The notes below the pieces were generated by a model that ran no database searches, was not told the origin of the DNA, and saw only the letters and a program-made list of their open reading frames with translations. Source: Nitrospirota bacterium (GTDB lineage: Bacteria; Nitrospirota; Thermodesulfovibrionia; Thermodesulfovibrionales; Dissulfurispiraceae). Taken from it: a stretch of DNA of 55,656 bases. The translations under genes and the position numbers were made by a program. Where the stretch lies: contig JBFLWF010000017.1 in the NCBI GenBank assembly GCA_040758355.1, positions 1 through 55,656 on the forward strand. The letters run 5' to 3'. Of this stretch, positions 1-55,656 are shown piece after piece (within the stretch, counting starts at the first letter, position 1; each line of letters starts with the position of its first letter).

Positions 1-127
1 TTTTACAACCGACAGAGGAGACAGGCAAAGCTGGGGTATCTATCCCCTGTTGCTTATGAGAAAAAGTTTTATCAAACGAGGATTGCAGCATGAGTGAATT
101 GGTATCCACTATTGACATCCGACCTCA
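1..127 (+). mobile_element. Right end of IS3-family element (transposase OrfB C-terminus to stop at 93, terminal IR 101-127)
   Basis: Frame 1 reads FYNRQRRQAKLGYLSPVAYE...*, a typical IS3 OrfB end. Followed by GGTATCCACTATTGACATCCGACCTCA ending in CA, similar to the IR at 2158-2184. Confidence 0.8.
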
Positions 128-372
128 GTCAAAGAAAACGCATCTCATGCGGAGATTAATTCTCAAAAAAAATCAGGCGGAGGGGAAACAATATTGGAGG
201 TTAATAAGAAAAACAATAAGACTGATTACTTCTATAAGATGTATGATGCAAAAGTTACTCAGGATAATAAAGCACATAAAATCAAAACAGGGGAAACTTC
301 TAAAAAACCAATACCTAATTCAAACGTAATAACACAAAAACCTAACATGCCTCTAAAAAAGTGATATTTAGT

Positions 373-1193
373 TGAAATAGTTTAGACTTAATCTGACACT
401 CCTTGATAAAATGGATGCAAACCAAAAAGGAGGAGATCAGATGACAGTGGAGCAGAAGATCATAAGAACAAGGTTGGATTATTGGAGTTGGCAAAGCACC
501 TGGGGAATGTCTCGCAGGCATGCAAGGTTTTTGGGTATTCCCGGGACAGCTTTTACCGGTTCAAGTAGCTCTATGAGACCGGCGGGGAGTTAGCCCTTCA
601 TGAGATAAGCCGTAAAAAAGCCTGTGTGAAAAACAGGGTGTCGGCAGAATCTATCAGCAGACATTTATCGATACTTACAGCAAAGTGGCAATGGCAAAAC
701 TCTATGACCGGAAGAATGCACTTGTCGCAGCGGATATGCTCAATGATCGTGTTCTGCCTTTCTTTGAAGAACACGATATTCCGTTATTGAGGGTACTCAC
801 AGACAGGAGATCGGAATACTGCGGCAACATGGAACATCATGAGTATCAGCTGTATCTTGCGGTAGAAGACATCGACCACAGCAAGACGAAAGCGAGATCA
901 CCACAGAGCAATGGAATCTGCGAGAGGTTCCACAGGACGATACTTGATGAGTTCTACAGAGTGGCTTTCAGGAAAAAGGTGTACACCTCGATAGAGGATC
1001 TCCAGAAGGATCTGGACAAATGGATAGCCGAATATAACGAGCAGAGGACTCATAGCGGCAAATATTGCTATGGCAAGACCCCAATGCAAACGTTTAAAGA
1101 TTCTTTGCCTTTGGCGAAGGAGAAAATGCTGTCCAACTTACAGTCGGCAGCATAATTTGAGAGGAGTTGTCAGATCAAGTCTTGACAATTACA
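373..1193 (+). mobile_element. Internally deleted IS481-family element with pseudogenised transposase (441-1155)
   Basis: Imperfect IRs TGAAATAGTTTAGACTTAATCTGACA / TGTCAGATCAAGTCTTGACAATTACA; ATTTAGT direct repeat at 366-372 and 1194-1200; rve/DDE C-terminus (SPQSNGICERFHRT); N-terminus frameshifted with an in-frame stop. Confidence 0.85.
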
Positions 1194-1199
1194 ATTTAG

Positions 1200-1976
1200 T
1201 CAATCATTGTCATGATATATATTCCCGTGGAGAGATGAATACGCAGGGTCATGTATTGTATCGCCTAATTCGGTATGCGCTTTAGCATAAATGCTGTCTT
1301 CGTATGCTCTTTTTTTTACAGACCTATAAGACCGCATTGTTATAGCGGCAATTATTATCGCTACTACCCCGCATCCTATAATTAACGCTATTGCTTGTGC
1401 CTGTGTTACTCCCAGATACTTCATTGGTAAATCTGGGCTGAAAAACACAAAACCAATTGCTACAAGGAAAAGCATGATGCACATTCCGATTAAAATCTCT
1501 ACTTTGGAAGGCATTTCATTTTCGGCATTGCTTGTACAATATAATGCCTTTCCCTCACAATCGCCTTCTGCTTTCACCCCATATCCCCTCGCCGCAATCC
1601 TCATATTCACATCAGTAGTAAGCACGGTCACGCTGTCAGTATTGGCGGCTTCCTTTTTCAGTGCCTCGGCAGTTCCTACAATCTTATTATCGGCTATATT
1701 GTCCAAAGTGTCAATAGGGGTGTACTTTCTGGCCAGCTTGAAAACAGACCCATTTGGCATGGTTATGCCGGTTACGGGGTCACCTCTGGCCGTTATCTCA
1801 TCGAGAATCCGAGATGCCCTCCGTGCCTTCGTAGCAACATCGGTATTGACGCTTTTCTTTAGACCGTCTAACTGCCTTAAAACGGTTATCGGCACTGCAA
1901 TTAATCCCTTGAGGTCATAAACAAGACGGGGGTTGTCAATCAAAACAGTGGTGTCAAGGACATAGACTTTGTTCAT
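1200..1976 (-). CDS. PIN-domain (PhoH-N-like) protein with two C-terminal transmembrane helices
   Basis: VYVLDTTVLID, LRQLDGLK, ADNKI and LTTDVNMRIAA PIN motifs; two hydrophobic stretches; RBS AGGAGG. Confidence 0.8.
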   Translation of the reverse strand: MNKVYVLDTTVLIDNPRLVYDLKGLIAVPITVLRQLDGLKKSVNTDVATKARRASRILDEITARGDPVTGITMPNGSVFKLARKYTPIDTLDNIADNKIVGTAEALKKEAANTDSVTVLTTDVNMRIAARGYGVKAEGDCEGKALYCTSNAENEMPSKVEILIGMCIMLFLVAIGFVFFSPDLPMKYLGVTQAQAIALIIGCGVVAIIIAAITMRSYRSVKKRAYEDSIYAKAHTELGDTIHDPAYSSLHGNIYHDND

Positions 1977-2007
1977 GGTGAACCTCCTATGATTTTATAG
2001 ATCTGAA

Positions 2008-2184
2008 TTCGGATAGCTGAGCCGCAGTATCTTTATCATCGCGCACCTCGCTGCGACTCCTTTGCAAAGTACGCTGCTGCTTTTTTTAATATATCCCTCT
2101 CCATACGGTATTCTTTCCATCCTGACACCTCCATGGAGTTATTTTACCTCGTCTTTTGGTGTCCACCCTTTTCAGCTTAGCTCA
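2008..2184 (-). mobile_element. IS3-family left-end remnant (IRL, deleted orfA, A7G slippery site, start of orfB)
   Basis: Minus strand starts TGAGCTAAGCTGAAAAGGGTGGACACC; encodes MERDILKKAAAYFAKES (orfA end) with AAAAAAAG at 2080-2087, then MIKILRLSYP. Left boundary approximate. Confidence 0.7.
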
Positions 2185-3129
2185 GGCAGCAGAGAGGTTA
2201 AAGTTATTGGTCAGAAAGACTAAAGTCTTTTTGGTTTCATCATCGTAGTATTCTATAAGCCTTAGTTCTTTTGGATAAAGCTCTCTGGTTTTGACTCCAT
2301 TTAGACGAATGATAGAGTCGGAGACAACACCTTTTGCGGTAACTGGATGCTGTCCGGCAACAGTATAATCTATATTGGATTTAGCACGGGTCACAAACCA
2401 TATACGATTATTATTCAATGAATTCAAATAATAATAGTCTATATATGCCCTGTCTATGGAAACTATGCTGTCCGATAAGATGGGAAAAGAAGTCTCTTTT
2501 ACCACACGGACATCGGATGTTTTTCCATCGGTTATAACAAGAAATGATGGCAATGCCCCTGAATGTTCATACAGACAGTGCATCTTTACTGCTCCTTTGG
2601 TCTTTCTGAACTTTGCCAGGGGAATGCTGAAAGGCATAAATCTATGGTGGTGGCATCAATAGTATATAAAGGGTTTTTAAAACGGAACCTGTGTTTTGGA
2701 GTCAAATCACGACAGCGGGAAAGAAGATGATAGAACGATTCCTCAAATATCCGATAGTCCCTTTTGCTATTGGCATCAGAGAGGGTGCTTCTTTTAACGG
2801 ATTGGAGACCAATGTGATACCACTTGGCAAATTGCGTTGTAAGACCTGCCTCAATGTCTCTAAGACTATCTTTTTGCTTGATTTGGGAATAGAGTATTGT
2901 GATAAACTGCTGCCATGTAGAAAAGGTTTTCATATAACGGTCTCCTTGGTATCGTTCTACAGCTTTTTCAAATTGATATCTCGGATAAAGTTTCAAGAGT
3001 TCAGAAAATATAGTTCCAAGTTTGTGCATGGCTTATTCCTCCTTGTTGGTATTGGGTTTTGATAACTCCAATTATCCAACAAAAAAGATGAATAAGCCAT
3101 GCTTTTTAAATTTTTAGCGGACACTACTG
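2185..3129 (-). mobile_element. IS4-family element; transposase (start 3029) frameshifted near 2617 and truncated by the IS3 end
   Basis: DUF4372-like N-terminus (QKDSLRDIE, STLSDAN), IDATTIDL and DRAYID motifs split over two frames; left end CAGTAGTGTCCG at 3118-3129. Confidence 0.85.
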
Positions 3130-3226
3130 GTGTTTTATAGTAAATTTATGGTGTATTATGGTACGTTTCCGGATGAAGTTCCGTATATGCTTTCACTCTT
3201 TCCAGTTATGGTAATTATATCATGAG

Positions 3227-3413
3227 CGTCATAAAATCGTAATAAATTGATACACAAAAGGGGTTATTAATGCAAAATCATAAATAGATATTGATAGCTT
3301 AAAAGCCTTATTAAATCTTGATTTGCGGGTATTTGCAAAGCCTTTATGAGTCTATTGTTTATGTTTCCTAAACCTGGTGCCGCAGGTTCGACTCCTGCAG
3401 GGGGCACTTTAAT
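3227..3413 (+). repeat. attR-like site A containing the 3' half of tRNA-Arg(CCT) (3365-3407)
   Basis: TTCCTAA anticodon loop, GGTTCGACTCC T-arm and GGGGGCAC acceptor 3' strand with no 5' half; preceded by arm-like direct repeat CGTCATAAAA/TCGTAATAAA. Confidence 0.75.
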
Positions 3414-3756
3414 TCTTTCTTGCTGTTATGTTTCTATTAATTCCTCTGGATAGCAAATAAACCACAAGTTGATTCAAACTAACCCCTTCATCTTTTGCTT
3501 TTTCCATTAGGGCCTTATGTAAAGACTTCGGAGTTCTGGCAAGTATTTTACCGCTATATATACTCTCAGTCGAAGGATGCGGAATCTTTCTGCCTTCTCT
3601 CTTTGCGGTCTTTATCCATAATTCCTGAGCGATTTTTACCTGCTTTATAGCCTCCTCCTCTGTTTCGCCGAATGCGGAACATCCCGGCAAATCAGGAATA
3701 ACCGCTATAAAGCCTTTATCTTCTTCGCTGTAAAAAACTTTTATTGGATAATGCAT
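3409..3756 (-). CDS. hicB: HicB-family antitoxin
   Basis: PDLPGCSAFGETEEEA and YSGKILARTPKSLH...GVSLNQ motifs; downstream of hicA. Confidence 0.9.
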   Translation of the reverse strand: MHYPIKVFYSEEDKGFIAVIPDLPGCSAFGETEEEAIKQVKIAQELWIKTAKREGRKIPHPSTESIYSGKILARTPKSLHKALMEKAKDEGVSLNQLVVYLLSRGINRNITARKN

Positions 3757-3758
3757 CT

Positions 3759-4013
3759 CTAATCCTCCTTTAATTTCAGGTCATATTCCTCAATAATTTT
3801 CAGGAACTGCTTTGTCTGATAAGGCTTTACCTTACCGTTAACATTCTGAAAATTTAATATTTCCTCAATACCCTTTTTTGTATAAACCTTATGACTTCCT
3901 TTACCGCCTTTATATACGAATCCAAAACCCTCTGCCAACTTACAAATATCGTCGAATCTGATATCCTGCGGGTTATTCTTAACCCTGCCGAAAAGCTTTT
4001 GCAACTTTCCCAT
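3759..4013 (-). CDS. hicA: HicA-family toxin (likely start ATG 4013)
   Basis: GGKGSH motif, KVKPYQ; promoter TTGAAT-18-TATTAT with a palindromic operator just upstream of ATG 4013. Confidence 0.9.
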   Translation of the reverse strand: MGKLQKLFGRVKNNPQDIRFDDICKLAEGFGFVYKGGKGSHKVYTKKGIEEILNFQNVNGKVKPYQTKQFLKIIEEYDLKLKED

Positions 4014-4086
4014 AAAAAATAATATCACATATGATAGCGCCTATTCAAATGGAATTTTCAAATAAAACGTGTTGTATCCCGAGTGG

Positions 4087-4226
4087 CGCTAACGAATTTT
4101 CATTTGTGAAAATTGACTATGCAAAATCTTTGCACGCTTTTTGAAGGGAAGGCTAAAGTTAAAATAGCTTTGAAATTTTAAAATTAGAATGCTAAAATCA
4201 GCCACACTGCAAACACCTTGTTAGAC
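4087..4226 (-). other. Degenerate attC-like integron recombination site
   Basis: Minus strand GTCTAAC 13 nt after the HNH stop through GTTAGCG; 140 bp; internal symmetry only partial. Confidence 0.55.
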
Positions 4227-4239
4227 ATTAAAATCTCTT

Positions 4240-5304
4240 TTACAACTGCCCAGAAGATATAACAGATTTGGCAAATTCGTCAGCTTTATCCAATGAAAAA
4301 TTATTTTCTTTGAGAGAGTATTTCCCGTCTTCCTCCTTGTTCAATAAATATGTAGTTACAAAATTCGAACATAGTGAGCTATCCACAGCAGTGGAGAGTT
4401 TTACCGCAAATAAACCCATATCGTGCAAACGTATTAGGCAGAATAGGCAATCATCTTTAAACACAAGAGCAAGCAAGTACGTAAATTTGATATCTCCGAT
4501 AACATCTATTCCTGGATAGATTCCATTCCACTGCAATACAGGCGCATGCTGCCAATAATTATGTGGATATTGCGTACTCTTTAAGATATATGCTCTGGTC
4601 GCATCAAGAGCAGCGCTGTAACGTCTTTCTTCAGGGAGTTTAGAAAGTGCGTATGTATAGCAAATTTTTGCAAGTCCTCGATTTCGATCTTCAGTATTCC
4701 AATCCAATGTAAACCCGACACGTGCTTCTCCTGATGCAATTGATGAAGCAATTGGCAATAATCCTTTATGATTTGCCCAAGCAGTGAACATCTCAAGCAA
4801 TTCCCGCCAAGGATTGGCAGCTATAATATCGCCGTCAGCCCAGAACGCAGCAAATTTCGAACTATTTGGAATACCATCAACAATACTATCAAAAAAAGTT
4901 GGCAAGATCGGTCGCTTTATCTCATTTGGCAGGAAATAATAACTTATTGGTACCCTCTGTTCATCTGTAAGGATTATTTGCATGGGTCTTTCAAGTCTTT
5001 GTGCTGCGAGTCCTACACGTATAGGTGGAAATCCAGGTTGCACACTTACTGTCAAAGGATGACCATGACGGTCAAATCCAAACACTGGTTCATTCCGTCT
5101 GCCTCGGATGCCTAAGTGTGCTCTAATCATGGCGATGAAATTCGAGCCTTTTAGAAAACGTTGTTCAAACGATCTATTACATTGTGTTTGACAGTCTTCG
5201 CAAGAGGCATTAGGCAAGACCAAATTACTACCCAGTGCTGCAGGAATGATGTGCTCATCAGTAAGATTATCCTTTTCTTTTAAGCAAAATATACACCGAG
5301 GCAT
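4240..5304 (-). CDS. HNH endonuclease (HNH_5-like N-terminus) with uncharacterised C-terminal domain
   Basis: RCIFC...TDEHIIPAALG...SCEDCQTQCN zinc-binding HNH motif. Confidence 0.8.
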   Translation of the reverse strand: MPRCIFCLKEKDNLTDEHIIPAALGSNLVLPNASCEDCQTQCNRSFEQRFLKGSNFIAMIRAHLGIRGRRNEPVFGFDRHGHPLTVSVQPGFPPIRVGLAAQRLERPMQIILTDEQRVPISYYFLPNEIKRPILPTFFDSIVDGIPNSSKFAAFWADGDIIAANPWRELLEMFTAWANHKGLLPIASSIASGEARVGFTLDWNTEDRNRGLAKICYTYALSKLPEERRYSAALDATRAYILKSTQYPHNYWQHAPVLQWNGIYPGIDVIGDIKFTYLLALVFKDDCLFCLIRLHDMGLFAVKLSTAVDSSLCSNFVTTYLLNKEEDGKYSLKENNFSLDKADEFAKSVISSGQL

Positions 5305-5329
5305 TGTTTTATCCTATTGCATTTTATAT

Positions 5330-5398
5330 ATCTAACATTGTCTTTTATCTCTATCCCATATTCCATAGCATTATATACCTACAGAAATAGAGAATCAA
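5330..5398 (-). promoter_or_regulatory. Sigma70 promoter (TTGATT-17-TATAAT) followed by attI-like site ATAAAAG-ACAAT-GTTAGAT
   Basis: -35 at 5393-5398, -10 at 5370-5375; GTTAGAT at 5330-5336 upstream of the HNH start. Confidence 0.55.
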
Positions 5399-5507
5399 GG
5401 ATTGCGGGCAAGATGCTATTGGCATTTTAGCCGGTTGTCCGGCTTTTTGTTCCAATCACATAAACAGAGCGTCCAGACTAAAAAACCATCATTTATATAA
5501 ATCTGCA

Positions 5508-5822
5508 TTAAACAGCAGCCGGATGAAGCTCCGTATATGCCCTCACCTTTTCCAGCGCCTTTTTCTTTTTCTCCTTGACCCTGTAAAGCTCATACTGCGT
5601 TTGCAAGTTAATCCATAGCTCCTCTGATGTGCCAAAATACCTTGAAAGCCTCACCGCCATTTCAGGACTAATACCCCTCTTGTGGTTTATAATCTCGTTT
5701 ATCGTTCTAAATGTCGTATCAAGGTCTTTAGCAAGCTGAGTCTGCGATATCCCCAACGGCTCCATAAACTCATGGAATAAAATATCGCCCGGATGAGTGG
5801 GTTCTCTTTTAATGTCAAACAT
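5508..5822 (-). CDS. higA: HigA-family antitoxin (HTH)
   Basis: PTHPGDIL, ISPEMAVRLSRYFGTS, WINLQ motifs. Confidence 0.92.
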   Translation of the reverse strand: MFDIKREPTHPGDILFHEFMEPLGISQTQLAKDLDTTFRTINEIINHKRGISPEMAVRLSRYFGTSEELWINLQTQYELYRVKEKKKKALEKVRAYTELHPAAV

Positions 5823-5838
5823 ACTATTTGCCTCCTTT

Positions 5839-6120
5839 TCAGTGGTAATCGGTTATTTCTACTTCGTAAGCATCATGATCTTGCCATTTAAAGACTATTC
5901 TGTACTGGTCATTGATTCTGATGCTGTGCTTCCCTTTGTATTTCCCCTTTAGCATCTCCAGCCTATTTCCCGGTGGTCTTTTGAGATCGTCTAATCTTTT
6001 AGTCGCATTTAAATAATCCAGTTTCCGGATAGCGACATTACAAACACCTAAAGGGAATTTTTTACTTTTCCCTGTCATATAGAGTTGTTCAGTCTCTTTG
6101 TCTTTAAATGACCTAATCAC
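5839..6120 (-). CDS. higB: HigB/RelE-family toxin
   Basis: MIRSFKDKETE, PPGNRLE, HSIRINDQYRIVF, VEITDYH. Confidence 0.92.
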   Translation of the reverse strand: MIRSFKDKETEQLYMTGKSKKFPLGVCNVAIRKLDYLNATKRLDDLKRPPGNRLEMLKGKYKGKHSIRINDQYRIVFKWQDHDAYEVEITDYH

Positions 6121-6164
6121 TTTATACTAATATAACACATATAGTTATAAAACACAAATCTTAC

Positions 6165-6246
6165 CGTCATAAAATCGTAATAAATTCATTCCAAAAATGA
6201 GCTATTATTGCAAAAATATAAACCGCAGGTTCGATTCCCGCAGGGC
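6165..6246 (+). repeat. attR-like site B (shortened copy of site A)
   Basis: CGTCATAAAATCGTAATAAATT identical to 3227-3248, then CCGCAGGTTCGATTCCCGCAGGG. Confidence 0.75.
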
Positions 6247-6290
6247 AGAGCATGATGTATTTTTAATCACGGTATGATATATTATCTATC

Positions 6291-7535
6291 ATGACATCGA
6301 AAAATATTTATAAACCGCGGTGGCTTGCCGATAAACTTAGGTCTGCTGCGGAGTTCTCTCCTGTAATAGTCCTTTCCGGCGCAAGGCAAACAGGCAAAAG
6401 CACGCTCCTTCAAAATGAGCATCCGTTCAAGGACTGGCACTATATCACTTTTGATGACCTCGATACCCTTGCTATGGCTCAAAAAAGGCCTGACGAAATC
6501 CTTGCCATATCACATAACATGGTTGTTGACGAAGTGCAAAAGGCCCCCAAATTTCTGCATGCAGTCAAAAAAGCGGTTGATAAAGACAGATCGAGAAGGA
6601 TAGTCCTTTCAGGCTCGGCAAAACTTATCCTGATGAAGAGCGTCTCGGAGAGCCTTGCAGGCAGGGCAGCATACTTCGACCTAATGCCGTTCAGCTATGG
6701 CGAGTTTATGGAACGGAAGTACAGCGGCTGGCTCGAATCGTTTATTGAAACAGGCCGCTTGCCGTCATTGAAGATAAAAGAGTATACATTTGGGCAAAAG
6801 AGCGGAGATATCATCAGAATCCTTTTCAGGGGCTTCATGCCTCCTGCGACTTTTCTGGAAAAGGAAGAGCACATTTCTGCATGGTGGAGAGGATATATAA
6901 AGACATATCTTGAGCGTGATCTGAGAGATATTTCTGAAATATCGTATCTCCCGGACTTTAGAAAGATGATGGAACTGCTCGCTCTAAGGACGGCGAACAT
7001 CCTTAAACAGAGCGATATGGCGAGGGATACGGGGTTATCCCATGCTACTGCGGGACGGTATATCAATATCCTTGAGGAAACAGGCCTTGTGGCAAGGGTC
7101 AGGCCTTACTCCAAAAACATATCCAAAAGGCTCATAAAAGCGCCGAAGATTTTTATAACAGATCCCGGGCTTGCAGCCTCGCTCGGAGGATTCACCACAG
7201 CGGCCTCTATACCTGAAGGATTCAGAGGGGCTCTGCTTGAATCATACGTATTTTTAAATCTGACAGTCATGGCGTCACTTATCGAAGGAGATGTAATGTA
7301 TTTCAGGACACAGGGAGGAAAGGAACGGGAAGTCGATTTCGTATTGGAAAAAGGCAACAGGATAATCGGCGTTGAGGTTAAACTTGCTAACACTGTTTCT
7401 ATGAAGGACATTGAAAGCTTGTTGTTTCTGAAGGATGCGGCAAAGAGGTTTGCAGGCGGCCTTATCATATATTCCGGCTCTGAAATAAAACAGCTTACAG
7501 CAAATATCTTTGCCGTTCCGTGGAGTATATTCTAA
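6291..7535 (+). CDS. AAA_14 ATPase with DUF4143 / C-terminal PD-(D/E)XK-like domain
   Basis: GARQTGKST Walker A, VVDEVQ Walker B, TYLERD, EVDFVLE...GVEVK. Confidence 0.88.
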   Translation: MTSKNIYKPRWLADKLRSAAEFSPVIVLSGARQTGKSTLLQNEHPFKDWHYITFDDLDTLAMAQKRPDEILAISHNMVVDEVQKAPKFLHAVKKAVDKDRSRRIVLSGSAKLILMKSVSESLAGRAAYFDLMPFSYGEFMERKYSGWLESFIETGRLPSLKIKEYTFGQKSGDIIRILFRGFMPPATFLEKEEHISAWWRGYIKTYLERDLRDISEISYLPDFRKMMELLALRTANILKQSDMARDTGLSHATAGRYINILEETGLVARVRPYSKNISKRLIKAPKIFITDPGLAASLGGFTTAASIPEGFRGALLESYVFLNLTVMASLIEGDVMYFRTQGGKEREVDFVLEKGNRIIGVEVKLANTVSMKDIESLLFLKDAAKRFAGGLIIYSGSEIKQLTANIFAVPWSIF

Positions 7536-7544
7536 TCTGAGATG

Positions 7545-7607
7545 AAAATGAGCTATTATTGCAAAAACATAAACCGCAGGTTCGACCCCTGCAGGGGGCA
7601 CTTTAAT
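7545..7607 (+). repeat. attR-like site C
   Basis: AAAATGAGCTATTATTGCAAAAA shared with site B; CCGCAGGTTCGACCCCTGCAGGGGGCACTTTAAT near-identical to site A. Confidence 0.75.
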
Positions 7608-7615
7608 CGCCGCAT

Positions 7616-7646
7616 AAAAAAAGCCCCTCCCTATTCAGGGAGGGGC
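7616..7646 (-). terminator. Rho-independent terminator
   Basis: Perfect 10-bp stem GCCCCTCCCT/AGGGAGGGGC followed by T7 on the minus strand. Confidence 0.85.
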
Positions 7647-7658
7647 ACGATGGATACA

Positions 7659-7952
7659 TTAAAGTTTCGGGGAGACTTTAGGATAGTAGGCACTTGTAGC
7701 GTCGCTTGCGCTTCTGCCTGTTGATTTTGTATCCACCTTTGCACTAATATTAGGGGAGACCGCGGGATGGTAGGTAGCGATGTCGGTTTTACGCTCGCTT
7801 CCTGCCTTTGTATCTACTTTTCCGCTGATGTTTGGCGACACTGCCGGATAGTAGGTGCCTGCGGTCCCAAAATCAGCCGCATGCGAAGTTGTTACAAAGG
7901 CTACTGCCATGGCGATAACGCCTGCTACGAGATAAGATCTCTTTCCTTTCAT
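7659..7952 (-). CDS. Small secreted protein with three Y-x-P-x-V-S-P repeats (97 aa)
   Basis: RBS GAGGAGG; signal peptide MKGKRSYLVAGVIAMAVAFVTTSHA; repeats TYYPAVSPNISGKVDTK, TYHPAVSPNISAKVDTK, AYYPKVSPKL; terminator downstream. Confidence 0.8.
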   Translation of the reverse strand: MKGKRSYLVAGVIAMAVAFVTTSHAADFGTAGTYYPAVSPNISGKVDTKAGSERKTDIATYHPAVSPNISAKVDTKSTGRSASDATSAYYPKVSPKL

Positions 7953-8089
7953 GGTTTTTTCCTCCTCTACTCTTTTTGTGATGCAGCATCCTCCACGATT
8001 CTGTTGGAGTTGCTTCCCGTCGTCCGAAGCAGAAGACAGGATTGCATTCACCATGATTAAAGTTTATACTAACAGCACAACTCCGTAAA

Positions 8090-8117
8090 ATGATTGAAAT
8101 CATATGATTTAAGTCAT
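8090..8117. promoter_or_regulatory. Tandem ATGAT-N4-(A/G)TCAT palindromes (Crp/Fnr-like boxes)
   Basis: ATGATTGAAATCAT + ATGATTTAAGTCAT; same motif at 15989-16002. Confidence 0.5.
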
Positions 8118-8210
8118 AATTCGTTATCCTTCAATATGGCGAACAAAAGCAGGAATAATAATAGATACCATCACACTCGCATGGAAATAATTAGATCATA
8201 GCACTGCATT

Positions 8211-8306
8211 CTTTGCATTTCTGCAAATAATTTTGCAGAAATGCAAAGACCTACGACCAAACACCTCCAAGAAAATCAATGACTTAGTTCTGGCAAGGAT
8301 TATGCT
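8211..8306 (+). promoter_or_regulatory. Sigma54-type promoter (8291-8306) with upstream perfect 17-bp inverted repeat (8211-8248)
   Basis: TGGCAAGGATTATGCT has GG-N10-GC spacing; CTTTGCATTTCTGCAAA-TAAT-TTTGCAGAAATGCAAAG. Confidence 0.6.
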
Positions 8307-8343
8307 TATTATTTTCAAAAAACAAAGATGGAGGAATGCGAGG

Positions 8344-8499
8344 ATGAAAGCATATGCAGAAAATTTTGATGAGGAGAATTTTTGTCCCTTTACACTGGAA
8401 CCGTTCGAGGATTGCAGTGTCTCAAGAAAAGAAAACAATAAAATATGTCCATTTGCCCTCGAACCCTGTTTTAAGGCAGCAACGTTAACTTATAAGTAA
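8344..8499 (+). CDS. 51-aa hypothetical protein with duplicated CPFxLEP motif
   Basis: GGAGG/GAGG upstream; NFCPFTLEPFEDC and KICPFALEPCF; lies behind the sigma54-like promoter. Confidence 0.55.
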   Translation: MKAYAENFDEENFCPFTLEPFEDCSVSRKENNKICPFALEPCFKAATLTYK

Positions 8500-8537
8500 A
8501 CAAATATATTCTTCTCTTCTTTCGGCTACATATTGAA

Positions 8538-8565
8538 AACTCCCTGCAGCAAGCTGCAGGGAGTT
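8538..8565. repeat. REP-like palindrome
   Basis: AACTCCCTGCAGC-AA-GCTGCAGGGAGTT; related copy at 55426-55446. Confidence 0.7.
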
Positions 8566-8641
8566 CGCTTGCTATCCATTTATTGCAGATATGCCAGCAA
8601 ACTGTTAGTATTGAAGTAATTCGGATATAAAAGGTGTTCTT

Positions 8642-10072
8642 ATGTTTTTTGGGATAGAAAGATGGCTCGTCGGAGGATTGATAGGGGCAATAATAGGGGC
8701 ATTTATTGCCATTATTGCAATCGCCCTGATATTTTTCATATCTGAATACAGAAGGCAAAAGACATACAAGGGTAAGATTTTGAGCCGCCTCGACACAGCC
8801 GATATGCTACTTCAGGAAAACATGCCCATCGATGCACTGGCAATATATACAGATATACTTAAAGATGTATCACGAGAAAAGGATCCGGAAACTTACTCTC
8901 TTATCAAAAACAGCGAGGGCAGGTGTTACTATAATCTATCCTTCAGGAAAAACAAGTCAGAGAATATCCTGAAAGCAATAGAATGTTACGAGGAATCCAT
9001 CAGATTTATTAATCCACAAAAATTCCCTGAAAATTATGCCCTTACGAATTACAACCTCGGCAATACCTATATGAAGCTATCGGAGTTTTATGAAACAGAG
9101 AAGTCCCTTAATAAAGCGGTGAATGCATTTAGAGAGTCCCTCAAAATCTACATGCTGGATAAGCACCCTGCGAATTATGCGGTTATGCAAAGTAATCTAT
9201 GCAGCGCATACATCACTCTTGCCGGATTTAAAGACACAGGGGAAAATCTCATTAAGGCAGTAAGTGCATGCGAGGACTCATTGAAGGTATATACGGTTGA
9301 CAGGTACCCTGTGAATTATGCAGCGGTGCAAACCAATCTTGGTTCTGCATACATGGGTCTTGCCGAGTTTCATAATAAGGAAGATTGTATTTCAAATGCT
9401 ATAAGCGCATATAAATCATCTCTTAGTATATATACTGTTGATAAATATCCTGCAGAATTTGCAAAGGCACATAAAAATATCGGTAATGCCTGCAAATCCC
9501 TTTCAGAACTCCAGCGTAAAGAGGACAACTTGATCAATGCGGTCGCAGCATATAACGAGGCGCTCAGGGTTTATTCCTTGGGCAATCTTCCTTATGATTA
9601 CGCAGAAACAATGAAGGATCTCGGCGATGCTTATAAGGCCTTTGCACAGGTCAGTAACGAATACGAAAACCTCCTTAAATCAGTACAGTCATATTCAGAT
9701 GCCCTCAGAGTATATACTATTAATGAACACCCTCTTGAATTTTCCTCGATACAGCAAAGCGTCGGAGATGCTTATGCAATGCTGTTTAATGCCAAGGATG
9801 AAGAAGAATACCTGATCAATGGCATCAATGCCTATTTAGAATCGCTGAAGGTTAAAACAATCACCGATTATCCGAAGGACTATGCTTTATTACAACATAA
9901 TCTCGGAAGCGCATACAGAAGCCTTGCAAAACTAAGGGATGCAACGGACAACCTCAGCAAGGCAGAGCAGGCATATACCGAGGCGCTGAAGGTTTACACC
10001 TTCGAGGACTTTCCATTAGAACACAGGGCAGTGGCGCTGGAACTGGAGAAGATGAGGCGGACGGTCTCGTAG
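8642..10072 (+). CDS. Membrane-anchored tetratricopeptide-repeat protein
   Basis: N-terminal TM helix; about nine repeats of YTxxxYPxxYA...NLGxAY. Confidence 0.85.
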   Translation: MFFGIERWLVGGLIGAIIGAFIAIIAIALIFFISEYRRQKTYKGKILSRLDTADMLLQENMPIDALAIYTDILKDVSREKDPETYSLIKNSEGRCYYNLSFRKNKSENILKAIECYEESIRFINPQKFPENYALTNYNLGNTYMKLSEFYETEKSLNKAVNAFRESLKIYMLDKHPANYAVMQSNLCSAYITLAGFKDTGENLIKAVSACEDSLKVYTVDRYPVNYAAVQTNLGSAYMGLAEFHNKEDCISNAISAYKSSLSIYTVDKYPAEFAKAHKNIGNACKSLSELQRKEDNLINAVAAYNEALRVYSLGNLPYDYAETMKDLGDAYKAFAQVSNEYENLLKSVQSYSDALRVYTINEHPLEFSSIQQSVGDAYAMLFNAKDEEEYLINGINAYLESLKVKTITDYPKDYALLQHNLGSAYRSLAKLRDATDNLSKAEQAYTEALKVYTFEDFPLEHRAVALELEKMRRTVS

Positions 10073-12430
10073 CTAATAAAGGAGATACTTCTCCCTCAGC
10101 CTCATGAACTGTTCAAGGGAGCCCTGATAGTTCATGACAATGGATTGAGGGTCACTGCCGTTTTTTATGTCTTGCAGGACACTGCGTGCACCGATAAGCC
10201 ACAGCGTCTTGTCGATCTGGAAATCAATTGGATAAAGCTTATAAAGTGCACTAACTATCTCGATTCCCAACGCTGTGGAATCCAGTGCCCGGCGGTCAAA
10301 GAGAATAATTTTCACGCCCTGGCACAAACGGTTCTTATAAGTGCTGGTGCCAGGAGTAAAATGCACAGGCATAAACCTTACCCCCTTAATTCCACGGTTA
10401 TTCAAATAATCCGCGAGTTCTTCAGCATTAATCCATGGAGCGCCGAAAACCTCGAAGGGCGTATCGGTTCCGCGTCCTACACTCACATTTGCACCTTCAA
10501 CCATTGCCACGCCAGGGTAAAGGATGGCCTGTTTTAAACTGCGAAGATTCGGTGATGGATTCACCCATTTCTTGCTAATCTCGTCAAACCAATAATTCCT
10601 GTCGTAACCGCGCATTTTTATAACATGGAGGTTTGCGCCGATGCTATCTTCTCTATTGAACATCTCTGCAAGTTCACCAACGGTCATGCCGTGCCTGACA
10701 GGCATGGGAAAATAGCCTGTAAACGACCTCATATCCATATCCATGACAGGTCCCTGAACAAGGGAGGCATTGATGGGATTGGGCCTGTCAAGGACATAGA
10801 AGCCAATGCTTTTTTTTGCAGCAGCCTCCATTGCATACCCCATTGTGGTTATGTAGGTATAGAACCTGACGCCTGCATCCTGGATATCAAAGACCATGGC
10901 ATCGATATCTTCGAGCATCTTTTCAGTAGGTCTTCTTACATCGCCGTAGAGGCTGTAAACAGGCAATCCTGTAATATAGTCTTTTGTGGAGGCGACCTTT
11001 TCATCTGCCTTGCCATGCAGTCCATGCTCAGGACTGAATATTGCTGTCAGCTTAACGCCCGGCGCCTTATAGAGCAGGTCGAGGGTACGCCGTCCTGCCG
11101 AGTCCAGTCCGGAATGATTGGTGATGAGTCCAACCCTCAGACCGGCGAGGGATGAGAAGTTCTCTGAAATAAGCACATCGATCCCGGTCATTACATTTGT
11201 ATTGTTTGCAGCCTGCGCCTTGTAATTCCTTATCCTCTCATAATAGCCTGCAAGGGATGGACGACTGGCTATGATCTGCTCTGCTGAAACAGCGCCGATG
11301 GCATCGGAGACAGCAGCCTTTATCTGTGTCCTCAATGCCTTCACATCCCCTTTTCCATTTGGGTGTACACGGTTGGTTAATACAATCACATATATCCTTG
11401 ATACAGGGTCTATCCAGATGGACGTGCCTGTATAACCCAAATGTCCATAGGCTCCGACAGGGAACAAATCACTGCGGTTAGAGGCGAGGGGCGCTTCCAT
11501 ATCCCAGCCAAAGCCTCGCAGTTTCTTATTTGGCGGCGATTGCGGTACAGTCATCCTCTCGATGGTTTCTGATTTAAGTATTCTCTTGCCATTGCAGATT
11601 CCTTCGTTCAATAGCATTTGTGCAAAAATGGAAAGGTCATCTGCGGTAGAGAAGATGCCTGCATGGCCTGCCACACCGCCCATGTTATAGCATGTGGGGT
11701 CATGCGCCTCTCCACGTAGAATATTCCCGTTGCAATACTCGGTAGGTGCTATGCGATCACGCATAACAGGGGAAGGTTTAAAGCCCGTATCCTTCATTCC
11801 GAGTGGTCTGAAGATATTCTTCTCGCAATATTTATCAATAGTGCTGCCGGTAATCCTCCGGACAATCTCTCCAAGGATCTCGAAATTAATGTCGCTGTAG
11901 ATAAAATGGGTACCGGGCGGAAACAGTGGCTTTTCCCTGAGTATCATCTTCATGGCTGTCCCGTATCCCTTCCACTTCGGCTTCAGCTTGAGGTCAGGCC
12001 GCAGTCCAGAATAGTGCGTAAGGAGATGCCGCACAGTGATATGTTTCTTGCCCTTTGCCTTAAATGCAGGCCAGTATTTATAAACCGGTGCATCTATGCT
12101 TATCTTACCTTTTTCCATTAACTGCATCACAGCGGTCGTGGTTGCAACGACCTTGGTAAGGGATGCCACATCAAAGATAGCATCTTCTGTCATGGGCAGT
12201 TTTTCAGGCTCAAGGGAACGGTAGCCGAAGGCGCGGCGATAGATGACATTATCAGGAGTTCCTATCAATACAACAGCACCGGGTATATTGCCTGCCTGTA
12301 TCTCCCTTTCAACAATATCCTGAATGGAAGCGAACCCATCTTCCCTCAATTCAGCGTGAGCGGATGTTAAAACTGCAATAAATGAGACAAGAACAAAGGC
12401 TGATAGTCTTCCTCTTTTAGCCAGAGCCAT
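10073..12430 (-). CDS. Serine hydrolase (beta-lactamase/PBP class C) fused to DUF1343/NamZ-like exo-beta-N-acetylmuramidase
   Basis: ASLTK, HLLTHYSGL, YSD and GHLGYTG motifs; then GLITNHSG, FSPEHG, FDIQDAGVRFYTY, DRPNPI, PSPNL. Start uncertain (12430 or 12493). Confidence 0.88.
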   Translation of the reverse strand: MALAKRGRLSAFVLVSFIAVLTSAHAELREDGFASIQDIVEREIQAGNIPGAVVLIGTPDNVIYRRAFGYRSLEPEKLPMTEDAIFDVASLTKVVATTTAVMQLMEKGKISIDAPVYKYWPAFKAKGKKHITVRHLLTHYSGLRPDLKLKPKWKGYGTAMKMILREKPLFPPGTHFIYSDINFEILGEIVRRITGSTIDKYCEKNIFRPLGMKDTGFKPSPVMRDRIAPTEYCNGNILRGEAHDPTCYNMGGVAGHAGIFSTADDLSIFAQMLLNEGICNGKRILKSETIERMTVPQSPPNKKLRGFGWDMEAPLASNRSDLFPVGAYGHLGYTGTSIWIDPVSRIYVIVLTNRVHPNGKGDVKALRTQIKAAVSDAIGAVSAEQIIASRPSLAGYYERIRNYKAQAANNTNVMTGIDVLISENFSSLAGLRVGLITNHSGLDSAGRRTLDLLYKAPGVKLTAIFSPEHGLHGKADEKVASTKDYITGLPVYSLYGDVRRPTEKMLEDIDAMVFDIQDAGVRFYTYITTMGYAMEAAAKKSIGFYVLDRPNPINASLVQGPVMDMDMRSFTGYFPMPVRHGMTVGELAEMFNREDSIGANLHVIKMRGYDRNYWFDEISKKWVNPSPNLRSLKQAILYPGVAMVEGANVSVGRGTDTPFEVFGAPWINAEELADYLNNRGIKGVRFMPVHFTPGTSTYKNRLCQGVKIILFDRRALDSTALGIEIVSALYKLYPIDFQIDKTLWLIGARSVLQDIKNGSDPQSIVMNYQGSLEQFMRLREKYLLY

Positions 12431-13730
12431 TTGATTTTTCCCTGCCCTTTGAAAGCGTGGACTTTCTCTGCAAACCATCCGGTGTATAGACATTTCTGGG
12501 GTTCCAGAGCATCCAGCCGTTGGAGCCGAACTCCTCTGCAGCCTTTATCTGGTCCCTTATCTCCTGTCCTGTGAAGTGCCGCCTGTCAAAGGCATAGTCC
12601 CTGAATGCCTGAAGCCAGGGCCTGAACCTGACAGGAGGGATCTGTGTCCGCTCCTGCGACCTCTTCAGTGAAAGGGATACTATCTTATAAGGATTTGCAA
12701 CAGGATTCCTGTAGCCCGGTATCCCGAACTGGAATCCCGATGGATAAAGCATCAGGGAAATATAATCAACGCAAGGCACGATATTCTCGATCTTTTGCCC
12801 TATCTGTGTATCGTTGAGGTTCCATGCAACATAACCGAAGATATCGGCGCCGAGAAAGACATTGTACGGTGTAAGCCTCTTCCTCGCCTCCATTAGAAAA
12901 CCGGAAATAGTCTTCACCCTGTTCTCCTCTGTGTTGGGCATGGAGAATTTAAGCCCGCTCTTATCAGGGAAACGCACATAGTCGAACTGTATCTCATCAA
13001 AGCCTTGCTGGGCAGCCTCTACTGCTATGTTGATATTGTAGTCCCAGACCTCTCTCCTGAAAGGGTCGACCCATATGAGATTCTCCCTGTCCCTCCATAC
13101 ATCTCCGTCCTGTGTCCTGATAGTTAAATCGGGCCTCGCGGTACCGAGGGTGTTGTCCTTGAACACAACAATCCTCGCAATGGTGTATATGCCCTTCTCC
13201 TTGAGGGATTTTATGAGGCCCTTTATATCCTTCACGATGATCAATTTCTGTGCGCCTATTTCAGACGCAAGTGGGATAGAGCTCTTATAAGTTATCATTC
13301 CCCTGTCACCCTTCACATCTATGACAAAGGCATTAAGTTCGGTCTCCTCGACAAGCTTGAGGGCCGATTCTCTCAGCGTCCTGTCCCCTATTCCGTAAAA
13401 TGTGAGGTAAAGGGCCTTTGGTGTGAAAGGCCTCAATCGTATCTCAAGGGATGGCGTAAACAAGGAGGATGTAACAGCCTGCTCTGCCCTCATGTATCCG
13501 TACGCCCTGACTGTAACTTTGTTTCCTGTGCCTTTAAGAGTGAACTTGCCGCTTTCGTCTGTCTGTGTCACCTCGTTGTTCATGGTAACAAATGCGCCGC
13601 TTACGGGCCTCTGTGTGACTGAATCAATTGCCCTGCCAGTAACATATCCCATTGCATATACGGGTAATGATAAGAAAAGTAATACCATCAAACATAGTGA
13701 GAACCTTCTGTAACTCTTGTTCGTTGCCAT
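12417..13730 (-). CDS. Putative glycoside hydrolase (DUF4015-like) with N-terminal carboxypeptidase-regulatory-like domain
   Basis: Signal peptide; ELNAFVIDVKGDRG, GFDEIQFDYVRFP, MLYPS, RPWLQAF, WMLWNP. Confidence 0.8.
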   Translation of the reverse strand: MATNKSYRRFSLCLMVLLFLSLPVYAMGYVTGRAIDSVTQRPVSGAFVTMNNEVTQTDESGKFTLKGTGNKVTVRAYGYMRAEQAVTSSLFTPSLEIRLRPFTPKALYLTFYGIGDRTLRESALKLVEETELNAFVIDVKGDRGMITYKSSIPLASEIGAQKLIIVKDIKGLIKSLKEKGIYTIARIVVFKDNTLGTARPDLTIRTQDGDVWRDRENLIWVDPFRREVWDYNINIAVEAAQQGFDEIQFDYVRFPDKSGLKFSMPNTEENRVKTISGFLMEARKRLTPYNVFLGADIFGYVAWNLNDTQIGQKIENIVPCVDYISLMLYPSGFQFGIPGYRNPVANPYKIVSLSLKRSQERTQIPPVRFRPWLQAFRDYAFDRRHFTGQEIRDQIKAAEEFGSNGWMLWNPRNVYTPDGLQRKSTLSKGREKSNGSG

Positions 13731-13737
13731 TTTCACC

Positions 13738-14502
13738 TCAATTGGAAATATGTCCGTTTATTATATTCTCAAATGCCTTGCCCTTATCTGCATTTGTCAT
13801 AAGATAACGCGGAAGCGCCATGATTGCGTCGGAAGTGCTTGTATGATGCCTCTCTATGGTAAATGCCGCAATATACCCTGCCATGGCGGCCTTTGCAGCA
13901 AGATATTCGTCATGGATGCCGAAGGGCCATGCGAGCATATCCACTTTATTGCCGAGTTCCCTTTCCAGCCTTTCCTTTGATTTTTTCAGCTGCATATCAA
14001 CAAACTTTTCATACTCGGCAGGATTAAGTTTCTTTTTGTCCTTCTTGAAATTTGGATGCCAGTAAGTGTGTGACTGGAGATCAAAGAGACCTGTCTTTTT
14101 AAGTTCCTTTATCTGCTCCCATGTCATGGCATATGATGCATTTGATATGGCAGATGGATAGAGGAAAAGAGTAACCGGAATGCGGTATTTCTTTATAAGG
14201 GGAAGCATATCCGTATAGACCGATTTATGCCCGTCATCGACAACAATCACCACAGAGCGATGGGGAGGCATTGGCCCCTTTCCGAGGATATAATCCACAA
14301 GCTGCCTGAGGGGGATTACGGTATAGCCGTTGTCTTTGAGATATTTTAGGTGCGACTCAAAGGCAGAAGTTATAACTGTCATGCTATCGCTCACTTCATG
14401 ACCGAATCTGTGGTACAGGAGAATAGGGGTTCCTCCGTCTGCTGAAGACAAACATAACAGTAGAAAAACGATGACGAATAAGCCCGATACGCTCTTTCTC
14501 AT
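13738..14502 (-). CDS. Polysaccharide deacetylase (CE4)
   Basis: PILLYHRF, VDDG, QSHTYWH, AWPFG. Confidence 0.9.
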   Translation of the reverse strand: MRKSVSGLFVIVFLLLCLSSADGGTPILLYHRFGHEVSDSMTVITSAFESHLKYLKDNGYTVIPLRQLVDYILGKGPMPPHRSVVIVVDDGHKSVYTDMLPLIKKYRIPVTLFLYPSAISNASYAMTWEQIKELKKTGLFDLQSHTYWHPNFKKDKKKLNPAEYEKFVDMQLKKSKERLERELGNKVDMLAWPFGIHDEYLAAKAAMAGYIAAFTIERHHTSTSDAIMALPRYLMTNADKGKAFENIINGHISN

Positions 14503-14683
14503 GGGTAACTGTTCATACTATTTACTTTAAATTTACCTCATATCCTGACATTTTTCAAAGGTTTATTTTTCTTTATCGGAGAACAGTCACCCATCTTAAG
14601 GCACTTGATTAAAAGATTTACTGGTGGAGCTAAAGTAAATCATGTTAATATAAAAAAGTCCGAAGGGAATACAGTTCTGAATT

Positions 14684-15703
14684 ATGCAAAATGTTTTTGA
14701 AAAAGAATTGAGAAAAGCCGACAACGACAGCCGGGATAAAGAATGGCAGTCCCTCTCTCTGGGCAGTTTGACCCGCCTTCCCTATCCTTCAAACCTGATA
14801 CTGGATATACATTCTTACTGCAATGCATCCTGTAAGACATGCCCTTACCATGACCTGTCAAAAGATTTAACCATGGGCATAATGGAGGAGGGCCTCTTTA
14901 AAAAGATCATAGATGAATTTTCTTCCATCGTCAAAAAATATCCTATACGCGGGCATGTGTTGTTCTGCAATATGGGTGAACTGTTCATAGACCCGAATGT
15001 CTTTGAGAAAATTTCCTATGTACTCAACTCCGGCTTGAAACTGGTCATCCAGACAAATGCCTTTCTATTGACGCCGGAACGTACCGACAGATTAATCTCC
15101 ACCGGCTTTCAGGGCCCGATTTACATAAGCTGCCACGGCATTACCCCCAAGGTTTACAGGCAAGTAATGGGATTGGATATCAATAAAACACTTAAGAATA
15201 TTGATTATTTAATAGAACATTATCCGAAGGAACGCATTCAGATACGCGCCATTCCTTACAAATGGCCGATTGGAGAGGTGATTAAGGTAAAAAGATACTG
15301 GAAAGAAAGGGGCATACGCGTAAAGATATTCCTGCCCAATTCCCGCACCGGCCTCGTGCCTGACTGCTCTTCATGGAACCTGAAATATCCCGGTGAAAAA
15401 CTTAAAGGATGCAAAAAAACCCTGCCATTGAGAGACATGGTGGTGAGCTTCGATGGAGATGCTGTCCTGTGCTGCGAGGATATGGGAAGAAGGGCTGTCC
15501 TTGGCAACCTAAAAGAGAGCTCCGTTCAGGAGGTCTGGAACTCTGAAAGGGCAAAGGACATCCTCGAAAAGATCTTCCTGGGAAAGCCGAGCGAGCGGGA
15601 TTTCATATGCAAGACATGCGAATTCGGGGTCTCAACGCCTCTCAAGAAAATTATCAGGACCATAGACAATGAATGGCACCGCCTCCTGAAGTGCTATGTG
15701 TAG
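14684..15703 (+). CDS. Radical SAM/SPASM-domain protein
   Basis: CNASCKTC; SPASM C...DGDAVLCCED...LGNL...CKTC. Confidence 0.88.
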   Translation: MQNVFEKELRKADNDSRDKEWQSLSLGSLTRLPYPSNLILDIHSYCNASCKTCPYHDLSKDLTMGIMEEGLFKKIIDEFSSIVKKYPIRGHVLFCNMGELFIDPNVFEKISYVLNSGLKLVIQTNAFLLTPERTDRLISTGFQGPIYISCHGITPKVYRQVMGLDINKTLKNIDYLIEHYPKERIQIRAIPYKWPIGEVIKVKRYWKERGIRVKIFLPNSRTGLVPDCSSWNLKYPGEKLKGCKKTLPLRDMVVSFDGDAVLCCEDMGRRAVLGNLKESSVQEVWNSERAKDILEKIFLGKPSERDFICKTCEFGVSTPLKKIIRTIDNEWHRLLKCYV

Positions 15704-15931
15704 TTAAACCGCCTCAACAGCCTTTAATTCAGGAATAGCCTTTTTCATTTCCGCCTCTATACCGCCTTTTAGTGTCATTATGGACATTGGGCATGTACCG
15801 CATGCGCCAACGAGTTTCACCTTGACGATGTTCTCGTCGGTTATATCCACAAGCTCCACATCACCGCCGTCCCTCCTGAGATACGGCCTTATCCTGTTTA
15901 TCACCTCTTCAACCTTTGTCCTGTCAAGCAT
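15704..15931 (-). CDS. NifU/Nfu-domain Fe-S carrier protein
   Basis: IRPYLRRDGGDVELV...GACGTCPMS. Confidence 0.92.
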   Translation of the reverse strand: MLDRTKVEEVINRIRPYLRRDGGDVELVDITDENIVKVKLVGACGTCPMSIMTLKGGIEAEMKKAIPELKAVEAV

Positions 15932-16044
15932 GACAACCTCCTTTTGATAGTTTCTATCTATATTTTAAAACAAAAACAAAAAACATAAATGATTTAAATC
16001 ATACCAGACTCCATAAGGGAAACAAAAAGGTTTATAATAGATGT

Positions 16045-16533
16045 ATGAAACGATTAGGCATTCTGTCTTTAATCCTTCTGATACTATTAATCTCCGGCTG
16101 CGCCCATGTGGTGTCCCAGGAGTTAAGGGACAGGGCTGAAAAGGAGATAGCACCAATCGATGTCATGAAAGACCCTGATGCATACAAAGGAAGGACTGTC
16201 ATCCTCGGCGGTGTTATTGCCAGTTCAATAAATATGAAGGAAGGCACTTATATCGAAGTGGTTCAGAAACCTCTGGACTATCGCGGAAGGCCTGAGGATA
16301 CGGATATATCCCACGGCAGGTTTATCATTTTGTACGAAGGCTATCTCGATACCGCCATTTATTCCCAGGGGAGGGAGGTAACCGTGGCAGGGGAAGTGAT
16401 GGGCAAGATGGTGCGTCCCCTCGGCCAGATACAATACCAGTACTTATTGATAAAGAGCAAAGAACTCCATATATTTGAGCCTCGATACGTCGTGCCTATA
16501 AGGTTTGGAATAGGGATATGGCACACGTTTTAA
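16045..16533 (+). CDS. Slp-family outer-membrane lipoprotein
   Basis: Lipobox LISGC; VILGGVI, GRF, GYLD, VTVAGEV. Confidence 0.88.
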   Translation: MKRLGILSLILLILLISGCAHVVSQELRDRAEKEIAPIDVMKDPDAYKGRTVILGGVIASSINMKEGTYIEVVQKPLDYRGRPEDTDISHGRFIILYEGYLDTAIYSQGREVTVAGEVMGKMVRPLGQIQYQYLLIKSKELHIFEPRYVVPIRFGIGIWHTF

Positions 16534-16547
16534 TGATATAATTCTAC

Positions 16548-16832
16548 ATGGCTGACGAAACTAAAACCTCTGTACTGGATTATCCCTCAACATTTGTAAT
16601 AGAGCCGTGGAATGTCATCCTCCTGAATGACGACTGGCATACATTTGACGAGGTGATCCTGCAGCTCGTCAAGGCCATAAAGTGCAGTCCTCAGAAGGCA
16701 TCAGGGATCGCACTCGAGGCGCATGCAACCGGAGAGGCTGTTTGTTACTCAGGGCCAAAGGAGCGATGCGAGCACGTGGCATCCATCCTCGAAGAAATAG
16801 AACTCGGGGTGAGAATAGAAAGGGCAGTTTAA
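16548..16832 (+). CDS. clpS: ATP-dependent Clp protease adaptor ClpS
   Basis: WNVILLNDDWHTFDEV...EAHATGEA. Confidence 0.88.
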   Translation: MADETKTSVLDYPSTFVIEPWNVILLNDDWHTFDEVILQLVKAIKCSPQKASGIALEAHATGEAVCYSGPKERCEHVASILEEIELGVRIERAV

Positions 16833-16843
16833 AAATCAAATAA

Positions 16844-17461
16844 ATGGAGATGGATATGAGAAAGTCAAAAATCATTCTTTTGTTATTAAGCATGTTTATT
16901 GCTTTTACGGCTTTAATCGCCGAAGGGGCAGATATCACGGTTTATTTCAACAGGGGCAACAGTTATTTCAATGATGGCAAATACGACAGGGCTATCAGGG
17001 AATACGATATGGTCATTTCCGAAGACCCGAATTTTACCGATGCCTATTACAACCGCGGCCTCGCATATTACAGAAAGGGGAATTATGACGAGGCAATTTC
17101 GGATTTCAATAAGGTAATAGCTACAGAGCCGAAGGATGCTGATATTTATCATCTCCGCGGCCTTGCATACTATAAGAAAGGCAACTACAACAAGACTATC
17201 GAGGATGAGACCAAGGCCATTGCAATAAATCCCAATTTCGCCGATGCGCATCACAACCGCGGCATTGCCTATGCTAAAAAGGGACAGCATGATGAGGCAA
17301 TTGAGGATTATAACAAGGCTATCTCCATAAGGCCGAATTATATGGAGGCTTATTTTTCCAGAGGTGTTGCCTATACAAGAAAGGCATCCTCGGATTTCAA
17401 GAAGGCATGCGAGATGGGGATGCAGTACGCATGCGACAACCTGAAGCAGCTTTCCGAATGA
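16844..17461 (+). CDS. Secreted TPR protein
   Basis: Signal peptide; AYYNRGLAY repeats; C-terminal ACEMG...AC. Confidence 0.9.
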   Translation: MEMDMRKSKIILLLLSMFIAFTALIAEGADITVYFNRGNSYFNDGKYDRAIREYDMVISEDPNFTDAYYNRGLAYYRKGNYDEAISDFNKVIATEPKDADIYHLRGLAYYKKGNYNKTIEDETKAIAINPNFADAHHNRGIAYAKKGQHDEAIEDYNKAISIRPNYMEAYFSRGVAYTRKASSDFKKACEMGMQYACDNLKQLSE

Positions 17462-17464
17462 TCG

Positions 17465-18388
17465 ATGAACCACAGACCCCTTATCCTTTTCGGCGGCAAA
17501 GGCGGAGTTGGCAAGACCACCTGTTCTGCTGCCGTGGCAGTACAACTGGCATCCTCGGGCCAGAAGACCATTATCATCACATCGGATATGACCCCTTCCC
17601 TCTCCGATATACTTGAAGAAGATATAGGCGATACTATCAGGGCAGTGGATAAAAATCTCGATGCCATCGAGATAAGTCAGGACTCAATCATGGACAGATG
17701 GAAAAAGAAATTCGGCCCTGATTTTTATGACATCCTGTCCCATCTCATAGATGTGGAAGGCCTGGACAGCGAATCAAGACATCAACTCCTCGATTATATC
17801 GGCTCTGCTCCTTCATTGAGAGAGGAGACCATGCTCGACCTCATCGTGGACATAGCTAAAAGCGGCAAATACGACAGGATTGTCTGGGATACCTCGCCTG
17901 CAGGAGAGACATTAAACCTCATCAATATGCCGAAATACATAAGAAGGCATCTCAGGGCAGGCGCAAGGGTCTTTGAGGGGCTTGATAAGATAGGCAAGCA
18001 GATTATCGGCAAGAGGTCTATTGCCGATATCATGGATGAATGGATCCTCATATCAGAAGGCATTTCCAATTTTATCCATGAAAAGTCAACATTCATCATC
18101 GTTGCCAATCCAGAGTCCCTCGTTGTCAAACAGGTGCACAGAATCATGGATACCCTCAGATGCTACGATATCGATATCCACGGCATGATAATAAACAGGG
18201 TCATAGAAGATGCAGACTCTGAATCGCTCAAGGTCATGAGGAAAATTCAAGAGAAATACCTATTGGAACTAAAGGGCATGGCAAAAGGCATGTCTGTTGC
18301 AATTCTTCCACTTTCGCTGAAAGAGATTAAAGGCAAAAAGGCATTGAAAGAGATCGGGGAATTGTTGTTAAAGGAACTCGAACTTTAA
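17465..18388 (+). CDS. ArsA/GET3-family ATPase (single domain)
   Basis: GGKGGVGKTT, WDTSPAGETL. Confidence 0.88.
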   Translation: MNHRPLILFGGKGGVGKTTCSAAVAVQLASSGQKTIIITSDMTPSLSDILEEDIGDTIRAVDKNLDAIEISQDSIMDRWKKKFGPDFYDILSHLIDVEGLDSESRHQLLDYIGSAPSLREETMLDLIVDIAKSGKYDRIVWDTSPAGETLNLINMPKYIRRHLRAGARVFEGLDKIGKQIIGKRSIADIMDEWILISEGISNFIHEKSTFIIVANPESLVVKQVHRIMDTLRCYDIDIHGMIINRVIEDADSESLKVMRKIQEKYLLELKGMAKGMSVAILPLSLKEIKGKKALKEIGELLLKELEL

Positions 18389-18450
18389 TTTGATAATTGA
18401 TGCGTTTAATGAGTAAACTACTGCATTAAAAATCATATCTTGGAGGCTTT

Positions 18451-19044
18451 ATGAGATTCTTCAAAACAGGCTTTTTATTGAGTTTAATGTTGATGATTGC
18501 TGCATCTGCATATGCTGATATGAAATACAAAAAATTCAAAAAAGAGGAGATTAAGAAAATGGCTGAAACAAGGGCTGTTATCGAGACAAAATTCGGGAAT
18601 ATGGAGATCAGGTTCTTTCCTGACGCTGCGCCTAATCATGTGAACAATTTCATCGAGCTCGCCAAAAAGGGATTTTATGACGGCACAACATTCCATCGTG
18701 TAATACCCGGTTTCATGATTCAGGGAGGAGACCCAAATTCAAAAGACCCTGACAAATCAAAGCACGGCATGGGAGGCCCTGGATATACGGTTAAGGCCGA
18801 GTTTAACGAAAAGCCTCATAAAAGGGGAATACTCTCGATGGCAAGGGCTGCACATCCTGACAGTGCAGGCTCTCAGTTTTTCATCTGCGTGGCAGACTCA
18901 TTTTTCCTCGACAGGCAATATACTGTATTCGGAGAGGTGGTTTCAGGAATGGAGGTGGCTGACAAGATAGTGAGCCAGCAGAGGGACAGGATGGACAATC
19001 CAATTGAGAGGATCGAGATGAAGGTAAAAATCATGGAGAAATAA
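18451..19044 (+). CDS. Cyclophilin-type peptidyl-prolyl isomerase
   Basis: FHRVIPGFMIQGGDP, SAGSQFFIC, YTVFGEV. Confidence 0.95.
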   Translation: MRFFKTGFLLSLMLMIAASAYADMKYKKFKKEEIKKMAETRAVIETKFGNMEIRFFPDAAPNHVNNFIELAKKGFYDGTTFHRVIPGFMIQGGDPNSKDPDKSKHGMGGPGYTVKAEFNEKPHKRGILSMARAAHPDSAGSQFFICVADSFFLDRQYTVFGEVVSGMEVADKIVSQQRDRMDNPIERIEMKVKIMEK

Positions 19045-19045
19045 A

Positions 19046-19999
19046 ATGGAGGTTTTAAAACAGGCAAAGGAACTGAGGAAACTATGGGGAGGATTCTGGT
19101 CAGCAAGGGTTTTATTAACTGCTAATAATTTCGGGGTTTTCGATTACCTTAAATCTCCAAAGACAGCAATAGAAATTGCGAAATTATTAAAGACAGATAG
19201 CAGGGCTACAGAGATATTGCTCGATGCACTTGCAGGTCTCGGCCTTTTGAAGAAGTCAGGGAATAAATATAAAAACACACCAACCGCAAACCGCTTCCTT
19301 ATAAAAGAAAGTCCATATTATCACGGCGACATAATAAAACATGCAGATACACTCTGGAAGAACTGGTCAGGGCTTGATGAAATAATAAAAACAGGGAGGC
19401 CGAATCGCTCAGCGCATGACCACGAGGCATTCATCAAGGGCATGCATAACATCGCTTCTTTAAAGGCAAAAGATGTAATAAAGGCGATTGATTTAAAAGG
19501 AGTGAGAAAGGCGCTCGACTTAGGCGGCGGCCCTGGTACATATTCTATTGAAATGGCAAAGAAAGGCTTATCCGTCACACTTTTCGATCTGCCTGAGACC
19601 ATAAAGATCGCAAAAGAAATAATTAAAAAATCAAAAGCAAAGGACATAGATTTTATTGAAGGGGATTTTATTTCAGATGACATAGGAAACGGCTATGACC
19701 TGATATTCATAAGCCAGGTTTTGCATGCTTACTCGGAAAAAAGCTGCATGAGCCTTATCAAAAAATCAAAGGCAGCGCTAAATCCCAACGGCAGAATTGT
19801 CATTCAGGAATTTTACATCGACAAAAACAGGACAACACCTCCGCAGTCCGCACTCTTTTCGGTCAACATGCTCGTCAATACATACGGCAGATGCTATCCG
19901 CCATCTGAAATTAAGCAATGGCTCACAAAGGCAGGATTCAAAAATATTAGGCATAAAATATTCAATGACAGCGTGATGGTGGAAGGGGTGAATAAGTAA
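19046..19999 (+). CDS. O-methyltransferase (dimerisation + Methyltransf_2)
   Basis: ALDLGGGPGTYS, FDLPETI, GDF. Confidence 0.9.
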   Translation: MEVLKQAKELRKLWGGFWSARVLLTANNFGVFDYLKSPKTAIEIAKLLKTDSRATEILLDALAGLGLLKKSGNKYKNTPTANRFLIKESPYYHGDIIKHADTLWKNWSGLDEIIKTGRPNRSAHDHEAFIKGMHNIASLKAKDVIKAIDLKGVRKALDLGGGPGTYSIEMAKKGLSVTLFDLPETIKIAKEIIKKSKAKDIDFIEGDFISDDIGNGYDLIFISQVLHAYSEKSCMSLIKKSKAALNPNGRIVIQEFYIDKNRTTPPQSALFSVNMLVNTYGRCYPPSEIKQWLTKAGFKNIRHKIFNDSVMVEGVNK

Positions 20000-20141
20000 A
20001 ATACGAAAATGCCGTAAACGGGTATCAATTGATTTGTGATTTTTTCTTTGAAGAAGCCATCAAATGTGCTATATTTTAATCATTAACTTGGGAAAACCGG
20101 AAATTTGGATATTAAATGTTGTGCTAAAATATAGATAAAAA

Positions 20142-20399
20142 ATGCCTATAATCAGCAGGTTTTTTGGTATAGTTATTTATATGTTCTGGCGTGACCATCA
20201 GCCTCCCCACTTCCATGCGAGATACGGGGACGAAGAAATTATCGTTGAAATTGAAACGGGCAAGGTCACAGGCCATATTGCTCAAAGGGCATTGAATATG
20301 ATTCAAGAATGGAGAGAACAACATAAAGAGGAATTGCTGGCTGACTGGAAGCTGGCTGAACAAAATAAACCATTAGTTCGAATTAGTCCATTGGAGTAA
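20142..20399 (+). CDS. DUF4160-family protein (putative TA component)
   Basis: MPIISRFFGIVIYM...DHQPPHFHARYG. Confidence 0.9.
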   Translation: MPIISRFFGIVIYMFWRDHQPPHFHARYGDEEIIVEIETGKVTGHIAQRALNMIQEWREQHKEELLADWKLAEQNKPLVRISPLE

Positions 20400-20402
20400 A
20401 AA

Positions 20403-20648
20403 ATGATACTTCATGTCAAAGAAGCTAAATACCTTCATGATTACGTGATTTGGCTGAGATTTAATGATGGCGCTGAAGGTGAAGTCAACCTCAAAGATGA
20501 ACTTTACGGGGAAATTTTCGAACCGCTCAAGGATTTGGAAATGTTCAAATCATTCAGGTTAGACCCAGTTCTTGAGACTATTGTTTGGGAAAACGGAGCC
20601 GACCTTGCTCCAGAATTCCTATATGACAAGATGAAAGTCTTAGCATAA
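20403..20648 (+). CDS. DUF2442-family protein (putative TA partner)
   Basis: LRFNDG, FEPLKD, TIVWENGADLAPE. Confidence 0.9.
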   Translation: MILHVKEAKYLHDYVIWLRFNDGAEGEVNLKDELYGEIFEPLKDLEMFKSFRLDPVLETIVWENGADLAPEFLYDKMKVLA

Positions 20649-20702
20649 TCAATCACTATCGGTGGCCAGGCCATTGCCTGCCGCACAGTTCAGGCGTTAA
20701 GG
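20643..20702 (+). other. attC-like site
   Basis: GCATAAT...GGTGGCCAGGC-CATT-GCCTGCCGC...GTTAAGG; imperfect hairpin overlapping the stop codon. Confidence 0.6.
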
Positions 20703-20729
20703 CGCTAGCAGATAAACCATAAACGATCG

Positions 20730-21404
20730 TTGCAAATGAAAAAGCCAGTTTTGCAGAACTATGGCATCACTGAAATTGATCTAAAGAGAGCCGGGTCAGT
20801 CAAGAAATGGCTTAAGGTTTTCGCCATTGTTCAAATGTTCCCTGGCTGGTGGCTTCTTGGATATGGTAATAGAGGCTGGTGGATGTGGATTTTCTTCATT
20901 ATTGCAGTACCTCCCTATGGGCCACTAATTTTGTATTTCATTATAAAAGGGATATTTCTACTATTTTCTCGTTCTTTTCGAGCCGTAAGCAAGTATGAAT
21001 CGGACCGTAATGCTTTTGAAAAATGGTGGATCCGAACTAAGGAAATGTTCTGGCTGTCCTTATCAGGCAGGCAATTTGAACATGAATTGGCAAATCTCTA
21101 TCGTATGCTTGGGCACAAAGCAGATGTGACTACCACCAGTGATGATAAAGGAGTTGATATATGGCTGATCCGAAATGGACAGCGAGTACCTGTACAATGC
21201 AAAGCTCACAAGCGCCCTATAGGCCCTGCCGCAGCGAGAGAATTTTATGGCAGCATGAATCATTTCAAAGCTGAGAGAGGAATTTTAGCATCTTTGTCAG
21301 GTTTTACCAAGGGTGTTTTAGAATACACGCGAGACAAACCGATAGAGTTGGTAGATTTAAACTGGATATTGAATAACCAGAAAAAACTTGAGAATTACGA
21401 GTAG
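20730..21404 (+). CDS. Mrr-like restriction endonuclease with N-terminal transmembrane helices
   Basis: GRQFEHELA...DKGVDI...VQCK (D-QxK Mrr motif); hydrophobic Trp-rich N-terminus. Confidence 0.82.
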   Translation: MQMKKPVLQNYGITEIDLKRAGSVKKWLKVFAIVQMFPGWWLLGYGNRGWWMWIFFIIAVPPYGPLILYFIIKGIFLLFSRSFRAVSKYESDRNAFEKWWIRTKEMFWLSLSGRQFEHELANLYRMLGHKADVTTTSDDKGVDIWLIRNGQRVPVQCKAHKRPIGPAAAREFYGSMNHFKAERGILASLSGFTKGVLEYTRDKPIELVDLNWILNNQKKLENYE

Positions 21405-21416
21405 TCAATGAATACC

Positions 21417-21467
21417 GCCCTAACAACAGGCTTCAACACCGACTGGCAATCATTGCCAGCCGGTGAG
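21417..21467 (+). other. attC-like site truncated on the right by an IS1182 remnant
   Basis: GCCCTAAC-AACAG-GCTTCAA then hairpin CACCGACTGGCAAT/ATTGCCAGCCGGTG. Confidence 0.7.
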
Positions 21468-21700
21468 ATTAGTCGCTGAACCCCTCATAAAATCCCATAT
21501 GATAACAGAGAACAAGCCTTTACACCAGTTAGCAAGAAAGGAGCAATATGGCGAGATACAAAGAATACGACTACAGCCATGGCAAATTCATACCAATACA
21601 TCTCGACAAGCAGATACTTCCCGGGACTTTCGAATATATCCTGCACTATCTGATAGACAATAAACTATCTTTCGATATTTGATTTGCGTTATAACAATGC
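21465..21700 (+). pseudogene. IS1182-family transposase N-terminal fragment (ATG 21548)
   Basis: MARYKEYDYSHGKFIPIHLDKQILPGTFEYILHYLIDN, frameshift, then SIFDLRYNN. Boundaries approximate. Confidence 0.65.
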
Positions 21701-21849
21701 CGGGTCCGGCGCTCTGGAACTGTTGAGCCGGTATCCAGCTATATCTGCTCCACATTGGGATTGGATATATCTACTCTAAAGGGAACATGAAGCATAAATA
21801 CAAAACAAAAACATCGAGGAAGTCGAGAAAGAGGAATATTAGGGATATT

Positions 21850-21967
21850 AGGGACACATCCCATATTTCTTGATAGAGAGGCAGTCATTTAGTAGAGTCT
21901 CTACATGTCGAGGATGGTGAAACAGTTGCAACAAAAAAAGAAGGGATAAATATGGGGATGTGTCCCT
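21850..21967. mobile_element. MITE-like element with ~19-bp terminal inverted repeats
   Basis: AGGGACACATCCCATATTT ... AAATATGGGGATGTGTCCCT. Confidence 0.65.
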
Positions 21968-21979
21968 GTTTATCTAAAT

Positions 21980-22033
21980 CACGGGATCGGCTGAAAACTG
22001 CCCCGCTCCCTATGAGTTCTTCTGGCGTTATGT
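21980..22033 (+). other. Right part of an attC-like site
   Basis: GGGATCGG...CCGCTCCC hairpin then TGAGTTCTTCTGGC-GTTATGT. Confidence 0.55.
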
Positions 22034-22079
22034 CCAATTATCGTCTTGCCTTATCTACGCCATTGACGTATAATAAATT

Positions 22080-22397
22080 ATGGTCATTATAGAGACCCCG
22101 ATATTCACGAAACGAATTCGGGAATTAATGCCAGATGAAGAATATCGGCTTTTGCAAACTCATTTGGTCAATAGACCGGATGCCGGAAAAATAATATCGG
22201 GAAGCAGAGGACTAAGAAAACTCCGGTGGTCTACTGGCGGGCATGGAAAGAGGGGCGGCATTAGGGTCATTTATTATTGGTTTGTATCCCAAGAAGTTAT
22301 CCTTCTCCTTTTTGCATACCCAAAGAGTGAACAGGACGATTTGACAACAGACCAACTAAGACAACTTAAGAAAATTATAGAAAGGGAGTATCTATGA
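22080..22397 (+). CDS. RelE/HigB-2-type toxin
   Basis: IIETPIF, GLRKLRW, GKRGGIRVIYY, AYPKSEQDDLT; own promoter TTGCCT-17-TATAAT. Confidence 0.9.
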   Translation: MVIIETPIFTKRIRELMPDEEYRLLQTHLVNRPDAGKIISGSRGLRKLRWSTGGHGKRGGIRVIYYWFVSQEVILLLFAYPKSEQDDLTTDQLRQLKKIIEREYL

Positions 22398-22750
22398 AAA
22401 AAGAACTATTTGAAGAGTTGCTTGAAAGCGTTAAGCAGGGCGCAGCTATTATGAAGGGTAAAATGAAACCGTCCCGCAGCATTGAGTTTCCAGAGTCTGA
22501 AGTGAGGAAAATACGTGAACGATATGGATTATCTCAGGACAAATTCGCGTCTCTGATGGGAATAAGCGTTGCTACACTTCGCAATTGGGAACAAGGGCGG
22601 CGCAAACCCGAAGGACCATCCCGTGTACTGTTGCGGGTTGCTGCTGAACATCCTGAAGCCATACTTGACATTGCAAGACGCCAAAAAGCAAATAAGACAG
22701 GATTAACAAAGCGCTCTACCGGATCGCGGCTTGCCACACGTTCCCGGTGA
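22394..22750 (+). CDS. HigA-2/NadS-type HTH antitoxin (C-terminal tail reads through attC)
   Basis: LFEELLESV, LSQDKFA, TLRNWEQGRRKPEGP. Confidence 0.9.
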   Translation: MKKELFEELLESVKQGAAIMKGKMKPSRSIEFPESEVRKIRERYGLSQDKFASLMGISVATLRNWEQGRRKPEGPSRVLLRVAAEHPEAILDIARRQKANKTGLTKRSTGSRLATRSR

Positions 22751-22763
22751 GCTTTTGGGCTTA
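22701..22763 (+). other. attC-like site with decayed right core
   Basis: GATTAAC-AAAGC-GCTCTACCGG...CCGGTGAGC (one extrahelical base), ending at the convergent gene's stop. Confidence 0.65.
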
Positions 22764-22997
22764 TTCGGTCACAGAATTATCATCATTTCTTCCCTCTATG
22801 ACCTTTTCTGCTGTTTCCTTATCCTCTTCTCTTACTAAGACCTTTATCTCTCCCATTTTGCCGATATTCACAGGATATGGACTCACCTTTGATGACCTCA
22901 AGACCACGGGTATTCCGCCGCTTTCCAGCAGGTCTTTTATTATCTCTGCCTCAATAGGGTCATAAGTAACAAATACCACGACCCATTCATCGCTCAT
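22761..22997 (-). CDS. DUF2007-like putative signal-transducing protein
   Basis: [15 protein letters not shown]...VLVREED. Confidence 0.8.
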
Positions 22998-23641
22998 TTG
23001 CCTTTTACCTTCTCCCAATCCTTTAAAAACTTTTCTATCCCTATATCAGTCAACGGATGCCTGGCGAGCTGAGAGATTACGCTGTAAGGGATTGTGGCAA
23101 TATCAGCGCCCATCTTTGCTGCCTCCACAACATGGAGCGGATTCCTTATGCTCGCGACTATCACCTCAGTATCAAAAAAGTAATTCTCATAAATATCCTG
23201 GATATCGGCTACCAGATCCATTCCTATATGACTTATATCATCGAGCCTTCCGACAAAAGGGCTCACATACGTGGCTCCTGCCTTTGCAGCAAGCAGTGCC
23301 TGGCTTGCAGAGAATATGAGCGTAACATTGGTCTTAATGCCTTCTGCCGAAAGCCTTTTGACAGCCCTCAGTCCATCTTCGGTCATGGGTATCTTGACCA
23401 CAATGTTTTCATGTATCTTAGCGAGTTCCTCTGCCTCTTTAACTATTTCATCAGCCTTTAAGCTTACTGCCTCTGCGCTGATCGGGCCGTCGACAATACT
23501 GCATATCTCCTTCAAAAGACCAATCGGCTCCCTCTCTTCCTTTGATATAAGGGATGGATTTGTGGTTACTCCGTCAATAACGCCGAGTTCCCCTGCCTTT
23601 TTAATCTCTTCAACATTTGCTGTGTCGATAAAAAATTTCAT
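22994..23641 (-). CDS. tal: Transaldolase / fructose-6-phosphate aldolase family
   Basis: [36 protein letters not shown]. Confidence 0.93.
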
Positions 23642-24408
23642 TTTTCTTCCTCCCCTTCTTTTATTGGCTTTAGCGGCAATAAAATATATTCGTCTCCATC
23701 CTTTTCAACCTTAAAACCGAATTCATTAATAGTATCCACCAGAGGCCTTCCAAGTATTAAATCCATTGCGGTTGATGGAACATTAAACTTCTCCTCAAGA
23801 AACGGCCTTATATATGTATCGTACTGCAGCATATCCATTATATCTTCTACAGCATCTTCTCTTCCTTCTGCCAGCCTGTCAAAGGCATCCGAGAGCTTTT
23901 TATATGAACACTTTTCTTCATGCTTCTCTATGACCTCCATAAGCAAATCAATGGAGCCGAATATATCGCTCCTCCTTAAAGCCTTTTCTTCAAGTCCGCT
24001 CATGAGGTTTTCCGGCGCCCAGCACTTATATGCCCTGCATTGAGAAGGTCTGTTTTCGTATATGCTGCATCCTTCATTATCCTTATAAAATACGCATACA
24101 GACGTCCTGTCTTTATCCTTAATCTTAACAAGCTCTACAAATGACTCATATATATTGCCATCTCCCTTAGACCTTACACGCTCTCCATCTCTTATTGTGT
24201 ATGTATTTTCATGAGACAGCACGCCAGATACAAAAAGGGACATGTCTGCCTTCATTAATGAAGGACTGCTTTCACTGCAGCACTTGCCGCAGCGGATGCA
24301 GCTTGTCCTTTTATTAAGCCTCATCTTCTGAGGCTTATCACTATTTTCAAGCCCCTGCGGCGTGAGGATTTCGAGTTTGCTTTTCACATTTTTATCTTTC
24401 ATTGTCAT
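23638..24408 (-). CDS. YkgJ-family cysteine-cluster protein
   Basis: CIRCGKCC ... CVFY...[25 protein letters not shown] before 24408. Confidence 0.85.
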
Positions 24409-24413
24409 CTCCT

Positions 24414-25616
24414 TTAATTGCATGCCTTTATTCTTATACATTCATTTATAACTTCGGCTATATGTTTTACCGGCCTGTCTTTGATCCTGCTCCTGAGCTG
24501 GAGTATGCAGTTCGGACATGATGTGACAATCATATCCGCCCTTTTGTATTCTTCAATCCTTTTTTCGAGGATGCCCTCGGAAAGCTCCTGATATAATAAC
24601 CTAAACGTGCCGCCAAATCCACAGCAGCCCCTTTCCGAATCCATGAGATGAAATCCCATGGACCTCAATATCTGCCTCGGCTCGACACTCACATCCAAAC
24701 CGTAAATGGAATGGCACGGGTCGTGATAAATCACTTTTGAGGGCTGAGGGCTGAAGGCTGAAGGCTGAAGTTTACCAAAAAACTGCGATACCTCAACAGC
24801 ATTGTCTATTCCGTCTCCAATGAGGCTTCTATACCCGTTTTTTATGGAATCAATGCAGGTTGGACAGAGTCCGATGACAGCCTCCACGTTCAGTTTCTTG
24901 AAGGCATTCATATTCCTCTCTGCCATTTCAGCAGCATCCTCTCTACGTCCGAGTCCCATCAGCGGCGCACCGCAGCATACCTCTCCTTTTGGGAGGACGA
25001 CATCATAGTTCATTGCATTCAGGCTCTCTATCAATGACCTTCCTATATTGGGATAAATGAAATTAACACTGCAGCCCGCAAAGATCGCAATCCTTCCCCT
25101 GGGCTTTGATACCCTAAAAATAGACATCCCGTCCCTGAGTGCAGAATCAGGAAGAGTTACATCCATCCTCTTTATTGCACTGAAGGGATAGATTCGAAAA
25201 ACAGGAAGCATCTCGTTTATGGTCTCAAGGAATTTTAAAATCCTGAAGGAATTCGATGCCTTCTTGAGCCCGAGCCTTATGCCAAGGCCCAAAAACCTTC
25301 TCTTTTTATTGAAATCCCTGAGGCGGTTTCTGGCCTCATACATGGCATCCGTTACATTAATCCCAAGCGGGCATAGCTTATTGCACGCTCCGCAGAGCAT
25401 GCAGCTGAATATCCTCTCATCCAGTTTCTTCGACGGTTCGAGTTCTCCTTCGTGAAATTTCTCTAAAAGAACAACCCTGCCCCTGGCACTCATTCCCTCT
25501 GTTACATCTTCAATATAAGTGGGACATAACGCCTTGCAGCTTCCGCACTTTACACACAGGAGTGATGGAGTAATGGAGTGATGGAGTGACGGGGTGTTAT
25601 GAATTGAGTTTTCCAC
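24414..25616 (-). CDS. (Fe-S)-binding GlcF-like protein (2x[4Fe-4S] + CCG domains)
   Basis: CVKCGSCKALCP, CMLCGACNKLCP, CCG twice, YHDPCH. Probable GTG start at 25616. Confidence 0.88.
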   Translation of the reverse strand: MENSIHNTPSLHHSITPSLLCVKCGSCKALCPTYIEDVTEGMSARGRVVLLEKFHEGELEPSKKLDERIFSCMLCGACNKLCPLGINVTDAMYEARNRLRDFNKKRRFLGLGIRLGLKKASNSFRILKFLETINEMLPVFRIYPFSAIKRMDVTLPDSALRDGMSIFRVSKPRGRIAIFAGCSVNFIYPNIGRSLIESLNAMNYDVVLPKGEVCCGAPLMGLGRREDAAEMAERNMNAFKKLNVEAVIGLCPTCIDSIKNGYRSLIGDGIDNAVEVSQFFGKLQPSAFSPQPSKVIYHDPCHSIYGLDVSVEPRQILRSMGFHLMDSERGCCGFGGTFRLLYQELSEGILEKRIEEYKRADMIVTSCPNCILQLRSRIKDRPVKHIAEVINECIRIKACN

Positions 25617-26385
25617 TTCTGAATCCCTCAAGGTCGATGGCGATATATTTAAATCCAATCTTTTTAAACTTATTTACAATAGAATCTCTCAATTCTTTAT
25701 TGAATAACCTGTCAATCTCATCAGCCCTTAGCTCTATCCTTGCCATATCATTATGACTTCTGACCCTTAATTCAGTGAAACCGAGACTCTTGAGAAACTC
25801 TTCCGACATCTTAACCCTCTTCAGTGCATCCTTTGTAATCGCCACCCCGTACGGGAATCTGGAGGAAAGGCAAGGAGATGCAGGCTTTGACCATGTGGGA
25901 AGTCCCATTGCCTTTGAAAGCTCCCTGATTTCATCCTTTGAGAGTCCTGCCTCCACAAGCGGGCTTCTGATACCATGTTTCGCTGCTGCCTGTCTTCCCG
26001 GCCTCCAGTCCGAAAGGTCATCGGAATTGCTGCCGTCAATAACACATTTGTAATCTTCTGCTCTGGCTGTATCTAAAAGTTTGGAGAAGAGTTCGTCCTT
26101 GCAATAAAAACACCTGTCTCTGGGATTGCTCACAAAATCTGGATTGGACATCTCATCGGTTTTAATAACTCTGTGTTTTATGCCGATGAATTTTGCCATA
26201 TCTTCGGCGAATCTCAACTCGCTCTCCGGCATGGTCTCCGAATATGCTATAACAGCGAGGGCATGAATGCCGGATTCTTTTACTGCCTTAAGAAGGAATG
26301 TACTGTCAACGCCTCCTGAAAAGGCAAGGACAACAGACTGCATCTCTTGAAGAATAGACAGGAGTTTTTCAAACTTATCATTCAT
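25597..26385 (-). CDS. larE: ATP-dependent sacrificial sulfur transferase LarE-like
   Basis: AFSGGVDS, DRCFYCK, RPG, SPCLSSRFPYG, GFRSG. Confidence 0.9.
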   Translation of the reverse strand: MNDKFEKLLSILQEMQSVVLAFSGGVDSTFLLKAVKESGIHALAVIAYSETMPESELRFAEDMAKFIGIKHRVIKTDEMSNPDFVSNPRDRCFYCKDELFSKLLDTARAEDYKCVIDGSNSDDLSDWRPGRQAAAKHGIRSPLVEAGLSKDEIRELSKAMGLPTWSKPASPCLSSRFPYGVAITKDALKRVKMSEEFLKSLGFTELRVRSHNDMARIELRADEIDRLFNKELRDSIVNKFKKIGFKYIAIDLEGFRSGKLNS

Positions 26386-27890
26386 AAAACCGTGATTTCG
26401 TAGTTTTCCTGATGGAGGTTCACATCCTCCTTCACTATAACTTTTATGCCATATATATTCTCGACATCTTCAATGCCATGCCTCTCCTCGTCCGACAGAA
26501 GGTCTGCAACTGCAGGATTCGCCTTTATCATAGCCGTTGTGTTGTGTGGCAGGTTCATTTTCTTGAGTTTTCTGAATATCTCATATGCGACTGTCCGTGC
26601 CGATTTGACAAAACCCTTGCCCTCGCAGTAAGGACACTGTTCGCACAGCACCCTGCCGAGGCTCTCCCGTACGCGCTTCCTCGTCATCTGTATGATGCCA
26701 AGCTCGGAGAGGTTGTAAATGGTATTCTTTGCCCTGTCCTTTTTCATGGCATCAACAAAGGCGCTGAAGACCTTTTCCCTGTTTTCCAATTTTTCCATAT
26801 CGATGAAGTCTATTATGATTATGCCTCCTAAATTTCGGAGCCTTATCTGGTAGGCGATCTCTTTAACAGCCTCGAGGTTTGTCTTCAATATTGTATCCTC
26901 AAGGCTTTCCTTTCCCACAAACTTTCCTGTGTTCACATCGATAACCGTCATTGCCTCTGTCTGGTCTATAACTATATATCCTCCGGATTTAAGCCATACC
27001 CTTCTGCCAAGTGCCCTCGATATGTCCAGCTCTATGCCGAATGCATCGAATATGGGTTCCCTGCCTTCGTACAACTCTATCCTGTCAAGCAGTCTCGGGA
27101 AGTAATTTCCGGCAAATTCTTTTACCCGCTCATACTCTTCAGGGGAGTCTATTACAAGCCTTTCCACATCCTGGCCCATAAAGTCCCTTACACTCCTGAA
27201 CACAAGATCGAGATCGCTGTATATAAGGCATGGTGCGGACATTTTTTCCTTCTTTTTCTGGATATTATCCCAGAGGAGCATCAAAAATTCGAGGTCTTTC
27301 TTTATCTCGTCGATTGTGGCGTCTTCGCTGGCAGTCCTCACAATCAGGCCAAAACCCTTAGGCTTTATTTCTGTGGCCATTGCCTTGAGCCGTGCACGGC
27401 TCTCTTCATCCTCAATCCGCCTGGAGATTCCCACATGCTCCACATTAGGCATAAGGACTATATATCTGCCTGGAAGGGTAATGTATGAGGTAACACGGGC
27501 GCCCTTTGTACCAATGGGGTCTTTTGAGACCTGAACAAAAAGCTCCTGACCTTCCTGCACTATCTCCTCTATCGACAGCGCCTCTTCCATATGGGCTGCC
27601 TTTGGATATAACTCCAGTTTTTCTGCCTCGGTATCTAAAAAGGCAGTATAATACTCCTCCATCTCTGTCATGATATCAGCCACATATAGAAAAGCTGCCT
27701 TTTCAAGACCGATGTCAACAAATGCGGACTGCATGCCCGGAAGTATCTTTATAATCTTTCCCTTATAGATATTCCCCACAAGGCTTGCACCCCTTTTCCT
27801 TTCTATATAAAGCTCAACAACCTGCCCCCCTTCAAGAAGTGCAACCCTGCTCTCTTCCCTCGTTGCATTGATCACAAGTTCGCTCGTCAT
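26382..27890 (-). CDS. rng: Rne/Rng-family ribonuclease
   Basis: GNIYKG, SAFVDIG, IDVNTGKF, LRNLGGIIIIDFID, CPYCEG. Confidence 0.93.
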   Translation of the reverse strand: MTSELVINATREESRVALLEGGQVVELYIERKRGASLVGNIYKGKIIKILPGMQSAFVDIGLEKAAFLYVADIMTEMEEYYTAFLDTEAEKLELYPKAAHMEEALSIEEIVQEGQELFVQVSKDPIGTKGARVTSYITLPGRYIVLMPNVEHVGISRRIEDEESRARLKAMATEIKPKGFGLIVRTASEDATIDEIKKDLEFLMLLWDNIQKKKEKMSAPCLIYSDLDLVFRSVRDFMGQDVERLVIDSPEEYERVKEFAGNYFPRLLDRIELYEGREPIFDAFGIELDISRALGRRVWLKSGGYIVIDQTEAMTVIDVNTGKFVGKESLEDTILKTNLEAVKEIAYQIRLRNLGGIIIIDFIDMEKLENREKVFSAFVDAMKKDRAKNTIYNLSELGIIQMTRKRVRESLGRVLCEQCPYCEGKGFVKSARTVAYEIFRKLKKMNLPHNTTAMIKANPAVADLLSDEERHGIEDVENIYGIKVIVKEDVNLHQENYEITVL

Positions 27891-27915
27891 AACGGCTAAT
27901 CTCTCTTTCCTCGGG

Positions 27916-30423
27916 TCATAGTGGTTCTACCCATTCATTATTCCAGCCATAAAGGGCTGTTCTGGTTATTTCCAATTCATTCATACTCATTCCGAATATC
28001 GCCTCGGCAATCTCTCCGATTCTAACTTTGATATTATCACTATCTCTGAGAACTAATCTTGTCACCAATTCATTACTTTCTTCGAAAGTCTGCACATCCT
28101 CTATGCATGACGATATATCGACATCCTTCCCATCTCTCTTGACAATAATAGGAGCAGGTTTTAAATTACCCATGACCCATAACCCTTGACCCTTGACCCT
28201 GTATTCATACCTTTTAATAAAGCTGTTCAACGAAGGGGCATCTATCGGAATTACTTTCATCTTATTTATCCTTATTCCTCCGTCATCCACAGCAGGCATG
28301 GTGGCATTCAATTCCTTTATATAGAATTCTATATCAAAGGGGGTAAAAACCTCCATATCAAAGTATTCCCTTTCGCCTGCCACCCCGACGCTCAGTGGAG
28401 GGCCAAAGGAAACCTTTGGAGATGGATGAAAACCCTTTGAGAAGTCAAATGGCACAGATGCCCTTCTCAATCCTCTAAGTATAGCAGTTACAAGTTCGAG
28501 ATGGGAAAGATAACGCAGTTTGCCTGCCTTTGAGAACTGGATGCGGACTCTTATTTTTTGATGGTGAATGGGTGAATGTGCGGATGGGTAAATGGGTTGA
28601 TGTTCAGAAGACAAATTCAACTCGCAAACTGACCGATTCCCCGATTCACCAAATTCTCTGCATTTTAATCCGCATGCAGTGCAGACCCTTCTGCAGTCCT
28701 GCGTTCTTTCTTCTGTCAATGCCCTTTCGTATTCTTTATATAAAAAACTTTTCTTGATTCCTGTATCTATGTTATCCCATGGAAGGCTTTCATCTTTGCC
28801 AAAACCCCTCTGTGCATAGAATGAACCGTCTACACCTGTCTTATCCATTGCATCGAGCCATTTATTGAGATCAAACATTTCAGACCACCCATCCAGCCTG
28901 CAGCCCGATTCCCATGCCTTCTCTATAAGCAGTGAAAGTTTTTCGTCTCCTCGTGCAAAGACAGCTTCGAGAAAACTCATGTGTTCATCATGCCCTTTGT
29001 ATTTGAATTTTTTGCTGCTCAGCACATCCTTCAGATATTTTTGTTTCCTTTTTATCTCATCAAGACCTATCTGTCCGTACCACTGAAATGGCGTGTGGGG
29101 CTTTGGAACAAAGGGAGAAACCGTTATGCTTATGTTTACAAATCTTCCAGTATTCTTCTTTGCCATGTGCAGGGCCTTCATAGCCATGTCCCTGATTGCC
29201 TCTATGTCTTCATCCGTTTCTGTTGGAAGCCCTATCATAAAATAGAGCTTAAGACTCAGCCAGCCCTCATTAAAAAGTGCCTTTAATGCATTCTCATAAT
29301 CATCATCGCTGAAATCTTTGTTTATAACGCTCCTCAATCTCTCAGTAGCTGCCTCAGGAGCCATGGTAAAACCGGTTTTTCTTATTGACTTTATCTCCTT
29401 CAATACATCCTGATTCACAGCACCAACCCTCAGGGATGGCAGCGAGATCGCTATCTTTGATTCACCGAACCTCCTGTTGCATTCTCTTATCACGCCGAGG
29501 AGGTGGCTATAATCACCGGCACTCAGGGAGGTGAATGATGCTTCATCATAACCTGTGTTTATCAGCGACTCTTCAGCAATTCTCAATACATTCTCTGGAC
29601 TTCTCTCCCTCAAAGGCCTGTAGATCATTCCTGCCTGACAAAACCTGCAGCCCATTGTGCATCCCCTCGAGACCTCAATATTTATCCTGTCATGGACAAT
29701 GGATGCATAAGGCAAAACAGGCTTTACAGGATACGGCGCATTATCGAGACTTGAAACAAATCTCCTTTTCACGCTCGATTCGGATTTATGAATAGATGGC
29801 ACAAAAAAACCTTCAAGCTTGGAAATCTCTTTCAGTATCGTTTCTCTCTTCCGGTCGCCGCTAAGTTTCCACTGCCTTACAGCATCCACCAGTTCCACAA
29901 TTGCGTCCTCACCGTCACCGATTAGAAAGACATCGATAAAGGCAGACATCGGCGCCGGATTAACCGTGCACGGGCCTCCGGCTATCACAAGTGGAAAATC
30001 CTTTTTTGCATTAAACCTATCTCCTCCAAATCTATCTTCTGCTTTGAGAGGAATGCCTCCAAGATGGAGCATATTTAAAACCGTTGTGTACGACAATTCA
30101 TACTGAAGGCTGAAACCGACGATGTCAAAATCTTTTAGCGGTGCATGCGATTCAAGTGATGAAAGGAGGACATTATTCCTCCTCATGTATTCTTCGAGGT
30201 CTGTCCATGGAGAAAAAAAACGCTCGGCAGAAGCATGGGGCAATCGGTTGATTGCATCATAGAGGATCTTTAATCCGAGATGCGACATCCCGACTTCATA
30301 AACATCCGGGAAACACAATGCAACGCTTACATTCCCGGGAAATTTTTCATGAAATTTTTTCCCGTATGAATTAAGCTCACTATTTATATAACGGCTTGGC
30401 TTCTGGAAGGAAGAAAGATTCAC
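27916..30423 (-). CDS. TIGR03960-type radical SAM protein fused to DUF2344 (TIGR03936-like) domain
   Basis: KPSRY, FPDVYEVGMSHLG, RGCTMGCRFCQAG, PKPHTPFQW; then YLSHLEL, GFHPSPKVSFG. Confidence 0.9.
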   Translation of the reverse strand: MNLSSFQKPSRYINSELNSYGKKFHEKFPGNVSVALCFPDVYEVGMSHLGLKILYDAINRLPHASAERFFSPWTDLEEYMRRNNVLLSSLESHAPLKDFDIVGFSLQYELSYTTVLNMLHLGGIPLKAEDRFGGDRFNAKKDFPLVIAGGPCTVNPAPMSAFIDVFLIGDGEDAIVELVDAVRQWKLSGDRKRETILKEISKLEGFFVPSIHKSESSVKRRFVSSLDNAPYPVKPVLPYASIVHDRINIEVSRGCTMGCRFCQAGMIYRPLRERSPENVLRIAEESLINTGYDEASFTSLSAGDYSHLLGVIRECNRRFGESKIAISLPSLRVGAVNQDVLKEIKSIRKTGFTMAPEAATERLRSVINKDFSDDDYENALKALFNEGWLSLKLYFMIGLPTETDEDIEAIRDMAMKALHMAKKNTGRFVNISITVSPFVPKPHTPFQWYGQIGLDEIKRKQKYLKDVLSSKKFKYKGHDEHMSFLEAVFARGDEKLSLLIEKAWESGCRLDGWSEMFDLNKWLDAMDKTGVDGSFYAQRGFGKDESLPWDNIDTGIKKSFLYKEYERALTEERTQDCRRVCTACGLKCREFGESGNRSVCELNLSSEHQPIYPSAHSPIHHQKIRVRIQFSKAGKLRYLSHLELVTAILRGLRRASVPFDFSKGFHPSPKVSFGPPLSVGVAGEREYFDMEVFTPFDIEFYIKELNATMPAVDDGGIRINKMKVIPIDAPSLNSFIKRYEYRVKGQGLWVMGNLKPAPIIVKRDGKDVDISSCIEDVQTFEESNELVTRLVLRDSDNIKVRIGEIAEAIFGMSMNELEITRTALYGWNNEWVEPL

Positions 30424-30552
30424 TTTTTAAAATACCATGCAAAAAGAAGTTTAGGCAAGAAACGGAAATAACATCCCCATAAAAACATTAGACTCTGTAG
30501 ATATACAGAGCCTAATGTTTATCACCACTGTTAAATAAAAATTATGTAATTC

Positions 30553-30720
30553 TTATTTCTTAGCGGTGGTTTTCTTTGCAGGCTTCTTTGCTGCTGGCTT
30601 TTTTGCGGTTGTCTTCTTTGCTGCTGCCTTCTTTGCAGCAGGCTTCTTTGCTGCTGTCTTCTTTGCAGCAGGTTTCTTTGCTGCTGCCTTCTTTGTTGCT
30701 GCCTTCTTTGCGACTGCCAT
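30553..30720 (-). CDS. Histone H1-like AAKK-repeat basic microprotein (55 aa; absent from ORF track)
   Basis: MAVAKKAATKKAAAKKPAAKKTAAKKPAAKKAAAKKTTAKKPAAKKPAKKTTAKK*; RBS AAGGAGG. Confidence 0.85.
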   Translation of the reverse strand: MAVAKKAATKKAAAKKPAAKKTAAKKPAAKKAAAKKTTAKKPAAKKPAKKTTAKK

Positions 30721-30917
30721 TTTCATTCCTCCTTAAAATTTTGTTTTAGAAAATATGTTATGTAAATAATACATATTAATTTCAAAAACTTCAAGAAAAA
30801 TTAACATAAAAAAATTTAAATCACATATTAAACAAAAAAAACAAAAATTAAAATCATGATCTGGTTTTCGCGCAAACACTTGCTTTAATGTCAGCAAATC
30901 AAGTATTATCAATGCAT

Positions 30918-31015
30918 GGGAGTGCATAGGGTTCTGGTGTCCCTCCCGGACTTCAAATCCGGTGTTGCCGCCCAAAAGGTGGCAGGGTGGGTTCGATTCC
31001 CACACGCTCCCGCCA
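30918..31015 (+). tRNA. selC: tRNA-Sec (anticodon UCA)
   Basis: 98 nt; CGGAC-TTCAAAT-CCGG region with UCA anticodon, long variable arm, GTGGG-TTCGATT-CCCAC T-arm, GCCA end. Confidence 0.92.
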
Positions 31016-31027
31016 CTAAAAAAATTT

Positions 31028-33313
31028 ATGACTACTTCGCGATTCTCTTTTAAATCCTTGCCGGTTATATTTTCCATTACACTTTTTACGAGTGCCGGCC
31101 TGTTGTTTCTTATCGAACCAATGATAGCAAAAATGATCCTGCCCCTGTTGGGCGGAACCCCGGCAGTATGGAACACGTGCATGATGTTCTTTCAGGCCAT
31201 GCTTCTTGCCGGTTATGGATATGCACATCTCTTAAGTACTAAAGCAGGAATCAGCAAGCAGATACTCATCCAGACAATTATACTGATTCTTGCCTGCATT
31301 GTTCTTCCAGCAGGCATTTCGCATAAGCTGATTCCTTCAGGCGAAGAGAATCCGATTGCCAGCATACTCCTTATATTGTTGACCTCTGTTGGTCTGCCTT
31401 TTTTCGTCCTTTCATCCACAGCACCTTTGCTCCAGAAATGGTTTGCCAGCACGGGACATCCTTCAGCAAAAGACCCTTACTTTCTATACAGTGCAAGCAA
31501 CATAGGCAGCATTCTTGCCTTGATAAGCTATCCAATATTAATAGAGCCCGGACTTGCCCTTGCCGATCAAAGCCGTTTCTGGATGGCAGGCTATCTGACT
31601 TTAGGTATCCTTACTTTATGCTGTGCATATCTGACATGGAGGAATCTCTCTGTATGCCTTGGAAAGAATGAAAATACAGATGGACAGGATGTAACTGAAA
31701 CATGCATGCCTGATAGTTCTATAACCAACTTCAAAGATAGATTTTTCTGGACTATTCTTGCCTTTGTGCCGTCAAGCCTCATGTTAGGGGTCACAACCTT
31801 CCTGACAACCGACATTGCTGCCATACCGCTCTTCTGGATAATCCCGCTGTCGCTCTATCTTTTTTCCTTTATTATAGTCTTTGCAAAAATGCCTGACATG
31901 CTCCACAGGATAATGATCCGCATGCTTCCTGTCTCCCTCACTGTGCTTGTATTTCTGAATTATGCCGATACCGGAATGGCAAAATGGACTATCTTTGTTG
32001 TGCATCTGATTAATCTGTTCATTGTTTCCATGGTATTCCACGGAGAGCTTGTAAGGAGGCGGCCTTCAACAAAACACCTTACCGAGTTTTACCTGTGGAT
32101 GTCCTTCGGAGGTGTTCTGGGAGGAATATTCAATGCCCTTATTGCACCGGTCATGTTCAATACAGTCGCTGAATATCCCATTGCCCTGTTCCTGTCCGCC
32201 TTACTCCTTCCCTTGAGCAGCAAGGACATGCTGTATCCCTCGAAAGGCTGGCGCAGTATAAGTATTTATGCAGGATCGCTAATCTTCATCGGCCTGTTGT
32301 CATTCTATCTGATAACCAGATGGCCTGTAGGGAATCTAAAACTCGACTGGATAAACGAATTTCTCGGCATGGAAAGAGGGACTCTAAATTCAATCCTGAC
32401 ATATGGAATCCTTGCTTTGCTCTGTTTCCTTCTTGTCTTTTTAAAGAGACCTCTTTTATTCGGTATCGGCATGGGAACATTTATTTTAGGGGCAATGGTT
32501 TTTGGGGACTGGGACAAAGACATCGCATATCGGGAGCGGAGCTTCTTTGGTGTGCTTACAGCAACAAAAGAGTCCAGCGGAAAATTCATACGCCTTTCAC
32601 ATGGCATAACCCAGCATGGAAAACAGAGCCTCGATCCTGTCATACGCAGGGAGCCCCTCACCTACTACCACAGGCAGGGACCGGTAGGGGATCTGTTTTC
32701 CGAATTCAGCAGGCAGAAAAACAAGAAACGCATAGCGGTTATAGGGCTCGGCATAGGAACCATGGCGAGCTATGGAAAGCCCGGACAGGAATTCGATTTT
32801 TACGAAATCGACCATGTTGTTAAGCAGGTTGCAACCAACCCTGCCCTTTTTACCTATTTGCAGGACTGCAGGGCTGACTGGAAGATAATTTTAGGAGATG
32901 CAAGGCTGAAAATAGAAAGTGCTCCTGCTCACTATTATGACCTCATTGTGCTTGATGCATTTACCTCTGATGCAATTCCTGTGCATTTGCTGACAAAAGA
33001 GGCGTTCAGGCTCTATATATCAAAGCTCAATAAAAACGGCCTTCTGTTAGTACATATCTCTAACAAATACATCAACCTCCAGCCCGTGCTCGATAAGCTA
33101 TCTTCTGACACCGGACTCGTCAGCCGTGTCCGTAACGATGACGGAAATGACGAGATAGAAAAATATGGCTCGACATGGGTAGTCCTTGCAAGAGAGGAGG
33201 CAGATCTCGGAAGATTGGCCCGTGACAATCGCTGGAAGAATCTTGAGAAACGGCATTCCATCAGGGCATGGACCGATGATTTTTCCAATATACTATCTGT
33301 CTTTAAATGGTAG
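31028..33313 (+). CDS. Fused multi-TM / spermidine-synthase-like SAM methyltransferase
   Basis: Many TM helices (EPMIAKMILPLLGG, DPYFLYSASN); GLGIG, YEID, GDARL, LDAFTSD, WTDDFSN. The ORF-track start at 30962 lies inside tRNA-Sec. Confidence 0.88.
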   Translation: MTTSRFSFKSLPVIFSITLFTSAGLLFLIEPMIAKMILPLLGGTPAVWNTCMMFFQAMLLAGYGYAHLLSTKAGISKQILIQTIILILACIVLPAGISHKLIPSGEENPIASILLILLTSVGLPFFVLSSTAPLLQKWFASTGHPSAKDPYFLYSASNIGSILALISYPILIEPGLALADQSRFWMAGYLTLGILTLCCAYLTWRNLSVCLGKNENTDGQDVTETCMPDSSITNFKDRFFWTILAFVPSSLMLGVTTFLTTDIAAIPLFWIIPLSLYLFSFIIVFAKMPDMLHRIMIRMLPVSLTVLVFLNYADTGMAKWTIFVVHLINLFIVSMVFHGELVRRRPSTKHLTEFYLWMSFGGVLGGIFNALIAPVMFNTVAEYPIALFLSALLLPLSSKDMLYPSKGWRSISIYAGSLIFIGLLSFYLITRWPVGNLKLDWINEFLGMERGTLNSILTYGILALLCFLLVFLKRPLLFGIGMGTFILGAMVFGDWDKDIAYRERSFFGVLTATKESSGKFIRLSHGITQHGKQSLDPVIRREPLTYYHRQGPVGDLFSEFSRQKNKKRIAVIGLGIGTMASYGKPGQEFDFYEIDHVVKQVATNPALFTYLQDCRADWKIILGDARLKIESAPAHYYDLIVLDAFTSDAIPVHLLTKEAFRLYISKLNKNGLLLVHISNKYINLQPVLDKLSSDTGLVSRVRNDDGNDEIEKYGSTWVVLAREEADLGRLARDNRWKNLEKRHSIRAWTDDFSNILSVFKW

Positions 33314-33387
33314 AGGCTTTATAAAAATACTTGTTGAATTTCTTTTCAAAGCCTCCTAAACTTTTTATAGAAAGGAGGTGAGTCTTT

Positions 33388-33555
33388 ATGATGCTTGAAT
33401 TAAGCGACAAAGAGAAGGAAGTATTAAAACATGCCCTCGAGACTTATCTATCAGACCTGAGGGAAGAAATAGTAAAAACAGAAGGTCACAAATGGAAACC
33501 GCCGCTTCATGAGGAAGAGGATATAATAAAAAAGCTTCTTGAAAAAGTATCATGA
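33388..33555 (+). CDS. 55-aa hypothetical helical protein (absent from ORF track)
   Basis: Strong RBS AAGGAGGTGA; MMLELSDKEKEVLKHALETYLSDLREEIVKTE... Confidence 0.7.
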   Translation: MMLELSDKEKEVLKHALETYLSDLREEIVKTEGHKWKPPLHEEEDIIKKLLEKVS

Positions 33556-33606
33556 CAACAAACTTAAAGAGTGAGAGGATTATATCCACTCACTCTTTAT
33601 CCATTC

Positions 33607-34704
33607 CTATCTCAGGAGATGAACATTCCCTATTCTCACATTTTTAAGCCCCTCCTCATGAGCAACTCTAAGACAATTTTCTGCTAAAACTTTCTGTGTC
33701 AACGGCATGTCTGACATATAAAAATGGGGATAAAATGCAAGCAGGCTATACGGGATATCAGAATTTATTGATGCAATGAACCTTGCAATACTCCTTACTT
33801 CATCTTCGTCAATATAGCCTGGCACAAGAAGGGTGCTCGCGATAAGAAGCGGGGGGACTGTTCTGAGGTTAATCTTCTCTCCAGCCCTTGAGAAATTTTC
33901 TAAGGTTCTTTTATTGGTGATTCCTGTTAATGCCTTATGAAGATTCTCATCCCATGCCTTTAAGTCAAACTTTATGCATCCTCCTGAATTAAGGGAAAGC
34001 TTTATCATCTCATCGAGCAATCCCTTATGCATAGAGCCGTTTGTCTCCCAGCATATCCGGAGGATTCTGTCCTTATTTTCTTCAACTGCGAGCTTTGATG
34101 CCCTAATGGCAAATGGAAGCTGCGGCGTTGGGTCGCCTCCGAAATAACAGATACAGGATGTCTTTTCATCGACATCCGAAACAAGTTCCTGCACAGGGAT
34201 TGTATAAGGTTTAAGGGTTTCCTGTCTGAAGTGCCAGTTCTGGCAGAAAAGGCAGTTGAATGAACATGCATGGAAGAATACCGCAAGATTTTTATATCCG
34301 TATTCAGGGCCTTTGGTATAGGCATATTTTGGATAGCCTGCTCCTGTCCCCCCAGGACATATCCAGTCTCCAACACAGTTTGTTGGCAATGGGTCGTGAT
34401 ACCATGAGAGCTTTCCTTCTTCTGGAGATACGCCGATGAGTTTTCCGCCTTCATTTCTCCTTAATCCGCAGTATCCCATCCCACCTTCAGGGATTCTGCA
34501 CTCATTCACACAGATATTGCATGGAAGGCCCTGGGGGTCCTTTGGCGGTCTTTCCGGCAATCCAAAGACAGCCCTGCTTTTTGCGTGAGCCTGCATCGCA
34601 ATTGGAAGGGCACCATCGGGTCTTTCTCTTATGCATTTAAGGCATACTCCTATTTCTTTTGAAATAAAGTCTGAAGTAGTATTGCATAAGTTACACTGTG
34701 CCAT
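33607..34704 (-). CDS. Radical SAM protein, PflA/AmmeMemoRadiSam-like
   Basis: CSFNCLFCQN, FGGDP, ETNG, FDLKA, VRIGN; extra N-terminal Cys motifs. Confidence 0.88.
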   Translation of the reverse strand: MAQCNLCNTTSDFISKEIGVCLKCIRERPDGALPIAMQAHAKSRAVFGLPERPPKDPQGLPCNICVNECRIPEGGMGYCGLRRNEGGKLIGVSPEEGKLSWYHDPLPTNCVGDWICPGGTGAGYPKYAYTKGPEYGYKNLAVFFHACSFNCLFCQNWHFRQETLKPYTIPVQELVSDVDEKTSCICYFGGDPTPQLPFAIRASKLAVEENKDRILRICWETNGSMHKGLLDEMIKLSLNSGGCIKFDLKAWDENLHKALTGITNKRTLENFSRAGEKINLRTVPPLLIASTLLVPGYIDEDEVRSIARFIASINSDIPYSLLAFYPHFYMSDMPLTQKVLAENCLRVAHEEGLKNVRIGNVHLLR

Positions 34705-34774
34705 TATCTTACTCCTAATGCAACTATATCAGGGTATGTTTTGGTGGTCAATACTAAAAGTGTTAAAATAAATT

Positions 34775-34969
34775 ATGTTTTACGATGATTCAACCATAAG
34801 ATTCAGCGATGAAAAGGGTTTTGGAGAATCCTATTACATCCTCTGCCCTGTGTGCTGGAACTCGGGCATAAAAGTGACACGCTGGGAAGACGGCACAGAG
34901 GATATAACAGATTGCGCTGTGTGCGAAAGGATGGAAATGTTGATGGATGCAGGTCAATATCTTTTGTGA
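34775..34969 (+). CDS. Small CxxC...CxxC protein
   Basis: CPVC and CAVC; extended -10 box directly upstream of ATG. Confidence 0.6.
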   Translation: MFYDDSTIRFSDEKGFGESYYILCPVCWNSGIKVTRWEDGTEDITDCAVCERMEMLMDAGQYLL

Positions 34970-34981
34970 TATAAATAGATT

Positions 34982-35254
34982 ATGGAAAGACAGGAAATAC
35001 ACATAAAAGAGATAAGGGAACTTGCAAAGAAATTTACTCCAGAACAGATAGAAAGTTGTATTGCACAGCAGATGCATGAAGGGGCAAATATCTGTGACAT
35101 ATCAGGGCCGACAGAATATGTGATAAATGAACTGTCCAAAGCAGGGTTCGTAAGGGATTTGATGGATAAAGGAATGTCAATGTCCGATGCAGTGCGAGAG
35201 CTTGCAAAGAGGATACGCCTTGTGCAGATGGCATTTAAAGAGGAGAAGGAATAA
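34982..35254 (+). CDS. Hypothetical protein
   Basis: 90-aa ORF with protein-like composition; -10 box upstream. Confidence 0.7.
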   Translation: MERQEIHIKEIRELAKKFTPEQIESCIAQQMHEGANICDISGPTEYVINELSKAGFVRDLMDKGMSMSDAVRELAKRIRLVQMAFKEEKE

Positions 35255-35275
35255 GAGGAGAGTTAGAGGCAGCAA

Positions 35276-35492
35276 TGCACATGGCGCACCCTTGAGATTA
35301 ATCATCCCTCCAAAGTATGGATACAAGAGCATAAAGACAATCGTCAGACTCGAATTTGTCTCAAAGAGCGGAGCCGGCTACTGGTCACAATTCGGCTACT
35401 CTCCTGATGCAACCATCCAGCCCGGAGAGGATTATCCGCTGGATATCGGAAAATCGATGGAGATTAAGAAGCCGGGGGAATTGGAGTATTGA
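35276..35492 (+). pseudogene. C-terminal fragment of a molybdopterin-dependent oxidoreductase (sulfite oxidase/MsrP family)
   Basis: HGAPLRLIIPPKYGYKSIK...GYW motif with no N-terminal part. Confidence 0.75.
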
Positions 35493-35591
35493 AATCCATA
35501 TATCGGTCTGATTTTCAAAATAGCTTAATATCGCAGAACTCGCATATATTTGCTGTTGACAAACTTTCTTATTGGGTATATCATACCTTAT

Positions 35592-35879
35592 ATGAGCGTG
35601 GAACTGCTATTTTACCGGAAAAATGTCGAAACAAACGGCGACATTGTTGAAATGAAGATATGGCAAGTGCCGCACTCAAAGGAAAAGCCACATGGGCTAA
35701 AGTATTCTCTTGTTTATGTGCGAGAGGGCAAGAGAATAATAGGATACGATAATGCAGAAGGCAAAGGAGACCACAAACACTATAGAAACAAAGAGTATCC
35801 GTATCGATTCAATGATGTGGATACTCTAATAAAGGACTTCTACGACGCTGTAGAAAAAGCAAAGAGGGGTGGACTATGA
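35592..35879 (+). CDS. DUF6516 (TumE-like) putative toxin
   Basis: EMKIWQVP...PHGLKYSL...GYDNAEGKGDHKH; TTGACA-17-TATCAT promoter. Confidence 0.82.
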   Translation: MSVELLFYRKNVETNGDIVEMKIWQVPHSKEKPHGLKYSLVYVREGKRIIGYDNAEGKGDHKHYRNKEYPYRFNDVDTLIKDFYDAVEKAKRGGL

Positions 35880-36250
35880 AGGTAAAAAAAATAGACATAG
35901 GCATTAAAGGACTGAAGGAGAGTCTGAAAGATTTTGCCGAGACGTGGAAAAAACTGGAAAATGGTAAAAAGGTTAAAAAAGAGGAAGGGATATATTTTGA
36001 CTCCATAGATACCATGAGGGCAGTTCTTACAAATAACAGGCTCTTAATCCTCAAAACCATAAGAGAACGCAAACCCAACTCTGTATATGAACTGGCGAAA
36101 ATGTTAGGCAGAGACCTGAAAAATGTAAATCAAGACCTAAAACTGCTTGCTGAAATAGGACTTGTTACACTCGAAAAAGCCGAGACCGACAAAAAGAGGG
36201 TTATTCCTCATGTAGATTACGGAAAAATTCTGCTGGAAATTCCTGTTTGA
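35876..36250 (+). CDS. HVO_A0114-like HTH protein, putative antitoxin
   Basis: LTNNRLLIL...PNSVYELAKMLGRDLKNV; 4-nt overlap with the upstream gene. Confidence 0.82.
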   Translation: MKVKKIDIGIKGLKESLKDFAETWKKLENGKKVKKEEGIYFDSIDTMRAVLTNNRLLILKTIRERKPNSVYELAKMLGRDLKNVNQDLKLLAEIGLVTLEKAETDKKRVIPHVDYGKILLEIPV

Positions 36251-36254
36251 TTTA

Positions 36255-36344
36255 TGGCGGAGGGGGAGGGATTCGAACCCCCGGTAGAGTTGCCCCCACA
36301 ACGGTTTTCAAGACCGCCGCTTTAAACCGCTCAGCCACCCCTCC
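36255..36344 (-). tRNA. tRNA-Ser (anticodon UGA)
   Basis: GGAGGGGTGGCTGAGCGG...CTTGAAA...long variable arm...GGTTCGAATCC...CGCCA. Confidence 0.95.
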
Positions 36345-36469
36345 AGAGAATTAGCTATTTTATCAAACTTCAAACAGAAAATTCTATAAAAGCCTTGCCC
36401 TATAAAATGGGAAATGTTAATCTCTAATAAAACATCCCCAAGTTGCAAGATTTTTCGAACGGAGGTTAT

Positions 36470-37012
36470 ATGAAAAAACTGACAAAATACTTTTTCGAGG
36501 GTCTTTTGTTTCTGGTTCCTTTAGTAGCAACAATCTATGTTATTTATCTCGTATTTGTAAAGATCGACAGACTATTTAAGTTCGAAACACCCGGCTTAGG
36601 ATTCGCTTTCACTATATTGCTGATAACCGCAATAGGCTTTATTGCCTCTAATTTCTTCACACGGTGGCTGGTGCTTTTAGTTGATAAAATATTCAGACGT
36701 TTGCCCCTCGTAAAAATGATTTACACTTCTATAAAAGACCTTATAGGCGCATTCGTCGGCGAAAAGAAGGGTTTCAATAAGCCTGTATTGGTAACCCTTT
36801 TGCCAGGAAGCAATATTCAGGTTATAGGCTTTGTTACGCAAGAAAACTTGGACAACCTTGGATTAATAGATAAGGTTTCTGTCTATCTTCCCCAATCTTA
36901 TAATTTTGCCGGAAATCTTATAGTTGTTCCTAAAGAACAAGTCATCCCTATAGATGCAGAAAGCGGGAGTGTGATGGCATTTATTGTATCTGGAGGCATA
37001 ACAGCAAAATAA
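36470..37012 (+). CDS. DUF502-domain membrane protein
   Basis: Two TM helices, LPLVKMIYTSIKD, IGFVT, VYLPQSYNFAG, FIVSGG. Confidence 0.88.
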   Translation: MKKLTKYFFEGLLFLVPLVATIYVIYLVFVKIDRLFKFETPGLGFAFTILLITAIGFIASNFFTRWLVLLVDKIFRRLPLVKMIYTSIKDLIGAFVGEKKGFNKPVLVTLLPGSNIQVIGFVTQENLDNLGLIDKVSVYLPQSYNFAGNLIVVPKEQVIPIDAESGSVMAFIVSGGITAK

Positions 37013-37013
37013 C

Positions 37014-37448
37014 CTACAATTTCAGCAATACCATATTCGAAACCGGATCAAGCTCCCTGACTGCATTCACGCCCTTTATCTCAATTATTATCGCCTCAAG
37101 GACAAGGAATGTCTCTGCATTTTCCCTTACGCAGCCTACCCTCACATTATCCTTCTTTCCGAATGCTCCATGAAAATGGGCCTTTGGCTCATCGCCCTGA
37201 TAGAAAATAGTTCCAAGCCCGACAATCTCGTGGCTTTCGCCCAGCTCACGCCATATGGGGATAGGCGGCAGTTCTTCCTTTTCAGGGCCTACCACAAATC
37301 TGCCGCTCCTCATGCCTCCAACAAGATAGAATACGCCAGCCCTTATATTTTCCTTCTTTGCAATCTCACCGAGTCCCTGCAGGATATTGTCCCTGTCCTC
37401 AAACCTCGCAACAACAATCCTACCTGTCTCACCAACCCGATACTTCAT
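37014..37448 (-). CDS. PPC/DUF296-domain protein
   Basis: EIVGLGTI...HFHGAFG...FLVLEAII. Confidence 0.85.
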   Translation of the reverse strand: MKYRVGETGRIVVARFEDRDNILQGLGEIAKKENIRAGVFYLVGGMRSGRFVVGPEKEELPPIPIWRELGESHEIVGLGTIFYQGDEPKAHFHGAFGKKDNVRVGCVRENAETFLVLEAIIIEIKGVNAVRELDPVSNMVLLKL

Positions 37449-37494
37449 ACTTCCTCCCATATTTCAACCTGAATTCCGTAAGTATTGCTTAACA

Positions 37495-37665
37495 TATAGC
37501 AGTAGGTGTGCTAAAAAGACTTTACACTTCGGAACATTGTAAAACATTTTCTTAAATCCGTCACCTACTACATTGCTATCTGTTTAGGTAAATGCGCTAA
37601 TAGTTATCTGGTATGCATAAAGAACAACGACTTTGTAAAGTCTTTGATGCACACCTGCTGCTATA
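37495..37665. mobile_element. 171-bp MITE with 32-bp imperfect terminal inverted repeats
   Basis: TATAGCAGTAGGTGTGCTAAAAAGACTTTACA ... TGTAAAGTCTTTGATGCACACCTGCTGCTATA; TA at both ends. Confidence 0.75.
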
Positions 37666-37682
37666 CCTTGCTCAATTCAAGT

Positions 37683-38702
37683 TTAACAAATGCTCATTAC
37701 TGCTTCGTATACCTTCTCAACAGATACATCATCCATACATTTAACCCTCTTGCAATTCTTCTTATAACACGGCGCACACTCAATATCCGACTTAACTATA
37801 ATATGATTTCTGCCATATGGCCCTGTCCTCACAGGGTTTGTCGGACCAAATATCGCAACCACAGGAATACCAAAGGCGGCAGCTATATGCATTGGCCCTG
37901 AATCGTTGGTGATAGCATACCTTGCACCCCTGATTATGGATATAAGCTCCTTTATATCTGTTTTCCCTGCTATTGACAATGCCCTTCCACCGGAGCAAAA
38001 TTCAATGCCCTTAGCTATTTCCGCATCGCTTGCGCTTCCGACTATCACAGTCTTTATGTCAAGAATGGATGCAAGTTTTCCGAAATTCGCAGGCTGCCAT
38101 CTCTTTGTTTTCCATCGAGCACCCGGAACAAGCACTGCATAATCTCCAATATCTTCCTTTAGTTTCTTTACATTTTTGGATTCTATAATGAGCGGCATGG
38201 GAAATTTCACATCCTCAATCTCACAGCCGACAGCAGATGCAATCTTCAAATACCTGTCCACTGCATGTATTTCCCTTCCACCTTTAACCTTATGTGTATA
38301 GAACAGGATGCTGCCCTCCCTTGCCTCTTTAAAGCCGACCCTGACAGAAGCGCGGGTTGCATATGTCAATATGCCGCTTCTCAGAAGACCCTGAAGGTCT
38401 ATTACAAGATCATAGGATTCATCTTCAAGTTCTTTAAATAGACTCTTAAATTCTATAGCTGTCTCTTTTATTTTCTTCAGATTCTTCCACCGGTCTTTAT
38501 TGATTACCCAGAGTCTTTTCACCATGGGATGGTTTTCGAGGAGGCCTTCAAGACCCTTTGCTACTACCCAGTGTATTTCAGCAGAGGGAAAAGCATCCTT
38601 TACAGCATTAAGAAATGGAAGGCTGTGCACAATATCACCGAGAGAACTCGGCTTTATAACCAATATTTTTTTAGGAATCTTCTTTATCGAAATTTTATTC
38701 AT
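37683..38702 (-). CDS. GT9 lipopolysaccharide heptosyltransferase (WaaC/WaaF-like)
   Basis: SSLGDIVH, IDLQGLLRS, TNDSGPMHIAAA, IFGPT. Confidence 0.92.
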   Translation of the reverse strand: MNKISIKKIPKKILVIKPSSLGDIVHSLPFLNAVKDAFPSAEIHWVVAKGLEGLLENHPMVKRLWVINKDRWKNLKKIKETAIEFKSLFKELEDESYDLVIDLQGLLRSGILTYATRASVRVGFKEAREGSILFYTHKVKGGREIHAVDRYLKIASAVGCEIEDVKFPMPLIIESKNVKKLKEDIGDYAVLVPGARWKTKRWQPANFGKLASILDIKTVIVGSASDAEIAKGIEFCSGGRALSIAGKTDIKELISIIRGARYAITNDSGPMHIAAAFGIPVVAIFGPTNPVRTGPYGRNHIIVKSDIECAPCYKKNCKRVKCMDDVSVEKVYEAVMSIC

Positions 38703-40212
38703 GGGATATTATTAAATCCACAACATCTTTCAGGTTATCGGCTGCAAAATCAGCATGGGCCGATTCCTGCTGTTTGCCCGTCTTTACAAGTATACTTTTG
38801 GCACCAACTGCCTTTGCAAGGAGCATGTCGGCATCCTTGTCTCCAACAACATAAGACTCTTTCAGATTAATCCTGTGATCTGCCCTTGCACTCAAAAGCA
38901 TTCCCGGCTCGGGCTTTCTGCATGAACAATTCTCATCAGGACCATGCGGACAATAATAGAAATCGTCAAACCCGTATTTATCGATAAATACCTGATTCAC
39001 TTCCTTTACGAATTGCTCATCCACAATCCCCCTGCTGATTCCCGACTGGTTGCTCACACCGATTAGGACAAAACCTTTTCCCTTTAACTCGTTCAAACTA
39101 TCTATTTCAGGGAAGACCTTAAAGTCATTCCAGTTGTTCAGATAATCGGCATCCCTGCACAATGTGCCGTCCCTGTCAAAAAACACAGCCTTTTTTACAG
39201 GCAATAACTCCTTGACCCCGAAATATACATCCTCAGGTGTAACGGTATACATGCACTTCATATCATTATCTTTGCATGTTCGCTCAAAACATGGGCTGCA
39301 TGCAAGGTCTGTCTTGACTACAATATTATTGCCTCCCACAGGGCCTGTCAAATCCGGATCTGTTGAGCCGAATATAGCAACTATGGGCGTACCAACTGCA
39401 TAGGCTATATGCATTGGTCCGGAATCATTTGTGACAAACACATCGCATTCTGAAATAAGCGGAATAAGCTCTCTGAGAGAAGTCATTCCGGCAAGGAAGA
39501 TTTTATTCTCATTGATATGTTTATCTATCTCCTCTGCAATATCCACTTCATTCCTGCCGCCGAAGATTGCAACACTGCCGTCTGTTTCCTTTATAAACCA
39601 GTTTGCAACCTGTGCGAACCTTTCAGGAAACCATCTCTTTGAAGATCCATATGTAGCGCCCGGGTTTATCCCTAAGATCGGTCTTTTCAGCGATGATAAT
39701 TTATCCCTTGCTGATAATCGCTCATCGATGGAAAGATAAATCCATGGATTTGAATATTCCGCATTTATGCCTGCAGCTTTAAAAAGGTTAAGATAATAAT
39801 CTATATGATGTGCTTTTCTGTCATCGCCACCAAAGGGAATCGGCTTCGTAAGAAGAAATCCCCTTCCGTCCCTGCTGTATCCTATTCTTTCGGGAATGCC
39901 TGCAAGGAATGTTATGAGTGCAGCATCAAAGGCATTCTGTAAGAGTATTGCATTGGAAAAATGCCCTCTCCTCAGCTTCATAGCAAGTCTCAATTTTCCA
40001 AATATCCCTGAAAATCTTTCTTCATATAACATGATCTCATCGATATTTGGATCCCTCTCAAAAATTGTTGAAACAGATGGCTTTACGAGCAGGCTGATTT
40101 TTGATTCTGGATATGCCTTTCTCAATGCCCTTATGGCGGGCATGGTCATAACAGCATCGCCGATCCAGTTAACGCCCCTGATCAGGATATTATTCTGACT
40201 CGCTTTACTCAC
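38695..40212 (-). CDS. waaF: Heptosyltransferase II fused to GmhB-like heptose-bisphosphate phosphatase
   Basis: NWIGDAVM, INPGATYG, NDSGPMH; C-terminal FFDRDGT, SNQSG, CPH...CSCRKPEPGM, VGD. Confidence 0.9.
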   Translation of the reverse strand: MSKASQNNILIRGVNWIGDAVMTMPAIRALRKAYPESKISLLVKPSVSTIFERDPNIDEIMLYEERFSGIFGKLRLAMKLRRGHFSNAILLQNAFDAALITFLAGIPERIGYSRDGRGFLLTKPIPFGGDDRKAHHIDYYLNLFKAAGINAEYSNPWIYLSIDERLSARDKLSSLKRPILGINPGATYGSSKRWFPERFAQVANWFIKETDGSVAIFGGRNEVDIAEEIDKHINENKIFLAGMTSLRELIPLISECDVFVTNDSGPMHIAYAVGTPIVAIFGSTDPDLTGPVGGNNIVVKTDLACSPCFERTCKDNDMKCMYTVTPEDVYFGVKELLPVKKAVFFDRDGTLCRDADYLNNWNDFKVFPEIDSLNELKGKGFVLIGVSNQSGISRGIVDEQFVKEVNQVFIDKYGFDDFYYCPHGPDENCSCRKPEPGMLLSARADHRINLKESYVVGDKDADMLLAKAVGAKSILVKTGKQQESAHADFAADNLKDVVDLIISHE

Positions 40213-40328
40213 TATTTAGTTTAACATTTAAGACCTTCATTTCTACAACTTGGATTCTCCTGTTAATTGAAATTATCACCTGCCCCATCGCTCCACAAAT
40301 GTGATATACTGGTTTTAAGGGAGAGGTA

Positions 40329-42116
40329 ATGAATATTCAAAAAGACAACGTCATCCGCATATTGTCAAGGAACTACAAGCGATCTGTCGTTTTAACCTTC
40401 AGCGGCTGGATACTCCTTTTTGCCTATATTTTTTATGACTATGTCATTTACGGGCACTATTTCTTTGAGCACTTTGTATATCCTCCTCATCTCTACGAGT
40501 TGTTCTTTCATCTGCTAATAAGTCTTGCGCCATTCATCTCCGCATTCGTGGGTTATCAGGACTGCAAAAAAACAAGCCTGATAATAGAGCTTGAAGAGAT
40601 GACAGAAAAGTGGAAAAAAACATACGATGCCATACCGGATTTAATATTCATACTGGACAAAAATTACAATATTATAGACGCCAATAAAGCATCCATTGAC
40701 CGGTTTGGTGTCGATATTATAGGCAGGCACTGCTATAACTATATGCACAATACGGATATGCCCATTAAAACCTGTCCTCATAAAAGATGTATTGAAACAG
40801 GCATGATAATAAGAGAGGAAATAGAAGAGCCTCCTTTAAGCGGATTATTCTACGAGGTTACATGCTCGCCAATCCTCAGCAGAGACGGACATGCTATCGG
40901 TTCGGTTCACGTCGTCAAGGATATAACGGCAAGAAAGAAGGCTGAAGACGAGAAGAAGAGACTCGAGGCGCAGCTCTATCAGGCTCAGAAAATGGAATCC
41001 ATCGGAAGGTTTGCCGGAGGCATTGCCCATGATTTTAACAACCTTCTTACGGCAATAACCGGTTTCGCAGGGATTATACAATCAACGATGGACAAGGAAG
41101 ACCCCAATAGCGTATACATAAATCATATCTTATCAGCATCGGAAAAGGCTTCAAACCTTACATCATCGATCCTTGCATTCAGCAGGACAAAGACAATAAA
41201 CCCGAGACCTGTAAACATCAATGAAACCATAAAAAGCATCGAAAGGCTCTTAGCAAGGATAATAGGCGAGGATATCGAATTAAAAACATATCTCGGTTCA
41301 AATGACCTGACAGTAAACGCAGACGAGGGGCAGATAGAGCAGGTACTGATGAACCTTGCTACAAATGCGAGGGATGCAATGCCCGATGGCGGCGCCCTTG
41401 TCATCGAGACAGGCTCTGTAAACCTCGATGAAATATATGCAGACGGACACATTAATATAAAGGAAGGGAAATATGCCCTTATATCAGTAACAGATACAGG
41501 GGACGGCATGGATGATGACACGAAAAACAGGATATTCGAGCCTTTCTTTACAACAAAAGAGATCGGAAAAGGCACGGGACTCGGTCTGGCAGTGGTTTAC
41601 GGTATAGTAAAACAGCATGACGGACATATAAATGTATACAGCGAAAAGGGCAAGGGAACGACATTTAAAATATACCTGCCACTGATAGATAAAGGCTATC
41701 CTGACATCGATAAGACAGAGCATATCTATAACGAGGCGCTGCAAGGCTCCGAGACCATACTCGTGGCAGAAGACTCTCCAGAAGTTATGGAGATTATAGT
41801 CAATATCCTTACCGAGAATGGCTATAGAGTTATTAAGGCAATGAATGGCATAGATGCCATCGAAAAGTTCAGAGAAAACAAGGATGACATACACCTGTTC
41901 CTTTCAGACATAGTTATGCCGAATATAAACGGCATAGAAGCATTTAATAAGATCAGAAAGATAAAGCCAGATATAAAGGCATTATTTATTAGCGGCTATC
42001 CCGATACCATAATACGCAATCACGGAATGACCGAGCAAAACTTCAAAGTAATATCAAAACCTTTCAAACCAAATGAATTGTTAATAATGGTGAAAAACGT
42101 CCTCATGTCCATTTGA
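40329..42116 (+). CDS. Hybrid PAS histidine kinase/response regulator
   Basis: Two TM helices, PAS, GIAHDFNN, NARDA, PFFTTK, GTGLGL, receiver domain. Confidence 0.93.
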   Translation: MNIQKDNVIRILSRNYKRSVVLTFSGWILLFAYIFYDYVIYGHYFFEHFVYPPHLYELFFHLLISLAPFISAFVGYQDCKKTSLIIELEEMTEKWKKTYDAIPDLIFILDKNYNIIDANKASIDRFGVDIIGRHCYNYMHNTDMPIKTCPHKRCIETGMIIREEIEEPPLSGLFYEVTCSPILSRDGHAIGSVHVVKDITARKKAEDEKKRLEAQLYQAQKMESIGRFAGGIAHDFNNLLTAITGFAGIIQSTMDKEDPNSVYINHILSASEKASNLTSSILAFSRTKTINPRPVNINETIKSIERLLARIIGEDIELKTYLGSNDLTVNADEGQIEQVLMNLATNARDAMPDGGALVIETGSVNLDEIYADGHINIKEGKYALISVTDTGDGMDDDTKNRIFEPFFTTKEIGKGTGLGLAVVYGIVKQHDGHINVYSEKGKGTTFKIYLPLIDKGYPDIDKTEHIYNEALQGSETILVAEDSPEVMEIIVNILTENGYRVIKAMNGIDAIEKFRENKDDIHLFLSDIVMPNINGIEAFNKIRKIKPDIKALFISGYPDTIIRNHGMTEQNFKVISKPFKPNELLIMVKNVLMSI

Positions 42117-42424
42117 GTGAATTAACTACACAGACAAGAATCTTTTCGACTATTTTTAGTTTTAACATTTCATTGTTTTTTAGTTCAGCAACTAAAGGTT
42201 TGTGCTCATAAATAGATATATGCTATATAAATATGGAAATAAGCGCAGAGGGTTAAGTCGTTTTTCAAACATGTAGGATTAAAGTATCAGGGGGGATTTA
42301 ATTTCTCAAGGGGGGTGATAAAAGAAAGAACTGACAGAATATGCACGAAGAAGGTAAAAGACATATCCATCGGCAGGAGTTTAAAAATCTCTATTTTAAA
42401 GACTAAAACAAAGAGGAGGGTAGG

Positions 42425-43180
42425 ATGAGAAGGTTCATATTAATTTTAGTGATTATAACCCTTTTAACACCAGTCGTTAATGCCTTTGCGGATGAAATCA
42501 GAGTCGGCGGTGGCGGCGCAGCGATAAATACAGTCTTCAAACCAATAAAACCCCATTTTGAAAAAATAGCAGGCATTAATCTCAGTCTCTTTCAGAGCAC
42601 TCCAAAAAACGGGCTCATAGACCTTGTTCAGGGAAGGGTTGATGTAGCGACTGCTGCTGTTTCGTTGGAAAGTATGATAAAAGGTGCTGAAAAAGACGGC
42701 GTTAAGGTCGATGCGTCGGAATTTCAGCAATTAGTTATTGCCAAAAACAAAACCGTCATCTTCCTCCACAAGGATAACCCAGTAAAGAAACTTTCCAAGG
42801 AACAACTAAAGGGGATATTCACTGGCAAAATAACGACCTGGAAAGATGTGGGCGGCAAGGATATGCCAATCATCGTGGTCTGGGGAAAAGCATCTCCCGG
42901 TCAAAATGCACTATTCACCAAAGAAATACTCGATGGAGAATCTGTAACAAAGGATATCCTTGATGCAACAGATTATGCAAACATAAAAGAAAATGTTGCA
43001 ACAAACCCCGAGGCAATAGGGATAGACCCATTGGGACTTTCCGACGCATTAGTCAATGTTCCTGAAACCCCTGATATTATAAGTCCGATAATCCTTGTTA
43101 CAAAGGGCAGCCCGTCTCCCAATATCCAGAAGCTTCTTGATTTCATTAAGGGAGAAGGACAGAAATATATAAAACAGTGA
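42425..43180 (+). CDS. PstS-like periplasmic substrate-binding protein
   Basis: Signal peptide; NPVKKLSKEQLKGIFTGKITTWKDVGG. Confidence 0.85.
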   Translation: MRRFILILVIITLLTPVVNAFADEIRVGGGGAAINTVFKPIKPHFEKIAGINLSLFQSTPKNGLIDLVQGRVDVATAAVSLESMIKGAEKDGVKVDASEFQQLVIAKNKTVIFLHKDNPVKKLSKEQLKGIFTGKITTWKDVGGKDMPIIVVWGKASPGQNALFTKEILDGESVTKDILDATDYANIKENVATNPEAIGIDPLGLSDALVNVPETPDIISPIILVTKGSPSPNIQKLLDFIKGEGQKYIKQ

Positions 43181-43271
43181 CCGCCTCGCTGCTTGCAAGC
43201 ACCACGCTTTCTGGCGTGGTGCTACAATTCATTTACTTCCATATGTATGTATAAATATTAAGGGGTGTACT

Positions 43272-45725
43272 ATGACAATAAAGATCAAACTGACATGGAA
43301 TGTAATTATTGTAATCGTGATTGTCGGTGCTGTTTCTGCAACGAGCATTATAGGAATGGGATTCGTTAAAGGCAAATTATTTCATCTTACAGAACGGAGT
43401 ACGCCTTTTCAGGTAAAAACCCTCGAACTTCAGAGGGCAATACAGGGAACTATCGCAGATATTGTCAAGGTAGGCTCTTCAAGGAATTTACAGGAGTACA
43501 AAATATTTCGTGCCGAGGCCGAGAAGTCTTTATCAGATATAAAAAATGCACAGAATGCGCTGGAGTCTCTTACCGGAGGAGAAAAGATTGAGGCCTACAA
43601 TGAACTGAATAGAATAGCGTCAGAGTACTTTGAAATAACAGAAGGAAGACTCTGCGCAGAGGAAGGTGCAGGGGAGGCAAACAAAACAATCACCCGGAAG
43701 TTAAAAGACACCTCAAACAGGCTAAAGGAACTGGATGCCAAGATAAAGGCCCTTCAGACCAATCGTTCAGCAGCCTTTTTTGTGTCCATGGAGGATACAA
43801 AGGGTATTTCTTCTAAACTCAGGGAGATAGAACTGTTAAGGGCGATATTAAAGGATCTCCAGATTGCAATGTTCGAATTACAAAGGGCGCAGGACAAAAG
43901 GGCTGTAATCATAGCACGGGGGAAGGCAAATTCAGCAATAGGTAAAGCAACTCAAAACGAATATGTAAAAGGACAAAAAAATATTAGCACTGAAATAAAA
44001 AAAATCGGAGAGAAGGTAGAAGAACTCGTGAAGCTGCAGACATCCCTCATCACACAGGCTGACGAAACCGTTAAAAAAAATTATGAGGCCTTAAGCAGGG
44101 ATTTGAATGAAAGATTGTCTGTACTTTTGATAGCAATAGACCAGGAGGTTATTGTAGCAGGTGAAAAATATGGTATAGAGACTAAAAAGCAGGGAGATGT
44201 CCTGACCCAGTCCAGCATAGCAACGAATGTCCTGACAGGCAACTCTGAACTTCTGTCCCTCGGTTTATCAATAGAGGGATTATCAACGCGACTCTTTACC
44301 CTTTCTTCGGCAAAAGAGGTTGGTGATGCAGAAAACGAACTAAGAAAGGTATTTGAGAGGATAGATGATGTGAGCAAAGGTCTCGAAAAGGCACTGACAA
44401 AACTCGAAGCAAAAGAAGAACTCAAGATACTTCGTAATGCAGAAAACGCCCTTGCCTTAATCAAAGGAGTATTGTTAGCAAGAGACGGAATCATAGCAAA
44501 GATCCGCCACCAGATTAACATGACAGAAAAGGCTTTGCAGGCCACCGAGAGATTAAGGGAGATAGTCCTGAAGCAGGCAGCAAAAGGCAAAGAAACCGTT
44601 ACCGCCGCTCAGGGAGAGCAGGAAAAATCCATCGGAACTGTGAACAAAATGGTGAGATTCAGCACAATACTTATTGCTGCCATAGGAATAGGAGCGATAG
44701 TATTCGGCATAGCCTTTGGCACATGGATTTACCGTTCCGTCTCAAAACCTCTGAATGAGCTCATATGGGGAGCCGACCAGATAGCACAGGGAAACCTCAC
44801 ATGTGCGAGGACAGAATACACAAAAGATGAAATAGGAATGGTGCACAAATCAATGTGCAAGATGATAGAAAACCTCAGAGAAATAGTCGGAAAAATGAAG
44901 ACATCAACAGGAACCCTTGCAAGCAGTTCCGAAGAGCTATCAGCCACGGCAACATCCCTTGAAAAAGGCTCGCATGAGCAGCATGGCCAGATAGAGCAAT
45001 CAGCCACGGCAATGACAGAGATGTCGCAGACAACCCTCGATGTGGCAAAGAACGCCTCCCACACCGCAGAGGCTGCACAGAAGATGAAGAAGACAGCCAT
45101 GCAGGGCAAAGACGCAATGCATATAACAATGCAGGAATTGCAGAAGTTTGCTGATACAGTCAAGGAGTCTGCAGCAAAAGTGGAATCCCTCGGAGAGAAA
45201 TCAGGAGAGATAAACGAAATAATAACATTGATAAAAGAGATAGCAGACCAGACAAACCTCCTTGCCCTGAATGCAGCAATTGAAGCAGCCCGTGCAGGGG
45301 AACAGGGTAGAGGCTTTGCAGTGGTGGCAGACAACGTCAGACAACTTGCAGAGAGGACAACGGTCGCAACAGAGGATATAGCAAACACCGTGAAAGCGAT
45401 GCAGACAGAGGTTTCGGAATCGGTGAGCTTTATGAAGGAAGAAAGGGAATCTGTTGGAAGGGTGCTTGAGCACGTAAACAGCACATTGAAGTCCATAGAC
45501 GAAATCGTCTCGTACGTGGAAGGGGTTGCGGACATGGTGCAGAGGATTGCGGTGGCTACAGAGGAGCAGTCATCAGCCTCCGAGGAGGTCTCCCACAATA
45601 TGGAAAACATCGCGGTAATAACGAGGGAATTGAGCAACTCCATTGTTGAGATAAAGCGCGCAGCAGGAGACCTTTCAAAACTCGCCACAGAATTGAATTC
45701 TATGGCAGGGTGGTTTAAGGTGTAG
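43272..45725 (+). CDS. Methyl-accepting chemotaxis protein with large periplasmic domain
   Basis: Two TM helices, HAMP, IADQTNLLALNAAIEAARAGEQGRGFAVVA. Confidence 0.95.
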   Translation: MTIKIKLTWNVIIVIVIVGAVSATSIIGMGFVKGKLFHLTERSTPFQVKTLELQRAIQGTIADIVKVGSSRNLQEYKIFRAEAEKSLSDIKNAQNALESLTGGEKIEAYNELNRIASEYFEITEGRLCAEEGAGEANKTITRKLKDTSNRLKELDAKIKALQTNRSAAFFVSMEDTKGISSKLREIELLRAILKDLQIAMFELQRAQDKRAVIIARGKANSAIGKATQNEYVKGQKNISTEIKKIGEKVEELVKLQTSLITQADETVKKNYEALSRDLNERLSVLLIAIDQEVIVAGEKYGIETKKQGDVLTQSSIATNVLTGNSELLSLGLSIEGLSTRLFTLSSAKEVGDAENELRKVFERIDDVSKGLEKALTKLEAKEELKILRNAENALALIKGVLLARDGIIAKIRHQINMTEKALQATERLREIVLKQAAKGKETVTAAQGEQEKSIGTVNKMVRFSTILIAAIGIGAIVFGIAFGTWIYRSVSKPLNELIWGADQIAQGNLTCARTEYTKDEIGMVHKSMCKMIENLREIVGKMKTSTGTLASSSEELSATATSLEKGSHEQHGQIEQSATAMTEMSQTTLDVAKNASHTAEAAQKMKKTAMQGKDAMHITMQELQKFADTVKESAAKVESLGEKSGEINEIITLIKEIADQTNLLALNAAIEAARAGEQGRGFAVVADNVRQLAERTTVATEDIANTVKAMQTEVSESVSFMKEERESVGRVLEHVNSTLKSIDEIVSYVEGVADMVQRIAVATEEQSSASEEVSHNMENIAVITRELSNSIVEIKRAAGDLSKLATELNSMAGWFKV

Positions 45726-45851
45726 CTCTTACCCCCAATTCATCTGTTTAAGCATATCCATCTCTTAATCATGCAGATTAAAACTTTTCTGTCAATTACT
45801 TTAAGTGTCTACTGCAAAGGTATTTTCTGACAAAAACAAATTTTAAAAAAA

Positions 45852-47211
45852 GAGACTTTCCCGAATTTTCGGCTGAAGAAGTAGGTAATAGTTCTTTTAA
45901 AAATTGATTTGTTAGAGTTCCTCTGAAAAGGAGGGACTCTACATGGATAAGAATTATAAGGATATTGGGATTAAAATTGTTAAGACCCTGATTCCAAAGA
46001 TCTGTGTTTGTCCAATTTGTGGAATGGAGCAGCCTTTTATGAAAGACCGTGAACACTGGAAGAAGGTGAAGGACTTAAGCCTTGAGAAACCTACTTTATT
46101 GTCTGTTCAGAGAATAAGTGCTAAATGTCTGAATCCTGTCTGTAGGAGAAAGAGCTTTGTCCTGCCAATTCCAGGCATCGAAAAATATCAGAGAGTTGCC
46201 TTAAGGGTCAAAGACGAAGCACTGAATAAAAATATCCTCGACAACATGCCTTACTACAAAACCGCCTCCAGCCTTAGTCGTCTCAATACCTCTGGCAGCA
46301 AATCCAGCCTGGATCGCTGGAAACAGAGGGAAGCAGAACGATATAACTTCAAGGATATAATTGCACGGATTGGGTTTTCAGGAGTTCTAAGTATCGATGA
46401 ATACAAGCCAAAGAGGGCTAAACACTATGACCTTATGGCTGCTGATGCAATAAAGTGGCATATCCTTTACTTAGAGACTATTCCCCTTTCTCCTAATAGA
46501 GCCGGCACCATTCCAAGGGGAGGTATTGAACAATTCTGCTGTCACCTGAAGGAATTAGGGATTAATCCTTGGGCTGTTATCTTTGACCTATTAGCTGCAT
46601 ATCCAAAACAGGTAAGGAAGGTCTGGCCTAAGGTAATCGTCCAATACGACTATTTTCATGTGATGCAGCAGATTCATAAACATCTAAAGAATGGCCTTCA
46701 ATTCAGGAGACAATTAAAGGGAGAGGAATTAGAGCCATACCGGCAGGAGTTATGGGAAAACAAATGGCGAATTCTTAAAAACATGGATAATTGGACAGCC
46801 AAAGACCATAAAATAATTTCTGAATTAATCGAGTTCTACAGGGGTACACCTGTTGAAGCTATTTTGATCTTTAAAGAACAGATCCATCAGATATTTAATG
46901 CCAGCAATAGCAAGGCAGAGGCTTATGCTAAGAGAGACGGTCTCTTTAAAGAAAAGTGGTGGAAAGATTATTGGCACCTTAAAAAGGCAATGGAGTTTCT
47001 AATGAGCTCTAAGTTTGAGTATATGATTACCTATATGGATGATAGGCGTATTTCACGCTCTGGGAATATAGAGAATCTTATTGCTATTTGGCGACAGATG
47101 GAGAAAGTGCGTCGTGGCTTCAAGACAGAAAAAGGCAAACAAAATCATCTAAAACTCTACCAGGTTAAACATTATCTGGAAACGATTTAGCCGAAAATTC
47201 GGGAAAGTCTC
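45852..47211 (+). mobile_element. ISL3-family element (transposase 45943-47190)
   Basis: Perfect 23-bp IRs GAGACTTTCCCGAATTTTCGGCT / AGCCGAAAATTCGGGAAAGTCTC; A7 on both flanks; Zn finger, SIDE and DYFHV motifs. Confidence 0.9.
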
Positions 47212-47222
47212 AAAAAAATTAC

Positions 47223-47275
47223 TTGACAAGAATAATTCTAATTTGATAAGATTTCTTTATCAAGAATCATTCTAA
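47223..47275 (+). promoter_or_regulatory. Promoter with two Per/Fur-box-like sites
   Basis: TTGACA at 47223; CAAGAATAATTCTAA (47227-47241) and CAAGAATCATTCTAA (47261-47275). Confidence 0.75.
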
Positions 47276-47279
47276 AGAG

Positions 47280-47678
47280 GTGACGATGGAAAAATACAAA
47301 GACATAGGATTAAAGCTTACCCCGCAGAGGCTTGCGATCCTCAATTATCTTGATGGGAACAAGGAACATCCGTCCGCAGAGGACATTTACAGGGCGGTTT
47401 CAAAGAGGTTCCCTACAATGTCCTTTGCAACGGTCTACAACACCCTCGAAACATTGAGGCAAAGGGGCGGCCTTCTGGAGCTTACGATCGACCCCGACAA
47501 GAAAAGGTTCGATCCAAATACCGAACCCCATCACCACTTAATATGCGTTAAATGCAAAAGGATTGTGGACATACATGGCGACTATAAGCTGCCCATCCCC
47601 AATGGCGAGAGGGCAGGCTTTGAGATAATCGGCAACCACATAGAGTTTTACGGTATATGTTCAAAGTGCAAAAAGTGA
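47280..47678 (+). CDS. perR: Fur-family regulator, probably PerR
   Basis: LTPQR, HPSAE, ATVYNTL, HHHLICVKC, GICSKC; heads an oxidative-stress cluster. Confidence 0.85.
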   Translation: MTMEKYKDIGLKLTPQRLAILNYLDGNKEHPSAEDIYRAVSKRFPTMSFATVYNTLETLRQRGGLLELTIDPDKKRFDPNTEPHHHLICVKCKRIVDIHGDYKLPIPNGERAGFEIIGNHIEFYGICSKCKK

Positions 47679-47727
47679 ACGGAGCCTTTGGCTCCTAATT
47701 AAAAACTAAATTTCCGAGGTATGAATT

Positions 47728-48345
47728 ATGAGCGAAATTTGTTGCGGACTAAGAACGGGACAGGCTGTGCCTGATTTCAAGCTCGATACATTCGAGCCGA
47801 CAAAAGGAGATTTCGGGGAGATAAGCCTTGGAGCACTCAAGGCAAAAAAGAAATGGACAATATTGTTTTTCTACCCTGCTGCCTTTACTTTTGTCTGAGC
47901 TACCGAGTTTGCTGCTCTGGCAGAGCAGTATGAGAGGTTCAAAAAAATGGGTGCAGAGGTAATAACAGTCAGTACCGATACAAAATTTGTCCAGCTTGCA
48001 TGGCAGAGGGAAGAAAAGATGCTCGAAAACGTCAAATATCCGATGGGTGCAGACCCGACAGGGAAGTTGGCGAGAATGTTTGGCGTATATGACGAGGAAA
48101 CAGGCCTCGCTCTCAGGGGAACATTCATAATCAGCCCCGAGGGAAAGCTTTTAAACTCCGAGGTTAATTTCTACAACATGGGAAGAAATATCGATGAACT
48201 TATGAGGAAGTTCAAGGCAAACCTCCACCTTGCAAAGCATGCCGCAGAAGGATGCCCTGCAAAATGGAAGGAAGAAGGCGACAAGACCCTTGCACCTTCT
48301 CCCAAAATGGTTGGAAAGGTTTACGAGGCATACGAGGGTAAATAA
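47728..48345 (+). CDS. prxU: Selenocysteine-containing AhpC-type peroxiredoxin (UGA at 47896-47898)
   Basis: Continuous frame MSEICC...FFYPAAFTFV-UGA-ATEF; resolving CPAKW; hairpin just downstream; tRNA-Sec in the window. Confidence 0.9.
47910..47930 (+). promoter_or_regulatory. Putative bacterial SECIS hairpin
   Basis: TGCTGCTCT-GGC-AGAGCAGTA, beginning 11 nt after the UGA. Confidence 0.7.
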
Positions 48346-48395
48346 ACTTACATGTGGCAGGGCTAAAGCCCTGCCAATAATCAAAGGAGGTAGAG

Positions 48396-48770
48396 ATGAC
48401 AAAGAGACTGCAAATATACAAATGCGAAATCTGCGGCAACATGGTGGAGATGATACACGAGGGCATAGGGCAATTGGTGTGCTGCGGCCAGCCAATGAAG
48501 TTCTATGAGGAGAATACAGTGGACGCGTCTCAGGAAAAACATGTTCCTGTAGTGGAAAAGATAGAAGGCGGCTTTAAAGTAAAGGTTGGGAGCGTTCCCC
48601 ATCCAATGGAAGAAAAACATTACATTGAGTGGATAGAGGTTATAGCAGATGGAAAAGCATATCGTCAATTCTTAAAACCGGGTGATGTGCCAGGAGCTGT
48701 TTTCATGATTGATGCATCGGCAATTACTGCAAGGGAGTATTGCAATTTACATGGAGTTTGGAAGGGCTAA
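48396..48770 (+). CDS. dfx: Desulfoferrodoxin (superoxide reductase)
   Basis: YKCEICGN...CCG, EKHVP, HPM, HYIEWI, CNLHG. Confidence 0.95.
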
Positions 48771-48797
48771 CTAACAAAACACATAAGGAGGTGTAAC

Positions 48798-49205
48798 ATG
48801 GCATTATTTGTGTGGAGCGATAAGTACAGTGTAAACATCAATGAGATTGACAGCCAGCATAAGAAACTTGTGGATCTGCTTAATTCACTGCATGATTCAA
48901 TGAAGGCAGGCAGAGGCAGTGAAGTATTGGGCAAGACGCTTACAGAGCTAATTCAATACGTGGGAACACACTTTGCCACAGAAGAAAGACTCTTGAGTAC
49001 ACACGGCTATCCTGAATACAAAGCGCATAAAGCAGAGCATGCGAAACTCACTCAAAAGGCAATAGAACTCCAGAAGGACTTTCAGCAAGGTGCGCCGGTT
49101 ATCACAGTGGAAGTGTTAGGTTTCTTGAGAGATTGGCTCCAAAACCATATACTCGGAACCGATAAAAAGTACAGCCAGTTTTTAAACAGTAAGGGCGTAG
49201 TATAA
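48798..49205 (+). CDS. Bacteriohemerythrin
   Basis: IDSQHK, HFATEE, HKAEH, WLQNHILGTD. Confidence 0.93.
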   Translation: MALFVWSDKYSVNINEIDSQHKKLVDLLNSLHDSMKAGRGSEVLGKTLTELIQYVGTHFATEERLLSTHGYPEYKAHKAEHAKLTQKAIELQKDFQQGAPVITVEVLGFLRDWLQNHILGTDKKYSQFLNSKGVV

Positions 49206-49265
49206 ACTTATATACCAGGGTCAGGTCCTGTGCAGGCCTGACCCAATGTTGCAGGAGGAGATACC

Positions 49266-49709
49266 ATGTGTGTGGCATATGAGATGAGGTGCCGATGCGG
49301 CAGCAAAACAGCGAGCTTCCACTTTAAGGACAACATCATGACTGAACAGGCAATAAAGACGCTTTACTGCCCGAATTGTTCGTCTGATACAAATGTGAAT
49401 CCAGAAAAAATGGTTGTTGACAATGGGTGGATTATTGAATACGATATGGATATAGCAAAATTTATGGGCCAGAGGATTGCCGGCGCTCACATTACACCGG
49501 ACATGCTGTTCGATGAAGGCTACTGCACATGGAATGGCATTTATCCCGGGGATCATATAGACAGCGTCAAAGAGCGGGAAAAAATCACGTCTCTTGCAAA
49601 GAGCAATCCGACATTGTATCTCAAGGAAATGAAATCATGGGCAAGAGAAAGGATAGAGAGGCTGCAAAATGAAGGATGGAGAAAGACAAAAATTGGAGAT
49701 AAAGAATAG
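49266..49709 (+). CDS. Uncharacterised Cys-containing protein
   Basis: RBS AGGAGGAG; C...CRC...CPNC motifs; inside the operon. Confidence 0.8.
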   Translation: MCVAYEMRCRCGSKTASFHFKDNIMTEQAIKTLYCPNCSSDTNVNPEKMVVDNGWIIEYDMDIAKFMGQRIAGAHITPDMLFDEGYCTWNGIYPGDHIDSVKEREKITSLAKSNPTLYLKEMKSWARERIERLQNEGWRKTKIGDKE

Positions 49710-49860
49710 GAGCCACTGTTCGGTTAAAAGCATCCCTTTTCCGACAGAGATAACGTGCCCTATCTGCGGTTATGAGGTGGAACTCTGGACGGATGAGGAT
49801 GAGACGAGATGCTATGTCTGCGGTTATAAAATCTTTCAAAAAGAAAAAACAATACATTAA
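49669..49860 (+). CDS. Small zinc-ribbon-like protein (start possibly TTG 49693)
   Basis: HC...CPICG...CYVCG. Confidence 0.7.
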   Translation: MKDGERQKLEIKNRSHCSVKSIPFPTEITCPICGYEVELWTDEDETRCYVCGYKIFQKEKTIH

Positions 49861-49874
49861 GGAGGCATTACATT

Positions 49875-50291
49875 ATGGCAAGCAAGGAATTATTAGAAAA
49901 ACTCAATGACGCAATAGCGAGAGAAATGCAGGTAAGCATCCAGTACATGTGGCAGCATATAATGGTCAGGGGGATTAATGCACAGGCAATCGGCCCTATA
50001 TTCAGGCAAACAGCCATTGCCGAAATGATGCACGCGGAACTCATTGCAGAGAGGCTCGACTATCTCGGAGGCACGCCGACAACAAAGCCTGCACCCATCG
50101 ATATCGGTAAGAACACAAAGGATATGCTAAAGATAGACAAAAAGGCCGAAGAGGAAGCAATTGCAATGTATAAAGACATCATAAAGCTTGCAGAGAAGGA
50201 GAGCGACTATACGACCAAAAAACTGTTTGAGCAGATACTTGCAGACGAAGAGAATCACCATAATACCTTCAGCAGCCTTTTGGAAGATTAG
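49875..50291 (+). CDS. Ferritin/bacterioferritin-like di-iron protein
   Basis: AREMQ..IQY, EMMHAE, EEEAI..Y, DEENH. Confidence 0.9.
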   Translation: MASKELLEKLNDAIAREMQVSIQYMWQHIMVRGINAQAIGPIFRQTAIAEMMHAELIAERLDYLGGTPTTKPAPIDIGKNTKDMLKIDKKAEEEAIAMYKDIIKLAEKESDYTTKKLFEQILADEENHHNTFSSLLED

Positions 50292-50304
50292 TTGAGGAGG
50301 CTCT

Positions 50305-51519
50305 ATGAAGGCTGTTGAACTCAAAAACGGCATATACTGGGTAGGTGCAATCGACTGGGCAGTGAGGGACTTTCACGGCTATGAAACCCCACGCGGAACA
50401 ACGTATAACAACTATCTGATAATGGATGAAGAAATAACCCTTCTGGATACGGTTAAATACGACTTTTCTGACATTACTATTAAAAATATAAGGTCTGTTG
50501 TTGATCCTTCAAAGATAAGAAATGTTGTCATAAACCATATAGAGAACGACCATGTAACGAGCATCGACAAAATTATGGATTTAACGCCCAATGCCGCCAT
50601 CTATATAACAGAGAAGGGCAAAAAGGGTCTTGACAGGTTCTTTGATACTTCGAAATGGAATATAAAAATCGTAAAAACAGGGGATACCCTTAATATAGGC
50701 AAGAGGACTTTGCTCTTTATAGAAACTCCCATGCTTCACTGGCCTGATTCAATGATGACCTATATAAAGGAAGAAAAGATACTCATCAGTCAGGATGCAT
50801 TCGGCCAGCATATCGCATCTGCGGTCAGATTCGATGACGAGTTTATAACTTGTCAGTCAATGTCTGAGCTTGAAGATGCAGTTATAGATTATTATGCAAA
50901 TATCCTTATGCCATTCGGACAATTGATAAAGGCAAAGATTGCAGACATCCAGAAGTTAGGACTGGAAATAGAGATGATCGCCCCTGACCACGGCATCATA
51001 TGGGAGGCAAATCCGCAGAAAGTTTTGCAGATGTATCTGGACATGGCAAACGGTAGAACAAACCTTAGCGTTTCTATTATTTATGACACCATGTGGCACA
51101 GCACAGAACAGATGACATTACCAATTATGCAGGGGATAAAAGATGCAGGAGTTGAATGCAAGGTTATTAAGCTAAGGGCTACGCCAATGAGCATTGCAAT
51201 TAAGGAGTTCTGGAAATCGAGAGGCTGTCTCATAGGTACGCCGACTCTTAACAATATCATGTATCCCAGTGTTGCCCACTTCCTGACGCATCTTCGCGGC
51301 TTAAGGCCAAAGAACCGCATTGTCGGCGCATTCGGAAGCTATGGATGGGGAGGCGGTGCAGTAAAAGAGGCATATGAAGACTTCAAGCGAATGGGACTCG
51401 AGATATTTGAACCAGGGTTACAGATACTTTTTAAGCCTTCGTTTGAAGACGAGACAAAATGCTATGAATTTGGAAAAGAGTTTGCAAAAAAAGTAAAGGA
51501 ATATCATCAGAAATTTTAA
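50305..51519 (+). CDS. fprA: FprA A-type flavodiiron protein
   Basis: GTTYNNY, NHIENDH, HWPDSM, DAFGQH, PDHG, flavodoxin FGSYGWGG. Confidence 0.93.
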   Translation: MKAVELKNGIYWVGAIDWAVRDFHGYETPRGTTYNNYLIMDEEITLLDTVKYDFSDITIKNIRSVVDPSKIRNVVINHIENDHVTSIDKIMDLTPNAAIYITEKGKKGLDRFFDTSKWNIKIVKTGDTLNIGKRTLLFIETPMLHWPDSMMTYIKEEKILISQDAFGQHIASAVRFDDEFITCQSMSELEDAVIDYYANILMPFGQLIKAKIADIQKLGLEIEMIAPDHGIIWEANPQKVLQMYLDMANGRTNLSVSIIYDTMWHSTEQMTLPIMQGIKDAGVECKVIKLRATPMSIAIKEFWKSRGCLIGTPTLNNIMYPSVAHFLTHLRGLRPKNRIVGAFGSYGWGGGAVKEAYEDFKRMGLEIFEPGLQILFKPSFEDETKCYEFGKEFAKKVKEYHQKF

Positions 51520-51530
51520 GGAGGCATATT

Positions 51531-52025
51531 GTGAGTAAAGTTGAGAAGGATTTATTGGAGGCATTTGCAGGCGAATCACAGGCCAACAGAAAATATCTTG
51601 CCTTTGCAAAAAAGGCTGAAGAGGAAGGATACAGGCAGGTTGCAAAACTATTCAGGGCTGCTGCAGAGGCAGAAACAGTGCATGCACACAATCACTTAAG
51701 AGAGGCAGGAGGAATAAAATTCACAAAGGAAAACCTCGATGAGGCAATAAACGGCGAAACATACGAATTCCAGAAGATGTATCCACAGATGATAGAAGAT
51801 GCAAAGACTGAGGGAAATAACGGTGCATTAAGAAGCTTCAATTTCGCCAATGAGGTAGAAAAAATTCATGCAGAACTTTACAAGAAAGCACTCGAAAACC
51901 TCGGCAAAAATCCAGATGTTGATTATTATGTATGCCAGGTCTGCGGCAACACTGTTGAAAACGAAGCACCTGATAAATGCCCCATCTGCGGAGCAAAAAA
52001 ACAGGCATTTAAGAAAATAGACTGA
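51531..52025 (+). CDS. rbr: Rubrerythrin
   Basis: AFAGESQANRKY, AETVHA, VEKIH, CQVCG...CPICG. Confidence 0.94.
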   Translation: MSKVEKDLLEAFAGESQANRKYLAFAKKAEEEGYRQVAKLFRAAAEAETVHAHNHLREAGGIKFTKENLDEAINGETYEFQKMYPQMIEDAKTEGNNGALRSFNFANEVEKIHAELYKKALENLGKNPDVDYYVCQVCGNTVENEAPDKCPICGAKKQAFKKID

Positions 52026-52609
52026 TGCCAAAAAATATAATGAAGGTGCTGGCATTTCAGGGCAGTCCGAGGATAGAGGGGAATACAGACATACTACTGA
52101 AGGAAACATTAAAGCCCATACATGAATCAGGCCATGATATCAGATTATTCAAACTCAATTCCATGAACATAAAACCCTGCCAGGACTGCGGGGGATGCGA
52201 CAAAACAGGTAAGTGCATCATAAACGATGATATGGATGAGATATACGATGCCATAAGGGAGGCGGACAGGATAATCCTCGCCTCCCCTATCTTCTTTTTC
52301 GGCGTAAGCGCACAGGCAAAGATAATGATAGACAGGTGTCAGGCATTCTGGTGTGAGAAGTATCTTTTGAACAAACCAATTCCTGAAGGACGATACGGAA
52401 GAAAGGGGCTTTTATTATTGGTCGGGGGAATGAAAAAAGAGGTCGGCATCCAGTGTGCAGAGGCAACGGCAAAGGCATTCTTCAGGACAGTCAGTGTTTC
52501 AGAACACGAGACATTGAGCTTTACAGGAGTTGATGCAAAGGGCGCAATCCTTGAGCACCCAACAGCGTTGAAAGAGGCGTACGAAGCAGGAAAAAAATTG
52601 GTAGCCTGA
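52025..52609 (+). CDS. Flavodoxin-fold / iron-sulfur flavoprotein
   Basis: GSPRIEGNT, CQDCGGCDKTGKC, ASPIFF. Confidence 0.9.
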   Translation: MPKNIMKVLAFQGSPRIEGNTDILLKETLKPIHESGHDIRLFKLNSMNIKPCQDCGGCDKTGKCIINDDMDEIYDAIREADRIILASPIFFFGVSAQAKIMIDRCQAFWCEKYLLNKPIPEGRYGRKGLLLLVGGMKKEVGIQCAEATAKAFFRTVSVSEHETLSFTGVDAKGAILEHPTALKEAYEAGKKLVA

Positions 52610-52663
52610 TAATAGAGGGCTGGGCTGAGTTGAAGCAAAATTAATTTAAAGAGGGAGGAAGCC

Positions 52664-52978
52664 ATGGCAAAGTTACCGGAGCAGTATCTGAACATCAAAA
52701 AGAGGTTTAAAGGGTATTTCAAGGCTATTGATAATCTTGGAAAGGCTGCAAAGGCAGCAGGCCCTATTAATGAAAAGACCGCACATCTGATACAATTGGC
52801 AGCCGCTGCTGCCATAAGGTCTGAGGGGTCGGTCCATTCCCACACAAGGAGGGCATTGGAGGCAGGGGCAAAGCCTGAGGAAATCTACCATGCAATAATA
52901 CTGCTTTCAAGCACAATCGGATTCCCGACTGTCTCTGCTGCATTGAGCTGGGCAGATGATATTATAAAAGGGAAATAA
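52664..52978 (+). CDS. Carboxymuconolactone decarboxylase (CMD/AhpD-like) protein
   Basis: LIQLAAA...SH.RRALEAGA..EEI...TIGFP. Confidence 0.9.
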   Translation: MAKLPEQYLNIKKRFKGYFKAIDNLGKAAKAAGPINEKTAHLIQLAAAAAIRSEGSVHSHTRRALEAGAKPEEIYHAIILLSSTIGFPTVSAALSWADDIIKGK

Positions 52979-52989
52979 GTTCTCTGCGC

Positions 52990-53014
52990 AAGGCTGATGC
53001 GAAGCATCAGCCTT
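52990..53014. terminator. Hairpin between convergent genes (probable terminator)
   Basis: AAGGCTGATGC-GAA-GCATCAGCCTT. Confidence 0.7.
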
Positions 53015-53024
53015 CTATTTGTAT

Positions 53025-53501
53025 TTACATAAAAGGTTTGACGAGCTGTTTATCTGCATCTTCAAGTCTTTCAGCAAGTATCTCCGAGAATTTCTTGTAG
53101 AACTTAAGCAGCAGCGGTGCGTATTGAGGGTTTCCGTGTTCCTTTTGAATATCCTCGGAATTGAACCTGAGCACATACGTCTCATCTTCAGCCACTATAT
53201 CCGCACTCCTCGGTTTTCCTGTCACAAATGACATCTCACCAAAACTCTGTCCCATTGAAAGGTTGCATATAGTCTTTTTATAAGCCCCGACCCCTGTCCG
53301 CTTTCTGATGGAAACACTTCCCTTAAGAATAATGGAAAAGTTTTTTTCGGATGACCCCTCTTTTATAATGATGTCTCCGGGCTGAAACCTTATCCACTGC
53401 GTAATCTTGAGGAGCAGGGACAGATCTTCATCTGTGAACTCCCTGAAGAAGGGGATCTTTTTCAGTACTTCTATTATCTTTTCTTGACTAACATTTTCCA
53501 T
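53025..53501 (-). CDS. Cyclic-nucleotide-binding domain protein
   Basis: IPFF, IIKEG, FGEMSF...PRSAD. Confidence 0.9.
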   Translation of the reverse strand: MENVSQEKIIEVLKKIPFFREFTDEDLSLLLKITQWIRFQPGDIIIKEGSSEKNFSIILKGSVSIRKRTGVGAYKKTICNLSMGQSFGEMSFVTGKPRSADIVAEDETYVLRFNSEDIQKEHGNPQYAPLLLKFYKKFSEILAERLEDADKQLVKPFM

Positions 53502-53528
53502 TTTTGTTGTTAACTGGGTTATGCCCGC

Positions 53529-53822
53529 TTACAAAATATTCTCCAATGGTCTTGCTCCATGACAAATTGCAACAATTTCGATAATCTTTTCTTTAATACG
53601 GTAAACAATTCTATAATTCTCATAAATCTTCTCTCTCAAATTCTCATCGTTATATTCTGGAACAATGCGCCCTGCTTTTGGAAACTGAGCGATGGCTTTA
53701 ACAATTGCGACAATTTTCTTGGCAAAAAGAGCAGCATAATATCTTGAATCTTTAGCAATATAATCACAGATTTCTTCAAAATGCAAAGCAGCGCGGGGTG
53801 ACCACTTTATACTGTAAGCCAT
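53529..53822 (-). CDS. RelE/ParE-family toxin
   Basis: IKWSPRA, YIAKDS, GRIVPE, YRIVY, HGAR. Confidence 0.9.
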   Translation of the reverse strand: MAYSIKWSPRAALHFEEICDYIAKDSRYYAALFAKKIVAIVKAIAQFPKAGRIVPEYNDENLREKIYENYRIVYRIKEKIIEIVAICHGARPLENIL

Positions 53823-53995
53823 TTGGACATCCGCTTTTCAATTTCTTCATGAGGAATCCCTTTGCCCTCATCCAATTCTTTCAACCCGGCATCAACCTGT
53901 AGTTTAAAATACAGTTCAGCCATAATGTCATCAACCGTCACCTCTTCAGGCAAGGATTGAATCATCTGAATAACCTGCTGCTTAACTCCCGACAT
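53807..53995 (-). CDS. Putative antitoxin
   Basis: Small acidic protein (LPEEVTVDDIM...GLKELDEGK) overlapping the toxin start. Confidence 0.8.
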   Translation of the reverse strand: MSGVKQQVIQMIQSLPEEVTVDDIMAELYFKLQVDAGLKELDEGKGIPHEEIEKRMSKWLTV

Positions 53996-54043
53996 TTAAA
54001 TCACCTCCTCAATGTCCAAACAAATATACCATTTAACTCAACC

Positions 54044-54151
54044 CTATAACAAGCGGGCAGTTAACCGTTCAAGCACTTGAGAAGGCAACGCCTTTGGGTG
54101 TTAACCTCTCTACGAGTCGTGGACAAGCATCCCTGTTATCTGCCGTTGCAG
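54044..54151 (-). other. attC-like site
   Basis: Minus strand CTGCAAC-GGCAGATAAC ... inner hairpin ... GTTAACTGCC-CGCTT-GTTATAG. Confidence 0.55.
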
Positions 54152-54194
54152 GTAATCTTTTCTTTACTAATGGTCGCTGTCCCTACTATTTTGA

Positions 54195-55106
54195 CTACTC
54201 AAAATAATAAGGAACAATTTCTTCAAAAATAACACCCCCATCAATGAGAACTAAAGTAATTTTGTTATCTTCACAAATAGCCTCTAACCGCTCATCTATA
54301 GTGTCAGCAATAATTACAAACTTAAATTTATCAGTTGCTTTTATGTCCTTATCCTTGTATCTCTCATTAATTTTTTCAAAATTCCTTTTAATCCAAGCAG
54401 AGTAAGTTAAAAATTGTGTTTCAACCGTTCGATGCCTACCTCTGACTTTATTCTCTACAACAACTAATTCTCTCGTGGTTTTATCTATGCAGAAGAAATC
54501 TGGTTTATTACGCATGAAAGGTTCATTCCATGTAATAACAGGTTGGCGATCAATAATTTCTAAATTTGCTAACGCTTTATGTATATTTCTTTCAAGCCAA
54601 TCCTCCATGAACTGTTCATTCTCAAAGATATAATCCAAGTTCTGATATTTCTCCAATCTGTCCTTATATTTAATCAGTTCCTCATTTTCTTCCCTCAACT
54701 TTTTATTTTCCTTAACTAATTCAACAAGTAATTTAAAAATATCTGGACTAGTTTCCTTAGGAATAATTTCAGTAACTTTCTTATCTTCTATTTTTTCTTC
54801 GACTTCCTTTGGTTTCTCAAGTGGTTCTTCTCTAAATATTTTAATAAAGTTTTGATTGAAAGGTTGAAGGTATATTATGTCTCCATCATTAAGTTGTCCA
54901 AAAAAAGGCTTGCATGCTAATCTCAGGCCCCATCCTGCATCAAGGAAATGTTTATTCGGGAATTTACCTATAAATGTTTCCAGCGTGAAGGTGGTTCCGA
55001 TATAATCCTTGAATAACTTTTTTGCTATATCATAATCTCTGCCCGAAATAGCAATTTGACCGTATTTAATTTCCCATGATGCAATTTTCTTTTTAATAAA
55101 TTCCAT
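54195..55106 (-). CDS. Protein with N-terminal beta-rich domain, coiled coil and NucS-like PD-(D/E)XK nuclease domain
   Basis: EQFMEDWLERN...IIDRQ...PDFFCID...VVVENK...Q.LTY; AT-rich. Confidence 0.72.
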   Translation of the reverse strand: MEFIKKKIASWEIKYGQIAISGRDYDIAKKLFKDYIGTTFTLETFIGKFPNKHFLDAGWGLRLACKPFFGQLNDGDIIYLQPFNQNFIKIFREEPLEKPKEVEEKIEDKKVTEIIPKETSPDIFKLLVELVKENKKLREENEELIKYKDRLEKYQNLDYIFENEQFMEDWLERNIHKALANLEIIDRQPVITWNEPFMRNKPDFFCIDKTTRELVVVENKVRGRHRTVETQFLTYSAWIKRNFEKINERYKDKDIKATDKFKFVIIADTIDERLEAICEDNKITLVLIDGGVIFEEIVPYYFE

Positions 55107-55271
55107 TATTGTGTTCCCTCACTTTTAAGAGTGAATCAATTTCGTACAACTTGTTCATAAACGCACCTCTATTTCTCTTTTTATCCCGATTTGGGATGAT
55201 GGACGACATTTTTACCAATACTTACTCCCCATGCTTCAAATGGTATCAGACTGTATTTTCCGAGTCAACAC

Positions 55272-55300
55272 AAAAAAAACGCAGGCCGTAGCCTGCGTTT
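55272..55300 (-). terminator. Rho-independent terminator
   Basis: AAACGCAGGC-CGTA-GCCTGCGTTT with a T-tract on the minus strand. Confidence 0.8.
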
Positions 55301-55337
55301 GAAGAATTTGAGAACCCTGAAAAACCTTTGTTTTAAT

Positions 55338-55416
55338 GTCATTCCCGCGAAAGCGGGAATCCAGAAGCTGTTGATTTTAAAGAATACTGGATTCTCTGGT
55401 CAAGCCAGAGAATGAC
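55338..55416. repeat. Palindromic repeat element (GTCATTCC...GGAATCCAG / CTGGATTC...GAATGAC)
   Basis: Two inverted ATTC(C)-N-GAAT hairpin units. Confidence 0.75.
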
Positions 55417-55498
55417 GTAAGGAGACCCTGTAGCAAGACTACAGGGAATTACAAGTTAAGGGGGATTTTGTAATGGGGACAAAGTCCCCATTACGGGT

Positions 55499-55656
55499 TT
55501 ACCCAATCACCACAGATGGCATGATGCCTATAACAAATACCATTAACACTGTTATGAGTATTGCAAGGCCAAGGGATGGAGATGGTGCTATGGCTGCCTC
55601 TTGTTTCATCTCCTTCATGTACATGTTCATTACTACCCTGAGATAATAATATGCTG
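55499..55656 (-). CDS. nuoN: C-terminus of NADH-quinone oxidoreductase subunit N (partial)
   Basis: AYYYLRVVMNMYM...LAILITVLMVFVIGIMP...*. Confidence 0.8.
   Translation of the reverse strand, partial: AYYYLRVVMNMYMKEMKQEAAIAPSPSLGLAILITVLMVFVIGIMPSVVIG

Follow-up and report, generated by a model that had tools for sequence, protein, structure and literature searches.

How do cassette arrays come to stand at several places in a genome with no integrase gene beside them? This question is raised by a 55,656-nt stretch of DNA, the window, which corresponds to contig C17 of a Nitrospirota genome of 2.8 Mb (G000; G001, G002 etc. denote genomes of relatives and C numbers their contigs). As a preliminary description had stated, the window holds three unlinked loci, W1 (3.4–5.4 kb), W2 (20.0–22.8 kb) and W3 (53.5–55.3 kb), each with a promoter-like box, a nuclease-like gene and toxin-antitoxin (TA) genes. 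The description was also correct that an integron integrase gene (intI) is absent from the window: a profile search found none on C17. The only match above the cut-off in the genome, located by the search for IntI that the description had proposed, is an intact gene on C3 (122491–123804; 423 bits, cut-off 265) that encodes complete catalytic motifs as well as the IntI insertion and is followed by attI and then an array. Arrays without an adjoining integrase thus coexist with an intact IntI elsewhere, as had been assumed.

Features of the three loci

Locus W1
3363–3421, plus: left islet border, an island att site that repeats the 3' end of tRNA-Arg(CCT) and matches the intact copy of this tRNA on C56 at 98% over 59 nt
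3409–4048, minus: HicA-HicB pair (Pfam HicA_toxin, HicB) with its own promoter at 4048–4019; no attC behind hicB
4093–4188, minus: arm D, a conserved part of the tRNA-island backbone that adjoins the last attC on its far side; profile matches in other loci
4184–4226, minus: short degenerate attC of the HNH cassette, from alignment with the terminal attC of six relatives
4240–5304, minus: HNH-domain protein of 354 aa, first cassette (Pfam HNH_5, residues 4–52)
5330–5460, minus: head with left arm, cassette promoter and attI of IntI lineage 2, spaced as beside the intact IntI of G022:C84
5508–6120, minus: HigB-HigA pair upstream of the head (Pfam HigB-like_toxin, HTH_3)
6194–6245, plus: degenerate second island-end repeat, right islet border (BLAST self matches 92–97%)

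Locus W2
19998–20124, plus: head, by platform homology of IntI lineage 1, comprising attI, an extended -10 box and what is left of the spacer between intI and attI
20142–20702, plus: cassette 1, DhiT/DhiA-like TA pair (domain matches to DUF4160/DUF2442)
20730–21481, plus: cassette 2, membrane-anchored Mrr-family nuclease (Pfam Mrr_cat; hydrophobic stretch at about residues 50–90)
21549–22033, plus: broken ORF, inverted REP-like ends and damaged attC (about 21972–22033), from the sequence
22080–22766, plus: cassette 4, RelE-like toxin and HTH antitoxin (domain matches); its terminal attC has the best covariance-model score

Locus W3
53509–54065, minus: cassette 2, ParD-like antitoxin and ParE toxin, cores complementary at 8/8 positions, terminal attC cut off
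54058–54183, minus: REP-like end (54183–54172) and degenerate attC-like site (54143–54058) of the co-oriented integron type, site family of G001:C75 and G002:C38
54195–55106, minus: nuclease of 303 aa with B3-like N-terminal barrel, coiled coil and EndoMS/NucS-like PD-(D/E)xK domain
55207–55268, minus: head with the promoter and initial codons of a co-oriented integrase gene that has been deleted; same promoter in G001

Cassette ends and attC sites

The cassettes start at G|TT and end in a complementary core; HicAB does not follow this pattern, nor does the W3 nuclease gene at its start. Start and end cores are complementary at 6/7 positions in the HNH cassette, 5/7 in the DhiTA, 6/7 in the Mrr and 4/7 in the RelE cassette of W2, and 8/8 in W3 ParDE. 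Among heads found in the family by pattern search, an exact seven-base core complement lies within 1.5 kb in 12/20 (W1 pattern) and 12/30 (W2 pattern), compared with 33/400 random sites. The expectation of an AAC...GTT site behind every gene therefore holds as far as cassette ends complement the starts, but the hairpins are mostly degenerate and HicAB has no attC. The latter pair had been counted as a W1 cassette; with its own promoter and an end on the tRNA-Arg repeat, it is probably not one.

Four attC-like sites lie in W2, one and a stump in W3, and one in W1. W2 is accordingly a CALIN by definition, and W1 and W3 are SALIN-sized. Most of these sites are degenerate, with core or stem damaged. 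In W2, the left core of the first attC (20643–20702) is changed from AAC to AAT, the second (21418–21481) has a good stem and a right core changed from GTT to GCT, and the right core of the last (22701–22766) reads CTT instead of GTT. The attC of the HNH cassette retains its left core and has a G to A exchange in the right one. REP-like ends lie on or within several attI and attC sites; the inverted ends in W2 (21851–21862 and 21954–21966) also flank a RAYT-like transposase on C21. Two of six window attC sites clearly outfold shuffled sequences (z -4.3 for the second W2 site, and -2.1), and under unconstrained folding a single W2 site is clearly above shuffles.

A covariance model (R1) was trained on 18 attC sites adjoining intact IntI genes, none of them from the window. 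It scored its own C3 training sites at 45–71 bits. The attC-model check suggested in the preliminary description gave a partial answer: three of four W2 sites were scored weakly, at 15.2, 10.3 and 9.7 bits (E 0.11–2.9), no higher than two chance-level matches elsewhere in the window, and the sites of W1, including that of the HNH cassette, and of W3 were missed. A heuristic hairpin scan (score 26) recovered four C3 attC sites and none of those in the window. A long 165-bp W1 attC with its end at 4068 was discarded, as the alignment reveals the short attC followed by arm D. The fourth W2 cassette also occurs in run X2, with another flank, and a minority form of the DNA joins position 19986 to 22761.

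Leaders from three integrase lineages

Compared with complete integrons, the leaders of the arrays are homologues of integron promoter/attI platforms, a point missed in the preliminary description. The W1 head has its -35 box at 5398, its -10 box at 5375 and the attI G|TT at 5336 (minus strand). In the W2 head, the extended -10 box is at 20065 and the attI G|TT at 20118 (plus strand); this head is 88% identical over 60 nt to one on C21 and homologous to the complete integrons G000:C3 and G001:C64. By homology, W1 and W2 hence have attI and a cassette promoter ahead of the array, and W3 has the promoter only. The G|TT cores proposed earlier are genuine attI crossover points in W1 and W2, but the one proposed for W3, near 55151, is not complemented where the cassette ends and is missing from the equivalent place in G002. 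Promoter-like boxes alone are no commoner than chance (8 observed against 10.8 expected, 7 against 8.1 and 11 against 7.9 in three regions), and the proposed sigma70 promoters of the heads are credited because they are conserved across genomes.

The source genome contains about 14 integron heads, and the three unrelated head types belong to three different integrase lineages. A lineage-2 match on C11 with an ordinary operon behind it was left out of this count, as were C2, C7:461, C23, C27 and C51 from a looser head scan, which gave 12 matches and 3 with the reversed pattern. Among 68 family genomes, the W2 head pattern has 39 matches in 20 genomes (reversed pattern 17) and the W1 pattern 20 matches in 10 genomes (reversed pattern 0). 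Within 1.5 kb of the 30 W2-type loci fetched, intI is full in 4, partial in 2 and absent in 24. For the 20 W1-type loci the figures are 1 intact, 3 broken, 2 short stubs and 14 without intI. Read from these loci, the same head type with intI ranging from intact to absent is a graded erosion series. The idea that orphan heads share one specific left boundary where intI starts was considered and rejected, because the boundaries vary.

W3 belongs to a different kind of element. At the orthologous site in G001, the W3 promoter is followed by a XerA-like integrase and five cassettes. Judged by this comparison, W3 is what remains of a XerA-like integron of the co-oriented type, which is complete in G001 at the same site. 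The G001 integrase scores 249 bits with NF040815 (XerA-like, cut-off 220) and 226.6 bits with the integron-integrase profile TIGR02249, below the cut-off of 265, and the IntI insertion is absent. Treponema-type integrons likewise have intI facing the cassettes (PMC3607928); they differ in enzyme, the G001 integrase being XerA-like, and in sites, those of G001 having a one-base left spacer and an unbroken stem. No W3-type integrase was found in the source genome. W3 is probably frozen, attI having gone with the integrase.

tRNA islands with W1-type heads

The W1 islet has direct repeats of a tRNA 3' end at both borders, as in tRNA-targeting elements, and a third island-end repeat lies at 7545–7607 (BLAST self matches 92–97%). 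No integrase or replication gene was found between the W1 repeats. An island integrase adjoins the intact tRNA-Arg on C56. A 6.1-kb island on C14 combines a W1-type head with 45-bp tRNA-Glu repeats, a G2P-type Rep and a phage-type integrase; it is missing from all four genus relatives. Arm D follows 7/8 W1-subtype heads and 0/7 other lineage-2 heads, and it is also found behind one lineage-1 head and at loci without a head. Its profile matches are in C14, G002:C45, G060 (3 loci), G061 and G022. Both island integrase and Rep adjoin one W1-subtype head, and the integrase alone adjoins one more. One W1-subtype head (L192) has no tRNA within 6.3 kb, and the W1-subtype pattern has no match in viral contigs. 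Five metagenome and five genome-collection loci of this subtype mostly duplicate DNA already counted and were not taken as independent. MITE-like terminal inverted repeats around W1-subtype heads were looked for and none were seen.

Integrative mobilisable elements and phage satellites are small islands at tRNA 3' ends with a tyrosine integrase, Rep, att repeats and TA and defence cargo. The islands described here differ from them in that the cargo slot is an integron promoter and attI without intI. Tentatively, we consider it possible that they constitute a non-autonomous mobile integron: tRNA islands with their own integrase and rolling-circle Rep would carry an integrase-free promoter-attI pad, borrow the host IntI and insert their loaded pads at tRNA genes (Arg, Glu, Leu and Val) in Nitrospirota species, so that one IntI would serve a dozen first-position slots per genome.

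Loss of integrases and proposed loading in trans

The comparison of relatives called for in the preliminary description revealed unlike first cassettes behind integrase-less heads at one and the same site (G000:C25 and G002:C45, G060:C39 and G061:C242, G001:C19 and G061:C193). This suggests reloading in trans. Unlike contents at one site are also explicable by separate hot-spot insertions or by deletions from a longer ancestral array; at the site of the C3 integron, G002 has a head without intI that is of another subtype, and G003 and G004 are empty.

Taken together, we regard it as fairly probable that the three loci are cassette arrays behind leftover fronts of three integrase lineages, that intI was repeatedly lost, that the W1 type spread on tRNA islands and that the C3 IntI still loads at least W2-type sites. 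The fronts of promoter and attI are likely the result of repeated loss of the integrase gene, and small tRNA-targeting islands likely carried W1-type heads to further places. The C3 IntI would load cassettes into at least the W2-type attI. The head promoter may be retained for expression of the cargo, and the islets may be stabilised by their TA pairs. Damaged attC sites would fix older cassettes, and the intact attI of W1 and W2 would still accept new ones. The nucleases may be anti-phage.

Alternatively, complete integrons may have lost their integrase and been dead since, with contents that differ by separate integrase loss or cassette deletion in each species. Damaged cores or stems in nearly all window attC sites, the missing attI of W3 and the REP-like ends in att sites agree with such frozen relics. 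Moreover, G002 has heads, and no IntI match was found there at E 1e-60. In Xanthomonas, strains with a common intI lesion usually had identical arrays (10.1101/2025.06.18.660453). Three observations argue against dead relics. The spacing of attI and promoter is exact in 14 integrase-less lineage-2 heads. G000 and G002 have a common integrase-deletion junction at the W3 site (G003 is empty there), yet both cassettes differ; the right junction of W3 ParDE is identical in G002. Finally, an ORF-less cassette at position 4 of the C3 array stands first behind an orphan lineage-2 head on C4 (92% over 113 nt, within G000). A copy of W2 DhiTA (94% over 476 nt) is second in another array (C21 end/C6 start). 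Since shared cassettes of G000 differ by 6–8%, these are not recent moves. On balance, we consider relics that have been dead throughout unlikely.

The preliminary description favoured one purpose-built network of nuclease and TA defence arrays served by a single IntI. All three window loci do contain a nuclease-like gene and TA genes, an intact IntI is present, and integrons often contain defence and TA cassettes (10.1101/2024.07.02.601686). But the head types are unrelated, HicAB is not cassette-bound, and W2 alone has the C3 IntI as its cognate enzyme. The W1-type integrase is broken in the source genome (C6, C4) and that of W3 was not found; because the C3 IntI is 46–54% identical to lineage-2 IntIs, its service to W1 is doubtful. 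Nor is the pairing of nuclease and TA genes a rule, since, of the remaining heads in the genome, that on C9 alone has restriction-modification genes and the others have unknown, membrane or TA genes. A single network of this kind is thus highly improbable.

Insertion by IntI at secondary sites (attG) needs only a GWT triplet and is a proposed source of small CALINs (10.1101/2022.09.11.507474). Cassettes dropped at such sites behind chance promoters have almost no likelihood as the origin of these SALINs and small CALINs: the W2 right end does coincide with the crossover position of its last attC, but the loci do not lie in ordinary chromosome away from other att sites, as attI homologues precede W1 and W2, and the DNA left of the first cores is homologous to integron platforms and absent from empty sites of relatives, so that by platform homology an attG origin is refuted for W1 and W2.

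Relation to known elements and candidate defence proteins

CALINs and defence cassettes in integrons are already known. For CALINs and SALINs, proposed origins include intI loss and use by an integrase elsewhere, and 95% of CALINs have no intI pseudogene nearby (PMC4889954; 10.1101/2022.09.11.507474). The loci of the window resemble them in attC-bounded cassettes with no intI nearby. They differ in that attI and promoter are kept, features outside definitions that ignore attI beyond classes 1–3, and in that an erosion series is visible and three lineages occur together in one 2.8-Mb genome. In Xanthomonas, intI was likewise repeatedly inactivated, by frameshift or deletion, with extra CALINs at a few conserved loci; this concerns a single ancestral locus (ilvD) with arrays mostly stable after the loss (10.1101/2025.06.18.660453). 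The Nitrospirota heads, in contrast, occupy many loci, represent several lineages and have changed cassettes behind integrase-less heads. Literature searches found no orphan attI, multiple attI in integrons or Bacteroidetes integron-like tyrosine-recombinase cassettes, and only an archaeal paper on integron attC in Nitrospirota; supplements may list such elements.

The origin of small CALINs is an open question, because attI is searchable in few classes only and most CALINs have no intI pseudogene. Two routes can be seen directly in this lineage, namely stepwise intI erosion from which promoter and attI are spared, and transport of such heads by tRNA islands. Should cassettes enter orphan attI in trans, there would be many strongly expressed first positions per genome instead of one, and a mobile island could draw on the pool of cassettes with no need to carry an integrase.

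The three nucleases are candidate defence proteins. PADLOC gave weak domain matches only for Mrr (PDC-S02/ZorD/type IV) and the NucS-like protein (PDC-S11), and none for the HNH protein. The latter has 24 homologues with 46–84% identity and no match in 400 other genomes of the phylum, and its residues C4, C7, E17, H18, C35, C38 and N43 are invariant. HNH-like integron cassettes of Vibrio cholerae are Sirona and Nemetona, and in the anti-phage cassette Epona of the same species a membrane domain is joined to an Mrr_cat domain (10.1101/2024.07.02.601686). By domain description, the W2 Mrr protein is like Epona in having Mrr_cat and a membrane part; a plasmid search with it found distant restriction endonucleases only. 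The W3 nuclease appears unusual in its predicted combination of a B3-like barrel with an EndoMS-like domain. PDB and Pfam sequence searches gave no informative match, and a single-sequence model (pLDDT 46.6) was set aside. The structure model used (pLDDT 82.8) has EndoMS (E 1.2e-3) and B3 domains as best Foldseek matches, and D203, E218, K220, Q231 and Y235 are invariant in 44 alignment rows.

Integron remnants in the window

The assembly that holds the window (contig C17) comprises 2.77 Mb and is 99% complete. Three loci were delimited in the window:

5398-3409, minus strand: W1
19998-22766, plus strand: W2
55268-53509, minus strand: W3

W1 encodes a 354-residue protein with an N-terminal HNH_5 domain, followed by HicA-HicB; a HigB-HigA pair is situated upstream. 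In W2 a DhiT/DhiA-like pair comes first, followed by an Mrr_cat nuclease whose N-terminal part has a hydrophobic stretch. Next come a broken ORF carrying REP-like ends and, last, a RelE-like toxin paired with an HTH antitoxin. The frame of this antitoxin (22394-22750) runs on through the terminal attC to give 118 residues, about 20 beyond the family profile. In W3 a 303-residue protein precedes a ParD-like/ParE pair. Pfam gave no match for this protein, its predicted structure (pLDDT 82.8) matched EndoMS/NucS and B3 domains (E about 1e-3 to 4e-3), and D203, E218, K220, Q231 and Y235 are kept in an alignment of 44 rows. Of the three window nucleases, two had weak PADLOC domain matches. The HNH family of W1 occurs in 0/400 other genomes of the phylum, as expected for cassette cargo. 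The window also carries tRNA-SeC and tRNA-Ser genes (30918-31015 and 36255-36344).

All true cassettes start at the crossover point of the core site (G/TT) and end with the complementary core. Complementarity is 6/7 for the HNH cassette, 5/7, 6/7 and 4/7 for the three intact W2 cassettes, and 8/8 for ParDE. The attC sites of these loci are worn; one core is damaged in every W2 attC and in the W1 attC. A covariance model was built from 18 attC sites adjoining intact IntI genes, window sites excluded, and its covariation exceeds that of 500/500 shuffles. Three W2 sites received scores of 15.2, 10.3 and 9.7 bits from it; two chance-level matches elsewhere in the window scored equally high, and W1 and W3 gave no match. 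Across the whole genome the model recovered its own four training sites on contig C3 and two others at 22 bits. The preliminary description had proposed three integrase-less cassette arrays, each with a nuclease and a toxin-antitoxin (TA) module. This observation is real but was partly misread: HicAB, which has its own promoter and lacks an attC, is probably not a W1 cassette, and the core proposed for W3 is unsupported.

Integrases and the W2 head

A TIGR02249 search of the genome gave a single match above cut-off, C3:122491-123804. This IntI has every catalytic motif as well as the IntI insertion, and its gene is followed by attI and an array extending to the contig end. A second intI, on contig C6, has an internal deletion; its N-terminal piece is nearer to lineage 2, the IntI lineage of the W1 head, than to lineage 1, that of C3 and W2 (46-54% vs 30%). 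IntI above cut-off was present in 15 of 41 genomes searched, and the genus relatives G002, G003 and G004 gave no match at E 1e-60.

The 120 bp ahead of the first W2 cassette, a leftover integron front end (head), share homology with the spacer between intI and attI on C3 and on contig C64 in the relative G001, and with four further places without intI in the same genome (C21 twice, C9, C10). The W2-head pattern gave 39 matches in 20/68 family genomes; part of these are chance, since the reversed pattern gave 17. Among 30 fetched W2-type loci, a full intI lies upstream in four, a piece in two and none within 1.5 kb in 24. At the C3 integron site, G002 has a lineage-1 head of another subtype without intI, and the site is empty in G003 and G004. 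No head is present at the W2 site in G002, where repeats and a HicBA pair span a contig break; G001, G003 and G004 have different neighbours. Sequencing run X1 probably represents the source sample and is hence not independent. One of its contigs, at depth 40 against about 240 in the flanks, joins 19986 to 22761, possibly with other DNA between. The DhiTA cassette has different flanks in runs X2-X4, as does the RelE cassette in X2.

The W1 head and tRNA islands

In the W1 head the -35, the -10, a conserved hexamer and G/TT are spaced as in the platform adjoining the intact lineage-2 IntI of G022:C84. This pattern gave 20 matches in 10/68 genomes and none when reversed. The neighbouring intI is intact at one match, broken at three, a stub of 17-19 codons at two and absent at 14. 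An exact 7-base core complement follows within 1.5 kb downstream at 12/20 W1-type, 12/30 W2-type and 33/400 random sites. Among named records, the sharers of the W1 head are Nitrospirae MAGs.

The subtype including W1 has a common left arm and, beyond the last attC, a conserved 95-bp stretch, arm D (7/8 loci; 0/7 other lineage-2 loci). Its loci are situated at tRNA-Arg, -Glu, -Leu and -Val. On contig C14 a head and two cassettes lie inside a 6.1-kb island that has tRNA-Glu repeats of 45 bp, encodes a phage-type integrase and a G2P-type Rep, and has no intI; the site is empty in 4/4 genus relatives. A head in another genome (G060:C20) lies within a tRNA-Arg island having an island integrase. 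W1 is located between tRNA-Arg repeats in the same orientation, without integrase or Rep. Thus, W1 reads as a deletion derivative. Arm D was found in 4/301 genomes of the order (two genera). Copies also follow a W2-type head, lie behind a restriction-modification cassette that has no recognisable head, or are fused directly to the left arm. Hence, arm D belongs to the island backbone.

A tRNA-Asn island (L179:5893-11610, G022:C2) carries a G2P-type Rep, a methylase and MvaI/BcnI endonuclease cassette, attC, arm D and an integrase, with no recognisable head. The intact tRNA-Arg(CCT) is on contig C56, together with an island integrase, and the IS end that opens the window (1-3100) also opens C56. 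These contigs probably adjoin each other, in which case positions 1-7607 would form a stack of tRNA-Arg islets that includes a PIN gene and fragments of IS3-like and IS4-like elements. A lineage-2 promoter/attI-like pattern ahead of an ordinary iron-sulfur operon (G000:C11:10116-10181, in the genome of the window) is possibly a domesticated head or chance.

The W3 head

The W3 site, downstream of nuoN, is empty in G003. In G001 the same promoter is followed by an integrase oriented toward the cassettes and by five cassettes. The genome of the window and G002 have a common deletion fusing the first integrase codons to cassette DNA, and a common right junction. The cargo nevertheless differs: the former has the nuclease and ParDE, whereas G002 has a PIN-type pair and a radical-SAM gene. 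The G001 enzyme is XerA-like and has no IntI insertion; its type is present in 2/68 family genomes and was not found in the genome of the window. At L081:717-5100 (G001:C75), L171 and L172 this co-oriented XerA-like integrase without the IntI insertion is followed by cassettes whose hairpin sites differ in geometry and whose ends bear additional inverted repeats.

Proposed origin and loading of the heads

The genome has about 14 heads with intI absent or broken (five of lineage 1, seven of lineage 2, the C6 relic and W3), several of them damaged or without a matching cassette end. Their cargo is mainly unknown, membrane or TA genes, with restriction-modification genes added only at C9. Our comparisons establish heads, an erosion series, island carriage and variable cargo. 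Presumably, integrons land again and again in this lineage, intI is lost, and promoter and attI may be retained for expressing cargo; one head type would be carried by tRNA islands, and position one may be loaded by an IntI encoded elsewhere.

In three genome pairs the first cassettes differ behind integrase-less heads at one and the same site. An ORF-less cassette occupies position four of the C3 array and position one on C4, with 92% identity over 113 nt. DhiTA comes first in W2 and second on C21/C6 (94%). Loading by an IntI from elsewhere is the most likely reading at W2. It is doubtful at W1, because the C3 IntI is only 46-54% identical to lineage 2, and unlikely at W3. The main alternative is that all loci are frozen relics.

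Earlier work treats CALINs, their suggested origins and potential use in trans (PMC4889954, PMC9668308), SALINs and attG sites, along with the observation that attI by itself does not insert into genomes (10.1101/2022.09.11.507474), decay of intI (10.1101/2025.06.18.660453), co-oriented intI (PMC3607928) and defence cassettes, Epona among them (10.1101/2024.07.02.601686). A search of one literature collection for orphan and multiple attI found no paper.

The second DhiTA copy (C21 end, C6 start) is interrupted by an IS whose target duplication is 8 bp long, and the two contig ends probably join there. In different species, integrons that differ in lineage or subtype occupy the same gene starts (prmC, acpS, ribD), a hint that whole integrons may have hot spots at which they land:

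G000:C6:91486-91934 and G001:C64
G000:C3 and G002:C23
G001:C19 and G061:C193

REP-like ends of RAYT-type (REP-associated tyrosine transposase) elements recur on or just inside attI/attC sites, and such elements possibly target integron sites; the C9 end lies exactly on the attI crossover:

G000, C3:129164
G000, C6:91384
G000, C9:72335-72380
G000, C10:9162-9895
G000, C21:12697-13437
Window, 21851-21966 and 54172-54183
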